Assembly (NCBI GenBank): GCA_037310415.1
Contig: CP147780.1
Span: forward strand, 2,624,001-2,688,000
Direction: 5' to 3'
Source: Candidatus Atabeyarchaeum deiterrae
GTDB lineage: Archaea; Asgardarchaeota; Atabeyarchaeia; Atabeyarchaeales; Atabeyarchaeaceae
DNA length: 64,000 bases
Shown here piece by piece: positions 1 through 64,000 of this stretch. The notes beneath the pieces were generated by a model, which was not told the origin of the DNA, did not search any database, and worked only from the letters and a program-made list of their open reading frames with translations. The translations under genes were made by a program, and so were the position numbers. How positions within the stretch are numbered: position 1 is the stretch's first letter; the number at the start of each line of letters is the position of its first letter.

Positions 1-1105
1 TGTTAACGACTTTCGTCAACGGATCGCCTAAGAGCTCAAAGTACAACGGAGTCACAGGATCATTCCAATAGTCGTCGGAATACCCTCTGCTCCAAAGCAC
101 ATCATCTTTTGGAGCGGTTTTCCTCAGTCTAGTTATGGGACGAGCCTGTAGAATATGGAGCCGATTATTCCGGTCAATGGCCCATTCGATATCCTGAGGG
201 ACTCCGAAATGTTCCTCCACCCGAGAACCAACCTTGGATATATCCAGAATCTGTCCAGTTGTTAGGGAAGCTGCCATGTTCTCTTCGTCAGAGAGCTTGA
301 CATATTCAGTACCGCCTTGCTGCTTTGACTTCTCTCTAACCACTACACCTTTCTTTCCGATTCTCCTGTCAATGATGCTGAACTTCTCATGACGAGGCTT
401 TCCTTCTTTTTGGACTACAAATTGATCTGGGGAGCCTCGGCCCGACATGACCGACTCACCAAAGCCGAAGTTAGATTCAATCAGTAGTTCGCCCGGCTTT
501 GAAGAGATCGGGTTTTGCGTGAATAGAACCCCTGCACTCTTTGCAGGCACCATTTCCTGTACCGCAATCGCCAACTGTACCTTGTCATGAGGGATGCCAT
601 TCCTATGTCTGTAAGAAATCGCTCGGCTGGACCACAGGGATGCATAACATTTCTTGATGGATTGAAGAACTTGGTTAGCACTTGTCATATTCAGGAATGA
701 ATCATATTGCCCAGCAAAAGAAGCAGTTGGCAAGTCCTCTGCGGTTGCAGACGATCGAACCGCAACGTTGCGAGCAGCTAGCCGATTGTATTTCGTTTTG
801 ATTTCGTTGATTAATGTCGATGGCAGCTGGCATTCTAGTACATATTCTTGAATGGTTTTCGCGGATTTCTCGATCGATACGTAGTCTCCATAATCAATAC
901 TATCTAATGATCTATTGATAGTGTCTCTCAGATTACGTAATTCCAGGAAAGACTCGTAAGCTTTTGTCGTTACGACAAAACCCTTCGGAACTGGAAACTT
1001 GTTCCTGATTAGTTCGCCCAGATTTGCGGCCTTGCCACCAGCAGTCTTCAGATCATTCTTGGTGATTCCACCTAGATCCAAGGTCAAGGTTTCTCTATTT
1101 GCCAT
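1..1105 (-). CDS. PEP/pyruvate-binding (ATP-grasp) domain protein, PEP synthase / rifampin phosphotransferase-like; runs off window start
   Basis: Manual translation from ATG at 1105: GGKAANLGEL, VAVRSSATAEDLPTASFAGQYDSFLN, PQDIEWA, LQARPIT motifs; absent from the ORF track because it is truncated. Confidence 0.85.
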   Translation of the reverse strand, partial: MANRETLTLDLGGITKNDLKTAGGKAANLGELIRNKFPVPKGFVVTTKAYESFLELRNLRDTINRSLDSIDYGDYVSIEKSAKTIQEYVLECQLPSTLINEIKTKYNRLAARNVAVRSSATAEDLPTASFAGQYDSFLNMTSANQVLQSIKKCYASLWSSRAISYRHRNGIPHDKVQLAIAVQEMVPAKSAGVLFTQNPISSKPGELLIESNFGFGESVMSGRGSPDQFVVQKEGKPRHEKFSIIDRRIGKKGVVVREKSKQQGGTEYVKLSDEENMAASLTTGQILDISKVGSRVEEHFGVPQDIEWAIDRNNRLHILQARPITRLRKTAPKDDVLWSRGYSDDYWNDPVTPLYFELLGDPLTKVVN

Positions 1106-1432
1106 TTTACTCACTTAGTCCCAACCCCACTGACTGGCGTTTCTTTAGATCGCTCAAAGTTAATATACTTTTCATAGGAACCATGACGAAGACAGAAGCT
1201 CTTTTCGTTCTATGACGAAGACTCGCCATCTGAATTACCACACCAAAATCGGCTACGGTTCTCGGTAATTTATAATCAGAGTTTAATGAGTAACCAATCA
1301 TGTAAGTAGTGATCTTAATGTGTATGAAAGCGTAACTCTTTAACGTGAAATCGACCTCACACTTATGTGAAGGCCAACAGGCAGACACCCACCATACCTG
1401 TTTCGCGGTACTCAGGAGATGGATCATTAAGA

Positions 1433-2470
1433 ATGACTCCACCAACCTCTCAACCGACAAAGCTTTCCTTAGGTAAGGTTCCGGGTGACATTCTCAAGAG
1501 AATAGTCTTCAAGCTGACCGGAGCCACGAACCCACATGTGCTCAGTGGTCCGTCGATAGGACAGGATGCGGCAGTCATCGAATACCAAGGTAAGCTTCTT
1601 GTGGCAAAGTCTGACCCAATCTCGGGAGCAGAAAACAACGTGGGTTGGCTTGCCGTACACATCAACGCAAATGATATTGCCGTCAGAGGGGCAAAACCGC
1701 TATTCTATCTCTCCATAATAATGCTACCTGAGAATTCAGACTCCTCCACATTAGAGGAGGTATGCAAAGGAATAGATTTCGCCGCCAAAGAGCTCGACGT
1801 GTCAGTAGTAGGCGGGCACACCGAGGTCACCTCTGCTGTGTCAAGGCCAGTATTATGCGGAACAATGATTGGGGAAGCATCGCGGAACAAGATCATTCTT
1901 ACGAGTGGGGCAAAAATCGGCGACACTATAATCGTGACTAAGAACGTTGCTCTGGAGGGAACAGCGATAATTGCCTCCGACCGATACAACGAACTTCGAG
2001 GTGCGCTAGGTGACAAGCTTCTTAGACAAAGTCAGTGGTTCAAGACAAGAATTAGTGTAGTGAAAGAAGCCCTAGCCGCAGCTGACACTGGGTTCGTTAA
2101 CTGCATGAAGGACCCCACGGAAGGAGGACTGCTACAGGCATTGAATGAGATTGCTGAAGCTTCAAAGGTGGGGTACTCTATTGACGAGAGGCTTGTCCCG
2201 ATTGAAGAAGAAACAAAAAGGATTTGCGAGAATCTCCAACTAGATCCTCTCAAACTCATATCCAGCGGGATGCTTGTCGTAACTGTTCCAGAGCAAAAGG
2301 AAAAACGAGTCATCGAGAAAATCAATGGAGTCGGGGTCAAGGCGGCAAAAATAGGAACAATAAAGAGTAAAGGTAGAACGGCGAGAAGACTCTCCGGCAA
2401 GACTGAAAAAGTTGAGGAATTCGTAACCGAGGAATTGTGGAGAGCTCTCAAAGCAACAGCGAGAAAGTAG
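1433..2470 (+). CDS. AIR synthase / HypE-like (PurM superfamily) protein
   Basis: GQDAAV, SDPI, NANDIA, GGHTE, DPTEGG motifs; ATG at 1433 chosen over 1367. Confidence 0.8.
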   Translation: MTPPTSQPTKLSLGKVPGDILKRIVFKLTGATNPHVLSGPSIGQDAAVIEYQGKLLVAKSDPISGAENNVGWLAVHINANDIAVRGAKPLFYLSIIMLPENSDSSTLEEVCKGIDFAAKELDVSVVGGHTEVTSAVSRPVLCGTMIGEASRNKIILTSGAKIGDTIIVTKNVALEGTAIIASDRYNELRGALGDKLLRQSQWFKTRISVVKEALAAADTGFVNCMKDPTEGGLLQALNEIAEASKVGYSIDERLVPIEEETKRICENLQLDPLKLISSGMLVVTVPEQKEKRVIEKINGVGVKAAKIGTIKSKGRTARRLSGKTEKVEEFVTEELWRALKATARK

Positions 2471-2615
2471 AGTCGTACTAGGATCGACTGCCTCGCATGA
2501 GAAGAGACGATGCTTCACCTCTCTTTTTGAAGCCTCTCTTGAACAAAAGCTTTTATCCCAATATGAGTGCTTTAATCACATGGAATAGATTCTTTTCAAA
2601 GGTGAGTGAACATCA

Positions 2616-4016
2616 ATGGACAGAAGAAAGAAACCGAACGTTGTGCCCAAGGCTTTGACCGAAAATGAAATCATCTCTCTTTTGAGTGATATTACTCCTG
2701 AAGAAGTTAGCGAAGCGCGACGTGCTTCAATTATCCCAATGTATGATACCATATTCTTTGAGGGGGAGCCAGGAGGTGCAGTACTCAGAGACATAAATGG
2801 GGTCGAGTTTCTGGATTGCACATCCCAAGCTTGGACACTTAACGTTGGACCTTCCAATCCTGACGTGATCTATGGTGCATATGTGCAGGCTTCAAGACTG
2901 AACCATGTACGCTACGGGTACCCGACTATACCGAGAATAAAACTTATCAACAAGCTAGCAAAGATCGCACCTGGAGATTTGAAAAAAGTCTGTCTGAATA
3001 CCCAAGGAGGGTCTTATGCAGTAGAGGCGGCTATGAAGCTGGCAATGATTAACAAACCCGGATCGTCTCTGTTCGTCACATTTCTTAGAGGTTACCAAGG
3101 AAGCACCCTAGCGACATTAGGTGCAAGTGCCTTCATCCGTGAAGGAATTAGGATGCCTGGATTTGGATTGGATCACTATGTCAAGGCTCCTTATCCCTAC
3201 TGTTATAGATGTGCTTACGGTGAGGAAAGTCCCGATCAATGTAACAATGAGTGCCTGTCAACCCTTGAGCAGCTGGTGGACAGAGGAGTAAATGTTCCTG
3301 TTACGGGAATGATAGTCGAACCCATGCAGGGTCCAGGAGGCCAAGTTCCCGCACCAAAGAAATTCCTTGAAGGTCTCAGGAAGATATGCAATGACAGGAA
3401 GATAGTATTGATCTTTGATGAGGCTCAGACTGGTTTTGGGAGAATAGGTAAATGGTTTGCGGCAGAACTCTATGGTGTCATGCCGGACATAATCTGCTTC
3501 ACCAAGGCTCTGGGCGGCGGATTTCCAATAGGTGGAATACTCGCAAGCAAGAAACTCAAGCAGTCCTTCCTAACGCCTGGTGAAGAACACTCAACATTCG
3601 GTGCAAACCCGGTCTCGTTCGCGGCAGCAGTAGTAACCCTAGAAGTCATTGAAAGACTTAACCTCATGAAAAACGCAGAGGAACAAGGAAAGTACTTCAC
3701 AAAAAGGATCAAGGAGGAATTCATGGACAAATATCCAATCATCGGAGACATCAGAGGACCTGGACTGTTCATCGGAATGGAAATGGTGAAAGACCGCAAG
3801 ACCAAAGAACCTGCAACAATGGAAGCTAACGCGATAGTTGGAGAGGCGTTCAAGAGACATGTCATGTTCGACTTGAGCATGACTGACACCACAGCCAAGG
3901 GCGAGATGATCAGGAACGTAGTAAAGTTCAAACCCCCACTCGTCATTACCAGAGAGCAAGTGGATCACGCTTTGGATGTCTTTGAAGAATCAATCAAAGC
4001 AGTGACAAAGAAGTAG
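2616..4016 (+). CDS. Class III PLP-dependent aminotransferase (4-aminobutyrate/acetylornithine family)
   Basis: IFDEAQTGFGRIG...PDIICFTKALGGGFPIG and STFGANP motifs. Confidence 0.9.
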   Translation: MDRRKKPNVVPKALTENEIISLLSDITPEEVSEARRASIIPMYDTIFFEGEPGGAVLRDINGVEFLDCTSQAWTLNVGPSNPDVIYGAYVQASRLNHVRYGYPTIPRIKLINKLAKIAPGDLKKVCLNTQGGSYAVEAAMKLAMINKPGSSLFVTFLRGYQGSTLATLGASAFIREGIRMPGFGLDHYVKAPYPYCYRCAYGEESPDQCNNECLSTLEQLVDRGVNVPVTGMIVEPMQGPGGQVPAPKKFLEGLRKICNDRKIVLIFDEAQTGFGRIGKWFAAELYGVMPDIICFTKALGGGFPIGGILASKKLKQSFLTPGEEHSTFGANPVSFAAAVVTLEVIERLNLMKNAEEQGKYFTKRIKEEFMDKYPIIGDIRGPGLFIGMEMVKDRKTKEPATMEANAIVGEAFKRHVMFDLSMTDTTAKGEMIRNVVKFKPPLVITREQVDHALDVFEESIKAVTKK

Positions 4017-4178
4017 CCAACTACTTAGCCTCTTGTCAGTCTACTTCTTTCTCTTATTCTCTTGCAAGACATGGTTGGGCCCCAAAAAAGAGAAACATGG
4101 CGACAAATTCTCCGCCCAATGTTACACTTTTTTCCTCAAATGAACGCAACGCTGTTCAAACAGTTGGAGAGAAACTCA

Positions 4179-5432
4179 ATGGCAGAAGTATTGGATAGGT
4201 TTGTCCGGTATGTTAAGATTCACACGACAAGTAAAGAGGACGTTGAGGAAGTTCCTAGCACTAAAATACAGTTCGACTTGGCCAATGTTTTGGTGGAGGA
4301 ATTAAAGCAACTAAGACTCATAGATGCGAAGGTTGACAGGCATTGTATTGTCACCGCAACCCTGCCATCCAATTTGCCAACCAATGTGAAAACTCCCGTC
4401 TTGACCTTTAATGCGCACCTGGATACTTCACCAGAAGAGCCAGGGGAAAATGTCAAACCCAATCTGGTCAGGAACTATCGAGGAGGGGAGATCAAACTTC
4501 CTGGCGACCCCAACATTGTGATCTCTCCAGACGACAGACCGATCTTGAAGGAGTACATCGGACACGACATTGTCACAAGTGACGGCACCACCCTACTAGG
4601 GGCTGACGACAAGGCGGGGGTCGCGGTAATAATGACAGCCGTTTCTGCTCTCGTCAGAGATCCCTCCCGAAAACACGGAACAGTAAGAGTCGTCTTTACG
4701 CCTGATGAAGAAGTAGGGACAGGCATTGAGATGCTGGATATTCCGGCGCTCAAATCAGACTATGCGTTCACCGTCGACAATGACGGGCTATATCTTGGAG
4801 TCGAGACTTTCAATGCCGCACGCGGAACAATAACAGTAAAGGGGTTCAATATCCATCCAGGAGAAGCATATGATAAGATGGTCAACTCTATTCGCGTACT
4901 GCCAGATCTAGTCAGCCTTTTCCCTGTAACAGTCGCGCCAGAAACTACCAAAGATCATCAAGGATATTACCACCCGTACGAAATTGAGGCTTCAGTCAAT
5001 GAAGCTAGACTACGTTTCCTCTTGAGAGACTTTGATTATAATGAGTTGAAGAAGAAAATGGTCAACATTCAAGAAGGAGTCAAGAGGATACAGCAGAAAC
5101 ATCCAAAGGCCCAGGTAATCCTGCAGCTACAGGATCAATATCGTAATATGAAAGAGATCTTGGACAAGGTTCCGGAGATTGTCGGGACTGCTGAAGAGGC
5201 AATCAGAAGAACTGGACTGAGGGTGAGAATTAAACCAATTCGCGGTGGAACTGATGGCGCCCGCATGTCCTTCAAAGGGCTACCAACTCCGAACTTGTTC
5301 TGCGGTTATGTGAATGAGCACAGCAAGAAAGAGTTTGTCTCAGTACAGGTAATGGAGAAGGCAACTGAAACCGTGTTGAATATTATCGATATATTTGCCC
5401 AGAAAAACGTAGGCAATCAGAAGAGTGAATAG
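4179..5432 (+). CDS. pepT: Peptidase T (M20B tripeptidase)
   Basis: LDRFVRYVKIHT, AHLDTS, DGTTLLGADDKAG, FTPDEEVG, IRGGTDG motifs. Confidence 0.9.
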   Translation: MAEVLDRFVRYVKIHTTSKEDVEEVPSTKIQFDLANVLVEELKQLRLIDAKVDRHCIVTATLPSNLPTNVKTPVLTFNAHLDTSPEEPGENVKPNLVRNYRGGEIKLPGDPNIVISPDDRPILKEYIGHDIVTSDGTTLLGADDKAGVAVIMTAVSALVRDPSRKHGTVRVVFTPDEEVGTGIEMLDIPALKSDYAFTVDNDGLYLGVETFNAARGTITVKGFNIHPGEAYDKMVNSIRVLPDLVSLFPVTVAPETTKDHQGYYHPYEIEASVNEARLRFLLRDFDYNELKKKMVNIQEGVKRIQQKHPKAQVILQLQDQYRNMKEILDKVPEIVGTAEEAIRRTGLRVRIKPIRGGTDGARMSFKGLPTPNLFCGYVNEHSKKEFVSVQVMEKATETVLNIIDIFAQKNVGNQKSE

Positions 5433-5497
5433 GCATGGTTGTCTACAAGAAACGTCACTCCGCTTTGAAGCTCAAGTTGGCAATCGCATAACGAGCT

Positions 5498-7000
5498 CTA
5501 CAGATCGTATATGGGTTTCATCTTTTCGTTCAGGTATCTCAGGAACGGCTGGGAATCGACGTCTTTGCCAGTGATTGTCTTAACCAAGTCGAATGAATCC
5601 ATTATGTTGCCCTTTTCGCATATGTTTTCTCTTAGCCAAGAAAACGCGGGTGAGAAATCGCCCCTTGCGAGTGCTTCTCGCCATCTCGGAATTCTCCGTT
5701 CCATCGCTTCAATGAGCATGCCGTCGTAGACGTTTCCTAATGCGTAGTCGGGGAAGTACCCGAAGTAACCATTTGCCCAGTGGGTGTCTTGCATGACTCC
5801 CTCTGAATCATTTTCGATCTTGATGCCCAAGAACCTGTCCATTTTTTCGTTCCAGATCTCTGGCAACTCGCTGACATTGATCTTCTCAGCAAAGAGTTCC
5901 TTTTCTATCTCAAATCGCAAGATTATGTGCAGTGAGTAGGTGACCTCGTCTGCCTGAATACGGATTTTGGATGGCTTCACGTCATTTACAGCTCTTAGGA
6001 TCATGTCAAGGTTAACATCGTTGAATGTGTTGCTGGTGATCTTATTTAGCACTGGCAAGAAGTATGCCCAAAAGTCCCGGCTTCTGCCAACCACGTTCTC
6101 GACGAATCTCGACATTGATTCGTGAATCCCCATTGAACAGTACCTGCTGATGGGTTGATAACGAGATTTCGATGGTAGATTCTGATCGTAGAGGGCATGA
6201 CCAGACTCGTGTAGAACGGAGAATATTGACGCCGTCAAGTTTGTCTCATAATAGTGTGTGCATATGCGAACGTCATCGTACATGCCAGTCGTAAACGGGT
6301 GCTCAGTTTCGTCTAGGCGCCCTCTCTTCAGGTCATACTTAGCGAATTCCATCAACTTCTGAGATATCGTCCTCTGAACATCAACGGGCACAGGTCGCTT
6401 AATAAAAGACAAGTCCGCTTTGTTTCTCGACCCAACGCATTTCTTGATTAGAGGGATTAGCCCATTTTTCAACGGTTCAAACACTCGGCCAATGGTTGCT
6501 GCAGTCGCGCCAGGTTCATAGTAATCGATAAGTGCGTCATATGGGTCCCTATCAGGTGCCCAATAGTGCGCCTTCTTCTTCAGGAGATCCAACATCTTCT
6601 CCAAGTCTGACTTGAACATGGAGAAATCCTTGGCGGCTTTCGCTTTCTTCCATGCGCTGTTGCAGACTATGGCGTGCTTCCCGATTGCCTCGACGAGTTC
6701 GTCTGGCAGTTTGGTCTCGAGATCATAAAGGCGCTGGATGAAGTAGACATTGCGTTTATCCTCGGCGCCGAAATTCTCATATTCCGGTGATTTCTTCACT
6801 TTAGTAAGTAGAGTCTTGACTTCGGGGTCGATCCACTTCCGATGAATAAGCTGCTCGATCAGTGCCATTTGCATTGAACGTTGTTCGATCCCGCCCTGAG
6901 GCATCTGGGTCTCATAGTCCCATTCCATGAGGTTCTTGATGCTTTCCCAAAGCATCAAATCCTTTGCTCTTAGAAGCAGTGTTCTGTAATCATCAACCAT
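5498..7000 (-). CDS. Thermostable carboxypeptidase, family M32
   Basis: HPFT, HESGHALY, HESMSRF, IRIQADE, QDTHW, GYFPDYALG motifs. Confidence 0.92.
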   Translation of the reverse strand: MVDDYRTLLLRAKDLMLWESIKNLMEWDYETQMPQGGIEQRSMQMALIEQLIHRKWIDPEVKTLLTKVKKSPEYENFGAEDKRNVYFIQRLYDLETKLPDELVEAIGKHAIVCNSAWKKAKAAKDFSMFKSDLEKMLDLLKKKAHYWAPDRDPYDALIDYYEPGATAATIGRVFEPLKNGLIPLIKKCVGSRNKADLSFIKRPVPVDVQRTISQKLMEFAKYDLKRGRLDETEHPFTTGMYDDVRICTHYYETNLTASIFSVLHESGHALYDQNLPSKSRYQPISRYCSMGIHESMSRFVENVVGRSRDFWAYFLPVLNKITSNTFNDVNLDMILRAVNDVKPSKIRIQADEVTYSLHIILRFEIEKELFAEKINVSELPEIWNEKMDRFLGIKIENDSEGVMQDTHWANGYFGYFPDYALGNVYDGMLIEAMERRIPRWREALARGDFSPAFSWLRENICEKGNIMDSFDLVKTITGKDVDSQPFLRYLNEKMKPIYDL

Positions 7001-7337
7001 GGATGATTCTCTCTCCTAGGGAGAATTGATCTCAACCTCGATATTTAGGTATCTACTTGAAGAAGTTGCTTGATAAATAACTTCCTTAGGTCAGTTATCC
7101 ATCGCTGAAGCTTGTGGGCTCGCAACTCGGGGTTGTCTGGTGCGACCTTTCAAACCCTTCACCTTGCCAAACGCGCCTACTGACGGAAGTGGTGGGATAT
7201 ACTAGAATAGTAGGCTGACCGGGGTCTTCCGAAGATGGTTCTTTTCACGAATCTCAAGGATGTAAAGATCAAAGAGAAAGTATATAATCCTGTACCAGTC
7301 TTAAAACTCAGAACGGGCGCAGGTCGAGATTGACTCC

Positions 7338-7721
7338 ATGCGAAGTGAATTGCACAAAAAATCTGAATTGAAGATCGGCTCCGTTGTCATCGATTGCATC
7401 AACTTCGACAAGATGTTGGCATTTTGGCAGGAGGCGCTCCACTACATCACGAGAAGGCCAGCTAAAGACGGCTGGGTGATTCTTCACGACCCTGCTGGAA
7501 GAAACACAAATGTGTCTTTGAATCAAGTTTCAAAGAAGCTTATGGGTAGAAACTGGTTACACTTTGACCTATATACCAACGACCAAGGGGGAGAAGTAGA
7601 AAGGCTGCTCAAGATGGGAGCTACACGCCATCCTCAAACCTATGATCCGGAGGATGATTTTATCGTCCTTGAGGATCCAGATGGCAACCTCTTCTGCGTG
7701 GTCGACACAAGCAAGCGTTGA
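7338..7721 (+). CDS. VOC/glyoxalase family protein
   Basis: VVIDC...AFWQEAL, NWLHFDL, VLEDPDGNLFCVV. Confidence 0.85.
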   Translation: MRSELHKKSELKIGSVVIDCINFDKMLAFWQEALHYITRRPAKDGWVILHDPAGRNTNVSLNQVSKKLMGRNWLHFDLYTNDQGGEVERLLKMGATRHPQTYDPEDDFIVLEDPDGNLFCVVDTSKR

Positions 7722-7839
7722 TATTCGATGTTCGGATGCAGGCACTTTCTCATAGTATTCCAACGGGTGCAACCACAAAATGCAGCTCGTAAAAAACAAA
7801 AGCAAAAATCAAAGAAAACCTAAAATTCAAAGTCCAAGT

Positions 7840-8421
7840 TTAGACCCTTAGCGAGCCACGGAACCCCCTAACGCCATAGTAAGAGGGCGCACTGTTATGA
7901 TACACGAAGACATTGCCGTAGCGGCGATCAGCAAAGAGGGCGCCGCCGAGTTTTCTAATATCAGAAGGTGTTTTCACCCAGCTCGATGTCTTCGTATCGA
8001 AATTTCCAAGTTTCTGCAACTCTCGATATTGTTCTTCCGTTAAAAGCTCAATGCCCATGGCAGCTGCCATATCAACAGCGTTATCTTCTGGTTTAAATGC
8101 TTTCCTTGCCTCCTGCCCTTCACGGTCGTAACAAACATTTCTGCGGCCTTTAGGACTTTCTGCTGAACAATCATAAAAAATGTATTCGCCCGTCTTTTTA
8201 TCATGACCAACAACATCCGGTTCACCGCCAGTTCTTTCCATTTCATTGAGTGACCACAGTTTTTCAGTATTAGCTTCCAGCTTTGCTTGTACTTTAGCCC
8301 ATTCAAGACCTTCATGGCGGTTCATGTTTTTCTCAAAACGGGCTTTCAATGCTCTGAGTAGTTCTTCACGTTGTTCTGGTGACAACTCTTTTTTGAGCTT
8401 GCGCATAATCATATTATTCAT
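7840..8421 (-). CDS. DUF4256 family protein
   Basis: LKARFEKNMNRH, EMERTGGEPDVV, DCSAESPKGRR, GFRGSLRV; start uncertain. Confidence 0.8.
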   Translation of the reverse strand: MNNMIMRKLKKELSPEQREELLRALKARFEKNMNRHEGLEWAKVQAKLEANTEKLWSLNEMERTGGEPDVVGHDKKTGEYIFYDCSAESPKGRRNVCYDREGQEARKAFKPEDNAVDMAAAMGIELLTEEQYRELQKLGNFDTKTSSWVKTPSDIRKLGGALFADRRYGNVFVYHNSAPSYYGVRGFRGSLRV

Positions 8422-8793
8422 CCCGAGTCTATAAAACCATCTATGCAGGGTGACGTTTACTTTACAGCTCACAACTGGAATCATGCTACAATTTCCTCTG
8501 CCCCCTGAAGGGCGTGGGCTTCCTTGTAGCGAACATCGTGATTTGAATACTGCGTTGTTGACGCCCAGCTAATAGAGCAAGCGCTGGGTCCATTTGAGAG
8601 GGAATCCCTGAGCTGATTTCGGGAAGGACTTGGATTGCGTCGCGTCACAATCGCTGACCGACTTGGAAAGATCAGCAAGGGACACCAGAAAAGAGTAAGA
8701 AGTCAACGACAAACCATAAATGCTTAGATTGCTCGTACATTGTCATCGCTGTAAATAGGGGGAGCGCCTAAAACAAATGGGCAAAGGAGTAAC

Positions 8794-9393
8794 ATGAAAA
8801 TGACTTCACCAGCAAAGAAGGAGACGAACCCTCACTTTTCGGTGTTGGCCCTTATTTTCTTCATGGCTTCCTTCTTGGTCGCCAGAACGTTCACAACCTT
8901 GAGCCCCAATACTATCATCCTAGTTGAGGGCGGTATTCACATACACCACTTCTGGTTCGGTTTGGCACTACTTGCTGTAGGAGGCTGGATGGGCATTGTC
9001 AATCAGAACCAGCGAATCGACCAATTGGCTGCGGTTCTCTATGGTGCAGGAGCAGGTCTCATAGCAGATGAGTTCGGGCTCCTACTCACCTTTGGAGACT
9101 ACTGGACAGGGTGGACATATACAATTGTAATCGTTCTTGTGACACTGGCATCCATGGGGATATTATTGGCCAAGTATTCAAGAACAATTCGTACATATGC
9201 GTGGGGGTTATCCAAGAGAAGCGCAACACTGTATCTCGGGATCTTTCTAGGAGTCGTTTCCGTGGCATTTCTCTTGACAACGAACAACGTGATGGTCTTC
9301 GATGTTGCGTGCGTGATCGCAGTAATTGCTCTCGTGATGATTCTCATCTATGTTGTTCAACGGTCAAGATCGAAACCTTTGAAGAAGAACTGA
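8794..9393 (+). CDS. Integral membrane protein
   Basis: Several hydrophobic helices, HIHHFWFG and LIADEF motifs; GGAG RBS upstream. Confidence 0.7.
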   Translation: MKMTSPAKKETNPHFSVLALIFFMASFLVARTFTTLSPNTIILVEGGIHIHHFWFGLALLAVGGWMGIVNQNQRIDQLAAVLYGAGAGLIADEFGLLLTFGDYWTGWTYTIVIVLVTLASMGILLAKYSRTIRTYAWGLSKRSATLYLGIFLGVVSVAFLLTTNNVMVFDVACVIAVIALVMILIYVVQRSRSKPLKKN

Positions 9394-9671
9394 AAGTCGG
9401 TTTCACGCTGGCGAGATGGATTGACGTCTGTCTGCAGAACTCCAAGACGCGCTGAAACTCAAATGAACTTCGGACTCAAGTAGAAAATTGGGACCCGCTA
9501 AGAAAGGGCAGGTGCGTCCAGTTCTATTTGAACATGTTGGCGCACGGTACCCCAAGAGATGCTGCCAAGGGAAGAAAGAAGTCGATCTTAGCTGGTGCCG
9601 CCGCGCGAAGAAAAGTGTGTACAAAGGAAAGTCTGCTGAGAGAGAACATCAAGAGTATGGCTTGTGAGAAG

Positions 9672-10232
9672 ATGCCCAACAAGAAGAAGATTCAACATCA
9701 AGATGTGTTGACTGGGAAAAGGGTCTATCTGAGACCGTTCGCCAAGCATGACCTTCTCCACAGCCAAAGATGGTCCAATGATCCCGAAATCAGGAAGCTA
9801 ATAGGCGAAGTGGCACCTGTTAGCCGCAAGGAAGCTGAAAAGCGATACAAGGAAATGCGCGCCGCCAAGGATGAGGTATGGTTTGCAGTCGTCTTGAGAG
9901 AAGGAAACAGGGTAATCGGAGAGGCTGGACTGCTGCGAATGTTCAAGCCATGGCGATGCACTGACGTGACCATCATCGTCGGGGAGAAGGACGCATGGGG
10001 AAAGGGTTATGGAACTGAAGTCGGTCATCTTCTTCTTGATTACGCGTTCAATCGGCTAGGTTTCCACCGAATCTCAATAGGTGTGGTTGGCTTCAACGAG
10101 AGAGCCTTGAAGTTTTGGGAAGGTCTTGGCTTCAAGAAGGAAGGCGTGGAGAGAGATGGGTATTACTACGACAACAGGTACAGTGACTTTGTCATGATGA
10201 GTATTCTTGAGGATGAGTTCAACGAATCGTAG
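9672..10232 (+). CDS. GNAT N-acetyltransferase, RimJ/RimL type
   Basis: GKRVYLRP, WGKGYGTE, NERALKFWEGLGFKKEG. Confidence 0.85.
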   Translation: MPNKKKIQHQDVLTGKRVYLRPFAKHDLLHSQRWSNDPEIRKLIGEVAPVSRKEAEKRYKEMRAAKDEVWFAVVLREGNRVIGEAGLLRMFKPWRCTDVTIIVGEKDAWGKGYGTEVGHLLLDYAFNRLGFHRISIGVVGFNERALKFWEGLGFKKEGVERDGYYYDNRYSDFVMMSILEDEFNES

Positions 10233-10325
10233 TTAAGCTGAATGCGCTCGTTCCTAGATCCAAAGAGACAAGGGTACTAACTGATCCCAACTCAAATAAC
10301 GGACGAATTCGTACCCAAGGTAGGT

Positions 10326-10910
10326 TTGACAAACATGACAAATGCCGAAGAATTGCACTTCATTGATAGGGGTCAGTGGCGCTCTTGGCTTGTAAAAAAC
10401 CATGACACAAAGACCGAAGTCTGGCTGATCTTCTACAAGAAGCTTGCAGGCGCCACCAGCATATCATATGATGACGCGGTTGAAGAGGCATTGTGCTTTG
10501 GCTGGATCGACAGCATAATAAAGAGAATAGATGAGAACAAGTTTGCACGAAAGTTCACCCGCCGCAAACCGAAGAGTAAATGGTCCAAATCAAACAGAGA
10601 AAGAGCCGAGAGGATGATCAAAGAAGGAAGAATGACGGAATACGGGCTGTCTCAAATCAGAGAAGCAAAGGAAAACGGTGAATGGTTCATTGTCAATTCA
10701 CGCCCCATTGAACTTGAAATTCCCCAATTCGTAAAAGAAGAACTTGCATTGAATAAGAAAGCCTCATGGAGTTTCGATAGCTTAGCCAAGTCCAATAAGC
10801 AGCAGTACATCAAATGGATTCTGAGCGCAAAAAGAGATGAGACCCGCAAGAGACGCCTTGCTGAGGCTGTCGAGCATCTTGAAAAAGGCGAGAAACTGGG
10901 CATGAAATAG
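10326..10910 (+). CDS. YdeI/OmpD-associated family protein
   Basis: WRSWLVKNH, ALCFGWIDS, SKWSKSN, WILSAKRDETR. Confidence 0.85.
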   Translation: MTNMTNAEELHFIDRGQWRSWLVKNHDTKTEVWLIFYKKLAGATSISYDDAVEEALCFGWIDSIIKRIDENKFARKFTRRKPKSKWSKSNRERAERMIKEGRMTEYGLSQIREAKENGEWFIVNSRPIELEIPQFVKEELALNKKASWSFDSLAKSNKQQYIKWILSAKRDETRKRRLAEAVEHLEKGEKLGMK

Positions 10911-11019
10911 AGGCGACTTGGGAAGCATCATGGTTGAAAAGACATGTGGTCAGCCCGATTAGCATATGGAGAACCGGCGTGGTCTATGGATGATTCTAGT
11001 ACACAGGTCAACGCATAGA

Positions 11020-11811
11020 CTATTCCTTCTGCTTGAATTCAACAATCCCCAGCTTCTGAGCAGAGTCAAGAACATCTTCAACAACGCTTCTCTCTGCTTT
11101 CAACATTGCTGCTATTTCGCTTACTGTCAGTATACCATTCGCATAATGCAGTACGTCTACTGCCGCAACACCGAAACGTTTGACCAACCTTCCTCTCTCC
11201 CTCTGGACATCTGTGAGAGATCTTTGCAGTTTCGGAATCATCTCTCCTGTCACTTTCATCGACTGCTGAGTTACTTTGGGTTTCTTCGGTTCTGGAATTG
11301 TCTCTTCCGTTCCCTTCACAGGTCGCGAAGGTGCTATGTGCTGCTTCGTGGGCCTAGGTTTCTCTAGTTTTGCAGTCGCCGCAGACATTACTTCGACGAG
11401 TGGCTCTTTCAGAATCTTAGCCGATGGGACAACGATCTCCTTGATCTTACAATCAATCTGCCGTTCGAGATCTCTCACATCAGAAGGGATCAATGGGTTA
11501 TATGGAGACGTGCGGGAGTCTGGAACCACTTCATTGTAAACTCGACTAATTTGTGGCAGAATCTCAGTCATGTTCTCATTTCCGTCAGCCGCAACGACAA
11601 AAATCACACTGGTGCTTTTCATGAACCATAGGCTCAAGTTCTTCAATTCAATTCTCAAGACTTCCTCACCGCAGACGCTTCTCGCAAAAGTGTCCATGGC
11701 TACGAAAAACCCCGAAATGAGATTCTCATCTGTTTGCTGGAATCTCTCGTCCGCAGCGTACCTGTACAGACATGGGCCTATGTCCATTAGAATCCAGACT
11801 GCTTTTATCAT
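11020..11811 (-). CDS. Longin-like N-terminal domain protein with Pro/Lys-rich linker and C-terminal winged HTH
   Basis: MIKAVWIL...GPCLY...DENLISGFFVAMDTFA...IFVVAAD pattern typical of longin folds; LTVSEIAAMLKAERSVVEDVL HTH. Confidence 0.6.
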   Translation of the reverse strand: MIKAVWILMDIGPCLYRYAADERFQQTDENLISGFFVAMDTFARSVCGEEVLRIELKNLSLWFMKSTSVIFVVAADGNENMTEILPQISRVYNEVVPDSRTSPYNPLIPSDVRDLERQIDCKIKEIVVPSAKILKEPLVEVMSAATAKLEKPRPTKQHIAPSRPVKGTEETIPEPKKPKVTQQSMKVTGEMIPKLQRSLTDVQRERGRLVKRFGVAAVDVLHYANGILTVSEIAAMLKAERSVVEDVLDSAQKLGIVEFKQKE

Positions 11812-12160
11812 TTTGAATTAGCACTCCAAGACAAACTGCTTCAATCGAGACGCACCACCCACCCCCGACGGTGCTACGAGTGCTTTCTGGTACGACGTCC
11901 AGTGATGAAGCTAACCTCTCTGCAAGATAATGTCTGCTAAGCTACTCTGACAAGGAAAGAGAAGTGGGTTTTGACTTATATCGTATTTGGCTAAAACAAC
12001 ACAATTATCGCTTCACATGAGGAAAATCGCAGAACTACTTTTGGTGACAGAGCCATAAAGAATGAGACACCGACCAAAAGAGAAAAATAGATGTCTTTCC
12101 AAAAAAGTAAAGAAGACCCACTCGATGGAAAAAGGACAATGCTCGAAGGAGGGCTCGGGG

Positions 12161-12580
12161 ATGAAGAGATTATACATCATACGCAAACTTGCTAGTCCCT
12201 TCTCATATCTGACTGTCGAGATCCCTACTGAAGTAGAAATCGGTGAACAGAGAATTGACCTGAAAAGAAGGATTGCAGCTATCGTCAAGGTCGCGGAAGG
12301 CGAAGACCCTGCAAAGGTAGTTCCCGAAGTGGTTCAGCTGGAGAACGTTCTGACCAAGTTGCTCAACGAGTTTGCAATGAAGGTCGAGAAATCGGAAATC
12401 GAGCTAGCCGAAGCTGAGTCACAACTCGACTATTACCTTGGAATAAAAAGGGCCATCGTGATCCTTAGAGGTATCTCTGACGAATCGCTCAGGCGATTCA
12501 ATGAAGAAGATTTGAGGGAATCCACAGCTGAGGATAGGAAGCGCTGGTTCAGAACCACAAAAAAGTTGGCCGGGAGCTAA
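12161..12580 (+). CDS. Hypothetical helical protein
   Basis: ORF with GGAGG RBS before ATG 12161; no motif recognised. Confidence 0.5.
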   Translation: MKRLYIIRKLASPFSYLTVEIPTEVEIGEQRIDLKRRIAAIVKVAEGEDPAKVVPEVVQLENVLTKLLNEFAMKVEKSEIELAEAESQLDYYLGIKRAIVILRGISDESLRRFNEEDLRESTAEDRKRWFRTTKKLAGS

Positions 12581-12683
12581 GCCAGCCGTGTCATTTCATT
12601 GTGGACAAAGTAGAATTGCGGAGAAACCATGTTGAAATGCGGAATTCGTCTAGTCTTTTTTCATCAGGGAGCCAAGCTTACTT

Positions 12684-13430
12684 TCATTTGTTTTCCTGTC
12701 TGAGTCGGTTAGGTAACACGAATCCAACGTATAGCAGTACCCCAGTGATGCCGCTAGAGATCCAACCCAGCATAACCCACAAGGTGTATCCCTCAGGTTC
12801 GAAGAAGATCTGCCAAGCCCGATCTAGAACGAAGAAGCAATACGCGAAAATGATGGCAAACGCTGCTAAGCGGATGATAGAGAATCCCCTTCGGGCCGTT
12901 GCATTGGTTGTTTTCCTTATCGAATTAGTAGTTGCTCCGATCAATGCAATATATAGCGCGAGTGCAAAGGACAAGTGAACTAGAAGAACTAGTAATAAGA
13001 GAACCTCAAAGATGCTGATGATACTACTCAGTGGGGCGACGATTGGTATTAGAACCGCCACTGCTGCTTCAACGACCGCAAAGATCTTGAACTTGACCCT
13101 GCCTGATTTGACTCCCGTAGCGAAGATCTCCAGCATGAACAGGTATAGGAAGATGTTGGCGATTGCTGACATCCCGAACGCGAGACCCCATCCCACGCTT
13201 GCTATGCCAAGAATAGGCTCAAGGAGCGCTGCACCGACTGTCTGCATGCACGATGTGATAGTCAGGAATAGTGAAACGAGTGTAATGTATTTGGCTGCGG
13301 GTAGCCTGCGATCTTTATACCGTGTATAAAGGTTGATCGTTAGAAGTGCCAGTACGGCTGCTATCGCAATCTGACTTGACTCAACGAACAGAATTCGACT
13401 ACCCAATGGCAGACCAGTTAGGTCCTCCAA
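12684..13430 (-). CDS. Multi-pass (about 7 TM) membrane protein
   Basis: About seven hydrophobic segments; GGAGGT RBS upstream of TTG. Confidence 0.65.
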   Translation of the reverse strand: MEDLTGLPLGSRILFVESSQIAIAAVLALLTINLYTRYKDRRLPAAKYITLVSLFLTITSCMQTVGAALLEPILGIASVGWGLAFGMSAIANIFLYLFMLEIFATGVKSGRVKFKIFAVVEAAVAVLIPIVAPLSSIISIFEVLLLLVLLVHLSFALALYIALIGATTNSIRKTTNATARRGFSIIRLAAFAIIFAYCFFVLDRAWQIFFEPEGYTLWVMLGWISSGITGVLLYVGFVLPNRLRQENK

Positions 13431-13749
13431 TGCAGTTTATTACCTCCATCTCATGTATAGTCAATGATGTAGCTAGTTGAGACTACAACTGGAATAATAT
13501 TGGTTGTGGTCTTAATGCGAAGATCGCAGAGGACTCTACTCAACGGCGAATAGATGATCCTTCTGGGATCATACGCGTCCATTACCTGCAATACTAAGTC
13601 AAACGCATAGACTCTTGAAGCACTCTTGCAGGCTGCCAGCTGAATTTCCCTCTGAGCATTCCCACCTTGGTCGAGAATAAATAAAAACAATTGTGGCAAC
13701 AAATAGAAACATCGCCCTGAGAAGAACGGAACAAATCTGTCCTACAGGC

Positions 13750-14817
13750 TCAGAGCCCTTCCTTCTTCATCTTCTCGCGCTTTCTAGAAGCTACTGCTAT
13801 ATCTTTTCCGAGCCTAGCGCGTTCGCTCTTTTTCATGCTCACGATCCGCAGTTCTCTTTGGAGCCTCTTATAGTTCTCGAAGTGTTCACTTGATAATGTG
13901 CCATCCGCAATCGCCGCTCTTATTGCGCAGCCTGGCTCTGTCTTGTGCTGACAGTCGTTAAACTTGCACTGCCCAGCAAGAGCCTCTATGTCCGCGAAGG
14001 TGCCAGCAATCACGTCTTGGCTCCCTGTTACCCCCATGCCTCTCATCCCAGGATTGTCGATGAGCATTCCTCCCTCCGGCAGGAGAACGAGTTCCCGGTG
14101 CTTGGTAGTGTGGCGCCCTTTCCCGTCGTATTCCCTGACATCATTGGTGTCGAATCGCTCCTCACCCAACAGGGAATTGATGATCGTTGATTTTCCAACT
14201 CCGGATATGCCCACCAATGAGCCAGTCTTTCCCTCGCTAAGGAATTTTCTCAATCCGTTCAGACCCGCTCCGCTCTTAGCGCTTAGTGCAATAACAGAAA
14301 TCTCCCTCGCTATCGCTTTAGCTTGATTCAGCACACTATCCATGTTCTTTGTGAGGTCGGTCTTGTTGAGAATAACTACTGGTTTGGAGCCAGATGCTGA
14401 GGCCTGTGCCAAGTAGCGCTCCAAACGGTTCGCATTGAACTCCTCGTCCAGGCCAATGACTATGAAGAGGTAGTCCACGTTTGCGCAGACAACCTGGTCG
14501 CCGGCGTAGTTTCCCTTGTTGTACGTGGCGCGCATGAACTTCGAGCGCCTTGGTAGGACAGCGCGTATCGTCATCAGCCCGATCTCCGAGTTTGCATCGA
14601 CTGCCACCCAGTCGCCCACTACTGGGAAGTCGCCACTCTCAGTGCATTCGTAGCGCAATCTGCCTGAGACTTTGCCCTTGAGTTCACCCTCCTCTGCGAC
14701 TGCTGTGTAGAAGCTACCCTCGCGTGACACGATCCTTGCGGGTTCGAGCCCAGCCTTCCGATATTCATGAAAGGCCTCCTCAAAGGAGGAGTCCCAGCCC
14801 AGCATTTTGAGGTCCAT
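13750..14817 (-). CDS. rsgA: Ribosome small subunit-dependent GTPase A (circularly permuted)
   Basis: VVGDWV, NKTD, GISGVGKST, GRHTT, DNPG, CKFNDCQHKTEPGC zinc finger. Confidence 0.92.
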   Translation of the reverse strand: MDLKMLGWDSSFEEAFHEYRKAGLEPARIVSREGSFYTAVAEEGELKGKVSGRLRYECTESGDFPVVGDWVAVDANSEIGLMTIRAVLPRRSKFMRATYNKGNYAGDQVVCANVDYLFIVIGLDEEFNANRLERYLAQASASGSKPVVILNKTDLTKNMDSVLNQAKAIAREISVIALSAKSGAGLNGLRKFLSEGKTGSLVGISGVGKSTIINSLLGEERFDTNDVREYDGKGRHTTKHRELVLLPEGGMLIDNPGMRGMGVTGSQDVIAGTFADIEALAGQCKFNDCQHKTEPGCAIRAAIADGTLSSEHFENYKRLQRELRIVSMKKSERARLGKDIAVASRKREKMKKEGL

Positions 14818-14990
14818 GCTGACAGAATAGCGTGACGGCACGATAATAGTTTTTTGATGCATACTCAATTCATGCTAATTCACTACACTAGATCATTCGC
14901 GCGCTTCTTCTGAGCAGAATCTTTTCGTTCAGTGGTCAAGCGCCCCCAAGGCGTTTAAGTATTGACGCAACTCAAGTATGAACGATCAAA

Positions 14991-15998
14991 ATGACTCGAT
15001 TCTCTAGTGAGGCTACTTCAGGATTCTATGATTTCGATATCGTGCCGTTGAGTGGAGCTCATCTTTCGGAAATATGGATTTTGTGGAAGGCCCAGTATAA
15101 AGAAGAACTATCGGCAGGTGGTAAGATACCAAACAGATGGGATTCATATCGAGAAGAAATCCAATCCCTTCTGCGAAAGCGAGTGAAATCAGACTATGCG
15201 ATGGTTGCCGAAACCCGAAATGAAATAGTCGGATACATGTTCTTTGACGTTTTTCCCTTTCATAATGAGCAAACCGCATTCTGCCCTATAATTGGCCATG
15301 CAACCAAGCAAGCCCATCGGAGGGAGATTTCCGAGAAACTCTATCAGAGTCTTTCGAAAAAACTCGTGACAGATGGAATCTTGAACCATACCATTACCTA
15401 TTTTGCTCATGATGAGGGCTTGAAAGAAACTGTTTTTGAACTAGGCTTTGGATTGATTGTTGTGGATGCCTTTCGAGGATTGAACACATTTTCCTCTAGC
15501 GTTTCAAGCATCAACATTATCCGGGCTGATTCCAGTCACATCGACGTAGTTGAGGCGCTCGGGGAAGAAGCCCGTGGCTATTATCTTGAAGCCCCATTAT
15601 TTCTAACTCGAAAGAAACAACCGCATGATTACTACCATAGACTATTCAGCGAAGATGCAGCAATCTTCCTAGCCTTTAGCAGGAATGAGCCTGTTGGCCT
15701 TATGCAAATACGAAAGAACAAGGAATTGGATCCTATGACGTTATCCGACACGAACACCGGCTTAATTGATCAGATGGGTGCCTACATCAAGCCAACATTT
15801 CGACGCCAAGGAATCGGAAGAGCCTTGTTGTTGAAATGCGTCCAATGGTGTCAGCATCGTGGTATCACTCGAATTCATGTAGATTTCGAATCCGCAAATC
15901 TGTCCGCCAGACCTTTCTGGCTTGAGTATTTCACGGCTGCCCTGCATTCCGCAAGAAGAACTGTATACCGAGACATACTTGGACCTCAACAAACCTAG
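14991..15998 (+). CDS. Tandem-domain GNAT N-acetyltransferase
   Basis: C-terminal YIKPTFRRQGIGRALL...VDFESAN..ARPFW. Confidence 0.75.
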   Translation: MTRFSSEATSGFYDFDIVPLSGAHLSEIWILWKAQYKEELSAGGKIPNRWDSYREEIQSLLRKRVKSDYAMVAETRNEIVGYMFFDVFPFHNEQTAFCPIIGHATKQAHRREISEKLYQSLSKKLVTDGILNHTITYFAHDEGLKETVFELGFGLIVVDAFRGLNTFSSSVSSINIIRADSSHIDVVEALGEEARGYYLEAPLFLTRKKQPHDYYHRLFSEDAAIFLAFSRNEPVGLMQIRKNKELDPMTLSDTNTGLIDQMGAYIKPTFRRQGIGRALLLKCVQWCQHRGITRIHVDFESANLSARPFWLEYFTAALHSARRTVYRDILGPQQT

Positions 15999-16061
15999 CA
16001 AGTCGAGCAATTCAACGTTCATTTCCCAAGAGAGGAAGACAGTTGCTGTTTCCAAATTGCC

Positions 16062-16604
16062 TCACAAGTGCAGGTCATACCTTTCCTCTGTGACCATCTT
16101 TCCCCACATTTCATGAGTTTTTTCTTCGGACTTGCTGAAGCCAGCGCTCGTGTAGAGATGTCGAGCTACCTTAAGTTCACTTGTCGTCCAGAGAAATATG
16201 TTCTTATACCTGCACTCCTTGCAGAACTGAAGCGCTTCTTTCATGAGTTCTTTCCCAAGGCCAATTCCGCGGCGGTTGGGATGCACAAGGAACCAGCGAA
16301 GTTGGGCATCTGTTCTTGAACGCCCCACAATAGCGATGGAACCGATAATCTGATCATCCGCTTCTGCTAGCCAAATCCGATCTTCATCTGGCTTCAACGA
16401 TTGAACGAATTCAGCAAGCCCACTAGCGACGTATGCCTCGAAAGTTTGGGTATATCCATATTCTTCTGCGTACAAGACCCCATGAAGATAGGTGAGATAT
16501 CCCAAATCCCCCGGCTTGAGATTATGCCGCAACTTCCATCTTGTCGGTGAATGGCTGGAACCACTATTCCCCAAGTTTTTGCTTGCGTATTGTTTGCCTT
16601 TCAT
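16062..16604 (-). CDS. GNAT N-acetyltransferase
   Basis: HGVLYAEEYGY, AQLRWFLVHPNRRGIGLG, ARHLY..AGF. Confidence 0.85.
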   Translation of the reverse strand: MKGKQYASKNLGNSGSSHSPTRWKLRHNLKPGDLGYLTYLHGVLYAEEYGYTQTFEAYVASGLAEFVQSLKPDEDRIWLAEADDQIIGSIAIVGRSRTDAQLRWFLVHPNRRGIGLGKELMKEALQFCKECRYKNIFLWTTSELKVARHLYTSAGFSKSEEKTHEMWGKMVTEERYDLHL

Positions 16605-16760
16605 CTGATCTCTCCTTCAGGGCGCGGATGCTCCTTGAATGATTGATCGCAAATCACGTATAAGCCTTAAGAAGGCATCAGTGAAAATGAGGCGAGAATG
16701 GGGCCTCACCACCTCCAAAAAAGAGAAAGACTAGATTTGATTGATTCCCACTTTGTACTT

Positions 16761-16882
16761 TCACATCTGGAAGCCTGTTTTGCCAGCACCCCATTTCGTC
16801 AAAGCAGTCTTAAGCTCCTCATGATCCTCAGCATAATCACTAACCTTAATCCCCTGCATCACAGCATCAATAGCCCACCTGA
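16761..16882 (-). repeat. RLP 3'-end copy 1 (outermost)
   Basis: Encodes AIDAVMQGIKVSDYAEDHEELKTALTKWGAGKTGFQM*, matching 39317-39438; A-rich tract to the left (U-rich on minus strand). Confidence 0.97.
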
Positions 16883-17016
16883 TGTTGCCTGTATGGATTT
16901 CGGCGCCTTGTGTCATCTGGCGAGTGCGCCTGCAGTGTGTTTCCCAAGAGGGATGGTCTTGGTTGACGCACAACGTTTAAGTAGCGGAAAGTTGGTGGGA
17001 TAATTGGTGGGATTAT

Positions 17017-17259
17017 ATGACCGACGAAGCTGTTATAGATGACAAAGGAAGGGTCGCCATTCCGAAACGGATACGGAACAAACTGGATCTGCGAGAAGGT
17101 ACTCGAGTAAAACTGGAACTCGAAGAGGGGAGAGTAGTAATAAGGAAACCCGTCGACCCAGCGGAATTCATCGACAAAATGGAAGGATTCATAAAAGAAG
17201 GTTCCCCCATTCAGAAAGCCGACCCCCTCAAACTCAAGGAGATATGGGAGAGACAATGA
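17017..17259 (+). CDS. vapB: AbrB/MazE-type antitoxin
   Basis: IDDKGRVAIPKRIR..L.L.EG motif; overlaps the PIN gene by ATGA. Confidence 0.88.
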   Translation: MTDEAVIDDKGRVAIPKRIRNKLDLREGTRVKLELEEGRVVIRKPVDPAEFIDKMEGFIKEGSPIQKADPLKLKEIWERQ

Positions 17260-17672
17260 TCTACGTAGATGCCAACTTCTGGATCTACTGGTTCGACCAG
17301 CGGCTACCAGAACATAAGCATGTTTTGAGACATATGAGGCAAGTTATCCAAGAAGGTGTCATTCTAAATGTCGTCACCCTCATGGAGGTAGCTCACTATT
17401 TCCGCAATTTAGCGGCAGAGGAATTTCGCGAGAAGCTTGACACGATTCAGAGCTTGACCACGTTGAAGGTCGTCAGCCTTGATCTGGATCTAGCTAAATC
17501 GGCATTCGACAAACTAGCGAAATATGCCAAGATTGGAGTCGGAAGCAGAGACAGTGTTATCATAGCGACGATGGAATCGGTGGGTACCAAGAGAATAGCC
17601 ACCCACGATAGGGTCTTTACAAGAATCAAAGGACTAGAAGTCATCGACCCGATTCCAGCCAACCTTGCATGA
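17256..17672 (+). CDS. vapC: PIN-domain toxin
   Basis: IYVDANFW, E, RDSVIIAT, ATHDRVF acidic PIN residues. Confidence 0.88.
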   Translation: MIYVDANFWIYWFDQRLPEHKHVLRHMRQVIQEGVILNVVTLMEVAHYFRNLAAEEFREKLDTIQSLTTLKVVSLDLDLAKSAFDKLAKYAKIGVGSRDSVIIATMESVGTKRIATHDRVFTRIKGLEVIDPIPANLA

Positions 17673-17730
17673 CTAACAAAAGCGAAATCCAAAAGAAGAT
17701 GTGGAGAGTTTATTGATTCTCATCAGGTTC

Positions 17731-17784
17731 TCACATCTGGAACCTGTCTTACCAGTACCCCACTTCGTCAAAGCGGTCTTAAGC
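17731..17784 (-). repeat. RLP 3'-end copy 2 (short, 1-nt deletion)
   Basis: tcacatctggaacctgtcttaccagtaccccacttcgtcaaagcggtcttaagc; encodes LKTALTKWGTGKTG. Confidence 0.95.
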
Positions 17785-17799
17785 ATTGTTCGCGCATGT

Positions 17800-18441
17800 C
17801 TATTTCCTGCGAAGCCGTGGAAGCAGTCGCCTGCTACGCTGCATGTAATCTCGGTACTCTTTCCCAAAGTGATCGAGCATCATTTTCTCCTCGCCATCGA
17901 TCCTCTTGTTGATTATCAGCAAGGTCAGTGCAGAAACGACTAGAATAAGCCAGTCAGCTGCTATCATTCCTGTCGCGAACATGAAAATCAATGACGCAGT
18001 GTACATTGGATGCCGGATTCGGTAATATGGCCCCCAGGTGACGAGTTTGTGTTTCGGTCTTATTTCTAGCTTGAATGTCCAGAACACTCCCAGAGTCCTG
18101 TGGGTCCAAACAAGCAGAACAAGTGATAGCACTGCTAGGATTACACCAATCACGATAACCCAAATTGGAGTCGGAAGCGGGATTGCACTCCATGCTCGCC
18201 ACGGTGGGTAGGCGATGTAGAGAAGCATTGGGATAGCCCAACCGATCGCCAGCATATCTTGGAGCACAGTGTCGCGTTTGCGCTCATATTTGCTACCACT
18301 CAATCTGAACCTCTTTTTCCTTAATTCAGGATCTATTTTCTTTACTTTGCGCTCGTAGTATGCTCTGATTCCTCCAAACGCGGACAAGAGAACCAGCATA
18401 GTCAATCTGAAAAACAGCTCTTCATCAACAGAAAAACACAT
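17800..18441 (-). CDS. Isoprenylcysteine carboxyl methyltransferase family membrane protein
   Basis: HKLVTWGPYYRIRHPMY, EEKMMLDHFGKEYRDY. Confidence 0.85.
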   Translation of the reverse strand: MCFSVDEELFFRLTMLVLLSAFGGIRAYYERKVKKIDPELRKKRFRLSGSKYERKRDTVLQDMLAIGWAIPMLLYIAYPPWRAWSAIPLPTPIWVIVIGVILAVLSLVLLVWTHRTLGVFWTFKLEIRPKHKLVTWGPYYRIRHPMYTASLIFMFATGMIAADWLILVVSALTLLIINKRIDGEEKMMLDHFGKEYRDYMQRSRRLLPRLRRK

Positions 18442-18614
18442 CTGTTCTACTAGCCTCCCACGATTTCACTCTTATGCCGTTGGTTCGAAAACTGTTCTCT
18501 AATCCTAACCGTTAGAGGCTTCGTTTTCTCTGAGCATAGTTAACCTTGTCATCAGACCAGCGACCTTATTCTTATATGTTTTTGCGGGAATATGGCGCTG
18601 GGAAGGCATGCGGA

Positions 18615-19349
18615 ATGAAACTATCATACACTGAGATTTTCAAGTATTCGGACATACTCAACCCAGTCTCTATAACCACATTACTCTTAGCAGGTAAGCT
18701 TGCCCAACTGGAACCCAAGAAGACAGTCCTTGACCTTGGAAGTGGAAAAGGTTTTCCTTCTCTATTGTGGGCGAGTGTATTTGGAGTTCGGGTTGAAGGA
18801 TTTGACTTGAACAGGAATTACGTCAAATACGCAAATTCACGTGCTAAGATGCTGAATCTTTCGAGTCGAGTCGAATATTCATATGGAGATGTCGGAGAAC
18901 TGAGGCTTAGCAGAAAATATGATGTGATAGCTTCTTTGGGGCTTGGAGTAGCGCAAGTATATGGAAGTAACGGTGATGCTTTGAGAGTGCTCAAAACTAT
19001 GCTGCATAAGGACGGTGTTTTGATCATGGCAGAACCTGTTTGGCTTACTAAACCTGTTTCGTCGAAAGTGCTGAAAGCTCTAGGCGAGGTTGAAGACAGC
19101 TTTGCTACCAAGCCTGAAATGTGGGAACTGTTGCAGAAATCTGAGTTTCAAGAGTTGGGAGATTTCGTTTCCTCTAAAGAAGACTGGGAAGTCTATGTTA
19201 GACCAACCTACTTTGCCATGCAAGAAATCGTCAAGAGTAAGAGCGACCTTGCAGAGGAAGCTGAAGGGGTCATAAATAGCTTCAGAGCTGAATATGATGC
19301 CGCCGGTCAACACTGGAACATGGTCCTTTGGGTTGTCAAATCTCGATAG
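18615..19349 (+). CDS. Class I SAM-dependent methyltransferase
   Basis: VLDLGSGKG motif I, YDVIASLG. Confidence 0.85.
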   Translation: MKLSYTEIFKYSDILNPVSITTLLLAGKLAQLEPKKTVLDLGSGKGFPSLLWASVFGVRVEGFDLNRNYVKYANSRAKMLNLSSRVEYSYGDVGELRLSRKYDVIASLGLGVAQVYGSNGDALRVLKTMLHKDGVLIMAEPVWLTKPVSSKVLKALGEVEDSFATKPEMWELLQKSEFQELGDFVSSKEDWEVYVRPTYFAMQEIVKSKSDLAEEAEGVINSFRAEYDAAGQHWNMVLWVVKSR

Positions 19350-19556
19350 GATCTCTTTGGATGCAAACGCGCGCTGGCAAGAAAAATCAGGAATCCAGCC
19401 TAAAGAGGGAGGGAGTCTTGGAGTCCCGCTCCACGCGTTCCCGAACCTACTTTGCTTCTACTTGCTTAGAGTCTACCCGAAAAGACTTAAATACAGTAAG
19501 CAATAGACAAGTCAACCACTCCTTGTATTTGATTCAGAGGCAAGGGAGGTACTCAA

Positions 19557-20180
19557 GTGAAAAGAAAAATGATCTGTGCTCTAGTGGTATTATCAGTGCT
19601 CTTAGCTTCCATGTCTACAATCACCAGCACAAGGGCGGCAGATTACAGCAAGGTCGGCGTGAAGCAAGGAGACTGGGCGGAATACGCAGTCTCTTCGACA
19701 GGACACACGTGGAACAAGGCGCGACTCGACATAACTGGCGTATCGGGAGCCCGAGCTAATCTCAGCCTCACAATATACTATCCAAACGGCACGATTGCCG
19801 GCACGGAAACCGGTTACGCAAACGTCACCAGTGGCAATGTTCCGTATTGGATGATTGCACCCAACCTCAACAAAGACGATCTCATTTATCCGGCCTCGTC
19901 CAACAAGATCAACGATACTGCTCAGATGATTGTTGCTGGAGCGACTAGGACAGTCAACCGTCTCGTATGGTCGAGCTATGGGAACCTTGCATGGGAATGG
20001 GATAGAACTACCGGGCTAACGATCAGATTCTACATTTCAGACGGTGGCTGGGACAACTACACTATGACAGCTACCAACATGTGGCTACCAGATTGGGTTT
20101 TACCTGTCGTGATCGGCGGTGCAGTGGGTGCAGTGGCACTGATCGCTGTGGCGGTCGTGATTATTAGGCGCAGACGCTGA
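19557..20180 (+). CDS. Secreted/surface protein with C-terminal TM anchor
   Basis: Signal peptide, VGVKQGDWAEY, C-terminal hydrophobic helix plus RRRR. Confidence 0.75.
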   Translation: MKRKMICALVVLSVLLASMSTITSTRAADYSKVGVKQGDWAEYAVSSTGHTWNKARLDITGVSGARANLSLTIYYPNGTIAGTETGYANVTSGNVPYWMIAPNLNKDDLIYPASSNKINDTAQMIVAGATRTVNRLVWSSYGNLAWEWDRTTGLTIRFYISDGGWDNYTMTATNMWLPDWVLPVVIGGAVGAVALIAVAVVIIRRRR

Positions 20181-20427
20181 TGAGTCGTTGCTTCTAGGCA
20201 AATTGCCAGCATCTCCCTTTTTTTATTGAAGTAGCACCCCATTGGAGAGACAGAACCACGTTAGAACGAGGGCACTAGAAAAGGATTCTATGACCAGACA
20301 AGCACCTAATTCAGGTACATGCAAAGGACAGAATACCTCCAGTCAGAGGCTTACCTCGATTGATGAAGTGACTCAATCCCAGTTCTAGGAACATGCGATA
20401 ACCATGAAGACCGTTAATTCGATCACG

Positions 20428-20805
20428 CTAATCTCCTATGAGCTCCACATCCTCGAGCCCTTTGAAGTGCTCATCGCCTGTCACGAGCCTCGCCTGTTCA
20501 CTTCTCGCTGTCGCATATATGATTGAATCCGCCATACCCAACCCGAGCTTCAGACTCACGTCGGCCGCGCTTATCGCCAGCTCCTCACTAAGAGGAACAA
20601 TCTTCGTTCTCGCCAGCTGCCCATACACTTCCAGTGCCATTTCCTCTCCCTTCTCTCGCCTCACTTTCTTGTAGACTTCGTAGACAATGATCGTCGGTGT
20701 TATCGTGTTCTCCTCACTTGCTTGCTCGACGTATTTCTCGTACTTGGCAGCGAGCTTACCAGCGGCAAAGTATTCAATCCACCCGTGGGAATCAAGCAGA
20801 ATCAA
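20428..20805 (-). CDS. vapC: PIN-domain toxin
   Basis: LLDSHGWIEYF, EVYK, ADSIIYATA, LVTGDEHF. Confidence 0.9.
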   Translation of the reverse strand: MILLDSHGWIEYFAAGKLAAKYEKYVEQASEENTITPTIIVYEVYKKVRREKGEEMALEVYGQLARTKIVPLSEELAISAADVSLKLGLGMADSIIYATARSEQARLVTGDEHFKGLEDVELIGD

Positions 20806-21011
20806 AATCTATCTCCCTCGTCCCTGATGTTTTCGGTTGATAGCCCCTTCAAGGAACCCTTCAGTTCTTTTGCTGGTCTTTGAGGGATGATGCTAATGAT
20901 ACCCTCTTTTTCTATGATAACCACTCTCTGCCCGGGCGTTATGTTTGCCCTTTTTCTCACCTGTTCTGGAATCACAACTTGGAATTTAGATGAAATCTTC
21001 ACGGTCGTCAT
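20802..21011 (-). CDS. vapB: AbrB/MazE-type antitoxin
   Basis: VKISSKFQVVIPEQVR; overlaps vapC. Confidence 0.88.
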   Translation of the reverse strand: MTTVKISSKFQVVIPEQVRKRANITPGQRVVIIEKEGIISIIPQRPAKELKGSLKGLSTENIRDEGDRF

Positions 21012-21188
21012 CGATACCCACCTAGTTCAACGAACGTTGCATCGATATATAAACTGTTCTATTAGCTTCTCAACGGTGCCAGGTTATTCGTCTCTTTGTG
21101 GAATCTGTTGAATATGGCAGTTACTTGAGGTCTTGCGAAGCTATAGACGAAAAGAAGGAAGTGAATTTCTGGTTTGGCTCATGTCAAC

Positions 21189-21304
21189 CCACATCTGGAA
21201 ACCTGTCTTACCAGCACCCCACTTAGTCAAAGCAGTCTTGAGCCCCTCATGCTCCTTAGCATACTCACTGACCTTAATCACCTGCATCACAGCATAAATA
21301 GGCC
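21189..21304 (-). repeat. RLP 3'-end copy 3
   Basis: acatctggaaacctgtcttaccagcaccccacttagtcaaagcagtcttgag...cctgcatcacagcat; stop codon mutated to TGG. Confidence 0.95.
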
Positions 21305-21527
21305 ACCAAAAAGTGTGAAAACCTTCCTCAATGTCACTAGGAAAGAGAGAGTTCTTAAGGGAATGACCCGCCTACTTAATTGAGGGAGAAATCAGCTCAA
21401 CTTGGCCCATGTATCGCACTATGCAAAGTCAGTTGGGCGGTTCTGAATCGATCGGTTTTGTACAAAGCAGTGATTAGCCGCGAAGAATTGAAGCGAGAGA
21501 TGTCTGACTCTTAGGCGGGACATCAAC

Positions 21528-21809
21528 ATGCAGGTAGAAGTGATAGAGAACAAGATTGCTCCCGTGCTCAAGCGTTACGGTGTCAGGAGAGCTGCGATTT
21601 TCGGCTCCATTGCTAGGGGAGAAGAAATGGAGAATAGTGACATAGATATCTTAGTTGAGTTCGAAGGAGACAAGAGTCTACTCGATCTAGCAGGACTTAA
21701 GATCGAACTTGAGGAAACGTTGGGGAGGAAAGTAGATGTCCTAACCTATGACTCTTTGCATCCCTTGCTTAGAGATCGAATTCTCAGCGAACAAAAGGTG
21801 ATCCTATGA
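21528..21809 (+). CDS. Minimal nucleotidyltransferase (MNT) antitoxin
   Basis: FGSIARGE...SDIDILVEF, LGRKVDV. Confidence 0.92.
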   Translation: MQVEVIENKIAPVLKRYGVRRAAIFGSIARGEEMENSDIDILVEFEGDKSLLDLAGLKIELEETLGRKVDVLTYDSLHPLLRDRILSEQKVIL

Positions 21810-22177
21810 AGAAGGATCCGCTGGTATTTGTCGAGCACATGCTGGAAAGCATGCAAATGATAGAGGAATACGTCGGAAGAACAACAAGAGAACAATTCAT
21901 GAGTTCACGACTAACGCAAGATGCAGTCATCAGAAGAATCGAGATCATTGGAGAAGCCGCAAAGAACGTACCAGAAGATGTGAAGAAAAGCTATCCCAGC
22001 ATACCTTGGAAAAGAATAGCCGGAATGAGAGACATTCTGATCCATGGATACTTTGGCGTCGATCTGGGGTTAACTTGGAAAGTTGCCAGTGAAGAGCTCG
22101 GAGAGCTAAAGAGCAAGATTATGAAGGTAAAGAAGAATCTGGAGGACATAAGAAAAGGTAGCAAAGCAAAGAACTAG
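21806..22177 (+). CDS. HEPN (DUF86) RNase toxin
   Basis: DAVIRRIEIIGEAAK, IPWKRIAGMRDILIHGY (RxxxxH). Confidence 0.92.
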   Translation: MKKDPLVFVEHMLESMQMIEEYVGRTTREQFMSSRLTQDAVIRRIEIIGEAAKNVPEDVKKSYPSIPWKRIAGMRDILIHGYFGVDLGLTWKVASEELGELKSKIMKVKKNLEDIRKGSKAKN

Positions 22178-22235
22178 ATGCTTTCTTTAAACCGAAAAAA
22201 GGAGAGGGGAATTGGCTTGATCCCCTCATGTTCGC

Positions 22236-22306
22236 TTAAATCTGGAAGCCTGTTTTGCCAGCACCCCACTTAGTCAAAGCAGTCTTGACCCCCTCATCCT
22301 CTTCAG
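22236..22306 (-). repeat. RLP 3'-end copy 4
   Basis: ttaaatctggaagcctgttttgccagcaccccacttagtcaaagcagtcttgac; purine tract to the left. Confidence 0.93.
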
Positions 22307-22452
22307 TTTGGACCTGCCTTGAATTTCGGGGCGGAGAACGCGTGCGTATGAACATTATATGGGAGAAGTACCGAGGTTCAAGATGACTAGCCAAAACGCT
22401 AGCAGATAATCGCTTCGATTGTATGACGTGTTTAGAGACTCAGGGATTATGA

Positions 22453-22941
22453 TTACGTCGGGGACGTGTGGCGCGTTTTGAGTTGGGTTGCTATCTTCTT
22501 TCCGAAATCCACGCATTTGGGAAGCTCGCCTTCTGCGACTGGGCCCTTCATTCCTGTGACCTTTATCGATAAGCCAGGAGTTATTAGCTTCAAACTTGGA
22601 ACTTTTTCACTTATCCTCTTCTCCATCTTCTTCACAACCTGCTCGAAGCTCTTACCTCCTCCTTGAGTATCGAAGACAGCCACCCATTTCGTCTTCAGAT
22701 CGAGTTTGCCGAGTTTATCGATGAATGCGACAATGCCGCGGGCAGGTCTGGTGGCATGGTTTGGCGACCCTATCAACACTGCGTCCGACCTAGCCACTTT
22801 TTCAAGGTTGACTTCCTTGACATCAGCAATAGCGGTTTCTATTTCCGCGATTTCTCTCATTCCCTCCACGATCTTCTCCGCCACGAGCTTTGTGTTACCA
22901 TACTTTGTGTCGTAGACGACAGAAACTTTCACCATGGGCAA
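22453..22941 (-). CDS. Flavodoxin family protein
   Basis: YDTKYGNTKLVAE, IGSPNH, AVFDT. Confidence 0.85.
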   Translation of the reverse strand: MPMVKVSVVYDTKYGNTKLVAEKIVEGMREIAEIETAIADVKEVNLEKVARSDAVLIGSPNHATRPARGIVAFIDKLGKLDLKTKWVAVFDTQGGGKSFEQVVKKMEKRISEKVPSLKLITPGLSIKVTGMKGPVAEGELPKCVDFGKKIATQLKTRHTSPT

Positions 22942-23177
22942 TCGTCTCCCATCATGTTCTTGATTTCAGGAACGATTATTATAAAACTTTCTTTGCCTCA
23001 TCTTGTAGCATGCGTGAATGTTCCTAAATTAGTTTTCCTCAGCATATCTCTCCATCTTGATGCATGCACAGTTTTGACAAGCCTGTCTGGAAATTTCGTC
23101 TCCAGTAGCGCGCGCTCGAAGGTATGAATTTAAGTTAAAACATAAGCTTAAATTTCCAAGTGTGAAAGCTACTTGTT

Positions 23178-23996
23178 ATGGGTATCGTTTATGCTTGCAT
23201 AGCACCGCATGGGTCTGAGGTTATTCCTGAACTTGCAGGCGACAAGTTGGAGGCTTTCAGCGAAACAAGAAGAGGCATGGAAGAGTTAGCCAGACAAATG
23301 AAGAAGCATAGTCCACACACAATAATCATAGCCACGCCTCACGGCCTAAGACTCGACCACACAATCGGCATAGTAACCTCGCAATATTCTGCAGGAAACC
23401 TAGAAGACAAAGGTAAAACGGTCAGCGCCCGTTTCAAATGCAACCGTCAACTCGCACAAAAAATCTATCAAACCGCCAAAAAAGCAGGATTACCCGTTGT
23501 AGCCGCGAATTATGGCACTAGCGAAGGACCAGACTCTTGCATGCCAATGGATTGGGGCGTGCTAATACCATTATGGTTTTTTGGCGCGCAAGAAAAGAAA
23601 AAACCTCGAATAATCATCGTGGCCCCTTCCAGAGAAATCCCGCTCACGCAACTTGTGGAATTTGGCAAAGTCATAGCTCGAACTTCAGAAACATCAAAGA
23701 GGAAAATAGCCTTCGTCTCCAGCGCAGACCAAGGACACGCACACGACAAGACTGGACCGTACGGCTTTCACCCAGCATCCAAGAAATATGACGAGCTAGT
23801 GATAAAAGCCATAAGAGAGAACAACTTGAAGCAAATACTTACGCTGGATTTACAGTTTGTGGAAGACGCGAAGCCTGATAGTCTCTGGCAAATAGCCATT
23901 CTTGAAGGCGTGTTAGAACATGTACCCATGAAATCAAGGTTCGTCTCATATCAGGCACCAACGTATTTTGGTCTGATGTGTGCCGATTTTGAGTGA
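23178..23996 (+). CDS. LigB/Memo-like (class III extradiol dioxygenase subunit B fold) protein
   Basis: IAPHG, ATPHG, MDWGVLIPL, SSADQGHAH, PTYFG. Confidence 0.8.
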   Translation: MGIVYACIAPHGSEVIPELAGDKLEAFSETRRGMEELARQMKKHSPHTIIIATPHGLRLDHTIGIVTSQYSAGNLEDKGKTVSARFKCNRQLAQKIYQTAKKAGLPVVAANYGTSEGPDSCMPMDWGVLIPLWFFGAQEKKKPRIIIVAPSREIPLTQLVEFGKVIARTSETSKRKIAFVSSADQGHAHDKTGPYGFHPASKKYDELVIKAIRENNLKQILTLDLQFVEDAKPDSLWQIAILEGVLEHVPMKSRFVSYQAPTYFGLMCADFE

Positions 23997-24061
23997 CTGA
24001 CCCTCGCGCGTGCTTCATCTCCGATCTTCCTCATGATTACTTATTCTCCTTCTTGTTGCAC

Positions 24062-24190
24062 CTACATCTGGAAACCAGTCTTACCTGCACTCCACTTCGT
24101 CAAAGCAGTCTTCGGCGCCTAATGCTCCACGGCATACTCATCAAGTTTAATGCCATGCATCATCACATGATTAACCTGACTGAAAGCTCT
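24062..24190 (-). repeat. RLP 3'-end copy 5 (decayed)
   Basis: ctacatctggaaaccagtcttacctgcactccacttcgtcaaagcagtctt...ctgaaagctct. Confidence 0.92.
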
Positions 24191-24386
24191 CACCCGCATT
24201 TTCAAGCCATCTTGGCGCATGTAGGACATCACAAATGCTTGCTAATACTCATAGACACGGTTGAAAACCCCAAGAAGAACATGAAAATAGAAAATGGAAG
24301 TGCCAAGAAGTAACACTCTTTTTAAAGCAGGACGCCCAAAAGTGAAGATCAAAAGAACAAGAAGGCGACGAGGAGGTGCTGATAGA

Positions 24387-24818
24387 GTGAAGATTGGTGA
24401 AGAGACATGGAATCTTTTACAGAAGCATCTGGGCTACACAAGTGAAGAGATGAGGATATTCAGAGAGAATCGAAGGAATGAGGATGTTCTCTCCAAGACG
24501 CCTGAACTCATGAACAAGACGATAATTGCTGAGGTGGTTGAATCCCATGGATGCAATAGTCAGCATAAGGTCGGAGACAAGTTCATTTTTGACGGAGCGG
24601 GCAACCTCATAACGAAACTCTGCCCCAAGAGAATTTGCGTCTACGCCTTGAATCCAATCGCAATGCAAATCTTCACATTGAACGAGTTACTATATGCAGG
24701 TGTCAAACCCAATGACATGAGATTCAAACGGGCAGGTTGCTTTGATGTGGGAGTACAATGTGGCGGATGGGGTCATATCGTAATGGAGATCAGGATGGAG
24801 GATCGCAAGAAAAAGTGA
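24387..24818 (+). CDS. Conserved hypothetical Cys-containing protein
   Basis: GGAGGTG RBS; AEVVESHGCNSQHKVGDKF, CPKRIC, CFDVGVQCGGWG. Confidence 0.65.
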   Translation: MKIGEETWNLLQKHLGYTSEEMRIFRENRRNEDVLSKTPELMNKTIIAEVVESHGCNSQHKVGDKFIFDGAGNLITKLCPKRICVYALNPIAMQIFTLNELLYAGVKPNDMRFKRAGCFDVGVQCGGWGHIVMEIRMEDRKKK

Positions 24819-24950
24819 TAACATAGGAACAAGATCATCACGTCATACGCGAATAGGTTACGGCAGCTTTGGCTTTAACATCTCAGCAAAAACAAATGAT
24901 GCCCAAAAAAGAAAAAGTAGGGTGATGCTGATTATTCCCTCTAGGTTCAC

Positions 24951-25085
24951 ATACATCTGGAAGCCTGTCTTACCAGTACCCCACTTCGTAAGTGCAGTCT
25001 TAAGCTCCTCATGCTCCTCAGCATACTCACTAACCTTGATCCCCTGCATCACAGCATCAATAGCCAGACGAAACACACGAGCACC
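24951..25085 (-). repeat. RLP 3'-end copy 6 (longest)
   Basis: Encodes GARVFRLAIDAVMQGIKVSEYAEEHEELKTALTKWGTGKTGFQM; stop mutated to TAT. Confidence 0.97.
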
Positions 25086-25120
25086 ATCACCTTATCATTC
25101 AGAGTTCGCAGATAGCTTGC

Positions 25121-25531
25121 TTAAGGAGCGGCAACCGTCTTCAGGTCAGGTATACTTTCGAAATGGTCTACGTTTCTGGTAAGCATGGCGCAGTCGTTCA
25201 CAAGTGCTGTCGCGCCAATGAAAATGTCTCTGAAGCCGATCATTTTCCCATCCAATTCGAGATCATTAAGTATCCTCCCTGCTGTCTCCGCGACTTTCAC
25301 ATCAAAATCCATGACAACAAGCCTGTCAAGGAGTCTTGTTACTGCTGATATGCCCTCAGTTGGCTTCCTAGATTTGTATGCTCCATAGTAGAGTTCGAAA
25401 GCGTTGACTGTTGTTGTTGACAACATCACGCCTCTATTCTCAAAGTCAGCTATGAGATTGACAACCTTCTCATTGTATCTTAGGTTGTCGATGAGGACAT
25501 CTGTGTCTATGCATATCTTGAGGAATTCCAT
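25121..25531 (-). CDS. vapC: PIN-domain toxin
   Basis: ICIDTDVLID, FELYYGA, RDIFIGATAL, LTRNVDHF. Confidence 0.9.
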   Translation of the reverse strand: MEFLKICIDTDVLIDNLRYNEKVVNLIADFENRGVMLSTTTVNAFELYYGAYKSRKPTEGISAVTRLLDRLVVMDFDVKVAETAGRILNDLELDGKMIGFRDIFIGATALVNDCAMLTRNVDHFESIPDLKTVAAP

Positions 25532-25767
25532 CTGCTCCACCCTTTGTGTAGGCTTTCCATGATTTCTCTCAGTTCTTCGTCGGTCAGCTTCCATGTCCCG
25601 GCAAGATCAGTGATCTTCTTCTGTTTCCCTTGGGGCATCTGGATCATACTTCTAATTGCCTCGTCAACCGAAACTGGCCGCTTGAGCTTTGCCTGGAGCC
25701 TGCCCGCGATCTCGCAGAGCCTCCTGTAGGTCTCATCATCAACTCTAAGGGACTTGCTCAATTCCAA
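25507..25767 (-). CDS. vapB: VapB-type (RHH) antitoxin
   Basis: KSLRVDDETYRRL, SVDEAI, DLAGTWK; directly upstream of and overlapping vapC. Confidence 0.8.
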   Translation of the reverse strand: MELSKSLRVDDETYRRLCEIAGRLQAKLKRPVSVDEAIRSMIQMPQGKQKKITDLAGTWKLTDEELREIMESLHKGWSRWNSSRYA

Positions 25768-25945
25768 TCACTCAAACCACTTTATCCACTTTGTGGAATA
25801 AATATCTTTTGCATCAACAAGTAGCGGTTGAGAAGAGACAATCTCCTCAGTAATTCGACTCAGAGGAACATGATCGAAAAGCAAGTTATCTACGACAAAC
25901 CGATGACCTAAGAAATCAAAACAGGGCCCACTTTCACCTATTTCC

Positions 25946-26075
25946 CTAACAACTGGAAGCCTGTTTTGCCAGCACCCCACTTCGTCAGCGCGGTCTTAAG
26001 CTCCTCATGCTCCTCAGCGCAAACACTGACTTTAATGCCCTGGATCACGGCATTTATAGGCTGATGAAAAGCGCG
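25946..26075 (-). repeat. RLP 3'-end copy 7
   Basis: ctggaagcctgttttgccagcaccccacttcgtcagcgcggtcttaagctcctcatgctcctcagc...; encodes INAVIQGIKVSVCAEEHEELKTALTKWGAGKTGFQ. Confidence 0.95.
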
Positions 26076-26352
26076 AATAGCAGTTGTACACATCGTCACC
26101 TCTTCAGCATTACCTAGTTATCCTAGCGGTCTCCGCTTCTGTTAACTTGGCGAGCGATAGGTGGGAGTGTTAATAGTCATGGGACAGTATCTGTCTAGCC
26201 CCTGATTCTTTCTAGACTAAGAGCATTCAAACTGCTGTCAAGGTGGAAGGTGAATTATTTATAACCTCGGAAAAGAAAATGAAATATGTACAATTCACTC
26301 CAATGAAAGGAGTGAAGGGATAAATGGGGCGCTAGAACTGAGAACAGAACTC

Positions 26353-27300
26353 GTGTTCCTGAATATCGCAACTAATGATCTGAGGGCGGCAAAGCTCCTG
26401 CTTGCTGGGAAGCTTTACGCGCAGTCCATTTTCTATATGGAGCAAAGCGTGGAGAAGGCGGTCAAGTCGCTAGGAATAAGGCGTGGCGACATTACGCCTA
26501 AGGAAGCGAGACGGTATGGTCATAGACCATTACGCTACTATCTTAAATTCTTTGAGAATATCAAGACACAGATTAATGAGACACAAATAGAGACTGAAGA
26601 CATGGAAAAGAAGCACCCGATACTGGCTGACCTCTTTGTAGAACTCGGCATCTCTAGAATTGGAGCTCGATTGAATAAGGGAAAGAAGATGTATGAAGAT
26701 CTATTGAAATTGGCTTCGAGGTTTGAAGAAGAAGAGAAGCAAGATCCCGTGAAAGAAGAAAGAGCATTCAACATCGCAATTTCTGGCAGACCACTTGACC
26801 GTTATATTACTTGGTGGCGAGAACAAGAAAAACAACTCTACCGTTCTTGGCGCACGATTGGCCAGATCGAATCAAAGTCTTACAGAGATGAACTCGAAAG
26901 AGACATTCCAAGATTCCAAGAGATATTAAGAAAGCTTACTCCAAGACTGATTGCAGAACTACCTTCTGAAGACAAACTCACAACGCAAGGCTTAGAAAAA
27001 GCCATTGAAGGACTCCAAAAACCCAAAACCCTATCCCAGATCGACCGATTTGCATTTGAGTACGCAGGAAACAAGTTGTACGACGAGACTCAAGAATTCT
27101 TCTTCATCGGATCGCTGTTCTACTTAGCTCTACTGTTCTTTCCTCACGCCACTCGCGCTAGGTATCCAGATGAAGGGGTTGAGAATCCACTGTCTTTTTA
27201 TAGTGCCAGAAACCCACTAGTCCGAAGACTCGCCCAATTCATAGAAATTGCCGAGCACACACTGGATTTCATGAATAAATGGATTTTGGGGAACCCTTAG
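26353..27300 (+). CDS. HEPN domain protein with large helical insertion
   Basis: A.NDLRAAKLLL...Y.QSIFYMEQSVEKAVKS...GH, C-terminal TRARYPD. Confidence 0.7.
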   Translation: MFLNIATNDLRAAKLLLAGKLYAQSIFYMEQSVEKAVKSLGIRRGDITPKEARRYGHRPLRYYLKFFENIKTQINETQIETEDMEKKHPILADLFVELGISRIGARLNKGKKMYEDLLKLASRFEEEEKQDPVKEERAFNIAISGRPLDRYITWWREQEKQLYRSWRTIGQIESKSYRDELERDIPRFQEILRKLTPRLIAELPSEDKLTTQGLEKAIEGLQKPKTLSQIDRFAFEYAGNKLYDETQEFFFIGSLFYLALLFFPHATRARYPDEGVENPLSFYSARNPLVRRLAQFIEIAEHTLDFMNKWILGNP

Positions 27301-27353
27301 CACACCACTCAACATAGAGAGCATTAAGCCACGTCCGACGACAATTAATACGC

Positions 27354-27465
27354 CCATTCTAACCCTGTTTTACCAGCGCCCCACTCAGTGAGAGCGGTCT
27401 TCAGCTATTCGTGCTCCTCAACTTAATTAGTGACTTTGATGCCTTCCGTCACCGAATAAATAGCT
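27354..27465 (-). repeat. RLP 3'-end copy 8 (most decayed, internal stops)
   Basis: Translates AIYSVTEGIKVTN*VEEHE*LKTALTEWGAGKTG. Confidence 0.88.
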
Positions 27466-27544
27466 TCCCAAGAACTACCAAGGTCACACAACGCGATGCA
27501 CAATAATGTACTGACGTCCGCGATCATGAGGCTCAGTTGCTTTT

Positions 27545-28564
27545 CTACACTTTGCCTCGCAAGACTTCTTCTGCGTATTTCACCAACAACTTCGTGATCA
27601 GAAGCACGCTCTCTGCATCTGCTCTCGTGACCACAACATCCTGTGGTTGATATTTCGGAGATTTCTTGAAGTCTTCTAAGTGCAAGTCGACGGATGAAAG
27701 ATCATTGAATAATGCGCACGCGCGAGACCATTTCACTCCATAGGCAAAAGTGCTTTTCCCAAGTTTTTCCCCCATCATCTTGTCAAGAAGACTCCCGACT
27801 TCTCTGCAATTAGCGTAGACTCCCTTTGTGTTCCACTGTCTAAAGCAGTTCTCTGCGTCTTCCACGTAGGCCCATGCTTCCTTAATGAGCCTCTCACCGC
27901 TTGGAATGCGAACAACGAAATACTCTCCAAGTCCTAGCTTCGGGGCAAAATCATTGATCCAGTCGGCAGAAGTTATCATCAGGTCACGGTTATAATGAGT
28001 GAGTCTATATGCAATGAAGCTTCGAGAAGTCCCTTCGCCAGTAAGAAGCTTGGGTTCGTTGGCGACTTGAGGGCGCATCCCCTGCTGTATGTGTATCAAT
28101 GGCGAGTATGGCGTGTCGCCATAAACTCCACGGATCTCTTGCTTAGCCAATCCCAGTGAACTGGGAGGTACAGCGTACACAGGAGAGATGGAAGCACGAT
28201 TCTCGGACGAAACAGTATGGAGGTGCAATGCTATTTTAACATCACCTTTTCTGTCTTCCATTCGCCGTGTCTCAAGATATTCAAGATCCAACGAAGTCAA
28301 GGCGATAACGAGCGTAGCTCTCCAAGTCTGCTTGGTTGGCGTCTGACGTTGAATCGAAAGATCTGTTGCCGCGACTTCGCCATACAAACCTTCCTGCAGA
28401 AGCAAGCTCCTAGCACCCAGCATCTTCTTATCATCAGTTTCGATATAACCATCAAGCCACAGAATCGCCTCTTCACGAATGGCATAAGTGATCTCTAGAT
28501 CAAACGCAAGGGCTGGAAGAGTCAGTTGATCATATGGTCTGATGCTTATCTTCTCCAAATCCAA
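27545..28564 (-). CDS. Hypothetical protein, paralog of 35188-36213, C-terminal HEPN-like helical domain
   Basis: Shared motifs IETDD.KM.G, D.KGDV, S.DWI.D..P.LGLGE.FV, GVY.NCR, DLHLE, ADAE.VLLI.K. Confidence 0.7.
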   Translation of the reverse strand: MDLEKISIRPYDQLTLPALAFDLEITYAIREEAILWLDGYIETDDKKMLGARSLLLQEGLYGEVAATDLSIQRQTPTKQTWRATLVIALTSLDLEYLETRRMEDRKGDVKIALHLHTVSSENRASISPVYAVPPSSLGLAKQEIRGVYGDTPYSPLIHIQQGMRPQVANEPKLLTGEGTSRSFIAYRLTHYNRDLMITSADWINDFAPKLGLGEYFVVRIPSGERLIKEAWAYVEDAENCFRQWNTKGVYANCREVGSLLDKMMGEKLGKSTFAYGVKWSRACALFNDLSSVDLHLEDFKKSPKYQPQDVVVTRADAESVLLITKLLVKYAEEVLRGKV

Positions 28565-28840
28565 GTTTTCACCCCTCCTCTGACGGTCAGGGATAGAACG
28601 TAGCGATTCTATTTCAATACGATCCTATTAACAATGTCGTATCCAAAGGACAATTGAGTTTGTTGACCGCATGAACGATCATGATAGACGCTTACAAGCT
28701 AAGTGCTTTAGCGCAACATTCTTCAATATTTTTAAAAACTCAGTGCGTCGAACGTAGTTTCAAGGTTCTAATTGAATTAAAGAATCACCTAGAAGCATGA
28801 TTAGTTAGTCACCAATCGGCATTCAAGAGCCGAAACGATA

Positions 28841-28936
28841 AAGAAGAAGGGAATTTACTGGTTCCGTCTAGCTTCCCTACATCTGGAAACCTGTCTCACC
28901 TGCACCCCACTTAGTCAGAGCAGTCTTTAGCTCCTC
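28841..28936 (-). repeat. RLP 3'-end copy 9 including near-identical 3' UTR/terminator
   Basis: gggaatttactggttccgtctagcttccctacatctggaaacctgtc matches 39287-39335; encodes EELKTALTKWGAGETGFQM*. Confidence 0.97.
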
Positions 28937-29171
28937 GCAATTCGGGTTGTGCGGCCACCTATCCATTCTTCCTTTTTGGAAGCCCTGACAATGCGACGCA
29001 TCTTGGGCAAAATGAGGGGTGGGGAGGCGCCAAACCAGGTCCAATAATGCAAGTTCTATTAGAAGGATTGTCAAAAAAAGGCGAAAGGTATGAGCCTCGG
29101 CTCACCCTATTCGCACACGCGAAAACCTCAAATGAAGCGTTTGGCCTCATCTCTTATTGTTCGTTAGATGC

Positions 29172-29651
29172 CTATTGCCAAGATCCGTAGCCATTGTACC
29201 AGAAGGGTACCCAAGGATAGGTGACAAGGCTAGCATCGTGCTGCAAGTCGATATCTTTCCACTGTATGAATGCGCCATAGTTACCGGCAGCACCGAGTAT
29301 TAATCCAGTGTACGTATTGGTTCCTGAGCCAGTAAAGGGGAAGTGGCGCGTCCAGACCGTCACAGAGAATACAGTGTTACCACTCGCGTCGTTGATAATC
29401 AGGCGCACGTATTGGAGTTTGTTATCAGGAGCTCTGATAGACCACTGATATGTTACGTCGACGTACCAGTATTTGCCGCTACCATGGGTGTTGACTGTGA
29501 TTTTCCCCCACCCGTAGTCATTTGATGTTACAAGTATCCATTGCGTAGGCGGTACCCCTGGTTGCCAGTACTGATAATACTGACCTTTTTCTCCTTGGTA
29601 CTGCGTCGCTGAGGCTGCGGTCATAGTCAATGAGAAGACTGTCAAGAACAC
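29172..29651 (-). CDS. Secreted aromatic-rich beta protein
   Basis: Hydrophobic N-terminus plus ASA cleavage site; open frame extends ~45 nt upstream to a strong AGGAGGAG RBS (possible non-canonical start). Confidence 0.6.
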   Translation of the reverse strand: MFLTVFSLTMTAASATQYQGEKGQYYQYWQPGVPPTQWILVTSNDYGWGKITVNTHGSGKYWYVDVTYQWSIRAPDNKLQYVRLIINDASGNTVFSVTVWTRHFPFTGSGTNTYTGLILGAAGNYGAFIQWKDIDLQHDASLVTYPWVPFWYNGYGSWQ

Positions 29652-30240
29652 GATTGTAGCTAGTGCAATCTGGTGTTTACTGAATTGCTTTATTTCACTC
29701 CTCCTCCTATTGTTTTTCTAACCTTTCTTTGGTGCTCTCTTTCTGCCCCTCGTTTGAGGCTAGGCGGTGACACGCCTCCAAAGCAACCTAGCTTTGGCTT
29801 CTTGGGAGAAGTAACAAGCTTATCTGCTCTCATTCCTCCGCAGTGTTCCCGTTGCTACTGTCTCCACACCCTCTCAACTGAAATGCAGTAGTTAATTATC
29901 CGAGGACCACTTCTATTTAAAGCTATCGCTTCCATATGCTGGAAGACTTCACTGATTCAGTGTTGAATCGTTTGAGAATGACAACAAGAAGCCGATACAG
30001 TCTGTTCACCACCTCATGGAATGAAGCTTTGAGTTCTCCTTCTGTAGTACAGTCGCAGAGATTGGTAATGCAAAGTGACGCAACCGACTGGCCGAGCAAC
30101 CTCGACGTTGAGGACGTCTTTCCCAATCAGCGAAAAACCGCCTTCCCACCAAAGACTATCACAGTCATTCTCTGTCAGTCTTATATGTGATGGAGGCTTG
30201 ATGCCCTTCTTGAATATCTGTTGGGTAAGGTGCGAATAGT

Positions 30241-32028
30241 TTGCTCAGTCTCGGCAGATCCGACTCCAGCAGCATCGGTGACGTTCAGATTCCAATTGAA
30301 GACCTGTGCATGCACTTGATTGATCTTGGAGAGTCGGGCTTCGGGAAGACGACACTCGTTACGAACTTGTTGGCTCAGATTTGGGATATTGATCCTGCCA
30401 TTCCGTGGCTTGTGTTCGATTTGAAGGGTGAGTATCTCCGCCACCTACCTTTTGTTCATGGGATAATTGTATTGAAGCCCGGTTTGAAGAAGACGGAGGT
30501 TTTCCGTCTCCAGTTGCCAGAAGATGATGGTGGCGGCTGTGTTGTCAGGTTCATGCCTCTGCGCGTAGATATCTTGGATACAAGGGGCGGAGGTTCTTCT
30601 GATGGCGGCATAGAGAGGGTTGCTGGGAGGGTATTCAATCTCTTACGTGAGTGTCTTGCATCGACCTTCAGGGAGAACTCGGACTTGAGTCCTCTGATGG
30701 AGAGGATACTCTGGGAATCCTTAGGTAGAGCGTACAAGGGTTATCGTGGGAGTGGAGGCTTCTTCAATCTGCTCCTCCATGAGATTGAAGCGTATGTTGA
30801 TGCTCACGAGAGGGGGAGAAGCGACATTGTGAGGAGCGGTGAAGCCCTTATCAACAGGATAGAGCGGTTTCGTAGAGGCTATCTGGGCGAGATCCTCAAC
30901 AGTGATAGCGCCGAGGGAACCTTCTCCTCCAAGATGCTTTCTTCACAGAAGGTAATCATAGACTTGTCTGAGTGCATACCTCAAGGCAGCACTGAGGATC
31001 TTCGTCTACTGTTGAATCTCATCATGGAGAGGATCTTCGAGGAAGCCGTTAGATCAGGTCTTGCCGAGGCTCATCTTGTTCGCCATGTAACTGTGATAGA
31101 GGATGCAAACATCCTGGTTCCAGAGGTGCTGCACAGGCGAACAATGGGAGATGTCACAGCTACTGAGGAAATGTTTCTTATCGCCCGCGGCTATGGTGAG
31201 GGTTTTATTCTGGTTGCGCAGCGCCCGACACTTAGCGCCTTCACTCTATCAAACGCTGGAACGAAGGTCATTTTCAGGACCCTGGGTGACTCCAAGAAGA
31301 TTGGGGAGACCCTTGGACTCGGCGAAGTAGCGCAGCAAACTGTGAGGAATTTGAAAAAGTTTGAGGCGCTGGTCATGACTGTTGATGGCAGACAGCACAA
31401 GGTTTCCACAGCTAAACCAAGACCACTAAGATACAGACCTTTACTCATTCGGCAGGAATCACCGAAGCCAAAACAATCGGTAAGCGCATCACCAGCATCA
31501 TCGAGTCTGCCAGTATCAACCTTTCCAGCACCAACTCAGGATTCCTCAAGATTGTCGGCATCCTTGTCTCAATCGACTCCTGCCCTTCTTGAGACGGCGC
31601 TTACTATTAGAGGAGATTGCGATGCCAGCCCAAAACGTGAGAGAGTCGATGTGGATCCTATTGTGAAGCTAGATGAGATTCGTGGCGACGATGATGGCCT
31701 TGGTGAGGAGGACGTAAACAGACTTCTGAAAAGAGGGCTCACGTCTGACAAGTTCAAGCTGTTTAGAGTAACTGCATCCTCCTCACAATCAAGGATAAGC
31801 GTGTTGGATGCCGTTGACAGAGTCTTCGGCGGAAGGAAGTGGAAGTGCTTCGACGCAATCAGAAGCCTAACGACAAAATCCGCTTGGAACAACTTGCTTA
31901 TTTCCTTGGTTCAGAACGGCACAACACTGCAACTCACGGAGCATGGGAAGAAAGTGTGGAGTGTCATCCAACCACTTCTAACCGCCCTAAAGCGAAGAGA
32001 TGAGCCTTCAATAAAACCACATCACTAA
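30241..32028 (+). CDS. HerA/VirB4-like (DUF87) P-loop ATPase
   Basis: GESGFGKTT Walker A, VFDLKGEY, VIEDA Walker B, ARGYGEGFILVAQRP. Confidence 0.8.
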   Translation: MLSLGRSDSSSIGDVQIPIEDLCMHLIDLGESGFGKTTLVTNLLAQIWDIDPAIPWLVFDLKGEYLRHLPFVHGIIVLKPGLKKTEVFRLQLPEDDGGGCVVRFMPLRVDILDTRGGGSSDGGIERVAGRVFNLLRECLASTFRENSDLSPLMERILWESLGRAYKGYRGSGGFFNLLLHEIEAYVDAHERGRSDIVRSGEALINRIERFRRGYLGEILNSDSAEGTFSSKMLSSQKVIIDLSECIPQGSTEDLRLLLNLIMERIFEEAVRSGLAEAHLVRHVTVIEDANILVPEVLHRRTMGDVTATEEMFLIARGYGEGFILVAQRPTLSAFTLSNAGTKVIFRTLGDSKKIGETLGLGEVAQQTVRNLKKFEALVMTVDGRQHKVSTAKPRPLRYRPLLIRQESPKPKQSVSASPASSSLPVSTFPAPTQDSSRLSASLSQSTPALLETALTIRGDCDASPKRERVDVDPIVKLDEIRGDDDGLGEEDVNRLLKRGLTSDKFKLFRVTASSSQSRISVLDAVDRVFGGRKWKCFDAIRSLTTKSAWNNLLISLVQNGTTLQLTEHGKKVWSVIQPLLTALKRRDEPSIKPHH

Positions 32029-32986
32029 TCTACAAGAGTTCCTGCGCGGAGCGTTGAAATGGTGTGGAACGTTGAAGGTGATGCAGGCCATAATCACTGG
32101 AATACGTAAGCAACATAGAGCTGCTGTAGACGCGTCTACTCTTAGCGAGAAGAATGGCTCGACACCTTTGGGGAAAACAATGGATCAAACACCCAGATAC
32201 AACTACAATTCTTCCCAAATCAAACGACAATACTCAAAGCACTTGACTATCAGCGAATCCTCGACAACCACAAATCCTCCTTCCCCTTTTTTTCTCCTTC
32301 TTCTCTCTATTCATTTTGCTCTCCCCCACCCACCAACATCCTAACGACCGACAAATCGCCGTGAACCTCATGCCGCGTTTCGAATGGAAGTGATTCGCAT
32401 TTTCGCTTAGTATGTGGTGAACGGGCGCGGAGAGAGCAAGTAAGCCGGCAGGCTGAAAAATCGAAAAAGAAGAGAGAAGGAGACACTTACTTTCACCTTT
32501 GCGTCAGCCGGAAGGCTGACCACGCAAGCGAAGATCGACCGACAGATTGGGGAATCGCGCGCCAGTCAAGTGCATGAATAACTTGATGATCAGAGTCCGC
32601 TTTCAAACCAAAGGAACAGGGAACATTGAAGACACTACAAGCTAAGACGATGAGTATCATTGAAACGCTGAAATCGAGTAGCAGAAAAGTGATGAGGTGA
32701 TAATGAAGTGAGTAAGTTACGCTCTCCTTTGACAATCTCTCTTCCCTACACAAGTAGGAGTCACAGGTCAGGGCCTCAAGCCTCCTGCTAGGTCTAGCAT
32801 AACAAACAGGTGGCTGTGGGCGGGGCTCACTCCGTTATCACCCTCAAGAGCAAGAAGTCACCGGCGCACAGTGCAACCATTGAGGATTGGTTTCCTTCCA
32901 CTAAAAGAGGAGAGAACACCCTCCACTCACCCCTGCAAATATGCTAGGATGTCCTGCAGTCTGGCCCTGATGCTGAACTAGTCTTT

Positions 32987-34372
32987 GTGTGGCGGAAGAG
33001 AGGTCAAAGAGTAGGAAGGAAAGTAGAGATCCTGAATCCAGCGCAACTATGGAAAGAACTCAAAAGAATACCATTGAGACAAATTGCTGGGAAACACGGT
33101 GTAACACGTAGAACAATATCCTTCAAATTGCGGAGAATCAGCGAAAAGAAGTACGAAAAGATCATAGCCAAACGAAGAACACGCAGCACACAGCAACAAA
33201 CATTGATTTCAGAGTCAACATGGATCAAACTAGAAGACGGACACACCATACGACAGATCGCCAAAGAACAAGGCTTACATCCTTCAATTCTCCACGAAAG
33301 AATGCAACCAAGCAGAAGATACGACGAGATCAGAACCAAACTAAAAGAAACCAAGATACATGTGATGCAAGAAGCAGCAAAGCGATTCAAACAAGGAGAA
33401 ACACTGGCAGAACTCTCAAAGGAAATCAAAGTGGGACAGGGCACTCTTAGAGAAGAAATCCGCAGGACAATAGGACAAAAGAAGTACCAGAGAATCATCG
33501 AAGAAAGAAGGCGAAACCCGAAAAACAAGATCCCAACCAAAATCATAGAAGTAGCAGCAAAACGACTCAAAAGTGGAACGAAGATCATAGAACTTACCAG
33601 GGAACTCAGGATACATCGAAAGACTCTAAGAAGAAGACTGCGCGAAAGACTCGGAGGCAAATACAACAGAATTATGCAGAAGCGAAGGATTCCAGACAAG
33701 CTGTTTCACAAATCATCGCAGAAGTTCATGGAAGGCTATTCATTAAGCTTGCTTTCGAAAGAGTACGAAATACCACTACAAACACTGCACCGAAGACTAC
33801 CGAGGATAATAGGCAAAAAGAAGTACAAAGACATCATTAGAAAAAGACAGCTGCACATATTCTTTGGAACATTGACAAAAGGAGCAATCAGCAAATACGA
33901 GCTCAAAGTCAAAGAACTGCTAAACAAGAACAAAGTTCGATTTAGCACAACAACCATCATTGAGACGAATGGGCACAGATACTTTCCCGACTTCGTGATT
34001 TGCCGCAGTAAAACACCTTTAGTAATCGAAGCCACAGGAATGAACATTGAAGAATACTGGAAGAAGTACAAACGAAAACTAGAGGACTACGAAGCAGCAG
34101 GATACAAATCGCTATTTGTTGCATCAGATACATCAGTGTACAAGATGGCGTTGAAATACGTCCACGAAGATGTTCTTGTCAAATTCAACGAATTCAAAGA
34201 CAAAGTCGCATCCCTAAAAAAGGTGCCGAACAAACGGGATTGCTCGCGCCCAATGGCAAATAGGACGCCGAAAAACACTGCCGACATCCCACTTGTAATC
34301 TCTCAGATAGTCTGCTTCAAAGAGATAGGTAACCAGCTGATACTTCTCCCGGCGGAATGTCAATTAGCTTAA
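32987..34372 (+). CDS. Multi-HTH-repeat protein with C-terminal PD-(D/E)XK-like nuclease domain
   Basis: Repeated G.TL.ELSKE..I...TL...LRR.IG.KKY..II units; YFPDFVI...LVIEATG. Confidence 0.65.
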   Translation: MWRKRGQRVGRKVEILNPAQLWKELKRIPLRQIAGKHGVTRRTISFKLRRISEKKYEKIIAKRRTRSTQQQTLISESTWIKLEDGHTIRQIAKEQGLHPSILHERMQPSRRYDEIRTKLKETKIHVMQEAAKRFKQGETLAELSKEIKVGQGTLREEIRRTIGQKKYQRIIEERRRNPKNKIPTKIIEVAAKRLKSGTKIIELTRELRIHRKTLRRRLRERLGGKYNRIMQKRRIPDKLFHKSSQKFMEGYSLSLLSKEYEIPLQTLHRRLPRIIGKKKYKDIIRKRQLHIFFGTLTKGAISKYELKVKELLNKNKVRFSTTTIIETNGHRYFPDFVICRSKTPLVIEATGMNIEEYWKKYKRKLEDYEAAGYKSLFVASDTSVYKMALKYVHEDVLVKFNEFKDKVASLKKVPNKRDCSRPMANRTPKNTADIPLVISQIVCFKEIGNQLILLPAECQLA

Positions 34373-34790
34373 AGTCGACCCGGTCATTATCTTCAATTAC
34401 TTCATATATCCGTGTATATGTTGCTTGTTCCGCCTTTGCTTGAATGAGCAATACTTTTCTCTTGTCAGACGATTTCTTGACATCTCCGTAAACATAATTG
34501 TTAAGAAAATCCACCCTACCTCTTGGAGTCATCTTGCTCAGGTCTGACATCCATGCCGTCAGCGCTATTGCAACCCAATCCACAGCGCTTTTACTCAATT
34601 TAAGCAGAACTTGTTTGACTGTTCTTCTGCCATAGCAGAGCGCGGCAGTCTTGTGGCCACCAACAGAATAGAAGACCGTTGGAGGTAGCTCTCTGTCTCT
34701 TTCGACATCGCGCTTCGATAGCTCTGACAGCTCTTCTACAACAGCGGCAAGAGCGTATTTCTCTCCTTTCAATCCCAAGATCTGAATCAC
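34317..34790 (-). CDS. Hypothetical protein
   Basis: 157-aa ORF with GAGGTG RBS; convergent and overlapping with the nuclease gene end. Confidence 0.5.
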   Translation of the reverse strand: MIQILGLKGEKYALAAVVEELSELSKRDVERDRELPPTVFYSVGGHKTAALCYGRRTVKQVLLKLSKSAVDWVAIALTAWMSDLSKMTPRGRVDFLNNYVYGDVKKSSDKRKVLLIQAKAEQATYTRIYEVIEDNDRVDFKLIDIPPGEVSAGYLSL

Positions 34791-35187
34791 CTCGCGATTC
34801 CCGGCCCCAAGACTGTCCTTCTCCTATACGGAATGAGGGAATGAAAGATCCTTGAGATATTGTCATAATCGGCTTACTTAAAAGCCACTATCGATCAAGA
34901 AGCTCGGCAGGAAGACTGGAGTAACAACGCCCCCCTTTGTTTCCTTATTCTTGTTGCGTTTTGATGGCCACGTTTCGCAGTGTGTTGAGAACAAGCTAGT
35001 CGTTTCACTGGAAAATGATGAAAGGAGAAATAGAAGATTTAAGAAGCATCTCATGCTATTACTTTCTTTGAGGAGTAGCTTTTTCTGGGAAATCCCTCAA
35101 AGATTTTCGTAAGAACCAACCAATAAACGTGGATATGAAAAACGAGGGAGTACTTGGCAAGCTATCAGCATAGATGGGTGTGAGGAC

Positions 35188-36213
35188 ATGAATTTAGAAC
35201 GGGTTGTAGTTAAACCCTATGAACAGTCTCTGTTCTCTGCTTTGAGTTTTGAGATAGAAATAAGTGTTACAAGGTATGAGGAGACGATCTTGTGTGTAAA
35301 CGGATGGATAGAGACAGATGACAGAAAGATGATTGGCATTGGCAGCCTGTGTCGCCAAGATATCTCAAAGCATGGTGAACTTGGGGCTAAGGAGCTTCCA
35401 GAATCAAGTCGCCCCTCTGCGAAAGACACTTGGAATGCTAGTCTAATAGTGTTCTTGGATAGCATATCCTTGGATCACATAGAGACGCGGAGGAAGCAAG
35501 ACAAGAAGGGAGATGTAAGGTTAGTTCTGAACTTGGAAGTTATTAGTGCTGAAAGTCGAACTTTTGTTTCTCCAGTCTACGGAATTCCTGCCGAGAAGAT
35601 CGGCTTAACTGTGAGAGAGATTCATGGGCAATACGGGCAACCTACATTGTACTCTCCAGTTATACATATTTCTTCAGGCGTGGTCCCTCTATATCACAGC
35701 GATCTCAAGCTACTCTCTCCAGACCCTCATTCCTCTGTTTTCTTATCACTGAGGACAAATACCTTTAGCCACGAAACAAGGATTCCGTCGACAGACTGGA
35801 TCCAAGATTACTCTCCTAGACTCGGACTTGGCGAGTTCTTCGTTTTCCAGATGGGAAGAGGTGAGAAAGCAATCAAGGATGCATGGAACTACATTGAAAA
35901 AGCTCAAGAGTCCCTGTCATTGGGGATCACCAAAGGGGTTTATGGGAATTGTCGGGATATGGGATTCCTGCTTGACAGAACCCTAAGAGATAAAATTGGG
36001 CAAAACAGCTTTGCATACCAAGAGAAATGGGGTCGTACTTACAACAATTTCAAACACTTGGCATCACTTGATCTGCACTTGGAAGAGCATAGAAAATCAG
36101 AGAAATATGGCTCTAATAATGTAGTGGTCACGAGTGCGGATGCAGAACATGTGTTGCTGATAGCTAAGATGATGGTGAAAAATGCAGACGAATTGCTGCG
36201 AGAAAGTAAATGA
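35188..36213 (+). CDS. Hypothetical protein, paralog of 27545-28564
   Basis: Collinear similarity over the full length with the 339-aa protein. Confidence 0.7.
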   Translation: MNLERVVVKPYEQSLFSALSFEIEISVTRYEETILCVNGWIETDDRKMIGIGSLCRQDISKHGELGAKELPESSRPSAKDTWNASLIVFLDSISLDHIETRRKQDKKGDVRLVLNLEVISAESRTFVSPVYGIPAEKIGLTVREIHGQYGQPTLYSPVIHISSGVVPLYHSDLKLLSPDPHSSVFLSLRTNTFSHETRIPSTDWIQDYSPRLGLGEFFVFQMGRGEKAIKDAWNYIEKAQESLSLGITKGVYGNCRDMGFLLDRTLRDKIGQNSFAYQEKWGRTYNNFKHLASLDLHLEEHRKSEKYGSNNVVVTSADAEHVLLIAKMMVKNADELLRESK

Positions 36214-36344
36214 TGAGAGTGAAGAGTATTAGGTGAAAGAACCCGAGAAACGCAAGAGAAGACAGTTAGTGAAATACTTAAACTTCTGTAAGGCAGTTTC
36301 CGAACGACTGAAGAGTCATGCGAGAATTGCTGGAGGGCGGTTCC

Positions 36345-39023
36345 ATGAGCTATCCAAAACATGAAGCAAAAAAGATAGTCAAAGAACTCGTGGATTTCTA
36401 TGATTCGAACAAAGACAAGCTGAAAGGAATTAGCGAGACAGACACAAGAGTGAAGTTCATAGATCGGCTTTTCGAATCGTTGGGATGGGATGTCTGGGGG
36501 AGGAGAATTCCCGACGAGGTGCAAAGAGAGGAAGGGGTCAAAGGCAGAGAGCCCACTAAGAAAAAAGCGGATTATAGTTTTCGTATTGCTGGCGTAACCC
36601 ACCTTATTGTCGAAGCCAAAGCACTAGGAGAAGACTTGGAAAGAAAAGATTTCATTAAACAAGCCATATCATATGCCTACAACAAGGCGTGTTCTTGGGC
36701 CGTTTTGACGGATTTCAGAATCATTAAGATCTTCTATGTGGATAGGGAAAGTGACTTTCCATTCTACATGATCAGGCTAGATGATGTCAAGGGATTTGAT
36801 GAGAACTTTGAAATACTTTGGTTTCTTTCAAAGGAGAGTTTCTTGAACAACTCACTCGAAAGTGAAGCAATTAAGCGCGGGATAAGGAAGGAAAAGATAT
36901 CGATCGACAAGGCGTTGTTTGAGGACCTTAGAAAATGGAGAGAATTGCTTTCTAAAGACATCAGAAGAAGATATGCTGACAAATATGCCCCACTTGTTAT
37001 TGACGAGATAGTCCAGAGTATTATAGACAGACTGATTTTCATCAGGAAAGCCGAGGATTCGGAACTAGAAGAGAAGAAACTAGATCAGTTGACTCGAAGA
37101 TTCAACGACAATACTTTTCTAGATCTTATGAAAGTATTCGCTGAATACAAAGAGAAATACAATAGTAGACTATTCGGAGAGAGCAGGACCGAAGAAGAAG
37201 TAGTGGCGGGTAAAACGGAGAAAGCCGAAGTTGACAAAATAGTGATTAGCAACAATGTCATTTCACAAGTTGTTCGCAGCATGTACACATCCGAGGGAAG
37301 CGACATAGAGTACAATTTTGCGGTCATAGATGCGGACATTCTCGGGAACATATATGAGCAGTATCTCGCCTTCATCTTGGGGCAAACACCAACCAAGACG
37401 AAGCTAGAGGGGGGAATTGCACATAGAAAAGAGCAAGGGATATACTATACGCCGACCTATATTGTTGATTACATTGTTAGAAATACTGTCGGTGAAATCC
37501 TGAAGAGCAAGAAACTCGAAGACTTGGAGAAAGTAAGGATCTTGGATCCTGCATGTGGTTCCGGCTCGTTCTTGATAAAGGTCTTTGATGTTATCAATGA
37601 GTACTACACGAATGGAAAGAGCGAGTTACCTTATGCTAGAAGAAAGGAGATCCTAGAGCGACATATTTTTGGTGTTGATCTAGATCCAAAAGCCGTAGAA
37701 ATTGCTCAACTCAATCTTTCGTTGAAAATTGCAGAAAAAGGGCACAGATTGCCGTTACTGCAGAAGAACATTAAGTGTGGCAACAGCATAATCAGTGACA
37801 AATCGATAGGCGGTGACAGCGCTTTCGTCTGGGATACCGAATTCCCTGACATAAGGAAAGATGGTTGGTTTGATGTGATAATTGGAAATCCTCCATACTT
37901 CAAGATCTTTGAGAACGATCCTTTGAACAAGACGGTCGATTATCAGGAAATAAAATCTGGAATGATGAATGCTTCGGCTCTCTTCATAAATAGGTCCCTT
38001 AGACTACTCAAGAAGGGCGGCTACTTGGGGATGATTGTCCCGAAGATGCTGGCATTTACGGACTCTTGGGACAAGATAAGGGACAAACTTCTACGGAACT
38101 TTAGGATCCTGAAGGTTGTTGACTGTGGAAAAGCGTTCAGAGGAGTTCTGCTCGAACAGATTATCTTCATACTCAAGAACGAGTCTGAGGATTTGGATAG
38201 AAACCTGATAACCGTAGGCGAACTCAATAATCAAGTGATAGCCGAGACAGCCAAAGTTCCGCAGAAACTCTGCCTAGAAGAGAATAGCATACATCTAGAG
38301 CCCAAGCAGATTGCCTATGAAATTAAAAGGAAGATAGAGAGATCAAAGACCACTCTGGGAGATGTATCGCATATAATGCTTGGATTGGGAATTCAAGGAA
38401 AGGATTTCTTTACCGACGAATACATGAGTGGATATGAAAAGGTTCTGAGAGGAGATGACATTCAGAGATATGTCATAAGAGGATGTAGGTTCTACAATCC
38501 AAACGATAAAAACATCGTCAAGATAAAAGATACAATTGAGAGGTTCAAGACGTCTCACATAGTAGCGCAAAGAATAGTAGCACACATACAAGATCATATC
38601 AAATTGACTTGTGCACTCGATGAAGAGGGCCTTTTTTCCTTCAATACTGTCACCAATATTTTCGTCATGGACAAGAAGTATCCGATGGAGTACATTCTGG
38701 CTCTACTGAATTCAAATGCAGTCCAGTACTATACTTACAAGTTCATTTACAACAATGCTATCAGGTCCATGGATTTCTATAAGGCGTATGCAAAGAAGAT
38801 CCCTCTGCCTAAATATGACAAAAACCGGCAGGATGGTATTGCGAAACTTGCAAGGGGACTGATAACTATGCACAAAAAACTCTTTGATTTGGGTGGTCAG
38901 CAGACTAACGAAACACAGAGGTTGAAAGATGAGATAGAGAGAACACAAAAGGAGATTGACAACGGAATCTACGCATTGTACGGTCTCGATCAAGATGAGA
39001 TGAAGATAATCGAGAAGCGTTAG
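36345..39023 (+). CDS. Type IIG restriction-modification enzyme (HsdR-N-like nuclease + N6-adenine MTase + TaqI-like TRD)
   Basis: ADY...VEAK...QAISYA...LTDF; GIYYTP; ILDPACGSGSFL; IGNPPY; LALLNS. Confidence 0.9.
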   Translation: MSYPKHEAKKIVKELVDFYDSNKDKLKGISETDTRVKFIDRLFESLGWDVWGRRIPDEVQREEGVKGREPTKKKADYSFRIAGVTHLIVEAKALGEDLERKDFIKQAISYAYNKACSWAVLTDFRIIKIFYVDRESDFPFYMIRLDDVKGFDENFEILWFLSKESFLNNSLESEAIKRGIRKEKISIDKALFEDLRKWRELLSKDIRRRYADKYAPLVIDEIVQSIIDRLIFIRKAEDSELEEKKLDQLTRRFNDNTFLDLMKVFAEYKEKYNSRLFGESRTEEEVVAGKTEKAEVDKIVISNNVISQVVRSMYTSEGSDIEYNFAVIDADILGNIYEQYLAFILGQTPTKTKLEGGIAHRKEQGIYYTPTYIVDYIVRNTVGEILKSKKLEDLEKVRILDPACGSGSFLIKVFDVINEYYTNGKSELPYARRKEILERHIFGVDLDPKAVEIAQLNLSLKIAEKGHRLPLLQKNIKCGNSIISDKSIGGDSAFVWDTEFPDIRKDGWFDVIIGNPPYFKIFENDPLNKTVDYQEIKSGMMNASALFINRSLRLLKKGGYLGMIVPKMLAFTDSWDKIRDKLLRNFRILKVVDCGKAFRGVLLEQIIFILKNESEDLDRNLITVGELNNQVIAETAKVPQKLCLEENSIHLEPKQIAYEIKRKIERSKTTLGDVSHIMLGLGIQGKDFFTDEYMSGYEKVLRGDDIQRYVIRGCRFYNPNDKNIVKIKDTIERFKTSHIVAQRIVAHIQDHIKLTCALDEEGLFSFNTVTNIFVMDKKYPMEYILALLNSNAVQYYTYKFIYNNAIRSMDFYKAYAKKIPLPKYDKNRQDGIAKLARGLITMHKKLFDLGGQQTNETQRLKDEIERTQKEIDNGIYALYGLDQDEMKIIEKR

Positions 39024-39270
39024 TGCAAGCGAGTGCTTCCAGGGAATGTTCGGGAGAAATTGGCAAAGTCCGCCAAGGACAAGGTGGGCAGGACAGAGAT
39101 AGGCAAAGAAAGCTCGTGAAGGAACTTGAAGCCGAGTGTGAGCAAGTACTTAAAGAGACCGAACTCGGGAGGCGCTAGATAGGCAGGGCTAGGGCTTGCA
39201 GGGTTTTAGGGTTTTTAGAGTAGATTGATAAACAATCGAGAATATAGCAACCTCACATTCCCATAGGACT

Positions 39271-39290
39271 CCAAAAAAAAGAAAGAGGGA
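39271..39290 (-). terminator. U-rich archaeal terminator tract of RLP gene
   Basis: ccaaaaaaaagaaagaggga on + strand, ~30 nt past the TAG; similar tracts flank most repeat copies. Confidence 0.55.
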
Positions 39291-39316
39291 AATTTACTGA
39301 TTTCCGTCTAGCTTCC

Positions 39317-40664
39317 CTACATCTGGAAACCTGTCTTACCAGTACCCCACTTGGTCAAAGCAGTCTTAAGCTCCTCATGCTCCTCAGCATACTCACTAAC
39401 CTTAGTGCCCTGCATCACAGCATCAATGGCCTGCCTGAATGCTCTTGCACCTGCAGCTGGACCATTCGGGTGAGCGTGGATTGCGGGCTCATCAATTATA
39501 GATGGGCTTTCCGCCGCCTGACCCGATCATGATGTCAAAGCCAAGATCATTGCACACCTTGTCAACATGACCCGCAGTAATCCCACCACTAGGCATAGGC
39601 ATCGTAGGCTTAATATGCTGCAACGGAAACTGCATACGCTTCGCAATCATCAAAAACTTATCAACAAGTATAGGGGCTTTTCCGTACGGGGCCGGGTCGA
39701 GTAGTATGTCTGCGCCACATATGCGTGGTAGTTTGCTCATTATGAGTGTGGGTGATACTCCTGTTATGGGGCTGTAGCTCCATGCGCCTGCAATATCCAT
39801 GTGACCCATTATCGGCAAGGTGTTTGGTTCTTCTGCTACCATTCTTAGGGCGTCGAATCCTATTGCGAGGTAGTTGATGAGTAGTGCGTTTCCGCCTGCT
39901 TGTTTGACTGTGTCGGCGTTTTCTAGGAGTTTGTCGACTTTGTCGGTTATGTTGCAGCAGTATAGGGTTTTTTCGCCTTTTTCTTTGTTTGCTTTTTCTG
40001 CCATTTCCATGTAGAGTGGGACTCTGTCTGCGATTTTGTTGTATTCTGGTTCGGCGATGATTTCGTCGTCTTTGATGCAGTCTGTTCCGCCTACTGCGGC
40101 TCCGTAGAATAGGTCTTTGCCGACTTGTGGTGTGTATCCTGTTTTGGGTTTTATCATGTTGTTGAGTAGGGGTCTTTTGGGTATTTTCATGAGGGTTCTT
40201 ATTCCTTTGAGTCCGAGTTTTGGTCCTTTGAATCCTTTGAGCCAGCTTTTGGGGAACCATAGGTCCATGAGTTTGATTCTTCCGCCCATGCTGATGTTGC
40301 CGACTACGGTTGAGAGTAGCATGGGGATTTGGGCTCCGAAGTTTTCCCATGGGAAGCCTACGGCTATGATCATGTTGCGGTGGTCTACTTCTTTTGGTAC
40401 GGTGTAGACGTATTCGGGTGTTTCCCATATGCCGAGTACTTTTGCCTGGCGTTTGATTTTGAGTTCGATTGTTTCGCCTGGGACTGGTGTCCAGGTTCCT
40501 GTTGATTGTTCGAGGGCTGCCATTTCTGCTACGTCGATGACTGGTAGTGCGGGGTTGAGGCCTGCGAAGTAGAATCCGATGACGTATTTGTCTGTGTCGA
40601 GGCCGTCGAAGAATCCTTCTGGTTGGGCTTCGATGGGCATTTCGATGGGTTTTTCTTCTCCCAT
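39317..40664 (-). CDS. RuBisCO-like protein (form IV RLP), spliced join(39509..40664, 39317..39480), 439 aa
   Basis: EQSTGTW, GFKGPKLG, IKPKTG, DCIKDDE, MPSGG; exon 2 supplies IHAHPNGPAAGARAFRQAIDA...ALTKWG; GHMDIAG replaces the HRA motif of true RuBisCOs. Confidence 0.9.
39481..39508 (-). other. 28-nt bulge-helix-bulge/loop archaeal intron in RLP mRNA
   Basis: GCGG-AA^A-GCCCAUC-UAUAAUU-GAUGAGC-CCGC-AA^U; removal restores GGC GGA AUC CAC (GGIH) in frame. Confidence 0.85.
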
Positions 40665-40838
40665 GTTTTGGGTTGACCTCCTTGCTTGTTTTTAATGTTG
40701 TTAGAATTCGTTGTGGGTTTTAGAGTCTGGTGCGGTGATATAAACGTGATGGAGAGACTGTGGTGGTGAAAAGGTGTGTGGTCTGTGGACGAGGTCTGGT
40801 GCCAAGAGAAAAGAAGGTGAGGGGAAGTCTGTGCCCGT

Positions 40839-42029
40839 TTAGAGAGAGAATATGATGGCGCACGCGAAAAGTAGTAGTCCCAGCGACATGAATGAAACTG
40901 AGTACATGGCTGTAGCTGCCAATATGAAACCGGTTAGGATTGGTCCGAGTGCTTGTCCCACGTCCATTATGGTGCCGAGGAATCCCATTGCTGAACCATA
41001 GACTTCTTTTCTGCAGACTTCTGATATAAGCGGAGGAGTTGACGATGTAACGAGTGAGAAGCCTAAACCGAAGGTGACTGAGACCATGATGAGTTCGGGG
41101 AAGGATATTGCGAATTGTGTGGCGACCATTGGGATTCCGCTCAGTACCAAGCCTAGGATAATGGGTTTTTTTCTTCCAATCTTGTCTGAGAATTTTCCCA
41201 TGATGGGTTTGGCTAGGACAAAGGTAACTATTTCAGCTGCCAAGACGATGCCAGTTAGGAACGTGTTAATGCCAAGCAGCTGGGCATAGGGTACCAAGTA
41301 GAATTCAAAGGCTCCGTATGTGTAATAGATCGCTGCTTCCACTAGGCTTGTTGCAAGAATGCGCGGGTTCGAGGCGACTTCCTTCCACTCTCCGGCAGTG
41401 CTTCGTGGGATTTTGCTTGTGTTTTCAGCGGGTTTTAGTTCCTTTGTTGTTTTTTGAACTGGTCTTTTTTCAGGTTCTCTTTTTTCACGTAGGCCTGCTG
41501 CCGCGATTAGTGCTAAGACACCTGTTATGCCAACGACGATGTATAGTTCATGGTAGTCTGTCAATGTAACCAAGAGGATGTATCCTCCGAGGGCAGGAGC
41601 GATCGCTCTTCCGACGGCGGTTGATGATGAAAAGGTTGAGACTTTTTCCGCCCTACTCTTGGGATACCTTTCAACTACGGTGGCGTTGGCGACTGGGACG
41701 AGGATGGCTGTGGCGAAGCCATGATAGAATCTTACCAGGATCAGTTGGTATGGGTCAAGAACAAGTAGGTAGAGGAAAGGAGCGGTGGCAAATATGAGAC
41801 CAGCGAAGATGATCACTTTTCCTCGGCCTACTCGGTCAGAGATTGTTCCAGCTGGAAGACTGACGAGTATTCCGGGAATGGTTGAGGCGGCTGCGACGAA
41901 TCCAATTAAGTATGCTGGTGTCCCCAGGCTCTGTGCGAATGGGTTTAGAACGGGGCTCTTCGACATTGTTGAGCTGAGAATAGCGAAGAGTCCCATGATG
42001 CAGAGAGCGATGAAGAATCTCTTCGGCAT
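40839..42029 (-). CDS. MFS transporter
   Basis: About 12 TM helices; GTISDRVGR and GKFSDKIGRK motif A. Confidence 0.9.
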   Translation of the reverse strand: MPKRFFIALCIMGLFAILSSTMSKSPVLNPFAQSLGTPAYLIGFVAAASTIPGILVSLPAGTISDRVGRGKVIIFAGLIFATAPFLYLLVLDPYQLILVRFYHGFATAILVPVANATVVERYPKSRAEKVSTFSSSTAVGRAIAPALGGYILLVTLTDYHELYIVVGITGVLALIAAAGLREKREPEKRPVQKTTKELKPAENTSKIPRSTAGEWKEVASNPRILATSLVEAAIYYTYGAFEFYLVPYAQLLGINTFLTGIVLAAEIVTFVLAKPIMGKFSDKIGRKKPIILGLVLSGIPMVATQFAISFPELIMVSVTFGLGFSLVTSSTPPLISEVCRKEVYGSAMGFLGTIMDVGQALGPILTGFILAATAMYSVSFMSLGLLLFACAIIFSL

Positions 42030-42296
42030 AGGCAGTTCGACCCGGCTACTTAGAAGTAGACGTAACAACTGGAAATTGTCAGTATATGTGGCACCCATTG
42101 TTGGGTGACTCTTTCTGAAGTGGAAAAGTTGAGCGGAAATCATCCGACTATATTTCAGCTGTAGTTCCTCTCTATGACCTAGAATGAGAATGGTCTCTGA
42201 CAGCACCGCAATATTATCTTCAGGCCGAAGCAGTCCCTTGACTCTTTTGGTCCAAGCATGCACGGCGAAAGGTTCGTTTGTCAGCGCAGCATGTAC

Positions 42297-42755
42297 TTAG
42301 GATCTCACTTCCTGCTGACCTTCATCCTGCAAAATGGCTCGGAGAGCATCTAAGATAACGATTGCTTTTTCGATTGTCTCGCTGTCTGTCTCAGATGTCT
42401 TTTCTAGGCCTTTGAGAATGTAGCACAAACCGAGTGTTTCCTTGAGCTTGACTCCTTTTGGACTCTCTTCTGCGTCTATTTCAAAATCATGAATGAGTTT
42501 GCCTATTCTGATCGCAGCTGGATCTCGGACGTTGTATCTCTCTAGTAGAGCGTCATAGGTAGTTTTTTTCCCTTCGACGGGTTTGATTTCTGCTTTTCGC
42601 AATGTGAATGCAATTGAGCCTTCAGGAATCGGGTCGTCTTTGGAGATGAACTCAAATTTGGCTTTTTGGTCGATAAATCTCTTGATGAGCCATGCTGAGG
42701 CACACCGGTCAACATGAGGCTTGGTTCTGGTTACCCACTGCACTGTGGTTGTCAC
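42297..42755 (-). CDS. Chromate-resistance ChrB C-terminal-like domain protein
   Basis: WVTRTKPHVDRCASAWLIKRFID. Confidence 0.8.
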   Translation of the reverse strand: MTTTVQWVTRTKPHVDRCASAWLIKRFIDQKAKFEFISKDDPIPEGSIAFTLRKAEIKPVEGKKTTYDALLERYNVRDPAAIRIGKLIHDFEIDAEESPKGVKLKETLGLCYILKGLEKTSETDSETIEKAIVILDALRAILQDEGQQEVRS

Positions 42756-42783
42756 CTCAGAAAAATGAGAAATGGATGGTTTG

Positions 42784-43296
42784 TTATTCGTTGAGCTTCT
42801 TCCTCAGGAATTCTCTAATCAGCCTTTTGTCCATTTTCTCGATTTCGGCTTTGTGCTTTTCGCGGATCAGTTTCAGCTTGCAGTTGGTATAGAATGCGTC
42901 GTATACAGGGCTTCCTTTTGCAATGGCCTCGTGATCGTCTTTTGACATGGCTGCAATGCCAGTCATTACTGCCTCCAATCCTGCGGCTTCAGGTACGGAT
43001 TCTAGCTTGTCGGTATCAGCTGCGCGTACAATATCTGCCAACTTCAGGACTGGGGGATCCTTGATTTTATACTTTTCAATTATGGCGTCAAAACTACATT
43101 TGTCGCCGTGGTGTGTCAGTTCAACGTTTGCCGCGTCGTACGGTATCGCCTTCTCTTTCTTGACCACTTCTTCGATCTTTTCGACTGGGACGAAGATGAA
43201 CTCGGCTTTCGGATCCACGAATTTCCTTATGAGCCATGGACAGGCATTTCGGTCGACGTGAATATACTGCCTTGTTACCCATTTCATAGCTTTCAC
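42784..43296 (-). CDS. Chromate-resistance ChrB C-terminal-like domain protein
   Basis: MKWVTR..IHVDRNACPWLIRKFVD, HHGDKCSFDA, LADIVRAADT, PEAAGL. Confidence 0.85.
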   Translation of the reverse strand: MKAMKWVTRQYIHVDRNACPWLIRKFVDPKAEFIFVPVEKIEEVVKKEKAIPYDAANVELTHHGDKCSFDAIIEKYKIKDPPVLKLADIVRAADTDKLESVPEAAGLEAVMTGIAAMSKDDHEAIAKGSPVYDAFYTNCKLKLIREKHKAEIEKMDKRLIREFLRKKLNE

Positions 43297-43301
43297 CTAC
43301 A

Positions 43302-43343
43302 TAGATAAACTACTTATGTGAGTAGATTATCTACTTATATAAA
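43302..43343. promoter_or_regulatory. 13-bp inverted repeat (putative PadR operator) next to a TATA-like box between divergent genes
   Basis: tagataaactact-N6-agtagattatcta (1 mismatch) followed by ttatataaa. Confidence 0.6.
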
Positions 43344-43373
43344 GCTAGCTTGTACGCCAATGAGGTGGAAAAG

Positions 43374-43949
43374 ATGCATCGACTTCGAAGCATGAAAATC
43401 GGAACAGTCCAGCTTTGGCTTCTGTTACTCCTATCAGACAAGCCCATGTATGGCTATGAAACTATCCGGGAACTGGAGCGAAGATTCTCAGGGTACTGGT
43501 CGCCCAAGACAGGCACGATCTATCCCGCGTTGGAAAAACTGGAAGAAACTGGTCTTGTAACAGGACAAATGGAGTCCAGAGATCATGGACCAGACAGAAA
43601 GCACTATGCACTTACCGATAAAGGTAAAGTAGAATTGAAGTCTGCCATGGCTCAGTGGGCGAAAATGACTGAAATGATTGACACCTACAGAGAAACTCAT
43701 CAAGCATTGTTCAAGTTCAGAAAGGTGTGTACCCAAGTAGAAACTGCAAAAATGCTGACAGGACTCGGAACCTCCTTTGAAAATACAGCCTTCGAATTGT
43801 CAGACGTTTTTGCTTCAGAAGAGCGAAGAAAAGTTGAGTTAACCGAGCCTGTAGTCATGAAATTGCTGTATGCCAAAGAAGATCATAAGTACGAAATCCA
43901 CATAGAACTTGAATGGTTACCGCGCGAAAATGTTAGCGCTGATTCCTGA
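43374..43949 (+). CDS. PadR family transcriptional regulator
   Basis: PMYGYE, PKTGTIYPALEKLE, RKHYALTDKG. Confidence 0.9.
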   Translation: MHRLRSMKIGTVQLWLLLLLSDKPMYGYETIRELERRFSGYWSPKTGTIYPALEKLEETGLVTGQMESRDHGPDRKHYALTDKGKVELKSAMAQWAKMTEMIDTYRETHQALFKFRKVCTQVETAKMLTGLGTSFENTAFELSDVFASEERRKVELTEPVVMKLLYAKEDHKYEIHIELEWLPRENVSADS

Positions 43950-44102
43950 GAGTTAAGTGGTTTCTTCCTGCTCTTTTCGTAGGCATTCGCCTTCCCTTCT
44001 GCCTTTTCTTTGTCAAGAGCTTTCAGGAGGTTTTTTGTATTGGGGCTACTAGAGGTATTTGGGGTGGAGTTCGGATTAGGTGTGTGGAGGTTGGCGATGG
44101 TG

Positions 44103-44345
44103 ATGAAGTGGAAGAAGGCACCGCCTGAATTGGTTGATTTTCTCGCTGAGAAGATGAGGGGAGTTAAGTGTGAGTTTCGTAAGATGTTTGGGTATCCTGC
44201 GTATTTCATAAATGGCAACATGTTTGTCGGAATTCATGGAGATAGCCTGTTCATACGGTTGTCTAAGCCAGACATTGAGGAAATTAGGAAGACAAGATGC
44301 ACAGTCTTGCGTCTGTCATCGAGCAGAAGAAATCAGCCATTTTAG
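44103..44345 (+). pseudogene. TfoX/Sxy N-terminal domain protein, probably truncated
   Basis: MKWKKAPPEL, RKMFGYPAYFINGNMF, LFIRLS; similarity lost after ~65 aa. Confidence 0.6.
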
Positions 44346-45114
44346 GTTCTCTCTGCCCTGAGAACCACGAGATCTTTATAAGGGAGGCAAGCGGATATAC
44401 GTAGAACTCATTAGGTCTCAGTATACTATTTGGGGAGGCTGTATATGTCATCCAGCTTCTATGTTTACGTGAAACGATGAGTATAGGATGGTGATTGAAG
44501 CTGATATCGAATAATGGAAAGCAAAGGAGGTTTGCAGAAATGTGTAAGGATCTTGATGACGAGATCGTCTACTTGGACGACTACGACGAGGATGTCAAAG
44601 AAGTTAATTCAGAAGCAGAACAGAAAGAACCATCGATTGTTTTGTCGAAGTGAAGTCCGGAACGTGTTTGTGTTTTCCTGCTTTTAGGCTGGAATGGAAT
44701 CCGAACTGGATTTCGTGTTTTTCTGTATTTTGCCTGAACCTTTCCTTCCTTGAACTTATCTTTAATGTGCTAAGTCCAAGAAAGGATGGCCCATTGTTTT
44801 TGCCGCAACTTCAGTATCTGACGAGTCTTGTCAGGGGTCGCCGCGTCCAGACTACAATGTTCGACAAGTTGCCTTGCCTGGGCGACAAGTTTTTGGTTGC
44901 TCTTGGCGAGTTCACCGTTTATGTTTCTGATAAAGTCCTCCGGGTCGACGCGAATGTGTCCTCCTTGCAGGAAACATCCTGGTCGGAAGTGGACGTGCAG
45001 GGGTTTGAAAGTTGACTTCTTCCGCGCGACGATCATGGTGATTGGAAAAAGGAGAGGAACAGGTCTGATAGATGTATATCAGACGAATCCCTAGTATTCT
45101 CTACAGGTTTCTTA

Positions 45115-46716
45115 TTACTTCGTCTTCCTGCCTTGTCCCGCAGATCTGGCTCGCCTCATCAAGATGACGATTGAAAGTATGACTACAATTGCGACAACGC
45201 TGATCACTGCCATGATTATTAGAACTGGCTCTATTCCCTGTCCTATTGTAATTGCGTAGTTTGGTGAACTTGCGACGTTATCCGAGCTATCACTGGCGCT
45301 GATGTAGTAGGTGACGTTTGTTCCCGAGTTGAAGGGTCCTATAGTTGCCGTATATATGTCTCCTGAGAGGACCATTTGTGCTGAGCTCCAATAACCAGAG
45401 TCTGGAGTCTTATAGTTCAAGTTGACTAATTTAACTCCGATATTGTCAGTCACTGAGATCGAGATATCTATGCTTTGGCCGCCAACTGGACTCAAAGGTG
45501 AGGCGCTGGGCAAACCTAGGACTGGTGGAGTATAGTCGTACTGAAATGCAAAGATCTTGCCGTTATCCGAACCGTATGCTATGAGAGTTCCGTCACCAGA
45601 AATGCCTACGGCAGGTCCCCAGATTGAATCGGATATGTTGCCGCCGACATTATAGTTCCAGAGCAGTCCAAGATTCTTAGAGAATAACCATGCTCTCGGA
45701 TACAAGCTATATGTCGCGCTGCCCCATCCGCCACAAGCAATTGTAGACCCATCGGACGATACTGCCACTGTGTTGTATAGCAACGAATTGGTTTCGTAGT
45801 TGATGAGTGTCGCGTTGCTGGCTCGCGCAAATACCGTTAGATTTCCATCTCGGCTTCCTGCCGCGATAGTGTTACCATCAGCTGAAACGTCCACACCTTC
45901 TGCAGGGTTACTAGTCTTGTAAGTCCATATTGTTGTGTTACTTTGCCTTCCAAAAACATAGAATATAAAATCGTCGCTTCCCGCCACTATTGTGCTGCCA
46001 TTCGCTGAAACTGCTACGCCCTCTATGATTCCTGCCTTGTAGGTCCATAATGTTGTGTTGTCTTGTCTACCGAACACGCGCACATAGCCATAGGAGGGGA
46101 AGGGCCAATAGTGCTCGTCACCTGAGACTATTGTGCTCCCGTCGGCTGAAACTGCAACGCTGCGTACTCGGAGAGTTGTATTGTAGTTCCATATTGTCGC
46201 GTTGTTCTGCCTTCCGAAGACATAGACATAATGATTGTCTCCGCCCGCGACTATTGTGTTTCCATCAGCGGAAATAGCCACGCTGTTTATTGAAGCGGAA
46301 GCTTTGTATGCCCATATTGTCGTGTTGCTCTCTCTTCCAAAAGCGCGGATATAGCCATCGCTTCCTCCTGCAACTATTGTGCTACCGTTATCTGAGACTG
46401 CTACGCCATCTATGGCGCCCAAGGCGAATTTGTATGTCCATAGTGTCGTGTTGTCTTGTCTACCGAAGAGATAGATCTTGCCATTATAGCTTCCAGCCAC
46501 CACTGTGCCTCCGTCCTGTGAGACCGCCACTGCTTGCACGTCCCCACCCGTTTTGTAGCTCCAGTAGGGTGCAGAGGGAGGCGGCGGAATCAGTAGAGAC
46601 CTCGGTTGTGACAATGGTTGGCGCACTTGAGGGTTCTGAATGCTGGCCAATCCTAACAGGATCACTGCTAAGACGAGGAATGCTGACATTGAGATCGATC
46701 TATTTTTTGTCCTCAA
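45115..46716 (-). CDS. Secreted WD40/PQQ-like beta-propeller surface protein with Ig-like domain and C-terminal TM anchor
   Basis: About eight VAVS.DG.TIVAGS.D..I..FGR..NTT.WTY repeats; signal peptide; TM plus RR tail. Confidence 0.85.
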   Translation of the reverse strand: MRTKNRSISMSAFLVLAVILLGLASIQNPQVRQPLSQPRSLLIPPPPSAPYWSYKTGGDVQAVAVSQDGGTVVAGSYNGKIYLFGRQDNTTLWTYKFALGAIDGVAVSDNGSTIVAGGSDGYIRAFGRESNTTIWAYKASASINSVAISADGNTIVAGGDNHYVYVFGRQNNATIWNYNTTLRVRSVAVSADGSTIVSGDEHYWPFPSYGYVRVFGRQDNTTLWTYKAGIIEGVAVSANGSTIVAGSDDFIFYVFGRQSNTTIWTYKTSNPAEGVDVSADGNTIAAGSRDGNLTVFARASNATLINYETNSLLYNTVAVSSDGSTIACGGWGSATYSLYPRAWLFSKNLGLLWNYNVGGNISDSIWGPAVGISGDGTLIAYGSDNGKIFAFQYDYTPPVLGLPSASPLSPVGGQSIDISISVTDNIGVKLVNLNYKTPDSGYWSSAQMVLSGDIYTATIGPFNSGTNVTYYISASDSSDNVASSPNYAITIGQGIEPVLIIMAVISVVAIVVILSIVILMRRARSAGQGRKTK

Positions 46717-47032
46717 TTTCGATCACTGTGGATAGTTTTTAACTCTCAGAGTATTTCCTGAACTTCTATTTAGGCATTTCTTTGTGTGGATTTAAGAGAG
46801 ACCTCGTTCTCGGCATGAAGTTTGAGGTCTCGGGTTTCCATTTGATCCCATCGAATCGAAACACTTGGAAGAACACGACGCAAACAAGAAATATGAAGGT
46901 TCGGGAGCTGGGAAGGCTGAAAAAACCGTGAGAGGCCCAATCATATTGAGGCTTTGGAGATGAGGGATCTGGAAGGTAGAGGACTATTGTAGCAGTGATG
47001 AGATGCGTTCTATGTTCGCTGTCTTCAGCCTC

Positions 47033-47140
47033 TCATCTTACCGCTACTATCTCTTTTAGCATCGGTTCCTTCAGCTCCCCTCTTGGCGACCTATCCGAGG
47101 CGATGTCAACTTTCACGTCGAATTTCCCTTCGAGGAAATT
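47033..47140 (-). pseudogene. C-terminal remnant of an MNT nucleotidyltransferase
   Basis: FLEGKFDVKVDIASDRSPRGELKEPMLKEIVAV resembles the end of the MNT at 21528-21809. Confidence 0.4.
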
Positions 47141-47148
47141 CCCCTGGG

Positions 47149-47622
47149 TTATTTGATTGTTTGTTCTTGGATTTTGGTTTTCAGGGCAACGTCTAGGTTT
47201 TCCGAGGGTTTGCCGACGCTCCCAATGGAGGCTACTGGCGCGATCTCTGTCGGTGCCATGAGAACCTCTATTCTTCCGCGAACCCATTCGAGTCTTTCTG
47301 GTTCTGGTGAGTTTGCGAATGTGATAAGTTTCTTGCCTTTCAGATCCATCGTGAAGAGCTTCTTTATGTGCCTTCTGAGCAACTTGGGCGCTCGGCACTC
47401 CTCGGCTCCATGGCACTTCCTGCAAGCGAGGCATGGTGAACCAAGGGCAATGACATCGTACTCGCGAATGGATCCAAAATCCCTGAACTGCTTATCTTGA
47501 GATATCGTCACTTGCATATCGACGTCTTCTAGCCGCCGCCTGATCTTATCTGCTAGAAGCTTCATTTCAGCCATTTCGGAGTGATAGATAACTAGTGCCT
47601 TCAGCATGTCAGGCCGCCTCAA
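47149..47622 (-). CDS. Flavodoxin-like protein with CxxCxxC insertion
   Basis: ALVIYHS, YDVIALGSP, CLACRKCHGAEEC, LKGKK. Confidence 0.6.
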   Translation of the reverse strand: MRRPDMLKALVIYHSEMAEMKLLADKIRRRLEDVDMQVTISQDKQFRDFGSIREYDVIALGSPCLACRKCHGAEECRAPKLLRRHIKKLFTMDLKGKKLITFANSPEPERLEWVRGRIEVLMAPTEIAPVASIGSVGKPSENLDVALKTKIQEQTIK

Positions 47623-47807
47623 GAAGGTCTGCTTGAATCGTCACTTTTGTTATCTTCCCGAAGAGAACTGCTATTTTCCTTCAAGTTAGGCTCCCGCTGA
47701 GATTCATGTCATCATTGATTTCGAACTGTTATAAATGCCGAGTCATATGGCGATTTTCTCAGAGCTTAATTGACGAGGATCGGCCAGTTTGAAGGGTGGT
47801 GACCTTT

Positions 47808-48479
47808 TCAAACCTTGAATATCCTAAAGGTGCAGTTGGGAGAGTTGTGGTTGACAACCTCGTAGTCGTGAGGTATCTTGGTCACGTACTCAACGACAGC
47901 TAGGTGGCCCCTAGCGTTACTGCATTCGATGCCTCCGCCAGTTCTGCGAACACCGTCCTCGATCATCGCTGCGCAGGAATCCTTGAACCGGCATCCCTTA
48001 TACGAGAGGGAAGAGGAGTTCTCATCGCCTGTCACTGTGGCGTCTTCGCCTGATAGCAGGCGCATGGTCTTCTGCACGCTTATTTGGTTTTTGGATATTT
48101 CCGTGGTGCTGGTTCCACTTCCGTACACAGATGCCGATCCCATTTTCTCGAGAAATGCTTTCATCCCTTCTTTCAGGATGCTTCTTCCACCTGATGCGAT
48201 GCCGCCTTCTAATAGATTCTGGGCTGTGCCAATTCCATATGCCAATGCACAGAACCCGTTGGGATATTTTCCCAGGTTCTGGCTGATGTACTTCGCACAG
48301 TCTGACAAGGTTTCAGACGAGGGGGGGTTTGGGTCTCCGATCCTCTCAGCCAAGAATCGAACCGCGTGTTGCGCCGCGATTTTCTGGAAGACTGGTCCAT
48401 ATAGGCTGAGGGATTTAGTAGTTTCAACTACGAAGCTCAACATTGTCTTCGCATCAAAATCAGAGTTCGATGAAGACAT
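47808..48479 (-). CDS. Cys-rich V4R/MetOD1-like domain protein (paralog 1)
   Basis: GCRFKDSC...ECSNAR...HDY...PNCTFRIFKV. Confidence 0.6.
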   Translation of the reverse strand: MSSSNSDFDAKTMLSFVVETTKSLSLYGPVFQKIAAQHAVRFLAERIGDPNPPSSETLSDCAKYISQNLGKYPNGFCALAYGIGTAQNLLEGGIASGGRSILKEGMKAFLEKMGSASVYGSGTSTTEISKNQISVQKTMRLLSGEDATVTGDENSSSLSYKGCRFKDSCAAMIEDGVRRTGGGIECSNARGHLAVVEYVTKIPHDYEVVNHNSPNCTFRIFKV

Positions 48480-48549
48480 CTTATGCCTCCTTAATATTAC
48501 TCAGTAATCGGGTGGCTGTCCCCTAATCGAACTTTCCTTTGACTAATAA

Positions 48550-48957
48550 TTAAGTATTGCGGGATCTTGGTCTTTTGGTAGTGTGCCCACTGCGATCTTC
48601 ATGGAAAGTTGCGGTACCCGTTTTCTCAGCCAATCTTACCATGCCCTCTTTGGCCCAAATTCTGGTGGCTGTACCAATTCCACCTTCTAACAGTTTCTTA
48701 GCTCTAGCTATTCCGTACGGTATTGTGCAGAATTCATCAGGGCACTTCCCATTGTTTTGCCTGATATAGTCTATGCATTGGTCTATATTTTCGCTTGAAG
48801 GAGGGTTTTGATCATCCACCTTCTCGGCCTCGAGTTCAGCCGCATATCTTGAAACCAGTTTAGAGAAGGCAAGTCCGTGGATGTTTTTCTGTTCCTTGAC
48901 TGCAGCTTTGAGGATTTGCAGTAGGAGTTTCGAGTCGACTACTAGTTTGCCACTCAT
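48550..48957 (-). pseudogene. Truncated paralog 2 lacking the Cys-rich C-terminal half
   Basis: N-terminal ~115 aa align with 49060-49731, then diverge and stop. Confidence 0.6.
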
Positions 48958-49059
48958 GCATTTTCGCCGGTGTTATCGTTCTTGTTGGATTGAAATCCAA
49001 CAGAGAGAAGAGACTGGTATATGCTGCAAAGGCACTATGAGAAGCTCCTTCTGTTGCAA

Positions 49060-49731
49060 CTATTGAACCTTGAATATTCGGAAGGTGCACTTGGGAGGAT
49101 TGAACTCGAGAAGGTCGTAATCGTGGGCACACTTTGTTATCACTTCGAGTATGGCTGAGTCCGTCTTGCATATCACGCATTCAACTTTTCCTGATACGGT
49201 GTGGATGCCTTCTTCTGCCATGGCTTTGCAGGCGTCGCTGAAGTGGCATTCCGCCGTCTTCGCCAGAGCTGAGTTTTCGTCGCCACTGACTGTAATGTCT
49301 TCTACCTTGGTATGCGTCATGGCTGCAAAGTCGAGATGTTTCTTCCATGCCTCGGTGGTGCTGGTTACCTTTCCGTAGAGAGTCGCGGTGCCAATTTTCT
49401 CGGCTAGCTTTTTCATTGCATCTTTTGCAGAGGTTCTGGCTCCTGAGCCTATGCCGCCCTGCAACATTTTCTCGGTTCTGGCTATTCCATATGCTATTGA
49501 GGAAAAACCATCACTGTATTTGCCAGTGTTCTGGATGAGATAGTTCACACATTGGTCGATGTTCTCAACCTGAGGTGGGTTGGGATCACTGGTCTTCTTT
49601 GCCTCATACTCAGCAGCGTATTTCGCTACCATTTTGGAAAAAACTGGTCCGTAGAAGGTTTCTTGTTCTTTTACTGCAAGCTTGAGGAAGTTGAGTAGGG
49701 ATTTTGAATCTACCACGATTTTGCTACTCAT
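49060..49731 (-). CDS. Cys-rich V4R/MetOD1-like domain protein (paralog 3)
   Basis: ECHFSDAC...ECVIC...HDY...PKCTFRIFKV. Confidence 0.6.
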   Translation of the reverse strand: MSSKIVVDSKSLLNFLKLAVKEQETFYGPVFSKMVAKYAAEYEAKKTSDPNPPQVENIDQCVNYLIQNTGKYSDGFSSIAYGIARTEKMLQGGIGSGARTSAKDAMKKLAEKIGTATLYGKVTSTTEAWKKHLDFAAMTHTKVEDITVSGDENSALAKTAECHFSDACKAMAEEGIHTVSGKVECVICKTDSAILEVITKCAHDYDLLEFNPPKCTFRIFKVQ

Positions 49732-50124
49732 GGATTCAATCACCTATCCTGTTACGAGCGGGTGGGGGGGAACTCTGCAGTTTCTAGCCTTGACGATGAT
49801 ACTATATTCAATGGTTTTTAAATTCTGTCTTCCTTCTTGCATTGCGTCGCTCTTCCTGTTGGGTTTTTCGCAACAGGACTAAGAATCATTAGGGAGAAAT
49901 GGTAGATTGTCGACTTTTGATCCTGTGTCTAAATTCCCAGATACAGACTTACTAACGCGGGCGAGAACTAGTCACAACCACCGCGCCAACCATCTATCCT
50001 CCCACTTTTCGCAATTTGTGGTAAAATCTCGCTTTTGCTCGCTTCACAAAAACAACTGATGTTGGCAGGTTTTAACATTTGGATGCCGATTCACTGATTC
50101 CGTTCTGACATCGTGAGATCCGCA

Positions 50125-50829
50125 TCAAAAGACTGGATCGAGTTGAGTTGCATGGACCTTAAAGATGCGGAAAGTGCAGTTCGGGGGGTCGAACCACAAC
50201 ATCCCGAAGTCGTGAGGTATCTTGGTTGCGTATTCTAGGGTTGCAGCGCTTGCACGCGCATTGGAGCATTCAAATCCTCCACCCACCTTACCGATACCTT
50301 CTTGTGCCATAAGTTTGCACGCGTCGCTGAAGATGCATCCTCTGTAAGTCGCCTCGACACAATCCTCGCCTCCAGTTATCCTAGAATCTCCTGCTTCCCA
50401 CCTTGTCCGCTTCGCAAGCTCGATTATTGCGCTGTAGACCAAAAACGTATTGGTGCTCTTGGGACAATCATCAGCTACACCGGTCTTCTCAAGTATCTCT
50501 TTGATACCTTCCTTGGCAACACTTCTTGAGCCTGATCCGACGCCGCCCTGCAACACTTTCTCAGCCTTGGCTTGTCCGTATGCGATGGATGCCATTCCGC
50601 GAGGATACTTCTCGAGGTTAGAGATAATATATTTGGCACATTCTTCCAAAGTTTCAATTTGCGGAGGATTCTTATCATTGATCATCTTGGCTTCAAATTC
50701 CGTGGCGAATCCGGCAACCAACCTAGGAAAGACCGGTCCAAAGAATCCCTGCAACTGCTTGATGGCTTGAATTGAAAAGCTCAATCCTGTTTTCACATCA
50801 TATATGATTGCTGGTGCCAGATCATTCAC
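50125..50829 (-). CDS. Cys-rich V4R/MetOD1-like domain protein (paralog 4)
   Basis: GCIFSDAC...ECSNAR...HDF...PNCTFRIFKV; start uncertain. Confidence 0.6.
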   Translation of the reverse strand: MNDLAPAIIYDVKTGLSFSIQAIKQLQGFFGPVFPRLVAGFATEFEAKMINDKNPPQIETLEECAKYIISNLEKYPRGMASIAYGQAKAEKVLQGGVGSGSRSVAKEGIKEILEKTGVADDCPKSTNTFLVYSAIIELAKRTRWEAGDSRITGGEDCVEATYRGCIFSDACKLMAQEGIGKVGGGFECSNARASAATLEYATKIPHDFGMLWFDPPNCTFRIFKVHATQLDPVF

Positions 50830-50910
50830 CACCTCGAAAATCAAGCAGCTTCCGTGGGTTGTTTCTCGAGATAGTACAGTTATCCCTACGTGAAAACTTA
50901 ACACTTTTGA

Positions 50911-51705
50911 TTAGTTTGCCGTCTTTCGATGGTTCAGTTTCAGCTCTGGCAATAATCTGAGAAGGGGTATCTCTCGAACTTGTTTTTCAGAGAGCAACCT
51001 CCAGTCTATTCCTGATGGCTTCGGCAGTCTTGTTCCTGTCGCGACCAAGCGTGTCGGAGTGGCGATCAAGTCGACGGGCATATCATGGTTGGGGTCCATG
51101 GGAACCCAAACAACCACCTGAATATCATGTACTGTTGTTGCAATGGGAGTTTCCTTGGTAATACAGTGGAATTCTCTCAAAATGGCGTATTCTAGATCAG
51201 AGTACCCGCCGCCTTTGCCTACCCTACCGCCCTCCATGGTGACCGCTACTGAACCTGTGACCTTGAAATCTACCTTGAGGTTAGCTGGTCCAATATGTTT
51301 CCCGTGTTTGAAAGCTCCTGCTATAGTTGAAGCTTCAGCATAGTGCGTTGGATCGATTTGATGCGGGTCAAGCAAGATGAAATCCTCTTTTAAGCGCGGC
51401 GAAGCCATCACGAGATTTTTATCCTGTCCCAAAACAGCTAGACGAACCCAACGTTGGGGAGAATCTGGGCAGCAGAAAACGGTCTCGGCATTCTTGAAGG
51501 CTTCGGTTTCACATAGTCTTTTGGCGGCTAACCTCGCGTCTGCGAAGTTAGGTATTCTGCCATAGACAGGCATCGGAAAACGGGCTAAATGTGTCTCTTC
51601 CATCTTTGACCAGACGGTCTTGCGTATGTCTTGCTTTTGTCTTTTGATCACTTCTTCATTGGTCATCGACATCTTCTCTCTAGTGGGAATGCGCAACCCT
51701 GTCAT
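50911..51705 (-). CDS. 5-formyltetrahydrofolate cyclo-ligase family (MTHFSD-like)
   Basis: GRIPNF, PDSPQ, GRVGKGGGYSDLEY, TTVHDIQ, HDMPVDLIATP. Confidence 0.88.
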   Translation of the reverse strand: MTGLRIPTREKMSMTNEEVIKRQKQDIRKTVWSKMEETHLARFPMPVYGRIPNFADARLAAKRLCETEAFKNAETVFCCPDSPQRWVRLAVLGQDKNLVMASPRLKEDFILLDPHQIDPTHYAEASTIAGAFKHGKHIGPANLKVDFKVTGSVAVTMEGGRVGKGGGYSDLEYAILREFHCITKETPIATTVHDIQVVVWVPMDPNHDMPVDLIATPTRLVATGTRLPKPSGIDWRLLSEKQVREIPLLRLLPELKLNHRKTAN

Positions 51706-52742
51706 ATTGCAGTCGTTGTCTTTACTAGGCTTCTCGGCACATCGGGGTTTATGCCCTTGGCCACGGCGACATAAGCGGCTAGTAGTTGCAGTGGCACTAT
51801 GTCTATTATTGGAGTTAAGTGGTTCGGCAGTGATGGAGTAGTGATAGTTGAGCCGCCTCGATCTCCGATCGAGATCATACTTGCACCCGTCACCTTGAGG
51901 TCCTCAAGCAATCTCACAGTTGTTTCGTCAAATGGGTGAGAGTTAGTGAATGCAATTACTGAAGTTCTGGGTTCGACCAGTGCTCTTGGACCGTGCCTAA
52001 ACTCTGGTGAACTAAATGCTTCAGCATGCACGAGGGCTGCCTCTTTGAGTTTCAAGCATGCTTCGAGAGCGGTTGCATAGCTGGGTCCTCGTCCGAGAAG
52101 AAAAAGCGCCTTCTGCTCCTTCGTTTCGTCAGCCATTTTTCTGACTTTCTCTTGGGAGGTCTTGATTGTTTCCTCTACAGCTTTGGAGATCTTCATCAAT
52201 GGTGAGTTTGCCTGTTTCTTCCGTCCTAGTGTCTCTGCAATACTAAATAGCGCTGCAAGCAATGCGGTATAGGTTTTTGTCATTGGTATTGCAACCTCTC
52301 TTCCTGCCTTCGTCACAATGGTTGCATCAGCGATCTTGGCGAGCGTGCTTCTTGCCTCATTCGTGACGGACACAACTTTGCATCCATTCTTGGAAGCGGT
52401 CTCGACTGCTGTGAGTACGTCTCCAGTTTCCCCTGATTGGGAGACAGCAATTACGATGTCTCCTTTCTTTTTGGTTTCAAAATCTCTGAAGTCCGATGCA
52501 GAATAAGCAACACTCGGAATACCGGCAGAAGCTAGCAGAGCGTACTTTCCTGCAATTGATGCATAGTGAGATGTGCCTGAACCAATCAGGAAAATCGTTC
52601 CGCGGTTCTTGTCCAGTTTTTCCTCAATCAGTTCTCTGACTGGTTCGGCTTGTCGTAATGAAGACTCAATTGTGTCTCGGGTGGTTTGTGGCTGCTCCTT
52701 GATCTCACGCAACATGTTTAGTCCAGTTATCTCCACTGTCAA
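51702..52742 (-). CDS. Double-SIS domain sugar-phosphate isomerase/deaminase (GlmS C-terminal-like)
   Basis: EIKEQP, GSGTS, SQSGETGD, TKTY, LKLKE, EFRHGP, PRSLVK. Confidence 0.88.
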   Translation of the reverse strand: MTVEITGLNMLREIKEQPQTTRDTIESSLRQAEPVRELIEEKLDKNRGTIFLIGSGTSHYASIAGKYALLASAGIPSVAYSASDFRDFETKKKGDIVIAVSQSGETGDVLTAVETASKNGCKVVSVTNEARSTLAKIADATIVTKAGREVAIPMTKTYTALLAALFSIAETLGRKKQANSPLMKISKAVEETIKTSQEKVRKMADETKEQKALFLLGRGPSYATALEACLKLKEAALVHAEAFSSPEFRHGPRALVEPRTSVIAFTNSHPFDETTVRLLEDLKVTGASMISIGDRGGSTITTPSLPNHLTPIIDIVPLQLLAAYVAVAKGINPDVPRSLVKTTTAI

Positions 52743-52755
52743 CCGTTAAGCCTCC

Positions 52756-54048
52756 TTACCTACACCAAGCTATTATTATTCCGCATAACAGTTTAGTAGC
52801 GTCTATGAGTTCTTGAATTTCGACATACTCATCTAATTGATGAGCTGATTTTTCCATGTCTCCTGGACCGAACATTACTGCAGGAGTTTTGTGGCTATTC
52901 AGATGATACATGTCACTCCACCCCTGGAATCCAGCAACTTGAGGGGTACGCCCACCAAAGAGCATTGTGTAGACTTCTTTGATTGTTGATAACAAAGGGT
53001 GGTCGCCTGCAATACTTGAGGGTGGCAAATCATAGAGGAACTCTACTTTTGGTGGATGTAGCTTCATCCAGGGATCTTTGTTCGATGCGTTCAGAATCCA
53101 GTTCTCTACTTGCTCCTTAACTTTTGAACCTGCGCCCTCTTGATCAACTTCGCTCGGTAAGTATTTTACATCTATATCTATCGATGCCTTAGGTGGAACG
53201 ATGTTCACCTGGTCGCCAGCTTGGAATTTTCCAGCTAGGATGGTTGGTTTTTCAAGTAGGGGGTGAGGTTCAACGTGGTCCTTTCTCCACTGCTCCAGCA
53301 GTGACAGTTGTTTGAGAATCTCAACTCCTTTATCTAGGGCACTTACGCCCTCGTCTTTTCGCGATGCGTGGGCAGCCTTTCCGGTTATCTCTATGTGTCC
53401 TATCAAGACTCCTCTGTGCGCGGAGCATATCTTTAGCTTCGTGGGTTCAGCAATAATGGCTGCGTCGGCAGAGTATCCTTTTGCCGCGCATGATAAGCTG
53501 CCATTCCCTCCTCCTTCCTCGTCCACCACACTTTCAAAGATAACTTTCCCTTGAATCCCTCCGACAGCTCGTGCGAACTTTGCTGCCATGAGCATTGCTA
53601 TTAACCCGCTCTTCATGTCGGCTGCACCTCTGCCATAGATCTTGCCTTCATCGATCTCCCCGCCGAAGGGATTATAATGCCAGAGGTCACGTGGACCTGA
53701 GGTAACAGTGTCGATGTGTCCGTTCAGAATGAGTGATCTTCCATTACCGCTTCCGAGGGTTCCAATGACGTTTGGGCGTCCAGCATATCTTTTACTCCAA
53801 TTTACCGGTGGCACATATCCCTTGAGTCGGCTTAGCGTTTCCTCGTCTGGTTCAAACGAGACTATGTCTTTGAATCCTATTTCGCTTAGTATCTTGATGA
53901 GGTATTCTTGTCCTTGTCCCTCTTTTCCAACTCTTTGTGGTGGGTTGTTTGTAGTGTCGATTCTTATGAGATCTCTGAGAATCTCAATAATCTCCCGCTT
54001 GTTCTTCTCGGTCTCTTTGAAGGCTTTCAGAACAATATCCTTGAACAT
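52756..54048 (-). CDS. ArgE/DapE family M20 deacylase
   Basis: ILNGHIDTV, GRGAADMKSG, VDEEGGG, AEPT, AHQLDE. Confidence 0.9.
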   Translation of the reverse strand: MFKDIVLKAFKETEKNKREIIEILRDLIRIDTTNNPPQRVGKEGQGQEYLIKILSEIGFKDIVSFEPDEETLSRLKGYVPPVNWSKRYAGRPNVIGTLGSGNGRSLILNGHIDTVTSGPRDLWHYNPFGGEIDEGKIYGRGAADMKSGLIAMLMAAKFARAVGGIQGKVIFESVVDEEGGGNGSLSCAAKGYSADAAIIAEPTKLKICSAHRGVLIGHIEITGKAAHASRKDEGVSALDKGVEILKQLSLLEQWRKDHVEPHPLLEKPTILAGKFQAGDQVNIVPPKASIDIDVKYLPSEVDQEGAGSKVKEQVENWILNASNKDPWMKLHPPKVEFLYDLPPSSIAGDHPLLSTIKEVYTMLFGGRTPQVAGFQGWSDMYHLNSHKTPAVMFGPGDMEKSAHQLDEYVEIQELIDATKLLCGIIIAWCR

Positions 54049-54183
54049 ATAATATCACTCAACTTCCCTTCTGAACGAGGTTGAAAAAGAAAAAGGGAGA
54101 AAGAGTTTGAGACGATTGAACTCGAACACATCAAAATGTGAACCATGATTCAGAAGATAGAAAACGAAGATAGAAAAAGGCCA

Positions 54184-55134
54184 TTATAGTTCACTAGGAG
54201 TCTCTACGAGGGTCGCTGTAACCTTCCCCTTTTGCTGACCGCGCACAATTGTCATTGTGACCTCTTCGCCAACGTTCTTGCTTCCCAGATACTCGATAAG
54301 AGCGGACATGGATTTCAACTCAGAGTTGTCCACCGCTGTTATCACGTCGCCAGCCGCTATGTCTGCTTCGTCAGCAGGACCTCGACGGAACACTCTTACC
54401 ACAAGGATGCCTTTTGATACGCTAAGTCCATAGTAGTTTGCTATGCTGGAGTTAACATCCACGCCCACAAGGCCAAGCCAAGGCTTCATGTATGAGCCAT
54501 ACTTCAAGACTCTGTCGAGAACTCCCTTCGCAGAGTTGATAGGTATCGCGAATCCTATGCCTTGAGCGAAGGGGATGATCGCAGTGTTAATGGCTATTAC
54601 TTTTCCATTGATGTCGATGAGTGGACCCCCGCTGTTGCCTGGGTTTATCGCTGCGTCTGTCTGCACAAGGTTTTCAAGGCTTCCTCTATCAGATTGAATG
54701 GTTCTTGCTACGGCACTTATGACTCCCTTAGTCACAGTGGCTCCTCCAGTGAGACGGAATGGGACGCCAACAGCAATCGCGGTTTGACCAATCCTTAATT
54801 TATCTGAGTCGCCAAGCTCAGCTGCAGGCAAACCACGAGAATCAACCTTTATTACCGCAATGTCGATCCCAGGATCCTCTCCAACAACCTTTCCGTCTAG
54901 TTGCTTACCATCTTGGAACATGATCTGTATTCGTCTTGCTCCGCTTATGACGTGTCTACTAGTGAGCACATAACCTTTTGAGTCGACAATTAAGCCCGAG
55001 CCTACGCCCTCAACAGGATGGGCCCTGAAGAAGTAGTCTTCAACAAGCTGGACAGTACTTACCATGACTACACTCGGCAGGATTCTATCAGATGCCTTTA
55101 CCACCAAATCCTCTTCTGACAATTTCCAACTCAC
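54184..55134 (-). CDS. HtrA/DegP-like trypsin protease with PDZ domain
   Basis: GSGLIV, TSRHV, DIAVIK, QTDAAINPGNSGGPL, PDZ C-terminus. Confidence 0.92.
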   Translation of the reverse strand: MSWKLSEEDLVVKASDRILPSVVMVSTVQLVEDYFFRAHPVEGVGSGLIVDSKGYVLTSRHVISGARRIQIMFQDGKQLDGKVVGEDPGIDIAVIKVDSRGLPAAELGDSDKLRIGQTAIAVGVPFRLTGGATVTKGVISAVARTIQSDRGSLENLVQTDAAINPGNSGGPLIDINGKVIAINTAIIPFAQGIGFAIPINSAKGVLDRVLKYGSYMKPWLGLVGVDVNSSIANYYGLSVSKGILVVRVFRRGPADEADIAAGDVITAVDNSELKSMSALIEYLGSKNVGEEVTMTIVRGQQKGKVTATLVETPSEL

Positions 55135-55432
55135 TCCTCGCAGCTCTTGAAGTCTTCTGATGATTCTTATTCATTGAGTTCTGTCTTGTGTTCTTTATAA
55201 TAAATGTTTCTCGAGAATTGAAATTTGAAGGCCACTGCTCTAGGTCGTTGCATTGCATCCTTTTGATCAATGCCGCGACAACTCTTCTCTCGATGGACTC
55301 GTACACTATTCAACTCGGGAAATTGATTGCACGGTGTCGCTGCGATAGATGTATATATATTTGAATGCGATCAAGATGATTGGCTGGAAGCCGCAGGTCT
55401 TCCTGATAGAACGCTTCAAGGTGAGAATCCTC

Positions 55433-56974
55433 TTGCTCTACAGCGAGAAGGTCATGGATCATTTTAGGAACCCGCGTAACGTGGGAGAAATCAAGGACGC
55501 CGACGGAATAGGCAAGGTTGGAAACCCCGTATGTCTACTTCCCAATGAAATGATAAACTCCAATGGAGAATTTTCAACCATAAGCACGATCCTTGAGAAG
55601 GAGAGAGTGTTAAGTCATACAGGGCAGTATAGCAACGTAGTGGCAAAGTCTGGAAGAGACCATATTGGGGACATAGTCACCCTGAAGAACAAACTTGGAA
55701 CAGTCTCCCTGACGCCAGATCATCTTGTTTTGTCAACAAGGCTTCCTAAGGGTGACAGGTTCCTTAGGACCAAGGACAAGAGAACCTTGAATCATGGTTG
55801 GTATCATGCTGGTGACCTTAAGAGGGGAGACATAGCGCTATACCCCATCCTGCAGTCGACGAAGGATGTTGACTCTCTTGAAATGGATGTTCCAAGACTG
55901 CAGCACGACTTCAAGAGCAAGGAGATACCGAACAGAATCCCGATAGACGGCGATTTCTTGCGACTTTGCGGCTACTTCCTAGCTGAAGGATACACCAAGG
56001 ACAAGCCATCGAAAACGTTTATTGGTTTCACCTTGAATCTCAAAGAGAAAGATATTGCTGAAGACATTAAGGGTATCACCGCAAAGCTGTGGAATATTGA
56101 ATGTAGCATCAAGGAGAAACCTATGAAGAGAACCCTTGAAGTATTCATTTACAATGCTACTTTGGCACGATTCTTCAGAAAAATGTTCGGCTCTCATGCT
56201 GAGAACAAGAAGATGCCTCACTTCATGACGTTGCTACCGCTGGAGAAACAGAAAGAATTGATTCGAGGGCTATGGAAGGGCGATGGTTACGTTAGTCTCA
56301 CAAGAGAGAGTCCTAGGGCAGGGTACTCTACGATATCGTACCAACTCGCACAGCAAATGAAAACACTATTGATGAGACAGAGGATTACTCAATCCTTCTA
56401 CAGCGAACCAGAGAAAGTCAAGGACGATGTCAAACACAAAAAGAACTATAGACTCCACGTAGGTGACAAAGAATCGTTGTGGAGACTGTGTGCGATCCTC
56501 GGAATCGATTTTCACCACGCTAAATCAGAGAAAATCCATTCATGGTTTGACAACAATTACTTCTACACACCAATAACATATGTTGGAACAAGAAATGTCA
56601 GTACTAAAGTCTACAATCTTGAGGTTGAGGACACCCACTCTTTTGCGACTGATGCTTTTTGCCTCCACAATTGCGGAGACTTGATGTGGATCTACATCAA
56701 AGTCAGCAAGGATGCTAATGGCGTGGAGAGACTATCAGACATAAGATTCAAGACTTTTGGATGTGGTGCTGCGATAGCTACAAGCAGCATGATAACGGAA
56801 TTGGCTAGAGGGAAAACTCTTGAGGAAGCCATGAAGATTACTCGCGAGGATGTTGCAACGAGTTTGGATGGGCTTCCGCCTATCAAGATGCATTGTAGTA
56901 ATCTCGCGGCAGATGGATTGAGAGCTGCCATCGAAGACTACTTGAAGAAGAAGCAAGCTACACAAAAGAAATAG
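55433..56974 (+). CDS. iscU: Fe-S cluster scaffold IscU/NifU, intein-containing (133 aa after splicing)
   Basis: YSEKVMDHFRNPRNVG...GNPV | CGDLM...FKTFGCGAAIA...LPPIKMHCSNLA; TTG start after AAGGTGAG. Confidence 0.93.
   Translation: MLYSEKVMDHFRNPRNVGEIKDADGIGKVGNPVCLLPNEMINSNGEFSTISTILEKERVLSHTGQYSNVVAKSGRDHIGDIVTLKNKLGTVSLTPDHLVLSTRLPKGDRFLRTKDKRTLNHGWYHAGDLKRGDIALYPILQSTKDVDSLEMDVPRLQHDFKSKEIPNRIPIDGDFLRLCGYFLAEGYTKDKPSKTFIGFTLNLKEKDIAEDIKGITAKLWNIECSIKEKPMKRTLEVFIYNATLARFFRKMFGSHAENKKMPHFMTLLPLEKQKELIRGLWKGDGYVSLTRESPRAGYSTISYQLAQQMKTLLMRQRITQSFYSEPEKVKDDVKHKKNYRLHVGDKESLWRLCAILGIDFHHAKSEKIHSWFDNNYFYTPITYVGTRNVSTKVYNLEVEDTHSFATDAFCLHNCGDLMWIYIKVSKDANGVERLSDIRFKTFGCGAAIATSSMITELARGKTLEEAMKITREDVATSLDGLPPIKMHCSNLAADGLRAAIEDYLKKKQATQKK
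55532..56671 (+). mobile_element. Intein (380 aa) with LAGLIDADG homing endonuclease
   Basis: N-terminal CLLP, block B LTPDHLV, LCGYFLAEG and LIRGLWKGDG, VYNLEVEDTHSF...LHN followed by Cys+1. Confidence 0.95.
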
Positions 56975-57015
56975 ATAGGACTTGCGTTTTCAAGTGTTCT
57001 GCCTAGTGAACCCCG

Positions 57016-58071
57016 TTAGCTTGCCTTAAGATATTCTGTGATTTCATCGTAGAGTCTTTGAGCTTCTTCTGTGTTCTTCGCTCCCTTGATGAGCATGTTG
57101 CCTCCTCTCATGAGACTAATGGATATGTTATCTCCAACGGTTAGCGTTAGCCCATAGCTTGCAACAAGCTTTACTTTGTACTTCCTGCTTAGAATCTTAC
57201 CCGCTTCCGCGATGTTTATTGAGGTTTGTCGTTGTGGGGTTACCATGAAGGATTCTCTTCCACAGAGTTCAGATATGCTTCCGCCTTTTTTGTGTTCAAC
57301 TTGAGTTGCTAACGCCTTTCTTGGTTCTGACCCGCAGGCTGTGCAGTCCTTCCTCCTTGCCACCTCGAAAATATCGAAATTAAGAGAATTGAGGTCACAA
57401 TATAGGATTTTGTTTGAGAGTAGAGGTTCTTTTCCCAAGATCATTCTCAGAGTCTCGTTGACTTGTATGCTTGCAATGATGTTTATTATGGGCGGTATGA
57501 CTCCAACTCTCTCACAAGTTGGGAGAACCGCATCATCAGCATTGCGAAACAGGCATTCCAGACACGGAGTCTGGCTTGGAATTATTGTGGTAGCGTTGCC
57601 ATATGTTTCAATTGCTCCCCCGAACACGTATGGTATCTTGAGCTTCACGCAAGCCTTGTTTATCGCAAACCTCGGCAGGAATCTGTCAAGAGCGTCAACG
57701 ACGATATCCACACCTCTCAAAAGACTCTCGGCATTGTCCTCACTCACAGACGCGGCTATGGGTTCAATCCTTATCTCAGGATTCAAGGCTTGAAGTTTCT
57801 TTGCGGCAATTTCGACTTTCGGGTATCCGATTGAGTTGGCATCGTAGATGAGCTGTCTCTGAAGATTTGTCAGCTCTACGACGTCCCTGTCGATTATCCT
57901 TAGGTATCCGACTCCGATACCGGCCAATTGAAGAGACGAGACTGATCCAAGTCCTCCCACTCCGACGACACAGACTTTCGCAGACTTCACTCTAAGCTGA
58001 CCCTCAGTACCAAAGTCCCGCAGTGCTATTTGGCGAGAGTAACGCTCGAGCTCATTCTTGCTCAGGGGCAA
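57016..58071 (-). CDS. ThiF/MoeB/E1-like adenylyltransferase
   Basis: RYSRQI, GVGGLGS, DRDVVELTNLQRQ, PCLEC, CTAC. Confidence 0.9.
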   Translation of the reverse strand: MPLSKNELERYSRQIALRDFGTEGQLRVKSAKVCVVGVGGLGSVSSLQLAGIGVGYLRIIDRDVVELTNLQRQLIYDANSIGYPKVEIAAKKLQALNPEIRIEPIAASVSEDNAESLLRGVDIVVDALDRFLPRFAINKACVKLKIPYVFGGAIETYGNATTIIPSQTPCLECLFRNADDAVLPTCERVGVIPPIINIIASIQVNETLRMILGKEPLLSNKILYCDLNSLNFDIFEVARRKDCTACGSEPRKALATQVEHKKGGSISELCGRESFMVTPQRQTSINIAEAGKILSRKYKVKLVASYGLTLTVGDNISISLMRGGNMLIKGAKNTEEAQRLYDEITEYLKAS

Positions 58072-58104
58072 GACTTATTCACCTATCGGGTTGATTGACG
58101 CAAG

Positions 58105-58680
58105 TTACTCCTGTGAATTCCATCTTTCAAAGAGTTTATGCCCAATGCCCAACACATCGAGCACCTTTCCAATCGTATAGTTGATCATCTCATCGATGGT
58201 CTTGGGTTTATAATAGAACGCTGGAATAGGTGGCAGTATGATGGCGCCTGCCTTCGAAAGTGTCAACATGTTTCTCAAATGGATAGTGTTCAGCGGTGTC
58301 TCCCTCGGAACAATAACCAGTCTCCTTCTTTCCTTCAGAACAACGTCTGCTGCTCGTGCTATTAGGTTGTCCGAATAACCGCTGGCTATTGCAGCCAAAG
58401 TTTTCATTGAACATGGAATTATGATCATTCCGTCCGTCAGAAATGAACCGCTGGCTATTGGAGCGGCAAGGTTTTCAGGCTCAAAATGAAATGTAGCTTT
58501 TTTTGATAGTGAATCAGAAGTGGCTGAGGTTTCCAACTCAAGGAGTTTCTTTGCTACTTCGCTTATCACCAGATATGTTTCAATATTGTCTTGATGTTCG
58601 TGCAGGTACTCAACCATTCTTACTCCGTAGATTACCCCTGTAGTGCCTGTTATGCCTATGATCAACTTCCTATTCGCCAA
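58105..58680 (-). CDS. ubiX: Flavin prenyltransferase
   Basis: GITGTTG, IASGS, PCSMKTLA, LKERR, RETP, PAFYYKP. Confidence 0.92.
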   Translation of the reverse strand: MANRKLIIGITGTTGVIYGVRMVEYLHEHQDNIETYLVISEVAKKLLELETSATSDSLSKKATFHFEPENLAAPIASGSFLTDGMIIIPCSMKTLAAIASGYSDNLIARAADVVLKERRRLVIVPRETPLNTIHLRNMLTLSKAGAIILPPIPAFYYKPKTIDEMINYTIGKVLDVLGIGHKLFERWNSQE

Positions 58681-58728
58681 CTAAGGCAATCCCCCATATT
58701 TGCGTCATTGCCGTACGTTTGTGACGAG

Positions 58729-59253
58729 TTATTGCTCAGAACCCCACTTGAAGTCTCCGTATTTGTTGAAGTGAGCCACAAGTCCCCCGTCTTCAAATAT
58801 CCTCCTGAGGAAGGGAGACATAGGTTTGATTGACCATGATTCACCAGTTCTGAGGTGTTTAATGGTTCCAGCAGATGCGTCAATGACTATCGTATCTCCT
58901 TCCAGAGTGTCGGTATAAGCCTCGTTACACTCGAAGATTGGAAATGCGATGTTAATTGAATTTCGATAGAATATTCTTGCAAATGACCTTGCCACAACTG
59001 ATGCCACTCCAAATTCCTTGAGAACGTGGGGAGCTTGCTCCCTACTAGAACCGCAACCGAAGTTTCTCCCTGCAACAATTATGTCGCCCCGTTTTGCCAT
59101 TTTCGTGAAGCTTGGATCTGCGCCTTCCATTGCGTGTTGAGATAATCCAGCCATGTCAACGGTGCCCAACTTGTATTTTGCAGGAATTATCTCATCTGTG
59201 TTGACATTGTCTCCAAACTTCCAGATCTTTCCTTTTATGCTGGTGAGTGGCAT
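58729..59253 (-). CDS. leuD: 3-isopropylmalate dehydratase/homoaconitase small subunit
   Basis: GDNVNTDEIIPA, NFGCGSSREQA, FARIFYRNSIN. Confidence 0.88.
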   Translation of the reverse strand: MPLTSIKGKIWKFGDNVNTDEIIPAKYKLGTVDMAGLSQHAMEGADPSFTKMAKRGDIIVAGRNFGCGSSREQAPHVLKEFGVASVVARSFARIFYRNSINIAFPIFECNEAYTDTLEGDTIVIDASAGTIKHLRTGESWSIKPMSPFLRRIFEDGGLVAHFNKYGDFKWGSEQ

Positions 59254-59255
59254 CT

Positions 59256-60512
59256 CTATCTTACCTCTCTTGGATCAGTTATTTTGCCTTTCAGCGCTGA
59301 CGCAGCAGCAGTCGCTGGGGAGCACAGGTAAATGGAAGCGTCGGCGCAACCCATTCTTCCTTTGAAGTTCCGATTTGAAGTCGAGAGACAAACCTCTCCA
59401 GGCGCAAGCACACCCATGTGATCCCCGATGCATGGACCGCATCCAGGGTTGCACACGGTGCATCCTGCCTCGGCGAACGTCTTCAGCAACCCTTTCTCTG
59501 CTGCCTGAATGTAAACCTCTCTCGTCCCGGGAATAACGAGTACTCTGACATCCTTCTTTACTTTCTTACCTCGAAGGATTCTGGCAGCTATTTCCAAGTC
59601 TTCGATTGCGCCGTTTGTGCATGATCCCAAGAAGACTTGATTGATTTCTACGTTTCCTATTTCTGAGATCGGTTTTACATTGTCAACATTATGGGGACAG
59701 GCGACTTGAGGCTCGAGATTGCTTAAGGGGAACTCTCTCTCATCTTCATATTCTGCGTCGCTGTCGCTTGTAACCAACTCATATCCATTGCCACGCGAGT
59801 GGGACTTTAGATAATTCACGGCGGTCCTGTCTGGAGAGACTAACCCAGCTTTGGCACCCATTTCCACTGCCATGTTACAGAGTGTTGCTCTGCCGTCAAC
59901 ACTTATGCTTGAAGTGTATGCGCCAGTAAATTCTATGGATTTGTAGGTCGCACCATCTGCCCCTATGTTGCCTACAATATGCAGAATTGCATCTTTGGGC
60001 GTCACCATTCTGTGAGGAGTTCCAGTTAAGTTGAATCTGACCGTTTCGGGAACCTTGAACCAAAGTCTTCCAGAAATCATTGTTGCGGCTGCCTCGGTCG
60101 AACCGATCCCTGTTGAGAACGCCCCGACGGCGCCATATGTGCAAGTATGAGAATCGGCGCCAACAATAAGCATGCCCGGTGAAGCATAGCTCTCTAGCAT
60201 CACTCTATGACAAACTCCGTCTCCAACATCATAGAAGTTCAGTATGCCTTGTTCATATGCGAATCTCCTGATGACGTTGTGAGTTGCTGAGATTTCCTCG
60301 TTGTAGCTTGGGGTGGCGTGGTCAATGAAAAGCACGATCCTTTCTGAGTTCCAGACTCTTCTTCCGCCCATGTCTTTGAAGAATTTTATGGCAAGCGGTG
60401 CTGTTCCATCGTTTGCCATAATATAATCAACGTTAGCAACAACAATGTCCCCTACTGAGACCGCTTTTCCTGATGCTCTTTCAAGTATTTTCTGTGAGAT
60501 TGTTTTCCCCAA
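59256..60512 (-). CDS. leuC: 3-isopropylmalate dehydratase/homoaconitase large subunit
   Basis: GADSHTCTYGA, GSCTNG, PGCGPCIG, STSNRNFKGRMG. Confidence 0.9.
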   Translation of the reverse strand: MGKTISQKILERASGKAVSVGDIVVANVDYIMANDGTAPLAIKFFKDMGGRRVWNSERIVLFIDHATPSYNEEISATHNVIRRFAYEQGILNFYDVGDGVCHRVMLESYASPGMLIVGADSHTCTYGAVGAFSTGIGSTEAAATMISGRLWFKVPETVRFNLTGTPHRMVTPKDAILHIVGNIGADGATYKSIEFTGAYTSSISVDGRATLCNMAVEMGAKAGLVSPDRTAVNYLKSHSRGNGYELVTSDSDAEYEDEREFPLSNLEPQVACPHNVDNVKPISEIGNVEINQVFLGSCTNGAIEDLEIAARILRGKKVKKDVRVLVIPGTREVYIQAAEKGLLKTFAEAGCTVCNPGCGPCIGDHMGVLAPGEVCLSTSNRNFKGRMGCADASIYLCSPATAAASALKGKITDPREVR

Positions 60513-60830
60513 GCCGCGTACACCAATCTTGATTCTATCTAACTATGGTAAAAACACTCTTCGCTATAATAAGCATGAGCATGTGTAGAAAGTATCTCCG
60601 TTCTCAAGCTAGTTGCAGGTCTTCTTGCATAGTTGACAGGCTTCCCTTTGGAGGGCTTTTCTAGGATGCAATATAATGGAGACTCTTCGATTATTCTGCT
60701 TTTATGCCACATACATCAACTGAGACGGTATTCTCAGTAAAAGCAAGTTCTCTGATTCTCGAGCCCTAGTCTTTAATACGAGAACAGCTACAATTGTCTA
60801 CAGACGTTATACTTTTAGGAGAAGATAAGA

Positions 60831-61376
60831 ATGGCTGAATCAGTGAAACAGTTCTTTGTTGGATTTCTGCACCCACGAACCTGGATCGCAGCAATATTAG
60901 CACTAGTAGTGTCGGCAGTTGTTGGACTAGCGATAGGAGGGTGGCTAATTGACACTCTGACAGGGCTAAGCCTCTCGCCAGCGCTCATAGGCGAACTCAA
61001 AGGGATAGCTCTTGGAGTCTTCTTCGTTATCCTCAATGTGTACACGGCCCTATCGTTAGGTAGCATCATACCTTTAGTGATGGTAATCGTTTCGGGCTTC
61101 ATAGCTGGACTGGTCTTCGCTCTCGTTTCGAAAAAAGAGAGAGTTGCAGCTAAGAGCATCATTGGTGGCCTGAACATTGCTGTCATATACTTAGTTATCG
61201 TCGTCATCTCATTTGTCGTATGGGTCTTTGGTCTCTCAGGAGGCGCCATCGGAGTTTACAATGCAGCCGTCGCAATCTTGCAAGCCGCGTACTTGGACGT
61301 TCTTGTGACTTTCCTTATTATCTGGTGGGTGTCAGCATTTGTGTCGATGATAGTTCTGTCCGCGAAACACGGCTAG
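60831..61376 (+). CDS. Integral membrane protein
   Basis: About five hydrophobic helices; AGGAG upstream. Confidence 0.6.
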   Translation: MAESVKQFFVGFLHPRTWIAAILALVVSAVVGLAIGGWLIDTLTGLSLSPALIGELKGIALGVFFVILNVYTALSLGSIIPLVMVIVSGFIAGLVFALVSKKERVAAKSIIGGLNIAVIYLVIVVISFVVWVFGLSGGAIGVYNAAVAILQAAYLDVLVTFLIIWWVSAFVSMIVLSAKHG

Positions 61377-61600
61377 GACAGCGTCGAATTTATGGGGGGA
61401 ATTGAAGCCACTAATCCCTCCCTACTTTTTGTCAAGGCAATGCCAGTCTGGCGTTTGAACTTGCGCATTTTGATCATGTTGCCAACTGGTGACATTGCCA
61501 CATCTGATTATGAGAGCACGGGTTAGAGGTGTATGCGTGTAAGTATGTTAAAAGAGCAGATGAGTCCAGTTTAGAGTCCAAGGAGCAAGAAAGCAATCCG

Positions 61601-62689
61601 TTACCCCAGTTTTCTCAGTGTCGCTTTAATCAGTCCCATTGTTCCGGTCATCATGACGTCACCTGCTGGCGAAGCAAAATGAATCGGTATTCCTATGTTA
61701 TCTGCAATGGATCTGTTTGGACCTGTAACTGCGAAAGTACTAATCTTCTCGGCGGAGAATTTCTCCTTCTCGTCTTTGCCCAAGTAGAATGCTCCATGTC
61801 CTCCATCGATGAATATGTTCTCACCCTTCGTTTTGCCATTAGCAAAGTCAAGCAGCAGCTCGCCTAGTTTATTTGGTTTACCATAAAACGCTTCGGTGTG
61901 ATGTTCCATTAGTCCCAAGAGTTTCTCATCTTCTACGATGGCTGCCATTGTGTGTCCGTTGCCAATGTTCACCGCTAGTATCCGATGATTCTCTATTACA
62001 GTTGGATCTTCCAAGCAACCCAATATTGCACTCAAAGCAGTGTCCATTACTATGATAGTTGCTCTTGGCAGCTGTCTTTTGCATGCGTCGACTGCTGAAC
62101 GCATTCGCTTGAAACACTCTGGGATTTCATTTTCTTCGAATGCTAGTGTCTCCACTTTGGGGTTCTTTCTTAGTAGTTCTTCCATCTTTCTCATTCTGAA
62201 TTTCCTATTGCTTTCATCTTCTGTGGGGACTCCATGATCTTGAACAGCCACTGCTACTACATCCGCATCATCTGCTCTGGTTCCCAGTTCCTTGAGGAAC
62301 TTTGTGATCTTCGTTACGTTGATCTCTTCCAAGTCGATCTTGGTTCCATCTGACTTGGGGAATTCAGATTCGTTTTTGACAACCTGTATACCCATGGAGC
62401 GCACTTGTTCTATGTTGTTTCTAACAGTTAGCGCCGCTTTTTCTGTCATGATAAGTTTGAGACCATGTTTTAGGTGCTTTCTGATTGCTGCTGTGACGGC
62501 GCTCCCACCTATTGTGTCGCCTTTGATCAGTATGGTTTGTTGTTTGCTTGTCAATTCCTCGATTCGGTCTGCGTATATCAGAGTTGGCGATGGGAGCACC
62601 ATCTTGACGCAGTTTTCAATGGTTTTTGAATCGTCGTATAGGAGGACGTCTTCCGTTCCCGCGCCTATGTCTATTGCCAAGATCTTCAG
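61601..62689 (-). CDS. DUF1786 family protein (ASKHA-like)
   Basis: (L)KILAIDIGAGTED, VLPSPT, AVQDHG, NIGNGHT, EHHT, DGGHGA, GDVMMTG; probable CTG start. Confidence 0.8.
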   Translation of the reverse strand: MKILAIDIGAGTEDVLLYDDSKTIENCVKMVLPSPTLIYADRIEELTSKQQTILIKGDTIGGSAVTAAIRKHLKHGLKLIMTEKAALTVRNNIEQVRSMGIQVVKNESEFPKSDGTKIDLEEINVTKITKFLKELGTRADDADVVAVAVQDHGVPTEDESNRKFRMRKMEELLRKNPKVETLAFEENEIPECFKRMRSAVDACKRQLPRATIIVMDTALSAILGCLEDPTVIENHRILAVNIGNGHTMAAIVEDEKLLGLMEHHTEAFYGKPNKLGELLLDFANGKTKGENIFIDGGHGAFYLGKDEKEKFSAEKISTFAVTGPNRSIADNIGIPIHFASPAGDVMMTGTMGLIKATLRKLG

Positions 62690-62727
62690 TGTGTAGCCCT
62701 CCCTTAGAAAAGTAGCTGGGCAGCTTC

Positions 62728-63255
62728 TCAGAGTTTTCCCTGATGCACCAAGTCTGAAATTTCTCTCCTCGGTCTTGCATTCGGTAACTCGGCCGTATAG
62801 CCGATCGGGATTATTGCTACCGGAACCATACCTTCCTCCATGTCTGCGCCCACAACCTTGGCGGTTTCCTTATCATCGTATGAACCGATCCAGCATGTGG
62901 CCAGCCCCAGTGCTGTGGCTGCCAGTTGTATGTAGGAGCCTGCTATGGTAGCGTCTTGAATAGAGTATAGTCTAGCACCTCTCTCACCGTACCTTGTTGC
63001 TGACTTCTTCTGATTGGCTATTAGTACAAGTGCAACAGGTGCTTGTGCTATGAAGCGCTGACCTCTTGCCGCTTTGCTTAATGCTTCCTTTTGCTCTCGA
63101 GTTTTTACAACAACTATTTCGTATCCTTGTAGGTCGCCTGCGGAAGGTGCTGAGTTTGCAGCCTCAAGTATTTTCTGGAGTTTCTCTCTCTCGATTTCCT
63201 TTTCGAGGTAAAGTCTGACGGACCTTCGCTTAGCAACAATTTCAAAGAAATCCAT
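62728..63255 (-). CDS. Nitroreductase family protein
   Basis: RRSVRLY, APSAGDLQ, GLATCWIG, IPIGY. Confidence 0.9.
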   Translation of the reverse strand: MDFFEIVAKRRSVRLYLEKEIEREKLQKILEAANSAPSAGDLQGYEIVVVKTREQKEALSKAARGQRFIAQAPVALVLIANQKKSATRYGERGARLYSIQDATIAGSYIQLAATALGLATCWIGSYDDKETAKVVGADMEEGMVPVAIIPIGYTAELPNARPRREISDLVHQGKL

Positions 63256-63608
63256 TTTCCTGACAACTCCTATTTTTCATGAAATGATAGAACCTGTTGT
63301 GAATAAAAAATGTTTGCTTGGTAGAAACCAATGTCACTGTTCAATCCCGATCCAAAACCTCTGATGAGGAAAGCTGCTCTTGCTCCGGTCACTACCAGGA
63401 TGTTCCAGAGGCATGCGAGTAGTTCGTTAGAGGAATTCTTCCTTGGCTGGGGCAATTTCGAGCAATTAGACATATCTCGTATTTGTTGTTGAATAGTGAA
63501 AGAGCGTTATGTGTATGAATTCTTCGTGCTGATTCCGTAATCTTCATGAGAAGGGGATCTCTCTTGGTTCATCAACTTCGGCTGTACTGGAAGGAGGGAT
63601 CTCAACAC

Positions 63609-64000
63609 TTGGAAGAGGAGAAGCTGTTAGGTAGCGTTGTAAGCATGTGGCTTAAGAAAGCGCGTTTTCAACTGCCAGGATATGGCATATTCGCCACCAA
63701 CAAGAGGTTGATTGGAATAGAGTTTAAGAAAGCTGCTGCAAAGAAAATTGCCAAGTACCAATTGTTAGCTACGCCCATGAATGCTTTCACTAAGGGAAGC
63801 GAGGAGATGCAAGCTGGCAATCCCAAAACTCTTCAGGAGCTCGATGAGGAGAAGAAGGACTTTGAGATAGGGAGAGAACAGATCTCCAAGATAGAACTCA
63901 CAAAACCTGGAACCTTCAAAGGAGGTCGTCTCAGGATTCTTGGCGAGTCAGGAAAAGAAATGGAGATCCTGATTGGTGGCAAAAAGGAGTTCGAGCACCT
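63609..64000 (+). CDS. Hypothetical protein (possible PH-like fold), runs off window end
   Basis: Open frame after GGAGGG: EEKLLG...YGIFATNKRLIG...ISKIELTKPGTFKGGRLRI. Confidence 0.5.
   Translation, partial: MEEEKLLGSVVSMWLKKARFQLPGYGIFATNKRLIGIEFKKAAAKKIAKYQLLATPMNAFTKGSEEMQAGNPKTLQELDEEKKDFEIGREQISKIELTKPGTFKGGRLRILGESGKEMEILIGGKKEFEH

Follow-up and report, generated by a model that had tools for sequence, protein, structure and literature searches.

The locus downstream of the RLP gene

We analysed a 64,000-nt stretch of the genome of Candidatus Atabeyarchaeum deiterrae (hereafter the window). The locus is anchored on a RuBisCO-like (RLP) gene, which ends in a TAG stop codon at 39317-39319 and whose reading frame is broken by a 28-nt insert at 39481-39508 (Table 1). 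Nine displaced copies of its 3' end lie 3' of the gene on the same strand (-), at 16761, 17730, 21189, 22235, 24061, 24951, 25946, 27360 and 28876. The true gene end was matched at 39316-39396, giving a total of ten co-oriented copies. Detection was concordant among direct-repeat search, anchored alignment, BLAST and profile scan (E 1e-16 to 1e-26), and these four approaches reproduced to within 1-6 nt the coordinates of the nine direct repeats in a preliminary description of this DNA. There is no further copy elsewhere in the 2.76-Mb genome. Nine copies behind the gene and none in the rest of the genome is a distribution far beyond chance.

Table 1. Positions of the RLP gene, its displaced ends and the cassette cargo in the window
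Feature	Position	Strand	Basis or remark
RLP gene (anchor)	39317..40664	-	Pfam RuBisCO_large and RuBisCO_large_N; alignment with G001 orthologue
Current RLP gene end, trailer hairpin and T-run	39243..39460	-	Reference copy of the repeat family
RLP end copy 1	16720..16902	-	Most distal, followed by GNAT and RsgA genes; direct-repeat and profile scan
RLP end copy 2	17700..17794	-	~55 nt, 1-nt deletion; direct-repeat and profile scan
RLP end copy 3	21148..21330	-	Direct-repeat and profile scan
RLP end copy 4	22195..22310	-	Direct-repeat and profile scan
RLP end copy 5	24040..24203	-	In-frame stop inside; direct-repeat and profile scan
RLP end copy 6	24903..25092	-	44-nt exact block in common with current gene end
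RLP end copy 7	25906..26088	-	Direct-repeat and profile scan
RLP end copy 8	27352..27492	-	Most decayed copy; direct-repeat and profile scan
RLP end copy 9	28836..28947	-	~60 nt coding plus trailer; trailer nearly matches that of current gene end
VapBC (MazE/AbrB-type antitoxin and PIN toxin)	17017..17672	+	Pfam
3.4-kb cassette: ICMT/PEMT-type methyltransferase (-), SAM methyltransferase (+), 207-aa surface protein (+), VapBC (-)	17800..21011		
MNT-HepT toxin-antitoxin pair	21528..22177	+	Pfam
Flavodoxin	22453-22941	-	Pfam; same cassette (22453..23996) as LigB
LigB-type dioxygenase	23178-23996	+	Pfam
Cys-rich 174-aa protein	24294..24818	+	Weak TIGR04076 match
VapBC (PIN toxin and antitoxin)	25121..25767	-	Pfam
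HEPN-domain protein, 315 aa	26353..27300	+	Pfam
339-aa protein	27545..28564	-	Paralogue (45% identity) of 341-aa HEPN-like protein
Gene-proximal cassette, 10.4 kb	28937..39316	both	Pfam, PADLOC, structure model
159-aa secreted-type protein	29172-29651	-	In 10.4-kb block
HerA-like ATPase	30241-32028	+	In 10.4-kb block
HTH-array/nuclease-like 461-aa protein	32987-34372	+	In 10.4-kb block
157-aa protein	34317-34790	-	In 10.4-kb block
HEPN-like 341-aa protein	35188-36213	+	Structure model; Foldseek matches to HEPN domains
Type IIG R-M enzyme	36318-39023	+	In 10.4-kb block

Features of the displaced gene ends

Pairwise identity among the copies ranged from 62 to 95%, and the stretches over which copies of this genome match exactly were short (8-44 nt). 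The copies in the window comprise the last ~55-150 nt of coding homology and have ragged 5' edges. When the relatives are included, repeat length ranges from ~30 to ~350 nt, and neither the crossover position nor the att length is fixed. The 3' edge is uniform, consisting of the copy's own stop codon followed by ~45 nt that close in a T-run. These traits (a stop codon at each copy, a T-rich tract, variable 5' edges) had been noted before and were confirmed. The trailer of most copies contains a short purine/pyrimidine hairpin; taken as a set, the folding energies of the trailers were not significant (mean z -0.6).

Most copies still encode the sequence ...LKTALTKWGxGKTGFQM, each with its own TAG, TGA or TAA. 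We counted differences by codon position in a 48-nt core of 23 copies from three genomes, and the third position dominated (41/21/103 for positions 1/2/3). This bias, together with the peptide kept in most copies, indicated that the RLP tails diverged while coding. Copy 1 is probably the oldest or original end, since it is the most distal.

Cargo of the cassettes

As first proposed, each repeat is an RLP end that has been displaced, and the repeats set off discrete cargo. The earlier cargo list was confirmed by Pfam: three VapBC pairs, ICMT, a methyltransferase, a surface protein, MNT-HepT, flavodoxin, LigB, a Cys-rich protein and HEPN. The 339-aa protein and the 10.4-kb block, which encodes a type IIG R-M enzyme, complete the inventory. 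Each interval between RLP ends holds unrelated cargo. Excluding the 10.4-kb block, the cassettes measure 0.9-3.5 kb, most of them ~1 kb. Cargo genes are found on either strand, with two to six genes in several of the cassettes, so the layout is not one of co-oriented, promoterless cassettes. The toxin-antitoxin (TA) cargo probably helps the array persist.

The two RLP ends that flank the 10.4-kb block are identical over 35 nt spanning the stop codon, and on either side of this stretch their homology has diverged. The block was absent from the related genomes G001 and G002. This R-M/HerA block is apparently the youngest cassette.

The 339/341-aa family was considered as a hidden recombinase and rejected. 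Its AlphaFold model (pLDDT 79) is beta-rich in the N-terminal part and helical in the C-terminal part, and the only meaningful Foldseek hits were HEPN. This places the family among defence or toxin proteins, not recombinases. For the 461-aa HTH-array protein, PDB sequences, PHROGs and PADLOC returned nothing informative. Three homologues were found in the protein collection, of which the sole distant one (47% identity) is encoded in another RLP-anchored island.

Arrays in related genomes

The present Atabeyarchaeia genome (G000) was compared with the closed genome G001, the draft genome G002, the more distant metagenome lineage L039 and contig L026. RLP-end arrays were also found in G001, G002 and L039, with nine displaced ends in G001, at least four in G002, and different cargo. 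The MNT-HepT cassette was kept in G001 and G002 together with both flanking RLP ends, while its neighbours differed across the three genomes; the order of the MNT-HepT and HEPN-MNT cassettes was reversed between G001 and G002. An orthologue of the VapBC cassette at 25121..25767 is found on metagenome contig L026, where its distal neighbour is not the one seen here. The G001 orthologue of LigB lies outside the array. Since cassette number, content and order differ among the relatives, the locus is not a block of fixed, identical gene order, an objection that the preliminary description had anticipated.

Several cassettes common to different genomes have diverged about as far as the core genes (75-86%), which implied that much of the array is old and inherited and that turnover is slow. 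The interpretation first proposed is upheld in part: a mechanism that relies on homology or acts in trans accounts for the array most economically, but much of the array is old and no fast-turnover platform.

G001 also has RLP-end cassettes at two non-RLP loci. The junctions of one of them, at 1.80 Mb, could not be aligned to an empty site in G000. In L039, the displaced ends are ~350 nt long and retain the 28-nt insert, whereas the current L039 gene is without it. This difference indicated that long homologous fragments from another or older allele had been exchanged.

Other anchor genes

A search for similar stacked ends behind other genes, as advised in the preliminary description, found them at atpB and acdA in this genome. 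Both share the architecture of the RLP array, with unrelated sequences. The atpB end array has four copies here, two in G001 and six in G002, with repeat lengths of 41-107 nt. At acdA, a displaced fragment of at least 348 nt lies inside a 249-codon open frame, and the tail duplicate was recovered in the island 1,079,613-1,116,169. Other direct-repeat families in the genome with at least three copies were paralogous gene motifs or tRNA genes, with no gene-end arrays among them. TAAGAC was considered as a common crossover motif; it occurs in the RLP and atpB repeats but is absent from the acdA boundaries, and was treated as coincidence.

Search for recombination machinery and sites

The initial impression that no integrase, transposase or attC-like site is visible was borne out by profile and inverted-repeat searches. 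A six-frame search with PF00589 gave three matches in the genome (0.50, 1.01 and 2.04 Mb), none in the window, and no relic in the RLP, atpB or acdA islands; the three tyrosine recombinases of the genome all lie away from these islands. PF00239, PF01797 and Cas1 matched at distant loci only, with nothing within or beside the array. Pfam, NCBIfam, PHROGs and PADLOC detected no recombinase among the scanned cargo ORFs of the RLP arrays of G000, G001 and G002.

No inverted repeat of 10 nt or longer, as expected of an attC-like palindrome, was found inside any RLP-end copy; only the pair I21 touches one edge. Rfam had no match at E <= 0.1, and the region is free of tRNA genes. The k-mer search of cassette flanks returned RLP-derived words and the T-run only. 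Xer/dif modules, which would be flanked by dif-like 11-6-11 sites, were also tried and set aside: a dif-like consensus read near xerA had 0 matches in the window at <= 3 mismatches. Pattern scans of IMG/VR gave no credible match to an element carrying the RLP-end site, and scans of the genome, IMG/VR and genome and metagenome contigs found no cognate integrase-bearing element using it, only more arrays.

Origin of the array

We favour the explanation that the locus is an accretion array, mostly old and vertically inherited, that grew as end replacement recurred at the 3' end of the RLP gene, and give it a probability of roughly 0.55. The repeats show that each insertion supplied cargo and an RLP-like tail (coding end, stop codon and T-rich terminator) that became the new working end, while the previous tail was pushed downstream as a direct repeat. 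The geometry would be that of a Campbell-type single-crossover insertion of circular DNA, or alternatively arrays from separate genomes may have crossed over unequally; in either case the gene end would be the recombination substrate. None of the cassettes brings a recombinase with it, so the strands would most likely be exchanged by host homologous recombination, and otherwise by an unlinked, unrecognised enzyme. Occasional gain, loss and reshuffling of cassettes would make up the later changes. Several points count against end replacement. No clear circular or empty-site form was seen among the public contigs. The exact identity of 8-44 nt between RLP ends is a poor substrate for homologous recombination, the G001 cassettes at two non-RLP loci are unaccounted for by anchor homology, and the model gives no account of how cargo was first joined to a tail. 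An integrase of an unrecognised family may be involved, with the 461-aa HTH-array/nuclease-like protein a notable candidate.

It is unlikely, in our estimation, that the array is a graveyard of integrative elements, that is, of remnants of plasmids or viruses, each of which used its own site-specific integrase to enter an att site in the RLP 3' end and afterwards had its integrase and replication genes deleted. The pattern is that of CIME-like remnants and of tycheposon-type islands at tRNA genes, the identical 35-nt core of the newest pair is att-like, and the content of the 10.4-kb block is plasmid-like or defence-island-like. Integration at the 3'-distal part of archaeal protein-coding genes, with the ORF restored and tandem arrays formed, has been documented (PMC6563490), and in tycheposon islands serial integration is documented to leave partial copies of the target scattered about (10.1101/2020.12.28.424599). 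However, the cargo scanned in the three genomes included no recombinase and the G000 islands no PF00589 relic, most cassettes are ~1 kb long with intact TA pairs, and 5' edges spread over ~30 to ~350 nt do not define a single crossover point. Three unrelated anchors would also need three integrase specificities, and the only three tyrosine recombinases of the genome lie elsewhere; nor was any RLP-end site found in IMG/VR.

We also doubt that the locus is a true integron analogue in which a dedicated, unlinked and unrecognised recombinase would use the tail and terminator as its site, excising circles and re-inserting them at any tail. The cassette size and the TA-rich cargo are like those of chromosomal integrons, orthologous cassettes have differing neighbours and a reversed order in G001 and G002, and RLP-end cassettes occur at ectopic G001 loci. 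Read-level evidence, which consisted of assembled Logan contigs, contributed further signals: in one sample the contig depth varied along the array (26-110x), and in a contig from an RNA library the RLP body runs into the copy-6 tail by way of the shared 44-mer. These depth and junction signals can be explained by strain mixtures and shared 31-mers. A single contig of low depth (2.5x) may represent the site without the 10.4-kb block. The contigs yielded no excised circle; the sole candidate junction contigs were ambiguous and explicable by shared k-mers. Most candidate joints and loose ends were discounted as copies 1 and 2 mapping onto their closest relatives. A 10,465-nt contig consists of the 10.4-kb block plus shared k-mers, and a circle and an integrated copy are therefore indistinguishable in it. 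Against the analogy, the locus has no intI-like gene, attI or attC-type structure and no set of promoterless cassettes in a single orientation, its cargo pointing both ways; site length is variable, and no motif is conserved beyond the RLP coding sequence and the T-run. The near core-gene divergence of common cassettes likewise points to slow turnover. Of the four integron hallmarks examined, only the variation of cassette number and order among relatives was found.

That strain variants were mis-assembled at the repeat, or that the gene end was simply duplicated in tandem, is barely credible: short-read contigs from several public runs do stop at the RLP end, as they do at several of the copies, RLP-encoding contigs stopping inside the repeat, and the source samples hold strain mixtures (PMC11529989), but RLP ends only 62-95% identical make assembly collapse or mis-joining impossible, like arrays occur in closed G001, draft G002 and independent metagenome contigs (two from other metagenomes), and the cargo is unrelated from interval to interval. 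The suspicion of a chimeric assembly was also checked with independent short-read contigs, which bridge the copies at 24061, 25946 and 27360 with 0-1 mismatches to the reference and thus make gross mis-assembly unlikely.

Relation to known systems

Serial 3'-end integration that restores the gene is a known process. What is new is an undescribed variant with an integron-like look, and we call it undescribed because no integrase is in sight. At the fda 3' end of Streptococcus thermophilus, ICE/CIME accretion has stacked att-flanked modules without an integrase, and a cognate ICE that has one uses the same att site. The stacking at the 3' end of a protein gene, there a housekeeping one, is alike, but no partner integrase element was found for the RLP ends. 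In the 'orphan' arrays of Rhs/CDI systems, replaced gene ends are stacked downstream, and the displaced ends are different toxin tips with immunity genes. The RLP array resembles these in its stacked replaced ends, whose homology with the gene permits recombination. In contrast, the RLP tails all encode essentially one peptide of 17-18 residues, their differences being mostly synonymous, and what varies is the unrelated cargo.

Integrons have been reported in Archaea, according to Ghaly et al. 2022 as cited in PMC11529989. The RLP locus is like them in being an array of small cassettes with a recurring site, TA-rich and with cassette-level differences among relatives. Unlike integrons, it has no IntI, attI, Pc or attC hairpin, and what recurs is the coding 3' end of a gene, copied directly together with its terminator. 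The array somewhat resembles an integron in function, yet it is not an integron.

That integration at gene 3' ends with restoration of the gene is an established process, as the preliminary description noted, is clear from two systems (PMC6563490; bioRxiv 10.1101/2020.12.28.424599). The iMGEs of Thaumarchaeota comprise viruses, plasmids and casposons, all multigene, which encode an integrase or Cas1 and have short att/TSD sites with a median of 17 bp (PMC6563490). Their arrays also target gene 3' ends, restore the frame with an incoming stop, leave direct repeats and re-use the site, but here there are nine inserts, mostly ~1 kb, with no recombinase and with repeats of 55-350 nt. In the tycheposon islands of Prochlorococcus, the anchor is a tRNA or tmRNA gene, tyrosine recombinases are present, fragmented integrases persist and excision circles were detected by PCR (bioRxiv 10.1101/2020.12.28.424599). 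Newer arrivals drive older ones deeper in both cases, partial target copies are scattered and the cargo is adaptive or defensive; the RLP anchor, however, is a protein gene, and no recombinase or integrase relic was found. The main text of the mobilome study of these genomes mentions neither RuBisCO, nor direct repeats, nor such an array (PMC11529989).

More tentatively, Atabeyarchaeia, and perhaps Asgard archaea generally, may possess a gene-capture system that works with no recombinase or with an unknown one. Small cassettes bearing a module of gene tail and terminator would insert by end replacement behind conserved genes (RLP, atpB, acdA), building integron-like arrays whose cassettes could pass between lineages that have the anchor gene in common. 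If so, genes could be gained behind housekeeping genes with only the gene's tail as the site and no need for an integrase, and the archaeal lineage nearest to eukaryotes would have this simple route of gene capture. The absence of recognisable mobile-element genes from some accessory and defence islands of these genomes would then be explained as well. The stacked tails can further be read as a historical record of older or foreign anchor alleles, with and without the 28-nt intron-like insert.

Displaced RLP gene ends in the window

A direct-repeat search of window positions 14000-41000 revealed a single dominant repeat family with ten minus-strand members, comprising the end of the gene for a RuBisCO-like protein (RLP) and its displaced copies, here called tails. 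The same sites were recovered by anchored alignment, by BLAST with the RLP 3' end and by a profile built from the copies (E 1e-16 to 1e-26), confirming the preliminary description, which counted nine recurrences in one orientation. The cargo that it listed was also borne out by Pfam. Every copy was oriented as the RLP gene and situated downstream of it, and no further copy was found outside the array across the 2,756,679-bp genome. The 3' edge was uniform, consisting of the final codons, a stop (TAG, TGA or TAA) and then some 45 nt terminating in a T-run. A short purine/pyrimidine hairpin often stood just before the T-run; folding energies across the copies were not significant as a set. The 5' edge was ragged: the coding homology of the copies extended over 55 to about 150 nt.

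Features of the RLP array, the atpB array and the acdA duplication (window positions unless marked "own genome")
Feature	Position	Strand	Source or context
Displaced RLP tails, copy 1 (most distal) to copy 9	16761, 17730, 21189, 22235, 24061, 24951, 25946, 27360, 28876	-	repeat search, anchored alignment, BLAST, profile
True RLP gene end	39316-39396	-	same searches
RLP gene, anchor	39317-40664	-	
Flavodoxin cargo	22453-22941	-	Pfam
339-aa paralogue	27545-28564	-	cassette cargo
461-aa protein	32987-34372	+	10.4-kb block
341-aa paralogue	35188-36213	+	cassette cargo, 10.4-kb block
atpB gene end	own genome 612273-612416	-	self-comparison
Displaced atpB tails	own genome 608303, 594236, 593337		array span 593337-612416
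Displaced acdA 3' fragment	own genome 1079614-1080363		
Intact acdA	own genome 1115789-1117252		

A chimeric assembly, the outcome that would have undone this picture, is unlikely: identity among the copies is only 62-95%, which argues against repeat-induced mis-assembly, and independent short-read contigs from public runs bridged three copies and differed from the reference by 0-1 mismatches. Assembled public contigs that cover the region confirmed each cassette, that is, the cargo DNA between two tails. Summed depth in one sample was uneven across the array (~26x to 110x), and one low-depth contig at the gene-proximal 10.4-kb block may represent an empty site. One RNA-library contig linked the RLP body to the copy 6 tail through a 44-nt block common to both; this joint fits a deletion by homologous recombination and could also be a chance product of a 31-mer assembler. 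We counted none of these signals as proof of mobility.

Arrays in related genomes

The nearest public record was an Atabeyarchaeia (Asgard) chromosome (RLP protein identity 89%), and the genome studied here is a second closed one from Atabeyarchaeia. The main text of the paper describing these genomes and 18 integrated elements (PMC11529989) does not mention RuBisCO, direct repeats or toxin-antitoxin genes, and we found no description of the RLP-end array in that main text. In the closed relative G001, nine displaced tails, two of them partial, followed the RLP gene; one partial tail lay only ~80 nt past the gene end, and no cargo separated the two. Three more copies occurred at two other G001 loci, both "empty" in the window's own genome: an insertion of 4.5 kb behind an ABC-2 permease gene contains a DUF4760 gene flanked by two tails (L014, 9984-11289), and at the other locus a single degenerate tail adjoins a zinc-ribbon gene (L015, 8954-9055). 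The draft relative G002 had four copies, all on one 8.8-kb contig. Cargo differed in these relatives, including hydrolases, a glycosidase, transporters, several MNT/HEPN pairs, and ABM and DUF1801 proteins, and contained no recombinase in either array. In a more distant lineage, represented by metagenome contig L039, the RLP gene is ~75% identical in DNA; this contig carried two displaced copies of ~350 nt and a partial third ~20 kb away. The other Asgard families searched had only a single RLP gene copy.

The MNT-HepT cassette and both its flanking tails were kept in the window's genome, G001 and G002 at 75-79% identity, and its proximal and distal neighbours were different in each. Reading from the gene, G001 has HEPN-MNT, the 335-aa protein and MNT-HepT, whereas G002, represented in this comparison by its single 8.8-kb draft contig, has MNT-HepT, an MFS transporter, HEPN-MNT and the start of the 335-aa cassette. 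These opposite orders indicated that the relative order of two cassettes has changed. On metagenome contig L026, an orthologue (87%) of the VapBC cassette at 24952-25914 stands beside another distal neighbour. LigB and ICMT lie within the array in the window and past the last detectable tail in G001, and the 10.4-kb block is absent from both relatives. Cassette number, content and order thus differ among relatives (G001, G002 and L026), the check that the preliminary description had proposed. For a core gene, atpB, the three genomes are 82-86% identical. The shared cassettes are about as diverged as the genomes, implying that the array is largely old and inherited; cassettes have been gained, lost and rearranged within it.

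Divergence recorded in the tails

In 23 copies from the three genomes, the 48-nt core departed from the present gene end 41, 21 and 103 times at codon positions 1, 2 and 3, and most copies still encode the same final 17-18 residues. This bias is not expected from neutral decay after displacement, so the tails diverged while coding. They were either imported from different RLP alleles, or each once functioned for a while as the end of the active gene. In L039, the current RLP gene precisely lacks a 28-nt insert that is present in both displaced 350-nt copies.

The tails flanking the apparently newest cassette, the 10.4-kb block, share an exact 35-nt block spanning the stop codon. On its 5' side, 5 of 31 core positions differ, and the trailers beyond the stop resemble each other without being identical. 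Such a pattern would be expected if the gene end had recombined, by one crossover, with a related tail carried by incoming DNA.

The same design at atpB and acdA

Self-comparison of the genome showed the RLP family to be its largest local direct-repeat family. The preliminary description had proposed looking for stacked 3'-end repeats behind other genes, and these came to light as an atpB array and a displaced acdA fragment. The atpB tails were also multiplied in G001 (2) and G002 (6), and not in the other families searched. The acdA fragment, 36 kb downstream of the intact gene, is homologous to it in DNA over at least 348 nt, within a 249-codon open frame, and the interval contains paralogues of RLP-array cargo, namely a HerA-like one and methyltransferases. 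The three anchors have no sequence in common. Elsewhere in this genome, 99%-identical copies of an intron-containing tRNA (243848-243938 and 246125-246215) surround a 636-aa gene, with a third copy (87% identical) at 266758, a possible case of insertion anchored on a tRNA gene.

Recombination machinery and mechanism

Six-frame family searches of the whole genome detected three tyrosine recombinases (0.50, 1.01 and 2.04 Mb), one serine recombinase (1.35 Mb), one Y1 transposase (1.38 Mb) and one Cas1 (2.32 Mb), none of them near the window. There was no counterpart in the window of the genome's dif-like sites (near xerA), no palindrome at the tail copies, no motif in the cassette flanks besides RLP-derived words and the T-run, and no Rfam match or tRNA gene in the region. 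The reported lack of an integrase, transposase or attC-like palindrome therefore held. A six-frame search of this genome detected no tyrosine-recombinase relic in its RLP, atpB and acdA islands, and the scanned cargo ORFs of three genomes included no recombinase gene.

The array has the geometry of serial Campbell-type insertion, or of unequal crossing-over between arrays, at the RLP 3' end. This geometry is well supported by the co-oriented tails, the invariably restored gene, the stop and terminator carried by each tail, and the common core of the newest pair. The proposed analogy to integrons fared less well: cassette variability among relatives was observed, but the array failed every structural test for an integron.

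As the driver of insertion, we favour recombination through gene-tail homology. The repeat length, ranging from ~30 to ~350 nt for RLP, the ragged 5' edges, the same design at three unrelated anchor genes, and the lack of recombinases and their relics noted above all argue for it. Against it stand the short identity blocks in this genome (8-44 nt), the RLP-tail cassettes at ectopic G001 loci, the unexplained origin of the first tail-cargo junction, and the uncharacterised 461-aa protein. Conventional elements whose integrase was later lost are a possible alternative. Archaeal integration into 3'-distal gene parts that restores the ORF, and repeated use of a site in tandem, are known (PMC6563490), as are islands that grow by inward push of older inserts, leaving partial target copies (10.1101/2020.12.28.424599). 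The RLP array differs from these systems in the number and miniature size of its inserts, in its long, coding, synonymously diverged repeats, in completely lacking an integrase, and in a design that recurs at several protein genes across a lineage. A dedicated recombinase acting in trans is also possible. From the search for machinery, the 461-aa protein is the one remaining candidate. A capture mechanism of a distinct kind, independent of any integrase, is a real possibility for the array, though less likely than not, with a probability of roughly 0.3.

Cargo proteins

The 10.4-kb block resembles a defence island: it encodes a type IIG restriction-modification enzyme and a HerA-like ATPase, and it also gave weak matches of MADS type. 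Inspection of the sequence of its 461-aa protein showed five HTH-like repeats in tandem and, at the C-terminus, a possible domain of PD-(D/E)XK type. A collection of 5.8 billion proteins yielded just three homologues: two are near-identical relatives of the window protein, and the sole distant one, at 47% identity, belongs to the RLP-anchored island of L039 (10001-11365). This genome also has a 28%-identical paralogue at 123997-124860. The 339- and 341-aa paralogues, 45% identical and in neighbouring cassettes, belong to a ~340-aa family with ~20 metagenomic homologues and no Pfam match. They model as a beta-rich N-terminal domain and a HEPN-like helical C-terminal domain. On other contigs, the gene of this family comes after a 157-aa gene.

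Upstream of a gene for a 159-aa secreted protein, a ~65-nt motif (29733-29803) recurs at three places in G001 (80-88% identical), two of them just past the atpB array of that genome. Several metagenome contigs start or stop at this motif.

A putative intron in the RLP gene

The 28-nt insert breaks the RLP reading frame at 39481-39508 (minus strand). It is predicted to fold into a bulge-helix-bulge (BHB)-like structure, with a 4-bp central helix, 3-nt bulges on opposite strands and a 7-bp inner hairpin. The sole RNA-library contig over the site was unspliced. The insert is kept in G001 (L013, ~12440-12470) with compensatory stem changes, and a second insert of the same kind (22 nt) occurs there at ~12783. 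In L039 (18082-18459, 19358-19699, 20931-21365), the boundaries of the 28 nt missing from the gene coincide with the predicted splice points. This comparison provides good support for a probable protein-gene BHB intron in RLP.

Follow-up and report, generated by a model that had tools for sequence, protein, structure and literature searches.

A putative bulge-helix-bulge intron within a RuBisCO-like coding sequence of Candidatus Atabeyarchaeum deiterrae

An interrupted RuBisCO-like gene

The DNA analysed (the window, a 64,000-nt stretch of the Candidatus Atabeyarchaeum deiterrae genome) contains an interrupted gene for a form IV RuBisCO-like protein on its minus strand (40664-39317). Read directly, the ORF at 40664..39492 encodes 390 amino acids with the C-terminus ...GSGGGKPIYN and then meets a tandem TGA TGA, while the conserved continuation, IHAHPNG...TKWGTGKTGFQM, lies in the +1 frame and runs to a TAG. 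Re-derivation of the coordinates bore out the sequence-only reading, made by a model from the letters and an ORF list, which had recognized both this ORF end and the displaced continuation. A stretch of 28 nt (39508-39481) is the source of the frameshift and of the tandem stops. Its deletion brings together GGA AUC CAC and gives an ORF of 1320 nt and 439 amino acids that reads GSGGG-IHAHP. The segments to either side of the 28 nt are referred to as exon 1 and exon 2 (Table 1).

Exon 1 matches the Pfam families RuBisCO_large_N (PF02788) and RuBisCO_large (PF00016) and is colinear with uninterrupted orthologues. The nearest solved structures are 3fk4 and 2oek (E about 1e-71 (6e-72), residues 45-432 of the intron-less allele). 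These are RuBisCO-like proteins (RLPs) of the DK-MTP-1-P enolase/YkrW type, with which the protein shares the GGGIH(G/A)HPNG loop that is split here by the insert. With exon 1 only as query, the scores fell below the cut-offs both for the MtnW equivalog NF007095 (253 bits against 409) and for form III RuBisCO TIGR03326 (185 bits against 497), so that the protein is classed no further than as an uncharacterised RLP. The same genome also encodes a paralogue that is a form III RuBisCO, at 200388-201452; the sole rbcL entry in the supplementary tables of PMC11291895 is form III, with zero transcripts, and these tables are silent on the RuBisCO-like gene. ARAGORN and Rfam searches over the window gave no matches. 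Copies of the gene's tail that lie downstream, in a cassette array, extend no further into the gene than about 39455.

Table 1. Parts of the putative intron and its flanks, and BHB-type inserts at other sites in orthologues
Feature	Position	Strand	Description
Exon 1	39509..40664	-	Codons 1-385 and base 1 of codon 386; ends ...GGC GGC GGA A
Putative intron, 28 nt	39481..39508	-	From bulge 1 base 3 to bulge 2 base 2; in-frame TGA TGA 39494-39489
Exon 2	39317..39480	-	Last 2 bases of codon 386 (Ile) to codon 439; TAG 39319-39317; +1 frame
Central helix H, 5' strand GCGG	39511..39514	-	Exon bases, from GG-C GG-A codons
Bulge 1 AAA	39508..39510	-	Predicted 5' cut between 39509 and 39508
Intron hairpin h'	39487..39507	-	GCCCAUC (39507-39501) / GAUGAGC (39493-39487), 7-nt loop UAUAAUU
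Central helix H, 3' strand CCGC	39483..39486	-	Intron bases
Bulge 2 AAU	39480..39482	-	Predicted 3' cut between 39481 and 39480; AGU or AUU in relatives
Site a			Inserts of 33 and 36 nt
Site b			Insert of 22 nt, twice
Site c			Insert of 31 nt
Site d'			Insert of 30 nt
Site d			Inserts of 32 and 59 nt
Site e'			Insert of 31 nt, twice
Site e''			Insert of 34 nt

The RNA motif and its comparative record

The RNA around the insert contains the string GCGG AAA GCCCAUC UAUAAUU GAUGAGC CCGC AAU, as the sequence-only reading had claimed, and the minimum free energy structure given by RNAfold was the fold it proposed: helix, AAA bulge, hairpin and second bulge. All four pairs of the central helix H (GCGG/CCGC) form in the window sequence. 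The hairpin h' has 6/7 pairs in this genome, with one C.A mismatch, and 7/7 in the copies L032 and L033. Bulge 1 is a clean 3-nt bulge. Bulge 2 has this size only when a lone G-C pair is taken to close it, and is otherwise a 6-nt loop, AAUCCA; the outer helix h is 1 bp. Since bulge 2 is closed by one G-C pair at most, the motif belongs to the relaxed HBh' class and not to the strict hBHBh' class. Cuts were placed between the second and third bulge residues (PMC2738675). Under this rule the previously proposed cuts, AA^A and AA^U, would remove exactly 39481-39508 and leave the junction that is found in intron-less alleles. One part of the earlier argument did not survive: the exon-exon outer helix GGCG/CGCU, offered as support, is not kept in relatives, pair 8-49 being broken in 4/6 sequences.

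In a register test, shift 0 alone of nine gave a BHB class, and this shift also restores the 439-aa ORF that matches the intron-less junction. When the 28 nt were shuffled in their real exon context, an equal or better motif arose within +/-2 nt in 0.6% of trials, and the rate for a canonical HBh' motif at one random placement in this genome was 0.3%. The folding energy of the whole region was no better than that of shuffles (z = -0.26) and so was not counted as support.

A 28-nt insert at the identical site was present in Atabeyarchaeia-1 (CP147779.1; 84% nt identity to the window over the spliced CDS), L033, L044/L045 and two L053 gene fragments, making six copies with that of the window. 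Atabeyarchaeia-1 was the sole genome returned by a scan of genome contigs. Across the six sequences, helix H is paired in 24/24 cells, including one G-C to G-U change, and h' in 41/42, with a compensatory change at pair 2 (C-G to U-A); pair 3 occurs as U-A, C-G and U.G. Control structures slid by 1-3 columns had 34-44% of cells paired. A column-shuffle covariation test was not significant with six sequences, and the covariation support is limited to the pair counts and the slid-structure controls.

Exactly these 28 nt are absent from L034, L046, L047, L048/L049 and L052, which read GGG-I-HAHP; the L048/L049 allele is 99.5% identical to the window gene in amino acids and 95.7% in nucleotides. 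The exon bases of the motif, GGC GGA AUC, are fixed in 6/6 intron-bearing copies, and their synonymous positions are variable in seven copies that lack this intron. The BHB rule places the variable middle base of bulge 2 within the intron, so that every copy would yield GGA-AUC (Gly-Ile). For exon 2, dN/dS against relatives was 0.02-0.09, at a dS of 0.4-1.3 in most pairs; these values indicate that the shifted exon is under strong purifying selection. Removal of zero to three inserts by the BHB rule brought 11/11 close copies to exactly 1320 nt and 439 amino acids, and no other lesions were found in these 11 copies.

BHB-type inserts also occur in orthologues at seven other sites (Table 1), and each conforms to this geometry in the single register that gives back an intact protein. 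The gene family has eight insert sites, and a single copy (L050) carries as many as three inserts; the shuffle rates for the individual introns were 0.05-4% (eight inserts tested). Three further genes of the same genome carry BHB-type inserts: cbf5, where 41 nt at genome 395677-395717 interrupt the codon of the catalytic Asp, which is the crenarchaeal site; glyA, with 41 nt at 652709-652749; and the essential valS, with 31 nt at 457151-457181. Searches of the genome for further copies of the RuBisCO-like, cbf5, glyA and valS introns returned chance 12-14-mers only and gave no sign of recent transposition. A scan of the genome by motif alone, for BHB structures joining neighbouring open frames, yielded no more hits with the real pairing rules than with a decoy table at any stringency; a census needs homology. 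A loose scan within the gene for a BHB motif plus an open frame gave hundreds of chance matches and was replaced by homology-defined junctions.

The comparative support for this putative intron is unusually strong, and it clearly has companions. Very probably, the stretch 39508-39481 is an archaeal BHB intron in the coding region of the form IV RuBisCO-like gene. The sequence-only reading came to the same view from one sequence, and it is upheld by the same-site conservation, the exact 28-nt absence in relatives, the selection on exon 2, the sibling inserts and the encoded EndA paralogues and RtcB.

Alternatives to RNA splicing

An assembly or sequencing artefact has nothing in its favour beyond the general risk of metagenome-derived genomes, and we regard it as extremely improbable. 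The 28 nt had been singled out earlier for checking against DNA, and they are present with 0 differences in contigs of two independent samples that span the site (X1 rec7, 4742 nt, and X5 rec11). The insert is also held by further independent assemblies (CP147779.1, two JGI metagenomes and one Logan assembly), and the source genome is a single closed contig; the published Atabeyarchaeia genomes underwent manual curation and long-read validation (PMC11291895). A genuine insertion could instead mark a decaying pseudogene, inactivated by the 28 nt and resembling a BHB motif by coincidence. The gene is accessory, with a form III RuBisCO paralogue present, it adjoins a variable cassette array, and the sole RNA contig to cover the insert is unspliced. 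Nevertheless, the low dN/dS of exon 2 is found among intron-bearing copies at a dS around 1, all 11 copies retain exactly 439 codons free of any other lesion, and the insert is kept with compensatory changes across lineages that are 84% identical in DNA. An insert of the same kind is found in the essential valS as well. Decay is strongly disfavoured and highly unlikely.

Translational recoding would restore the protein by a +1 shift or a ribosome hop over the insert, with no RNA splicing, as in the bypass of phage T4 gene 60. In the window, L032 and L033, the frame of exon 2 continues across the 28 nt without a stop, the GGA codon is followed by a stable hairpin and immediate stops in a way that superficially resembles gene 60, and at this one site the ORF logic alone is also compatible with a +1 frameshift. 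However, a matching landing codon is lacking (there is no GGA before AUC), and a frameshift would add about 9 residues to the invariant GGGIHAHP loop, where intron-less relatives have none. Recoding is very unlikely. Among the sibling inserts, those of 30, 33 and 36 nt are in-frame with stop codons, and those of 22, 31, 32, 34 and 59 nt would each demand a separate recoding event, whereas one BHB rule fits all. Compensatory changes, moreover, keep an RNA helix whose ends match the excision points. A DNA-level element, whether a mobile hairpin of miniature size or a site of recombination tied to the cassette array, would enter and leave as DNA and never be removed from RNA; we consider it just as improbable. 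Such an element could account for the patchy presence and absence between sister lineages, for the occurrence of the insert in the L053 gene fragments, and for the eight additional repeats, in the cassette array, of the gene 3' end from about 25-50 nt downstream of the insert. Against this, the 28 nt are single-copy in the genome and target-site duplications are absent. Although their sequences are unrelated, the inserts in cbf5, glyA and valS and those at the other seven sites of the gene share one BHB geometry and cut register, and the DNA of two samples uniformly carries the insert, with the downstream exon nevertheless under selection.

Predicted splicing and its relation to known introns

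In the splicing reading, the exon GCGG would pair with the intron CCGC in the pre-mRNA to form a 4-bp helix between the AAA bulge and the AAU bulge or loop, and this helix would stack on a hairpin of 7 bp within the intron (HBh' class). Each bulge would be cut after base 2 by EndA, the heteromeric tRNA-splicing endonuclease, and RtcB would ligate the exons into ...GGC GGA A|UC CAC..., with the predicted junction GGCGGCGGAA|TCCACGCT. Spliced RNA would encode a protein of 439 amino acids in which the phosphate-binding loop, GGGIHAHP, is intact and the residues GSGGGIHAHPNGPAAGAR span the junction; unspliced RNA would give a 390-aa product ended by the tandem UGA, with the terminus ...GGGKPIYN. 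Two paralogues with an EndA domain are encoded, in the genome regions 215557-215811 (minus strand) and 625628-625888 (plus strand), together with an intact RtcB ligase gene. One paralogue, a putative alpha subunit of crenarchaeal type, has as its nearest matches catalytic subunits of (alpha-beta)2 enzymes from A. pernix, S. tokodaii and P. aerophilum (3p1z_B, 3ajv_B, 2cv8, 2zyz_B), and the second is divergent. The host, as judged from its genes, encodes an endonuclease of a type able to cut relaxed motifs, plus RtcB.

The single metatranscriptome contig that spans the insert (X6 rec17, depth 4.5, 39318-39514) still contains the 28 nt. The predicted junction was not present among the assembled contigs of one small metatranscriptome, whose thin cover extends over 39318-39514 and 39652-39873 and whose assembled contigs cannot reveal a minor spliced form. 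The retained-intron contig could derive from pre-mRNA or from carried-over DNA, or it could mean that splicing truly does not occur. Cleavage and ligation of this mRNA in vivo are what we infer from the comparative sequence data.

The sequence-only reading called mRNA introns of the BHB type rare, with cbf5 as the classic case, and PMC7714728 agrees: cbf5 is the only documented archaeal coding-region intron cut by the tRNA-splicing endonuclease, with one more case in a 5' UTR. The cbf5 intron of Crenarchaeota (Watanabe 2002; Yokobori 2009, PMC2738675) is likewise a short BHB or relaxed-BHB intron in a coding region. It is processed by a heteromeric endonuclease with an identical cut rule, between bulge residues 2 and 3; as in the RuBisCO-like gene, the frame is broken within a catalytic motif, and the intron is present in some relatives and absent from others. 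Here, by comparison, the gene is a metabolic RuBisCO-like one, the host is an Asgard archaeon, and there are eight insert sites with up to three inserts per gene; the splicing of cbf5 has been demonstrated experimentally, whereas that of the RuBisCO-like mRNA is deduced from sequence. The HVO_1309 intron of Haloferax volcanii (PMC7714728) likewise gives archaeal EndA a target in mRNA instead of tRNA or rRNA, but it lies in the 5' UTR, has a strict BHB motif and is cut by a homodimeric alpha'2-type enzyme, with cleavage proven both in vivo and in vitro. Atabeyarchaeia/Freyarchaeia and Thermoproteales have non-canonical introns in their tRNA genes (PMC11291895; bioRxiv 10.64898/2026.10.13.758758) that share the host lineages and the size range (about 15-60 nt). 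As here, their motifs are of the hBHBh', HBh' and relaxed classes, the bulges are rich in A, and close relatives have repeatedly gained and lost them; the differences are that the host RNA is now an mRNA, that excision is frame-constrained and that the exon half of the motif consists of codons.

In the unconventional HAC1/XBP1 splicing of eukaryotes, the endonuclease IRE1 cuts two mRNA stem-loops and the exons are then sealed by a ligase of tRNA type, which in metazoa is RtcB, with a change of the C-terminal frame. The scheme proposed here would work alike, although IRE1 is not EndA/TSEN, the motif is another one and the splicing is stress-regulated; homology is not implied.

Eight sites in one 1.3-kb gene, up to three introns per copy, and sister alleles that differ only by the exact presence of an intron point to a dynamic population of mRNA introns. 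We read the present intron as a member of such a population, turning over neutrally or selfishly, much as do the tRNA introns found in 92-95% of the tRNA genes in these genomes. In Atabeyarchaeia and the G037 lineage, EndA/RtcB splicing is probably obligatory for many protein genes, essential ones such as valS, glyA and cbf5 among them, with introns gained and precisely lost on a strain time-scale. No report of mRNA BHB introns in Asgard archaea was found in the literature searched (subscription-only papers being outside its scope), and a wider mRNA-intron population in these intron-rich archaea is apparently unpublished. Confirmation in RNA would mean that mRNA splicing can be routine in a prokaryote close to the eukaryotic ancestor, and would raise questions of how introns are gained and lost and how splicing is coordinated with translation. 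If splicing is indeed obligatory, these would be the first prokaryotes with multi-intron protein genes and a protein-only splicing machinery, and a testable model, among the closest relatives of eukaryotes, for the persistence of intron-bearing coding genes beside coupled transcription-translation. Automatic annotation splits or truncates such genes, so that metabolic reconstructions of these lineages miscount them; in GenBank, the Atabeyarchaeia-1 gene is stored as fragments of 296 and 59 amino acids.

The interrupted RLP gene and its insert

The annotated open reading frame (ORF) of the RuBisCO-like protein (RLP) gene has its best NCBIfam matches in an MtnW-type enolase and form III RuBisCO, both under the cut-off. 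It ends in ...GSGGGKPIYN followed by TGA TGA, and the conserved family continuation IHAHPNG...TKWGTGKTGFQM is found in the +1 frame, closing with TAG at 39319-39317. Excising the 28-nt insert (site e) gives GGA AUC CAC and an ORF of 1320 nt, encoding 439 aa. With its flanks, the insert RNA reads GCGG-AAA-GCCCAUC-UAUAAUU-GAUGAGC-CCGC-AAU. The sequence-only reading, which proposed an mRNA intron here, had described the ORF end, stops, frame, excision and RNA in the same way, and all were correct when re-derived. It had also called for confirmation of the 28 nt in DNA, which two independent metagenome samples provided: a 4742-nt contig from one and a 475-nt contig from the other cover the site with 0 differences.

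The source genome is a single 2,756,679-bp contig, and within the genome collection CP147779.1 ('SRVP18_Atabeyarchaeia-1') is the closest to it. The source study reports complete, manually curated and long-read-validated genomes with introns in 92-95% of tRNA genes, often at non-canonical positions, and does not mention mRNA introns (PMC11291895). ARAGORN returned only 24 tRNA genes for the whole genome, nearly all with predicted introns, many oddly placed and some implausibly long; this output fits the reported 92-95%, and standard tRNA finders evidently fail in this genome.

The minimum free energy structure of the insert region (RNAfold) contains exactly this arrangement, which in bulge-helix-bulge (BHB) terms comprises a central 4-bp helix H between exon GCGG and intron CCGC, a clean AAA as bulge 1, and an intron hairpin h' with six of seven pairs formed. 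At most a single G-C pair closes bulge 2 (AAU), which places the motif in the relaxed HBh' class. For a single random placement in the genome, the frequency of a canonical HBh' is 0.3%, and when the 28 nt were shuffled in the true exon context, 0.6% of trials matched or surpassed the observed motif within ±2 nt. The region does not stand out in folding energy (z = -0.26), which was therefore not counted as evidence.

Features of the RLP gene family, the repeat array and other interrupted genes (h, outer helix)
Feature	Position	Strand	Details
RLP ORF, 390 aa	window 40664-39492	minus	Pfam RuBisCO_large_N and RuBisCO_large domains
RLP insert, site e, 28 nt	window 39508-39481	minus	removal restores frame
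Site a	codon ~288		L033 33 nt, L052 36 nt; in-frame, with stops
Site b	codon ~294		Atabeyarchaeia-1 (L032 2383-2404) and L050, 22 nt each
Site c	codon ~301		L034, 31 nt
Site d'	codon ~321		G037, 30 nt, in-frame; canonical hBHBh', 9-bp h'; about 7 codons upstream of site d
Site d	codon 328/329		G033 32 nt, G037 59 nt; two other families
Site e'	codon 380/381		L043/L051 and L050, 31 nt each
Site e''	inside His codon after Ile386		L050, 34 nt; canonical hBHBh'
RLP 3'-end copies	window ~16763-16882, 17709-17784, 21188-21304, 22237-22306, 24037-24198, 24928-25065, 25942-26053, 28852-28936		
cbf5 insert, 41 nt	genome G000:C1:395677-395717		hBH-type; H CUCU/AGAG, bulges AGA/UAA, outer helix GGGA/UCCC
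glyA insert, 41 nt	genome 652709-652749		BHB-type; excision restores ...AEGWPGERVYAG...
valS insert, 31 nt	genome 457151-457181		BHB-type; excision restores ...GIDRNGLPIE...

Inserts in the RLP genes of relatives

A 28-nt insert lies at the same place in Atabeyarchaeia-1 (L032), whose spliced coding sequence is 84% identical in nucleotides to the window gene, and 28-nt inserts at that site are also present in the metagenome relatives L033 and L044/L045 and in two partial gene copies in L053. Across six distinct intron-bearing sequences, that of the window gene included, H is paired in 24/24 cells and h' in 41/42, compared with 34-44% of cells for control structures slid by 1-3 columns. The second h' pair is C-G in some copies and U-A in others, and the third is U-A, C-G or U.G, with a C.A mismatch in the window genome; a shuffle control for covariation was not significant with these six sequences. 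The exon-exon helix GGCG/CGCU, which the sequence-only reading had cited as support, did not hold, being broken in four of the six.

Exactly these 28 nt are missing from L048/L049, L034, L046, L047 and L052, all of which read GGG-I-HAHP; L048/L049 match the spliced window gene at 99.5% of amino acids and 95.7% of nucleotides. Cutting after the second base of each bulge yields GGA-AUC (Gly-Ile) in every copy, as in the intron-less alleles, because the variable middle base of bulge 2 (A, G or U) then falls inside the intron; under alternative registers, some copies would encode Val or Phe. All six intron-bearing copies share the exon bases from which the motif is made (GGC GGA AUC), and the same synonymous positions vary among seven copies without the site-e intron, in a comparison that ignores kinship. 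In a tree of mature coding sequences, intron-bearing and intron-less genes form sister pairs three times. Since the site-e introns are alike in sequence, we infer that the intron arose once and was then precisely lost, or its allele replaced, several times.

Sibling inserts at other sites (see table) came to light when orthologues were aligned to intron-less genes. For every one of them, only one of the registers within ±4 nt forms a BHB class, and it is this register that restores the conserved protein; intron shuffles reached the observed motif in 0.05-4% of trials (eight inserts tested). At site d, the inserts of G033 and G037, the latter a complete 3.6-Mb genome (L029) from another family, have H (A/U)UGG/CCAG and bulge AAU. 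After excision, 11/11 close gene copies are 1320 nt (439 aa) with no other lesion. The insert sets per gene are b+e (L032), b+e'+e'' (L050, three within one gene), a+e (L033), c (L034), e' (L043) and a (L052). Three other close relatives carry no insert, and no interruption is present in about 25 more distantly related Asgard orthologues or in hundreds of archaeal homologues. GenBank splits the Atabeyarchaeia-1 gene into proteins of 296 and 59 aa (WXG44939.1, WXG45110.1). In L050 (~1206-1250), the 3' end of insert e'' with its flank, GCGGUAUCG-ACGCU, nearly repeats the exon sequence of the 5' boundary, GCGGUAUUC-ACGCU; this insert may have come from a local tandem duplication of exon sequence.

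Proposed splicing and its alternatives

Excision of the 28 nt as an mRNA intron is, with high probability, the best explanation of these data: EndA, the archaeal tRNA-splicing endonuclease, would cut the RLP pre-mRNA at the insert and the ligase RtcB would join the exons. Two proteins with an EndA catalytic domain are encoded in the genome. The best matches of the 238-aa paralogue are catalytic subunits of heterotetrameric enzymes, those of A. pernix, S. tokodaii and P. aerophilum (E down to 2e-46), and the divergent 198-aa paralogue has structural subunits among its weaker matches, a pair that would fit an (alpha-beta)2 enzyme. This type and epsilon2 are the two that cut relaxed motifs (PMC5829648), and a preprint reports two EndA paralogues for 44/60 Asgard genomes (bioRxiv 10.64898/2026.10.13.758758). 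RtcB is encoded and intact.

Three other genes of this genome, cbf5, glyA and valS, were confirmed to be interrupted by inserts of this kind. In cbf5, the insert splits the catalytic Asp codon after its first base, at the site of the crenarchaeal cbf5 intron, and its excision gives ...GHGGTLDPRVTG.... The housekeeping genes glyA and valS are split at contiguous profile positions, with the inserts inside conserved motifs. As valS is essential, the sequence implies that some removal mechanism must operate in this genome. The long valS match (457178-459382) holds one in-frame TGA and may contain a further insert.

Exon 2 (codons 386-439) is out of frame with exon 1 in DNA. Between pairs of full-length genes, its dN/dS is 0.02-0.09, with dS of 0.4-1.3 for most pairs, equal to or lower than the 0.08-0.15 of the part upstream of the insert; intron-bearing pairs gave 0.056 (window gene and L032), 0.062 (window gene and L033) and 0.052 (L032 and L033). 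Such values indicate that translation has read exon 2 in the frame of exon 1 for as long as the compared lineages have been diverging, which would exclude a pseudogene; with 11/11 perfect ORFs as well, we regard decay of the gene as highly improbable. A translational frameshift or bypass is conceivable for site e alone, because the exon-2 frame is open through the insert. A frameshift would put about nine residues into an invariant loop, and neither process can account for the in-frame, stop-bearing sibling inserts or for the covarying helix; we consider this alternative highly improbable as well. Much the same standing is given to a DNA-level hairpin element linked to the cassette array nearby, which leaves unexplained why unrelated inserts elsewhere have the same cut geometry. 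An artefact, contradicted by the independent assemblies, is the least credible of all.

RNA data came from the assembled contigs of one small metatranscriptome, with two pieces of the RLP gene, and none of these contigs shows the spliced junction. The contig over the insert site (39318-39514, depth 4.5, five mismatches) retains the 28 nt and may represent pre-mRNA, DNA carry-over or unspliced message; since contigs drop minor forms, it neither shows nor excludes splicing. A regulatory role of the candidate intron is conceivable, although neutral or selfish persistence would fit better, given the fast turnover of these introns and the parallel that tRNA introns offer.

The proposed mechanism is the one known from the crenarchaeal cbf5 intron; both the gene and the phylum are new. 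As of 2020, cbf5 was stated to be the sole additional BHB intron reported, besides a case in a Haloferax 5' UTR that the same paper describes (PMC7714728). The literature searched yielded no account of BHB introns in mRNAs of Asgard archaea, and the word mRNA is absent from the 2026 preprint on Asgard tRNA introns that supplied the paralogue counts. What goes beyond the known cases is the scale, with eight sites in one gene family and up to three per gene, together with allele-level presence and absence and several other interrupted genes in the same genome.

Repeats of the RLP 3' end

Eight further copies of the RLP gene's final ~110-135 nt, counted inward from the stop codon, share its orientation and are 78-91% identical (array at window 16763-28936 and 39290-39480). 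The copies bound accessory-gene modules of 0.9-3.5 kb (the last, 10.4 kb) encoding GNAT acetyltransferases, methyltransferases, LigB, HEPN, a HerA-like ATPase and a type IIG restriction-modification-like enzyme, and the same pattern is found in the relatives L052, L053 and L054. Metagenome depth over 39318-39438 is inflated 5-40x, with joints that go back ~111 nt. The array looks like serial site-specific integration at the RLP 3' end, or an integron-like cassette array. Directly downstream of that end, within the gene-proximal 10.4-kb module, a 901-aa ORF (window 36318-39023, plus strand) reads by eye like a putative fused type IIG restriction-modification enzyme with the NPPY motif of N6-adenine methyltransferases.
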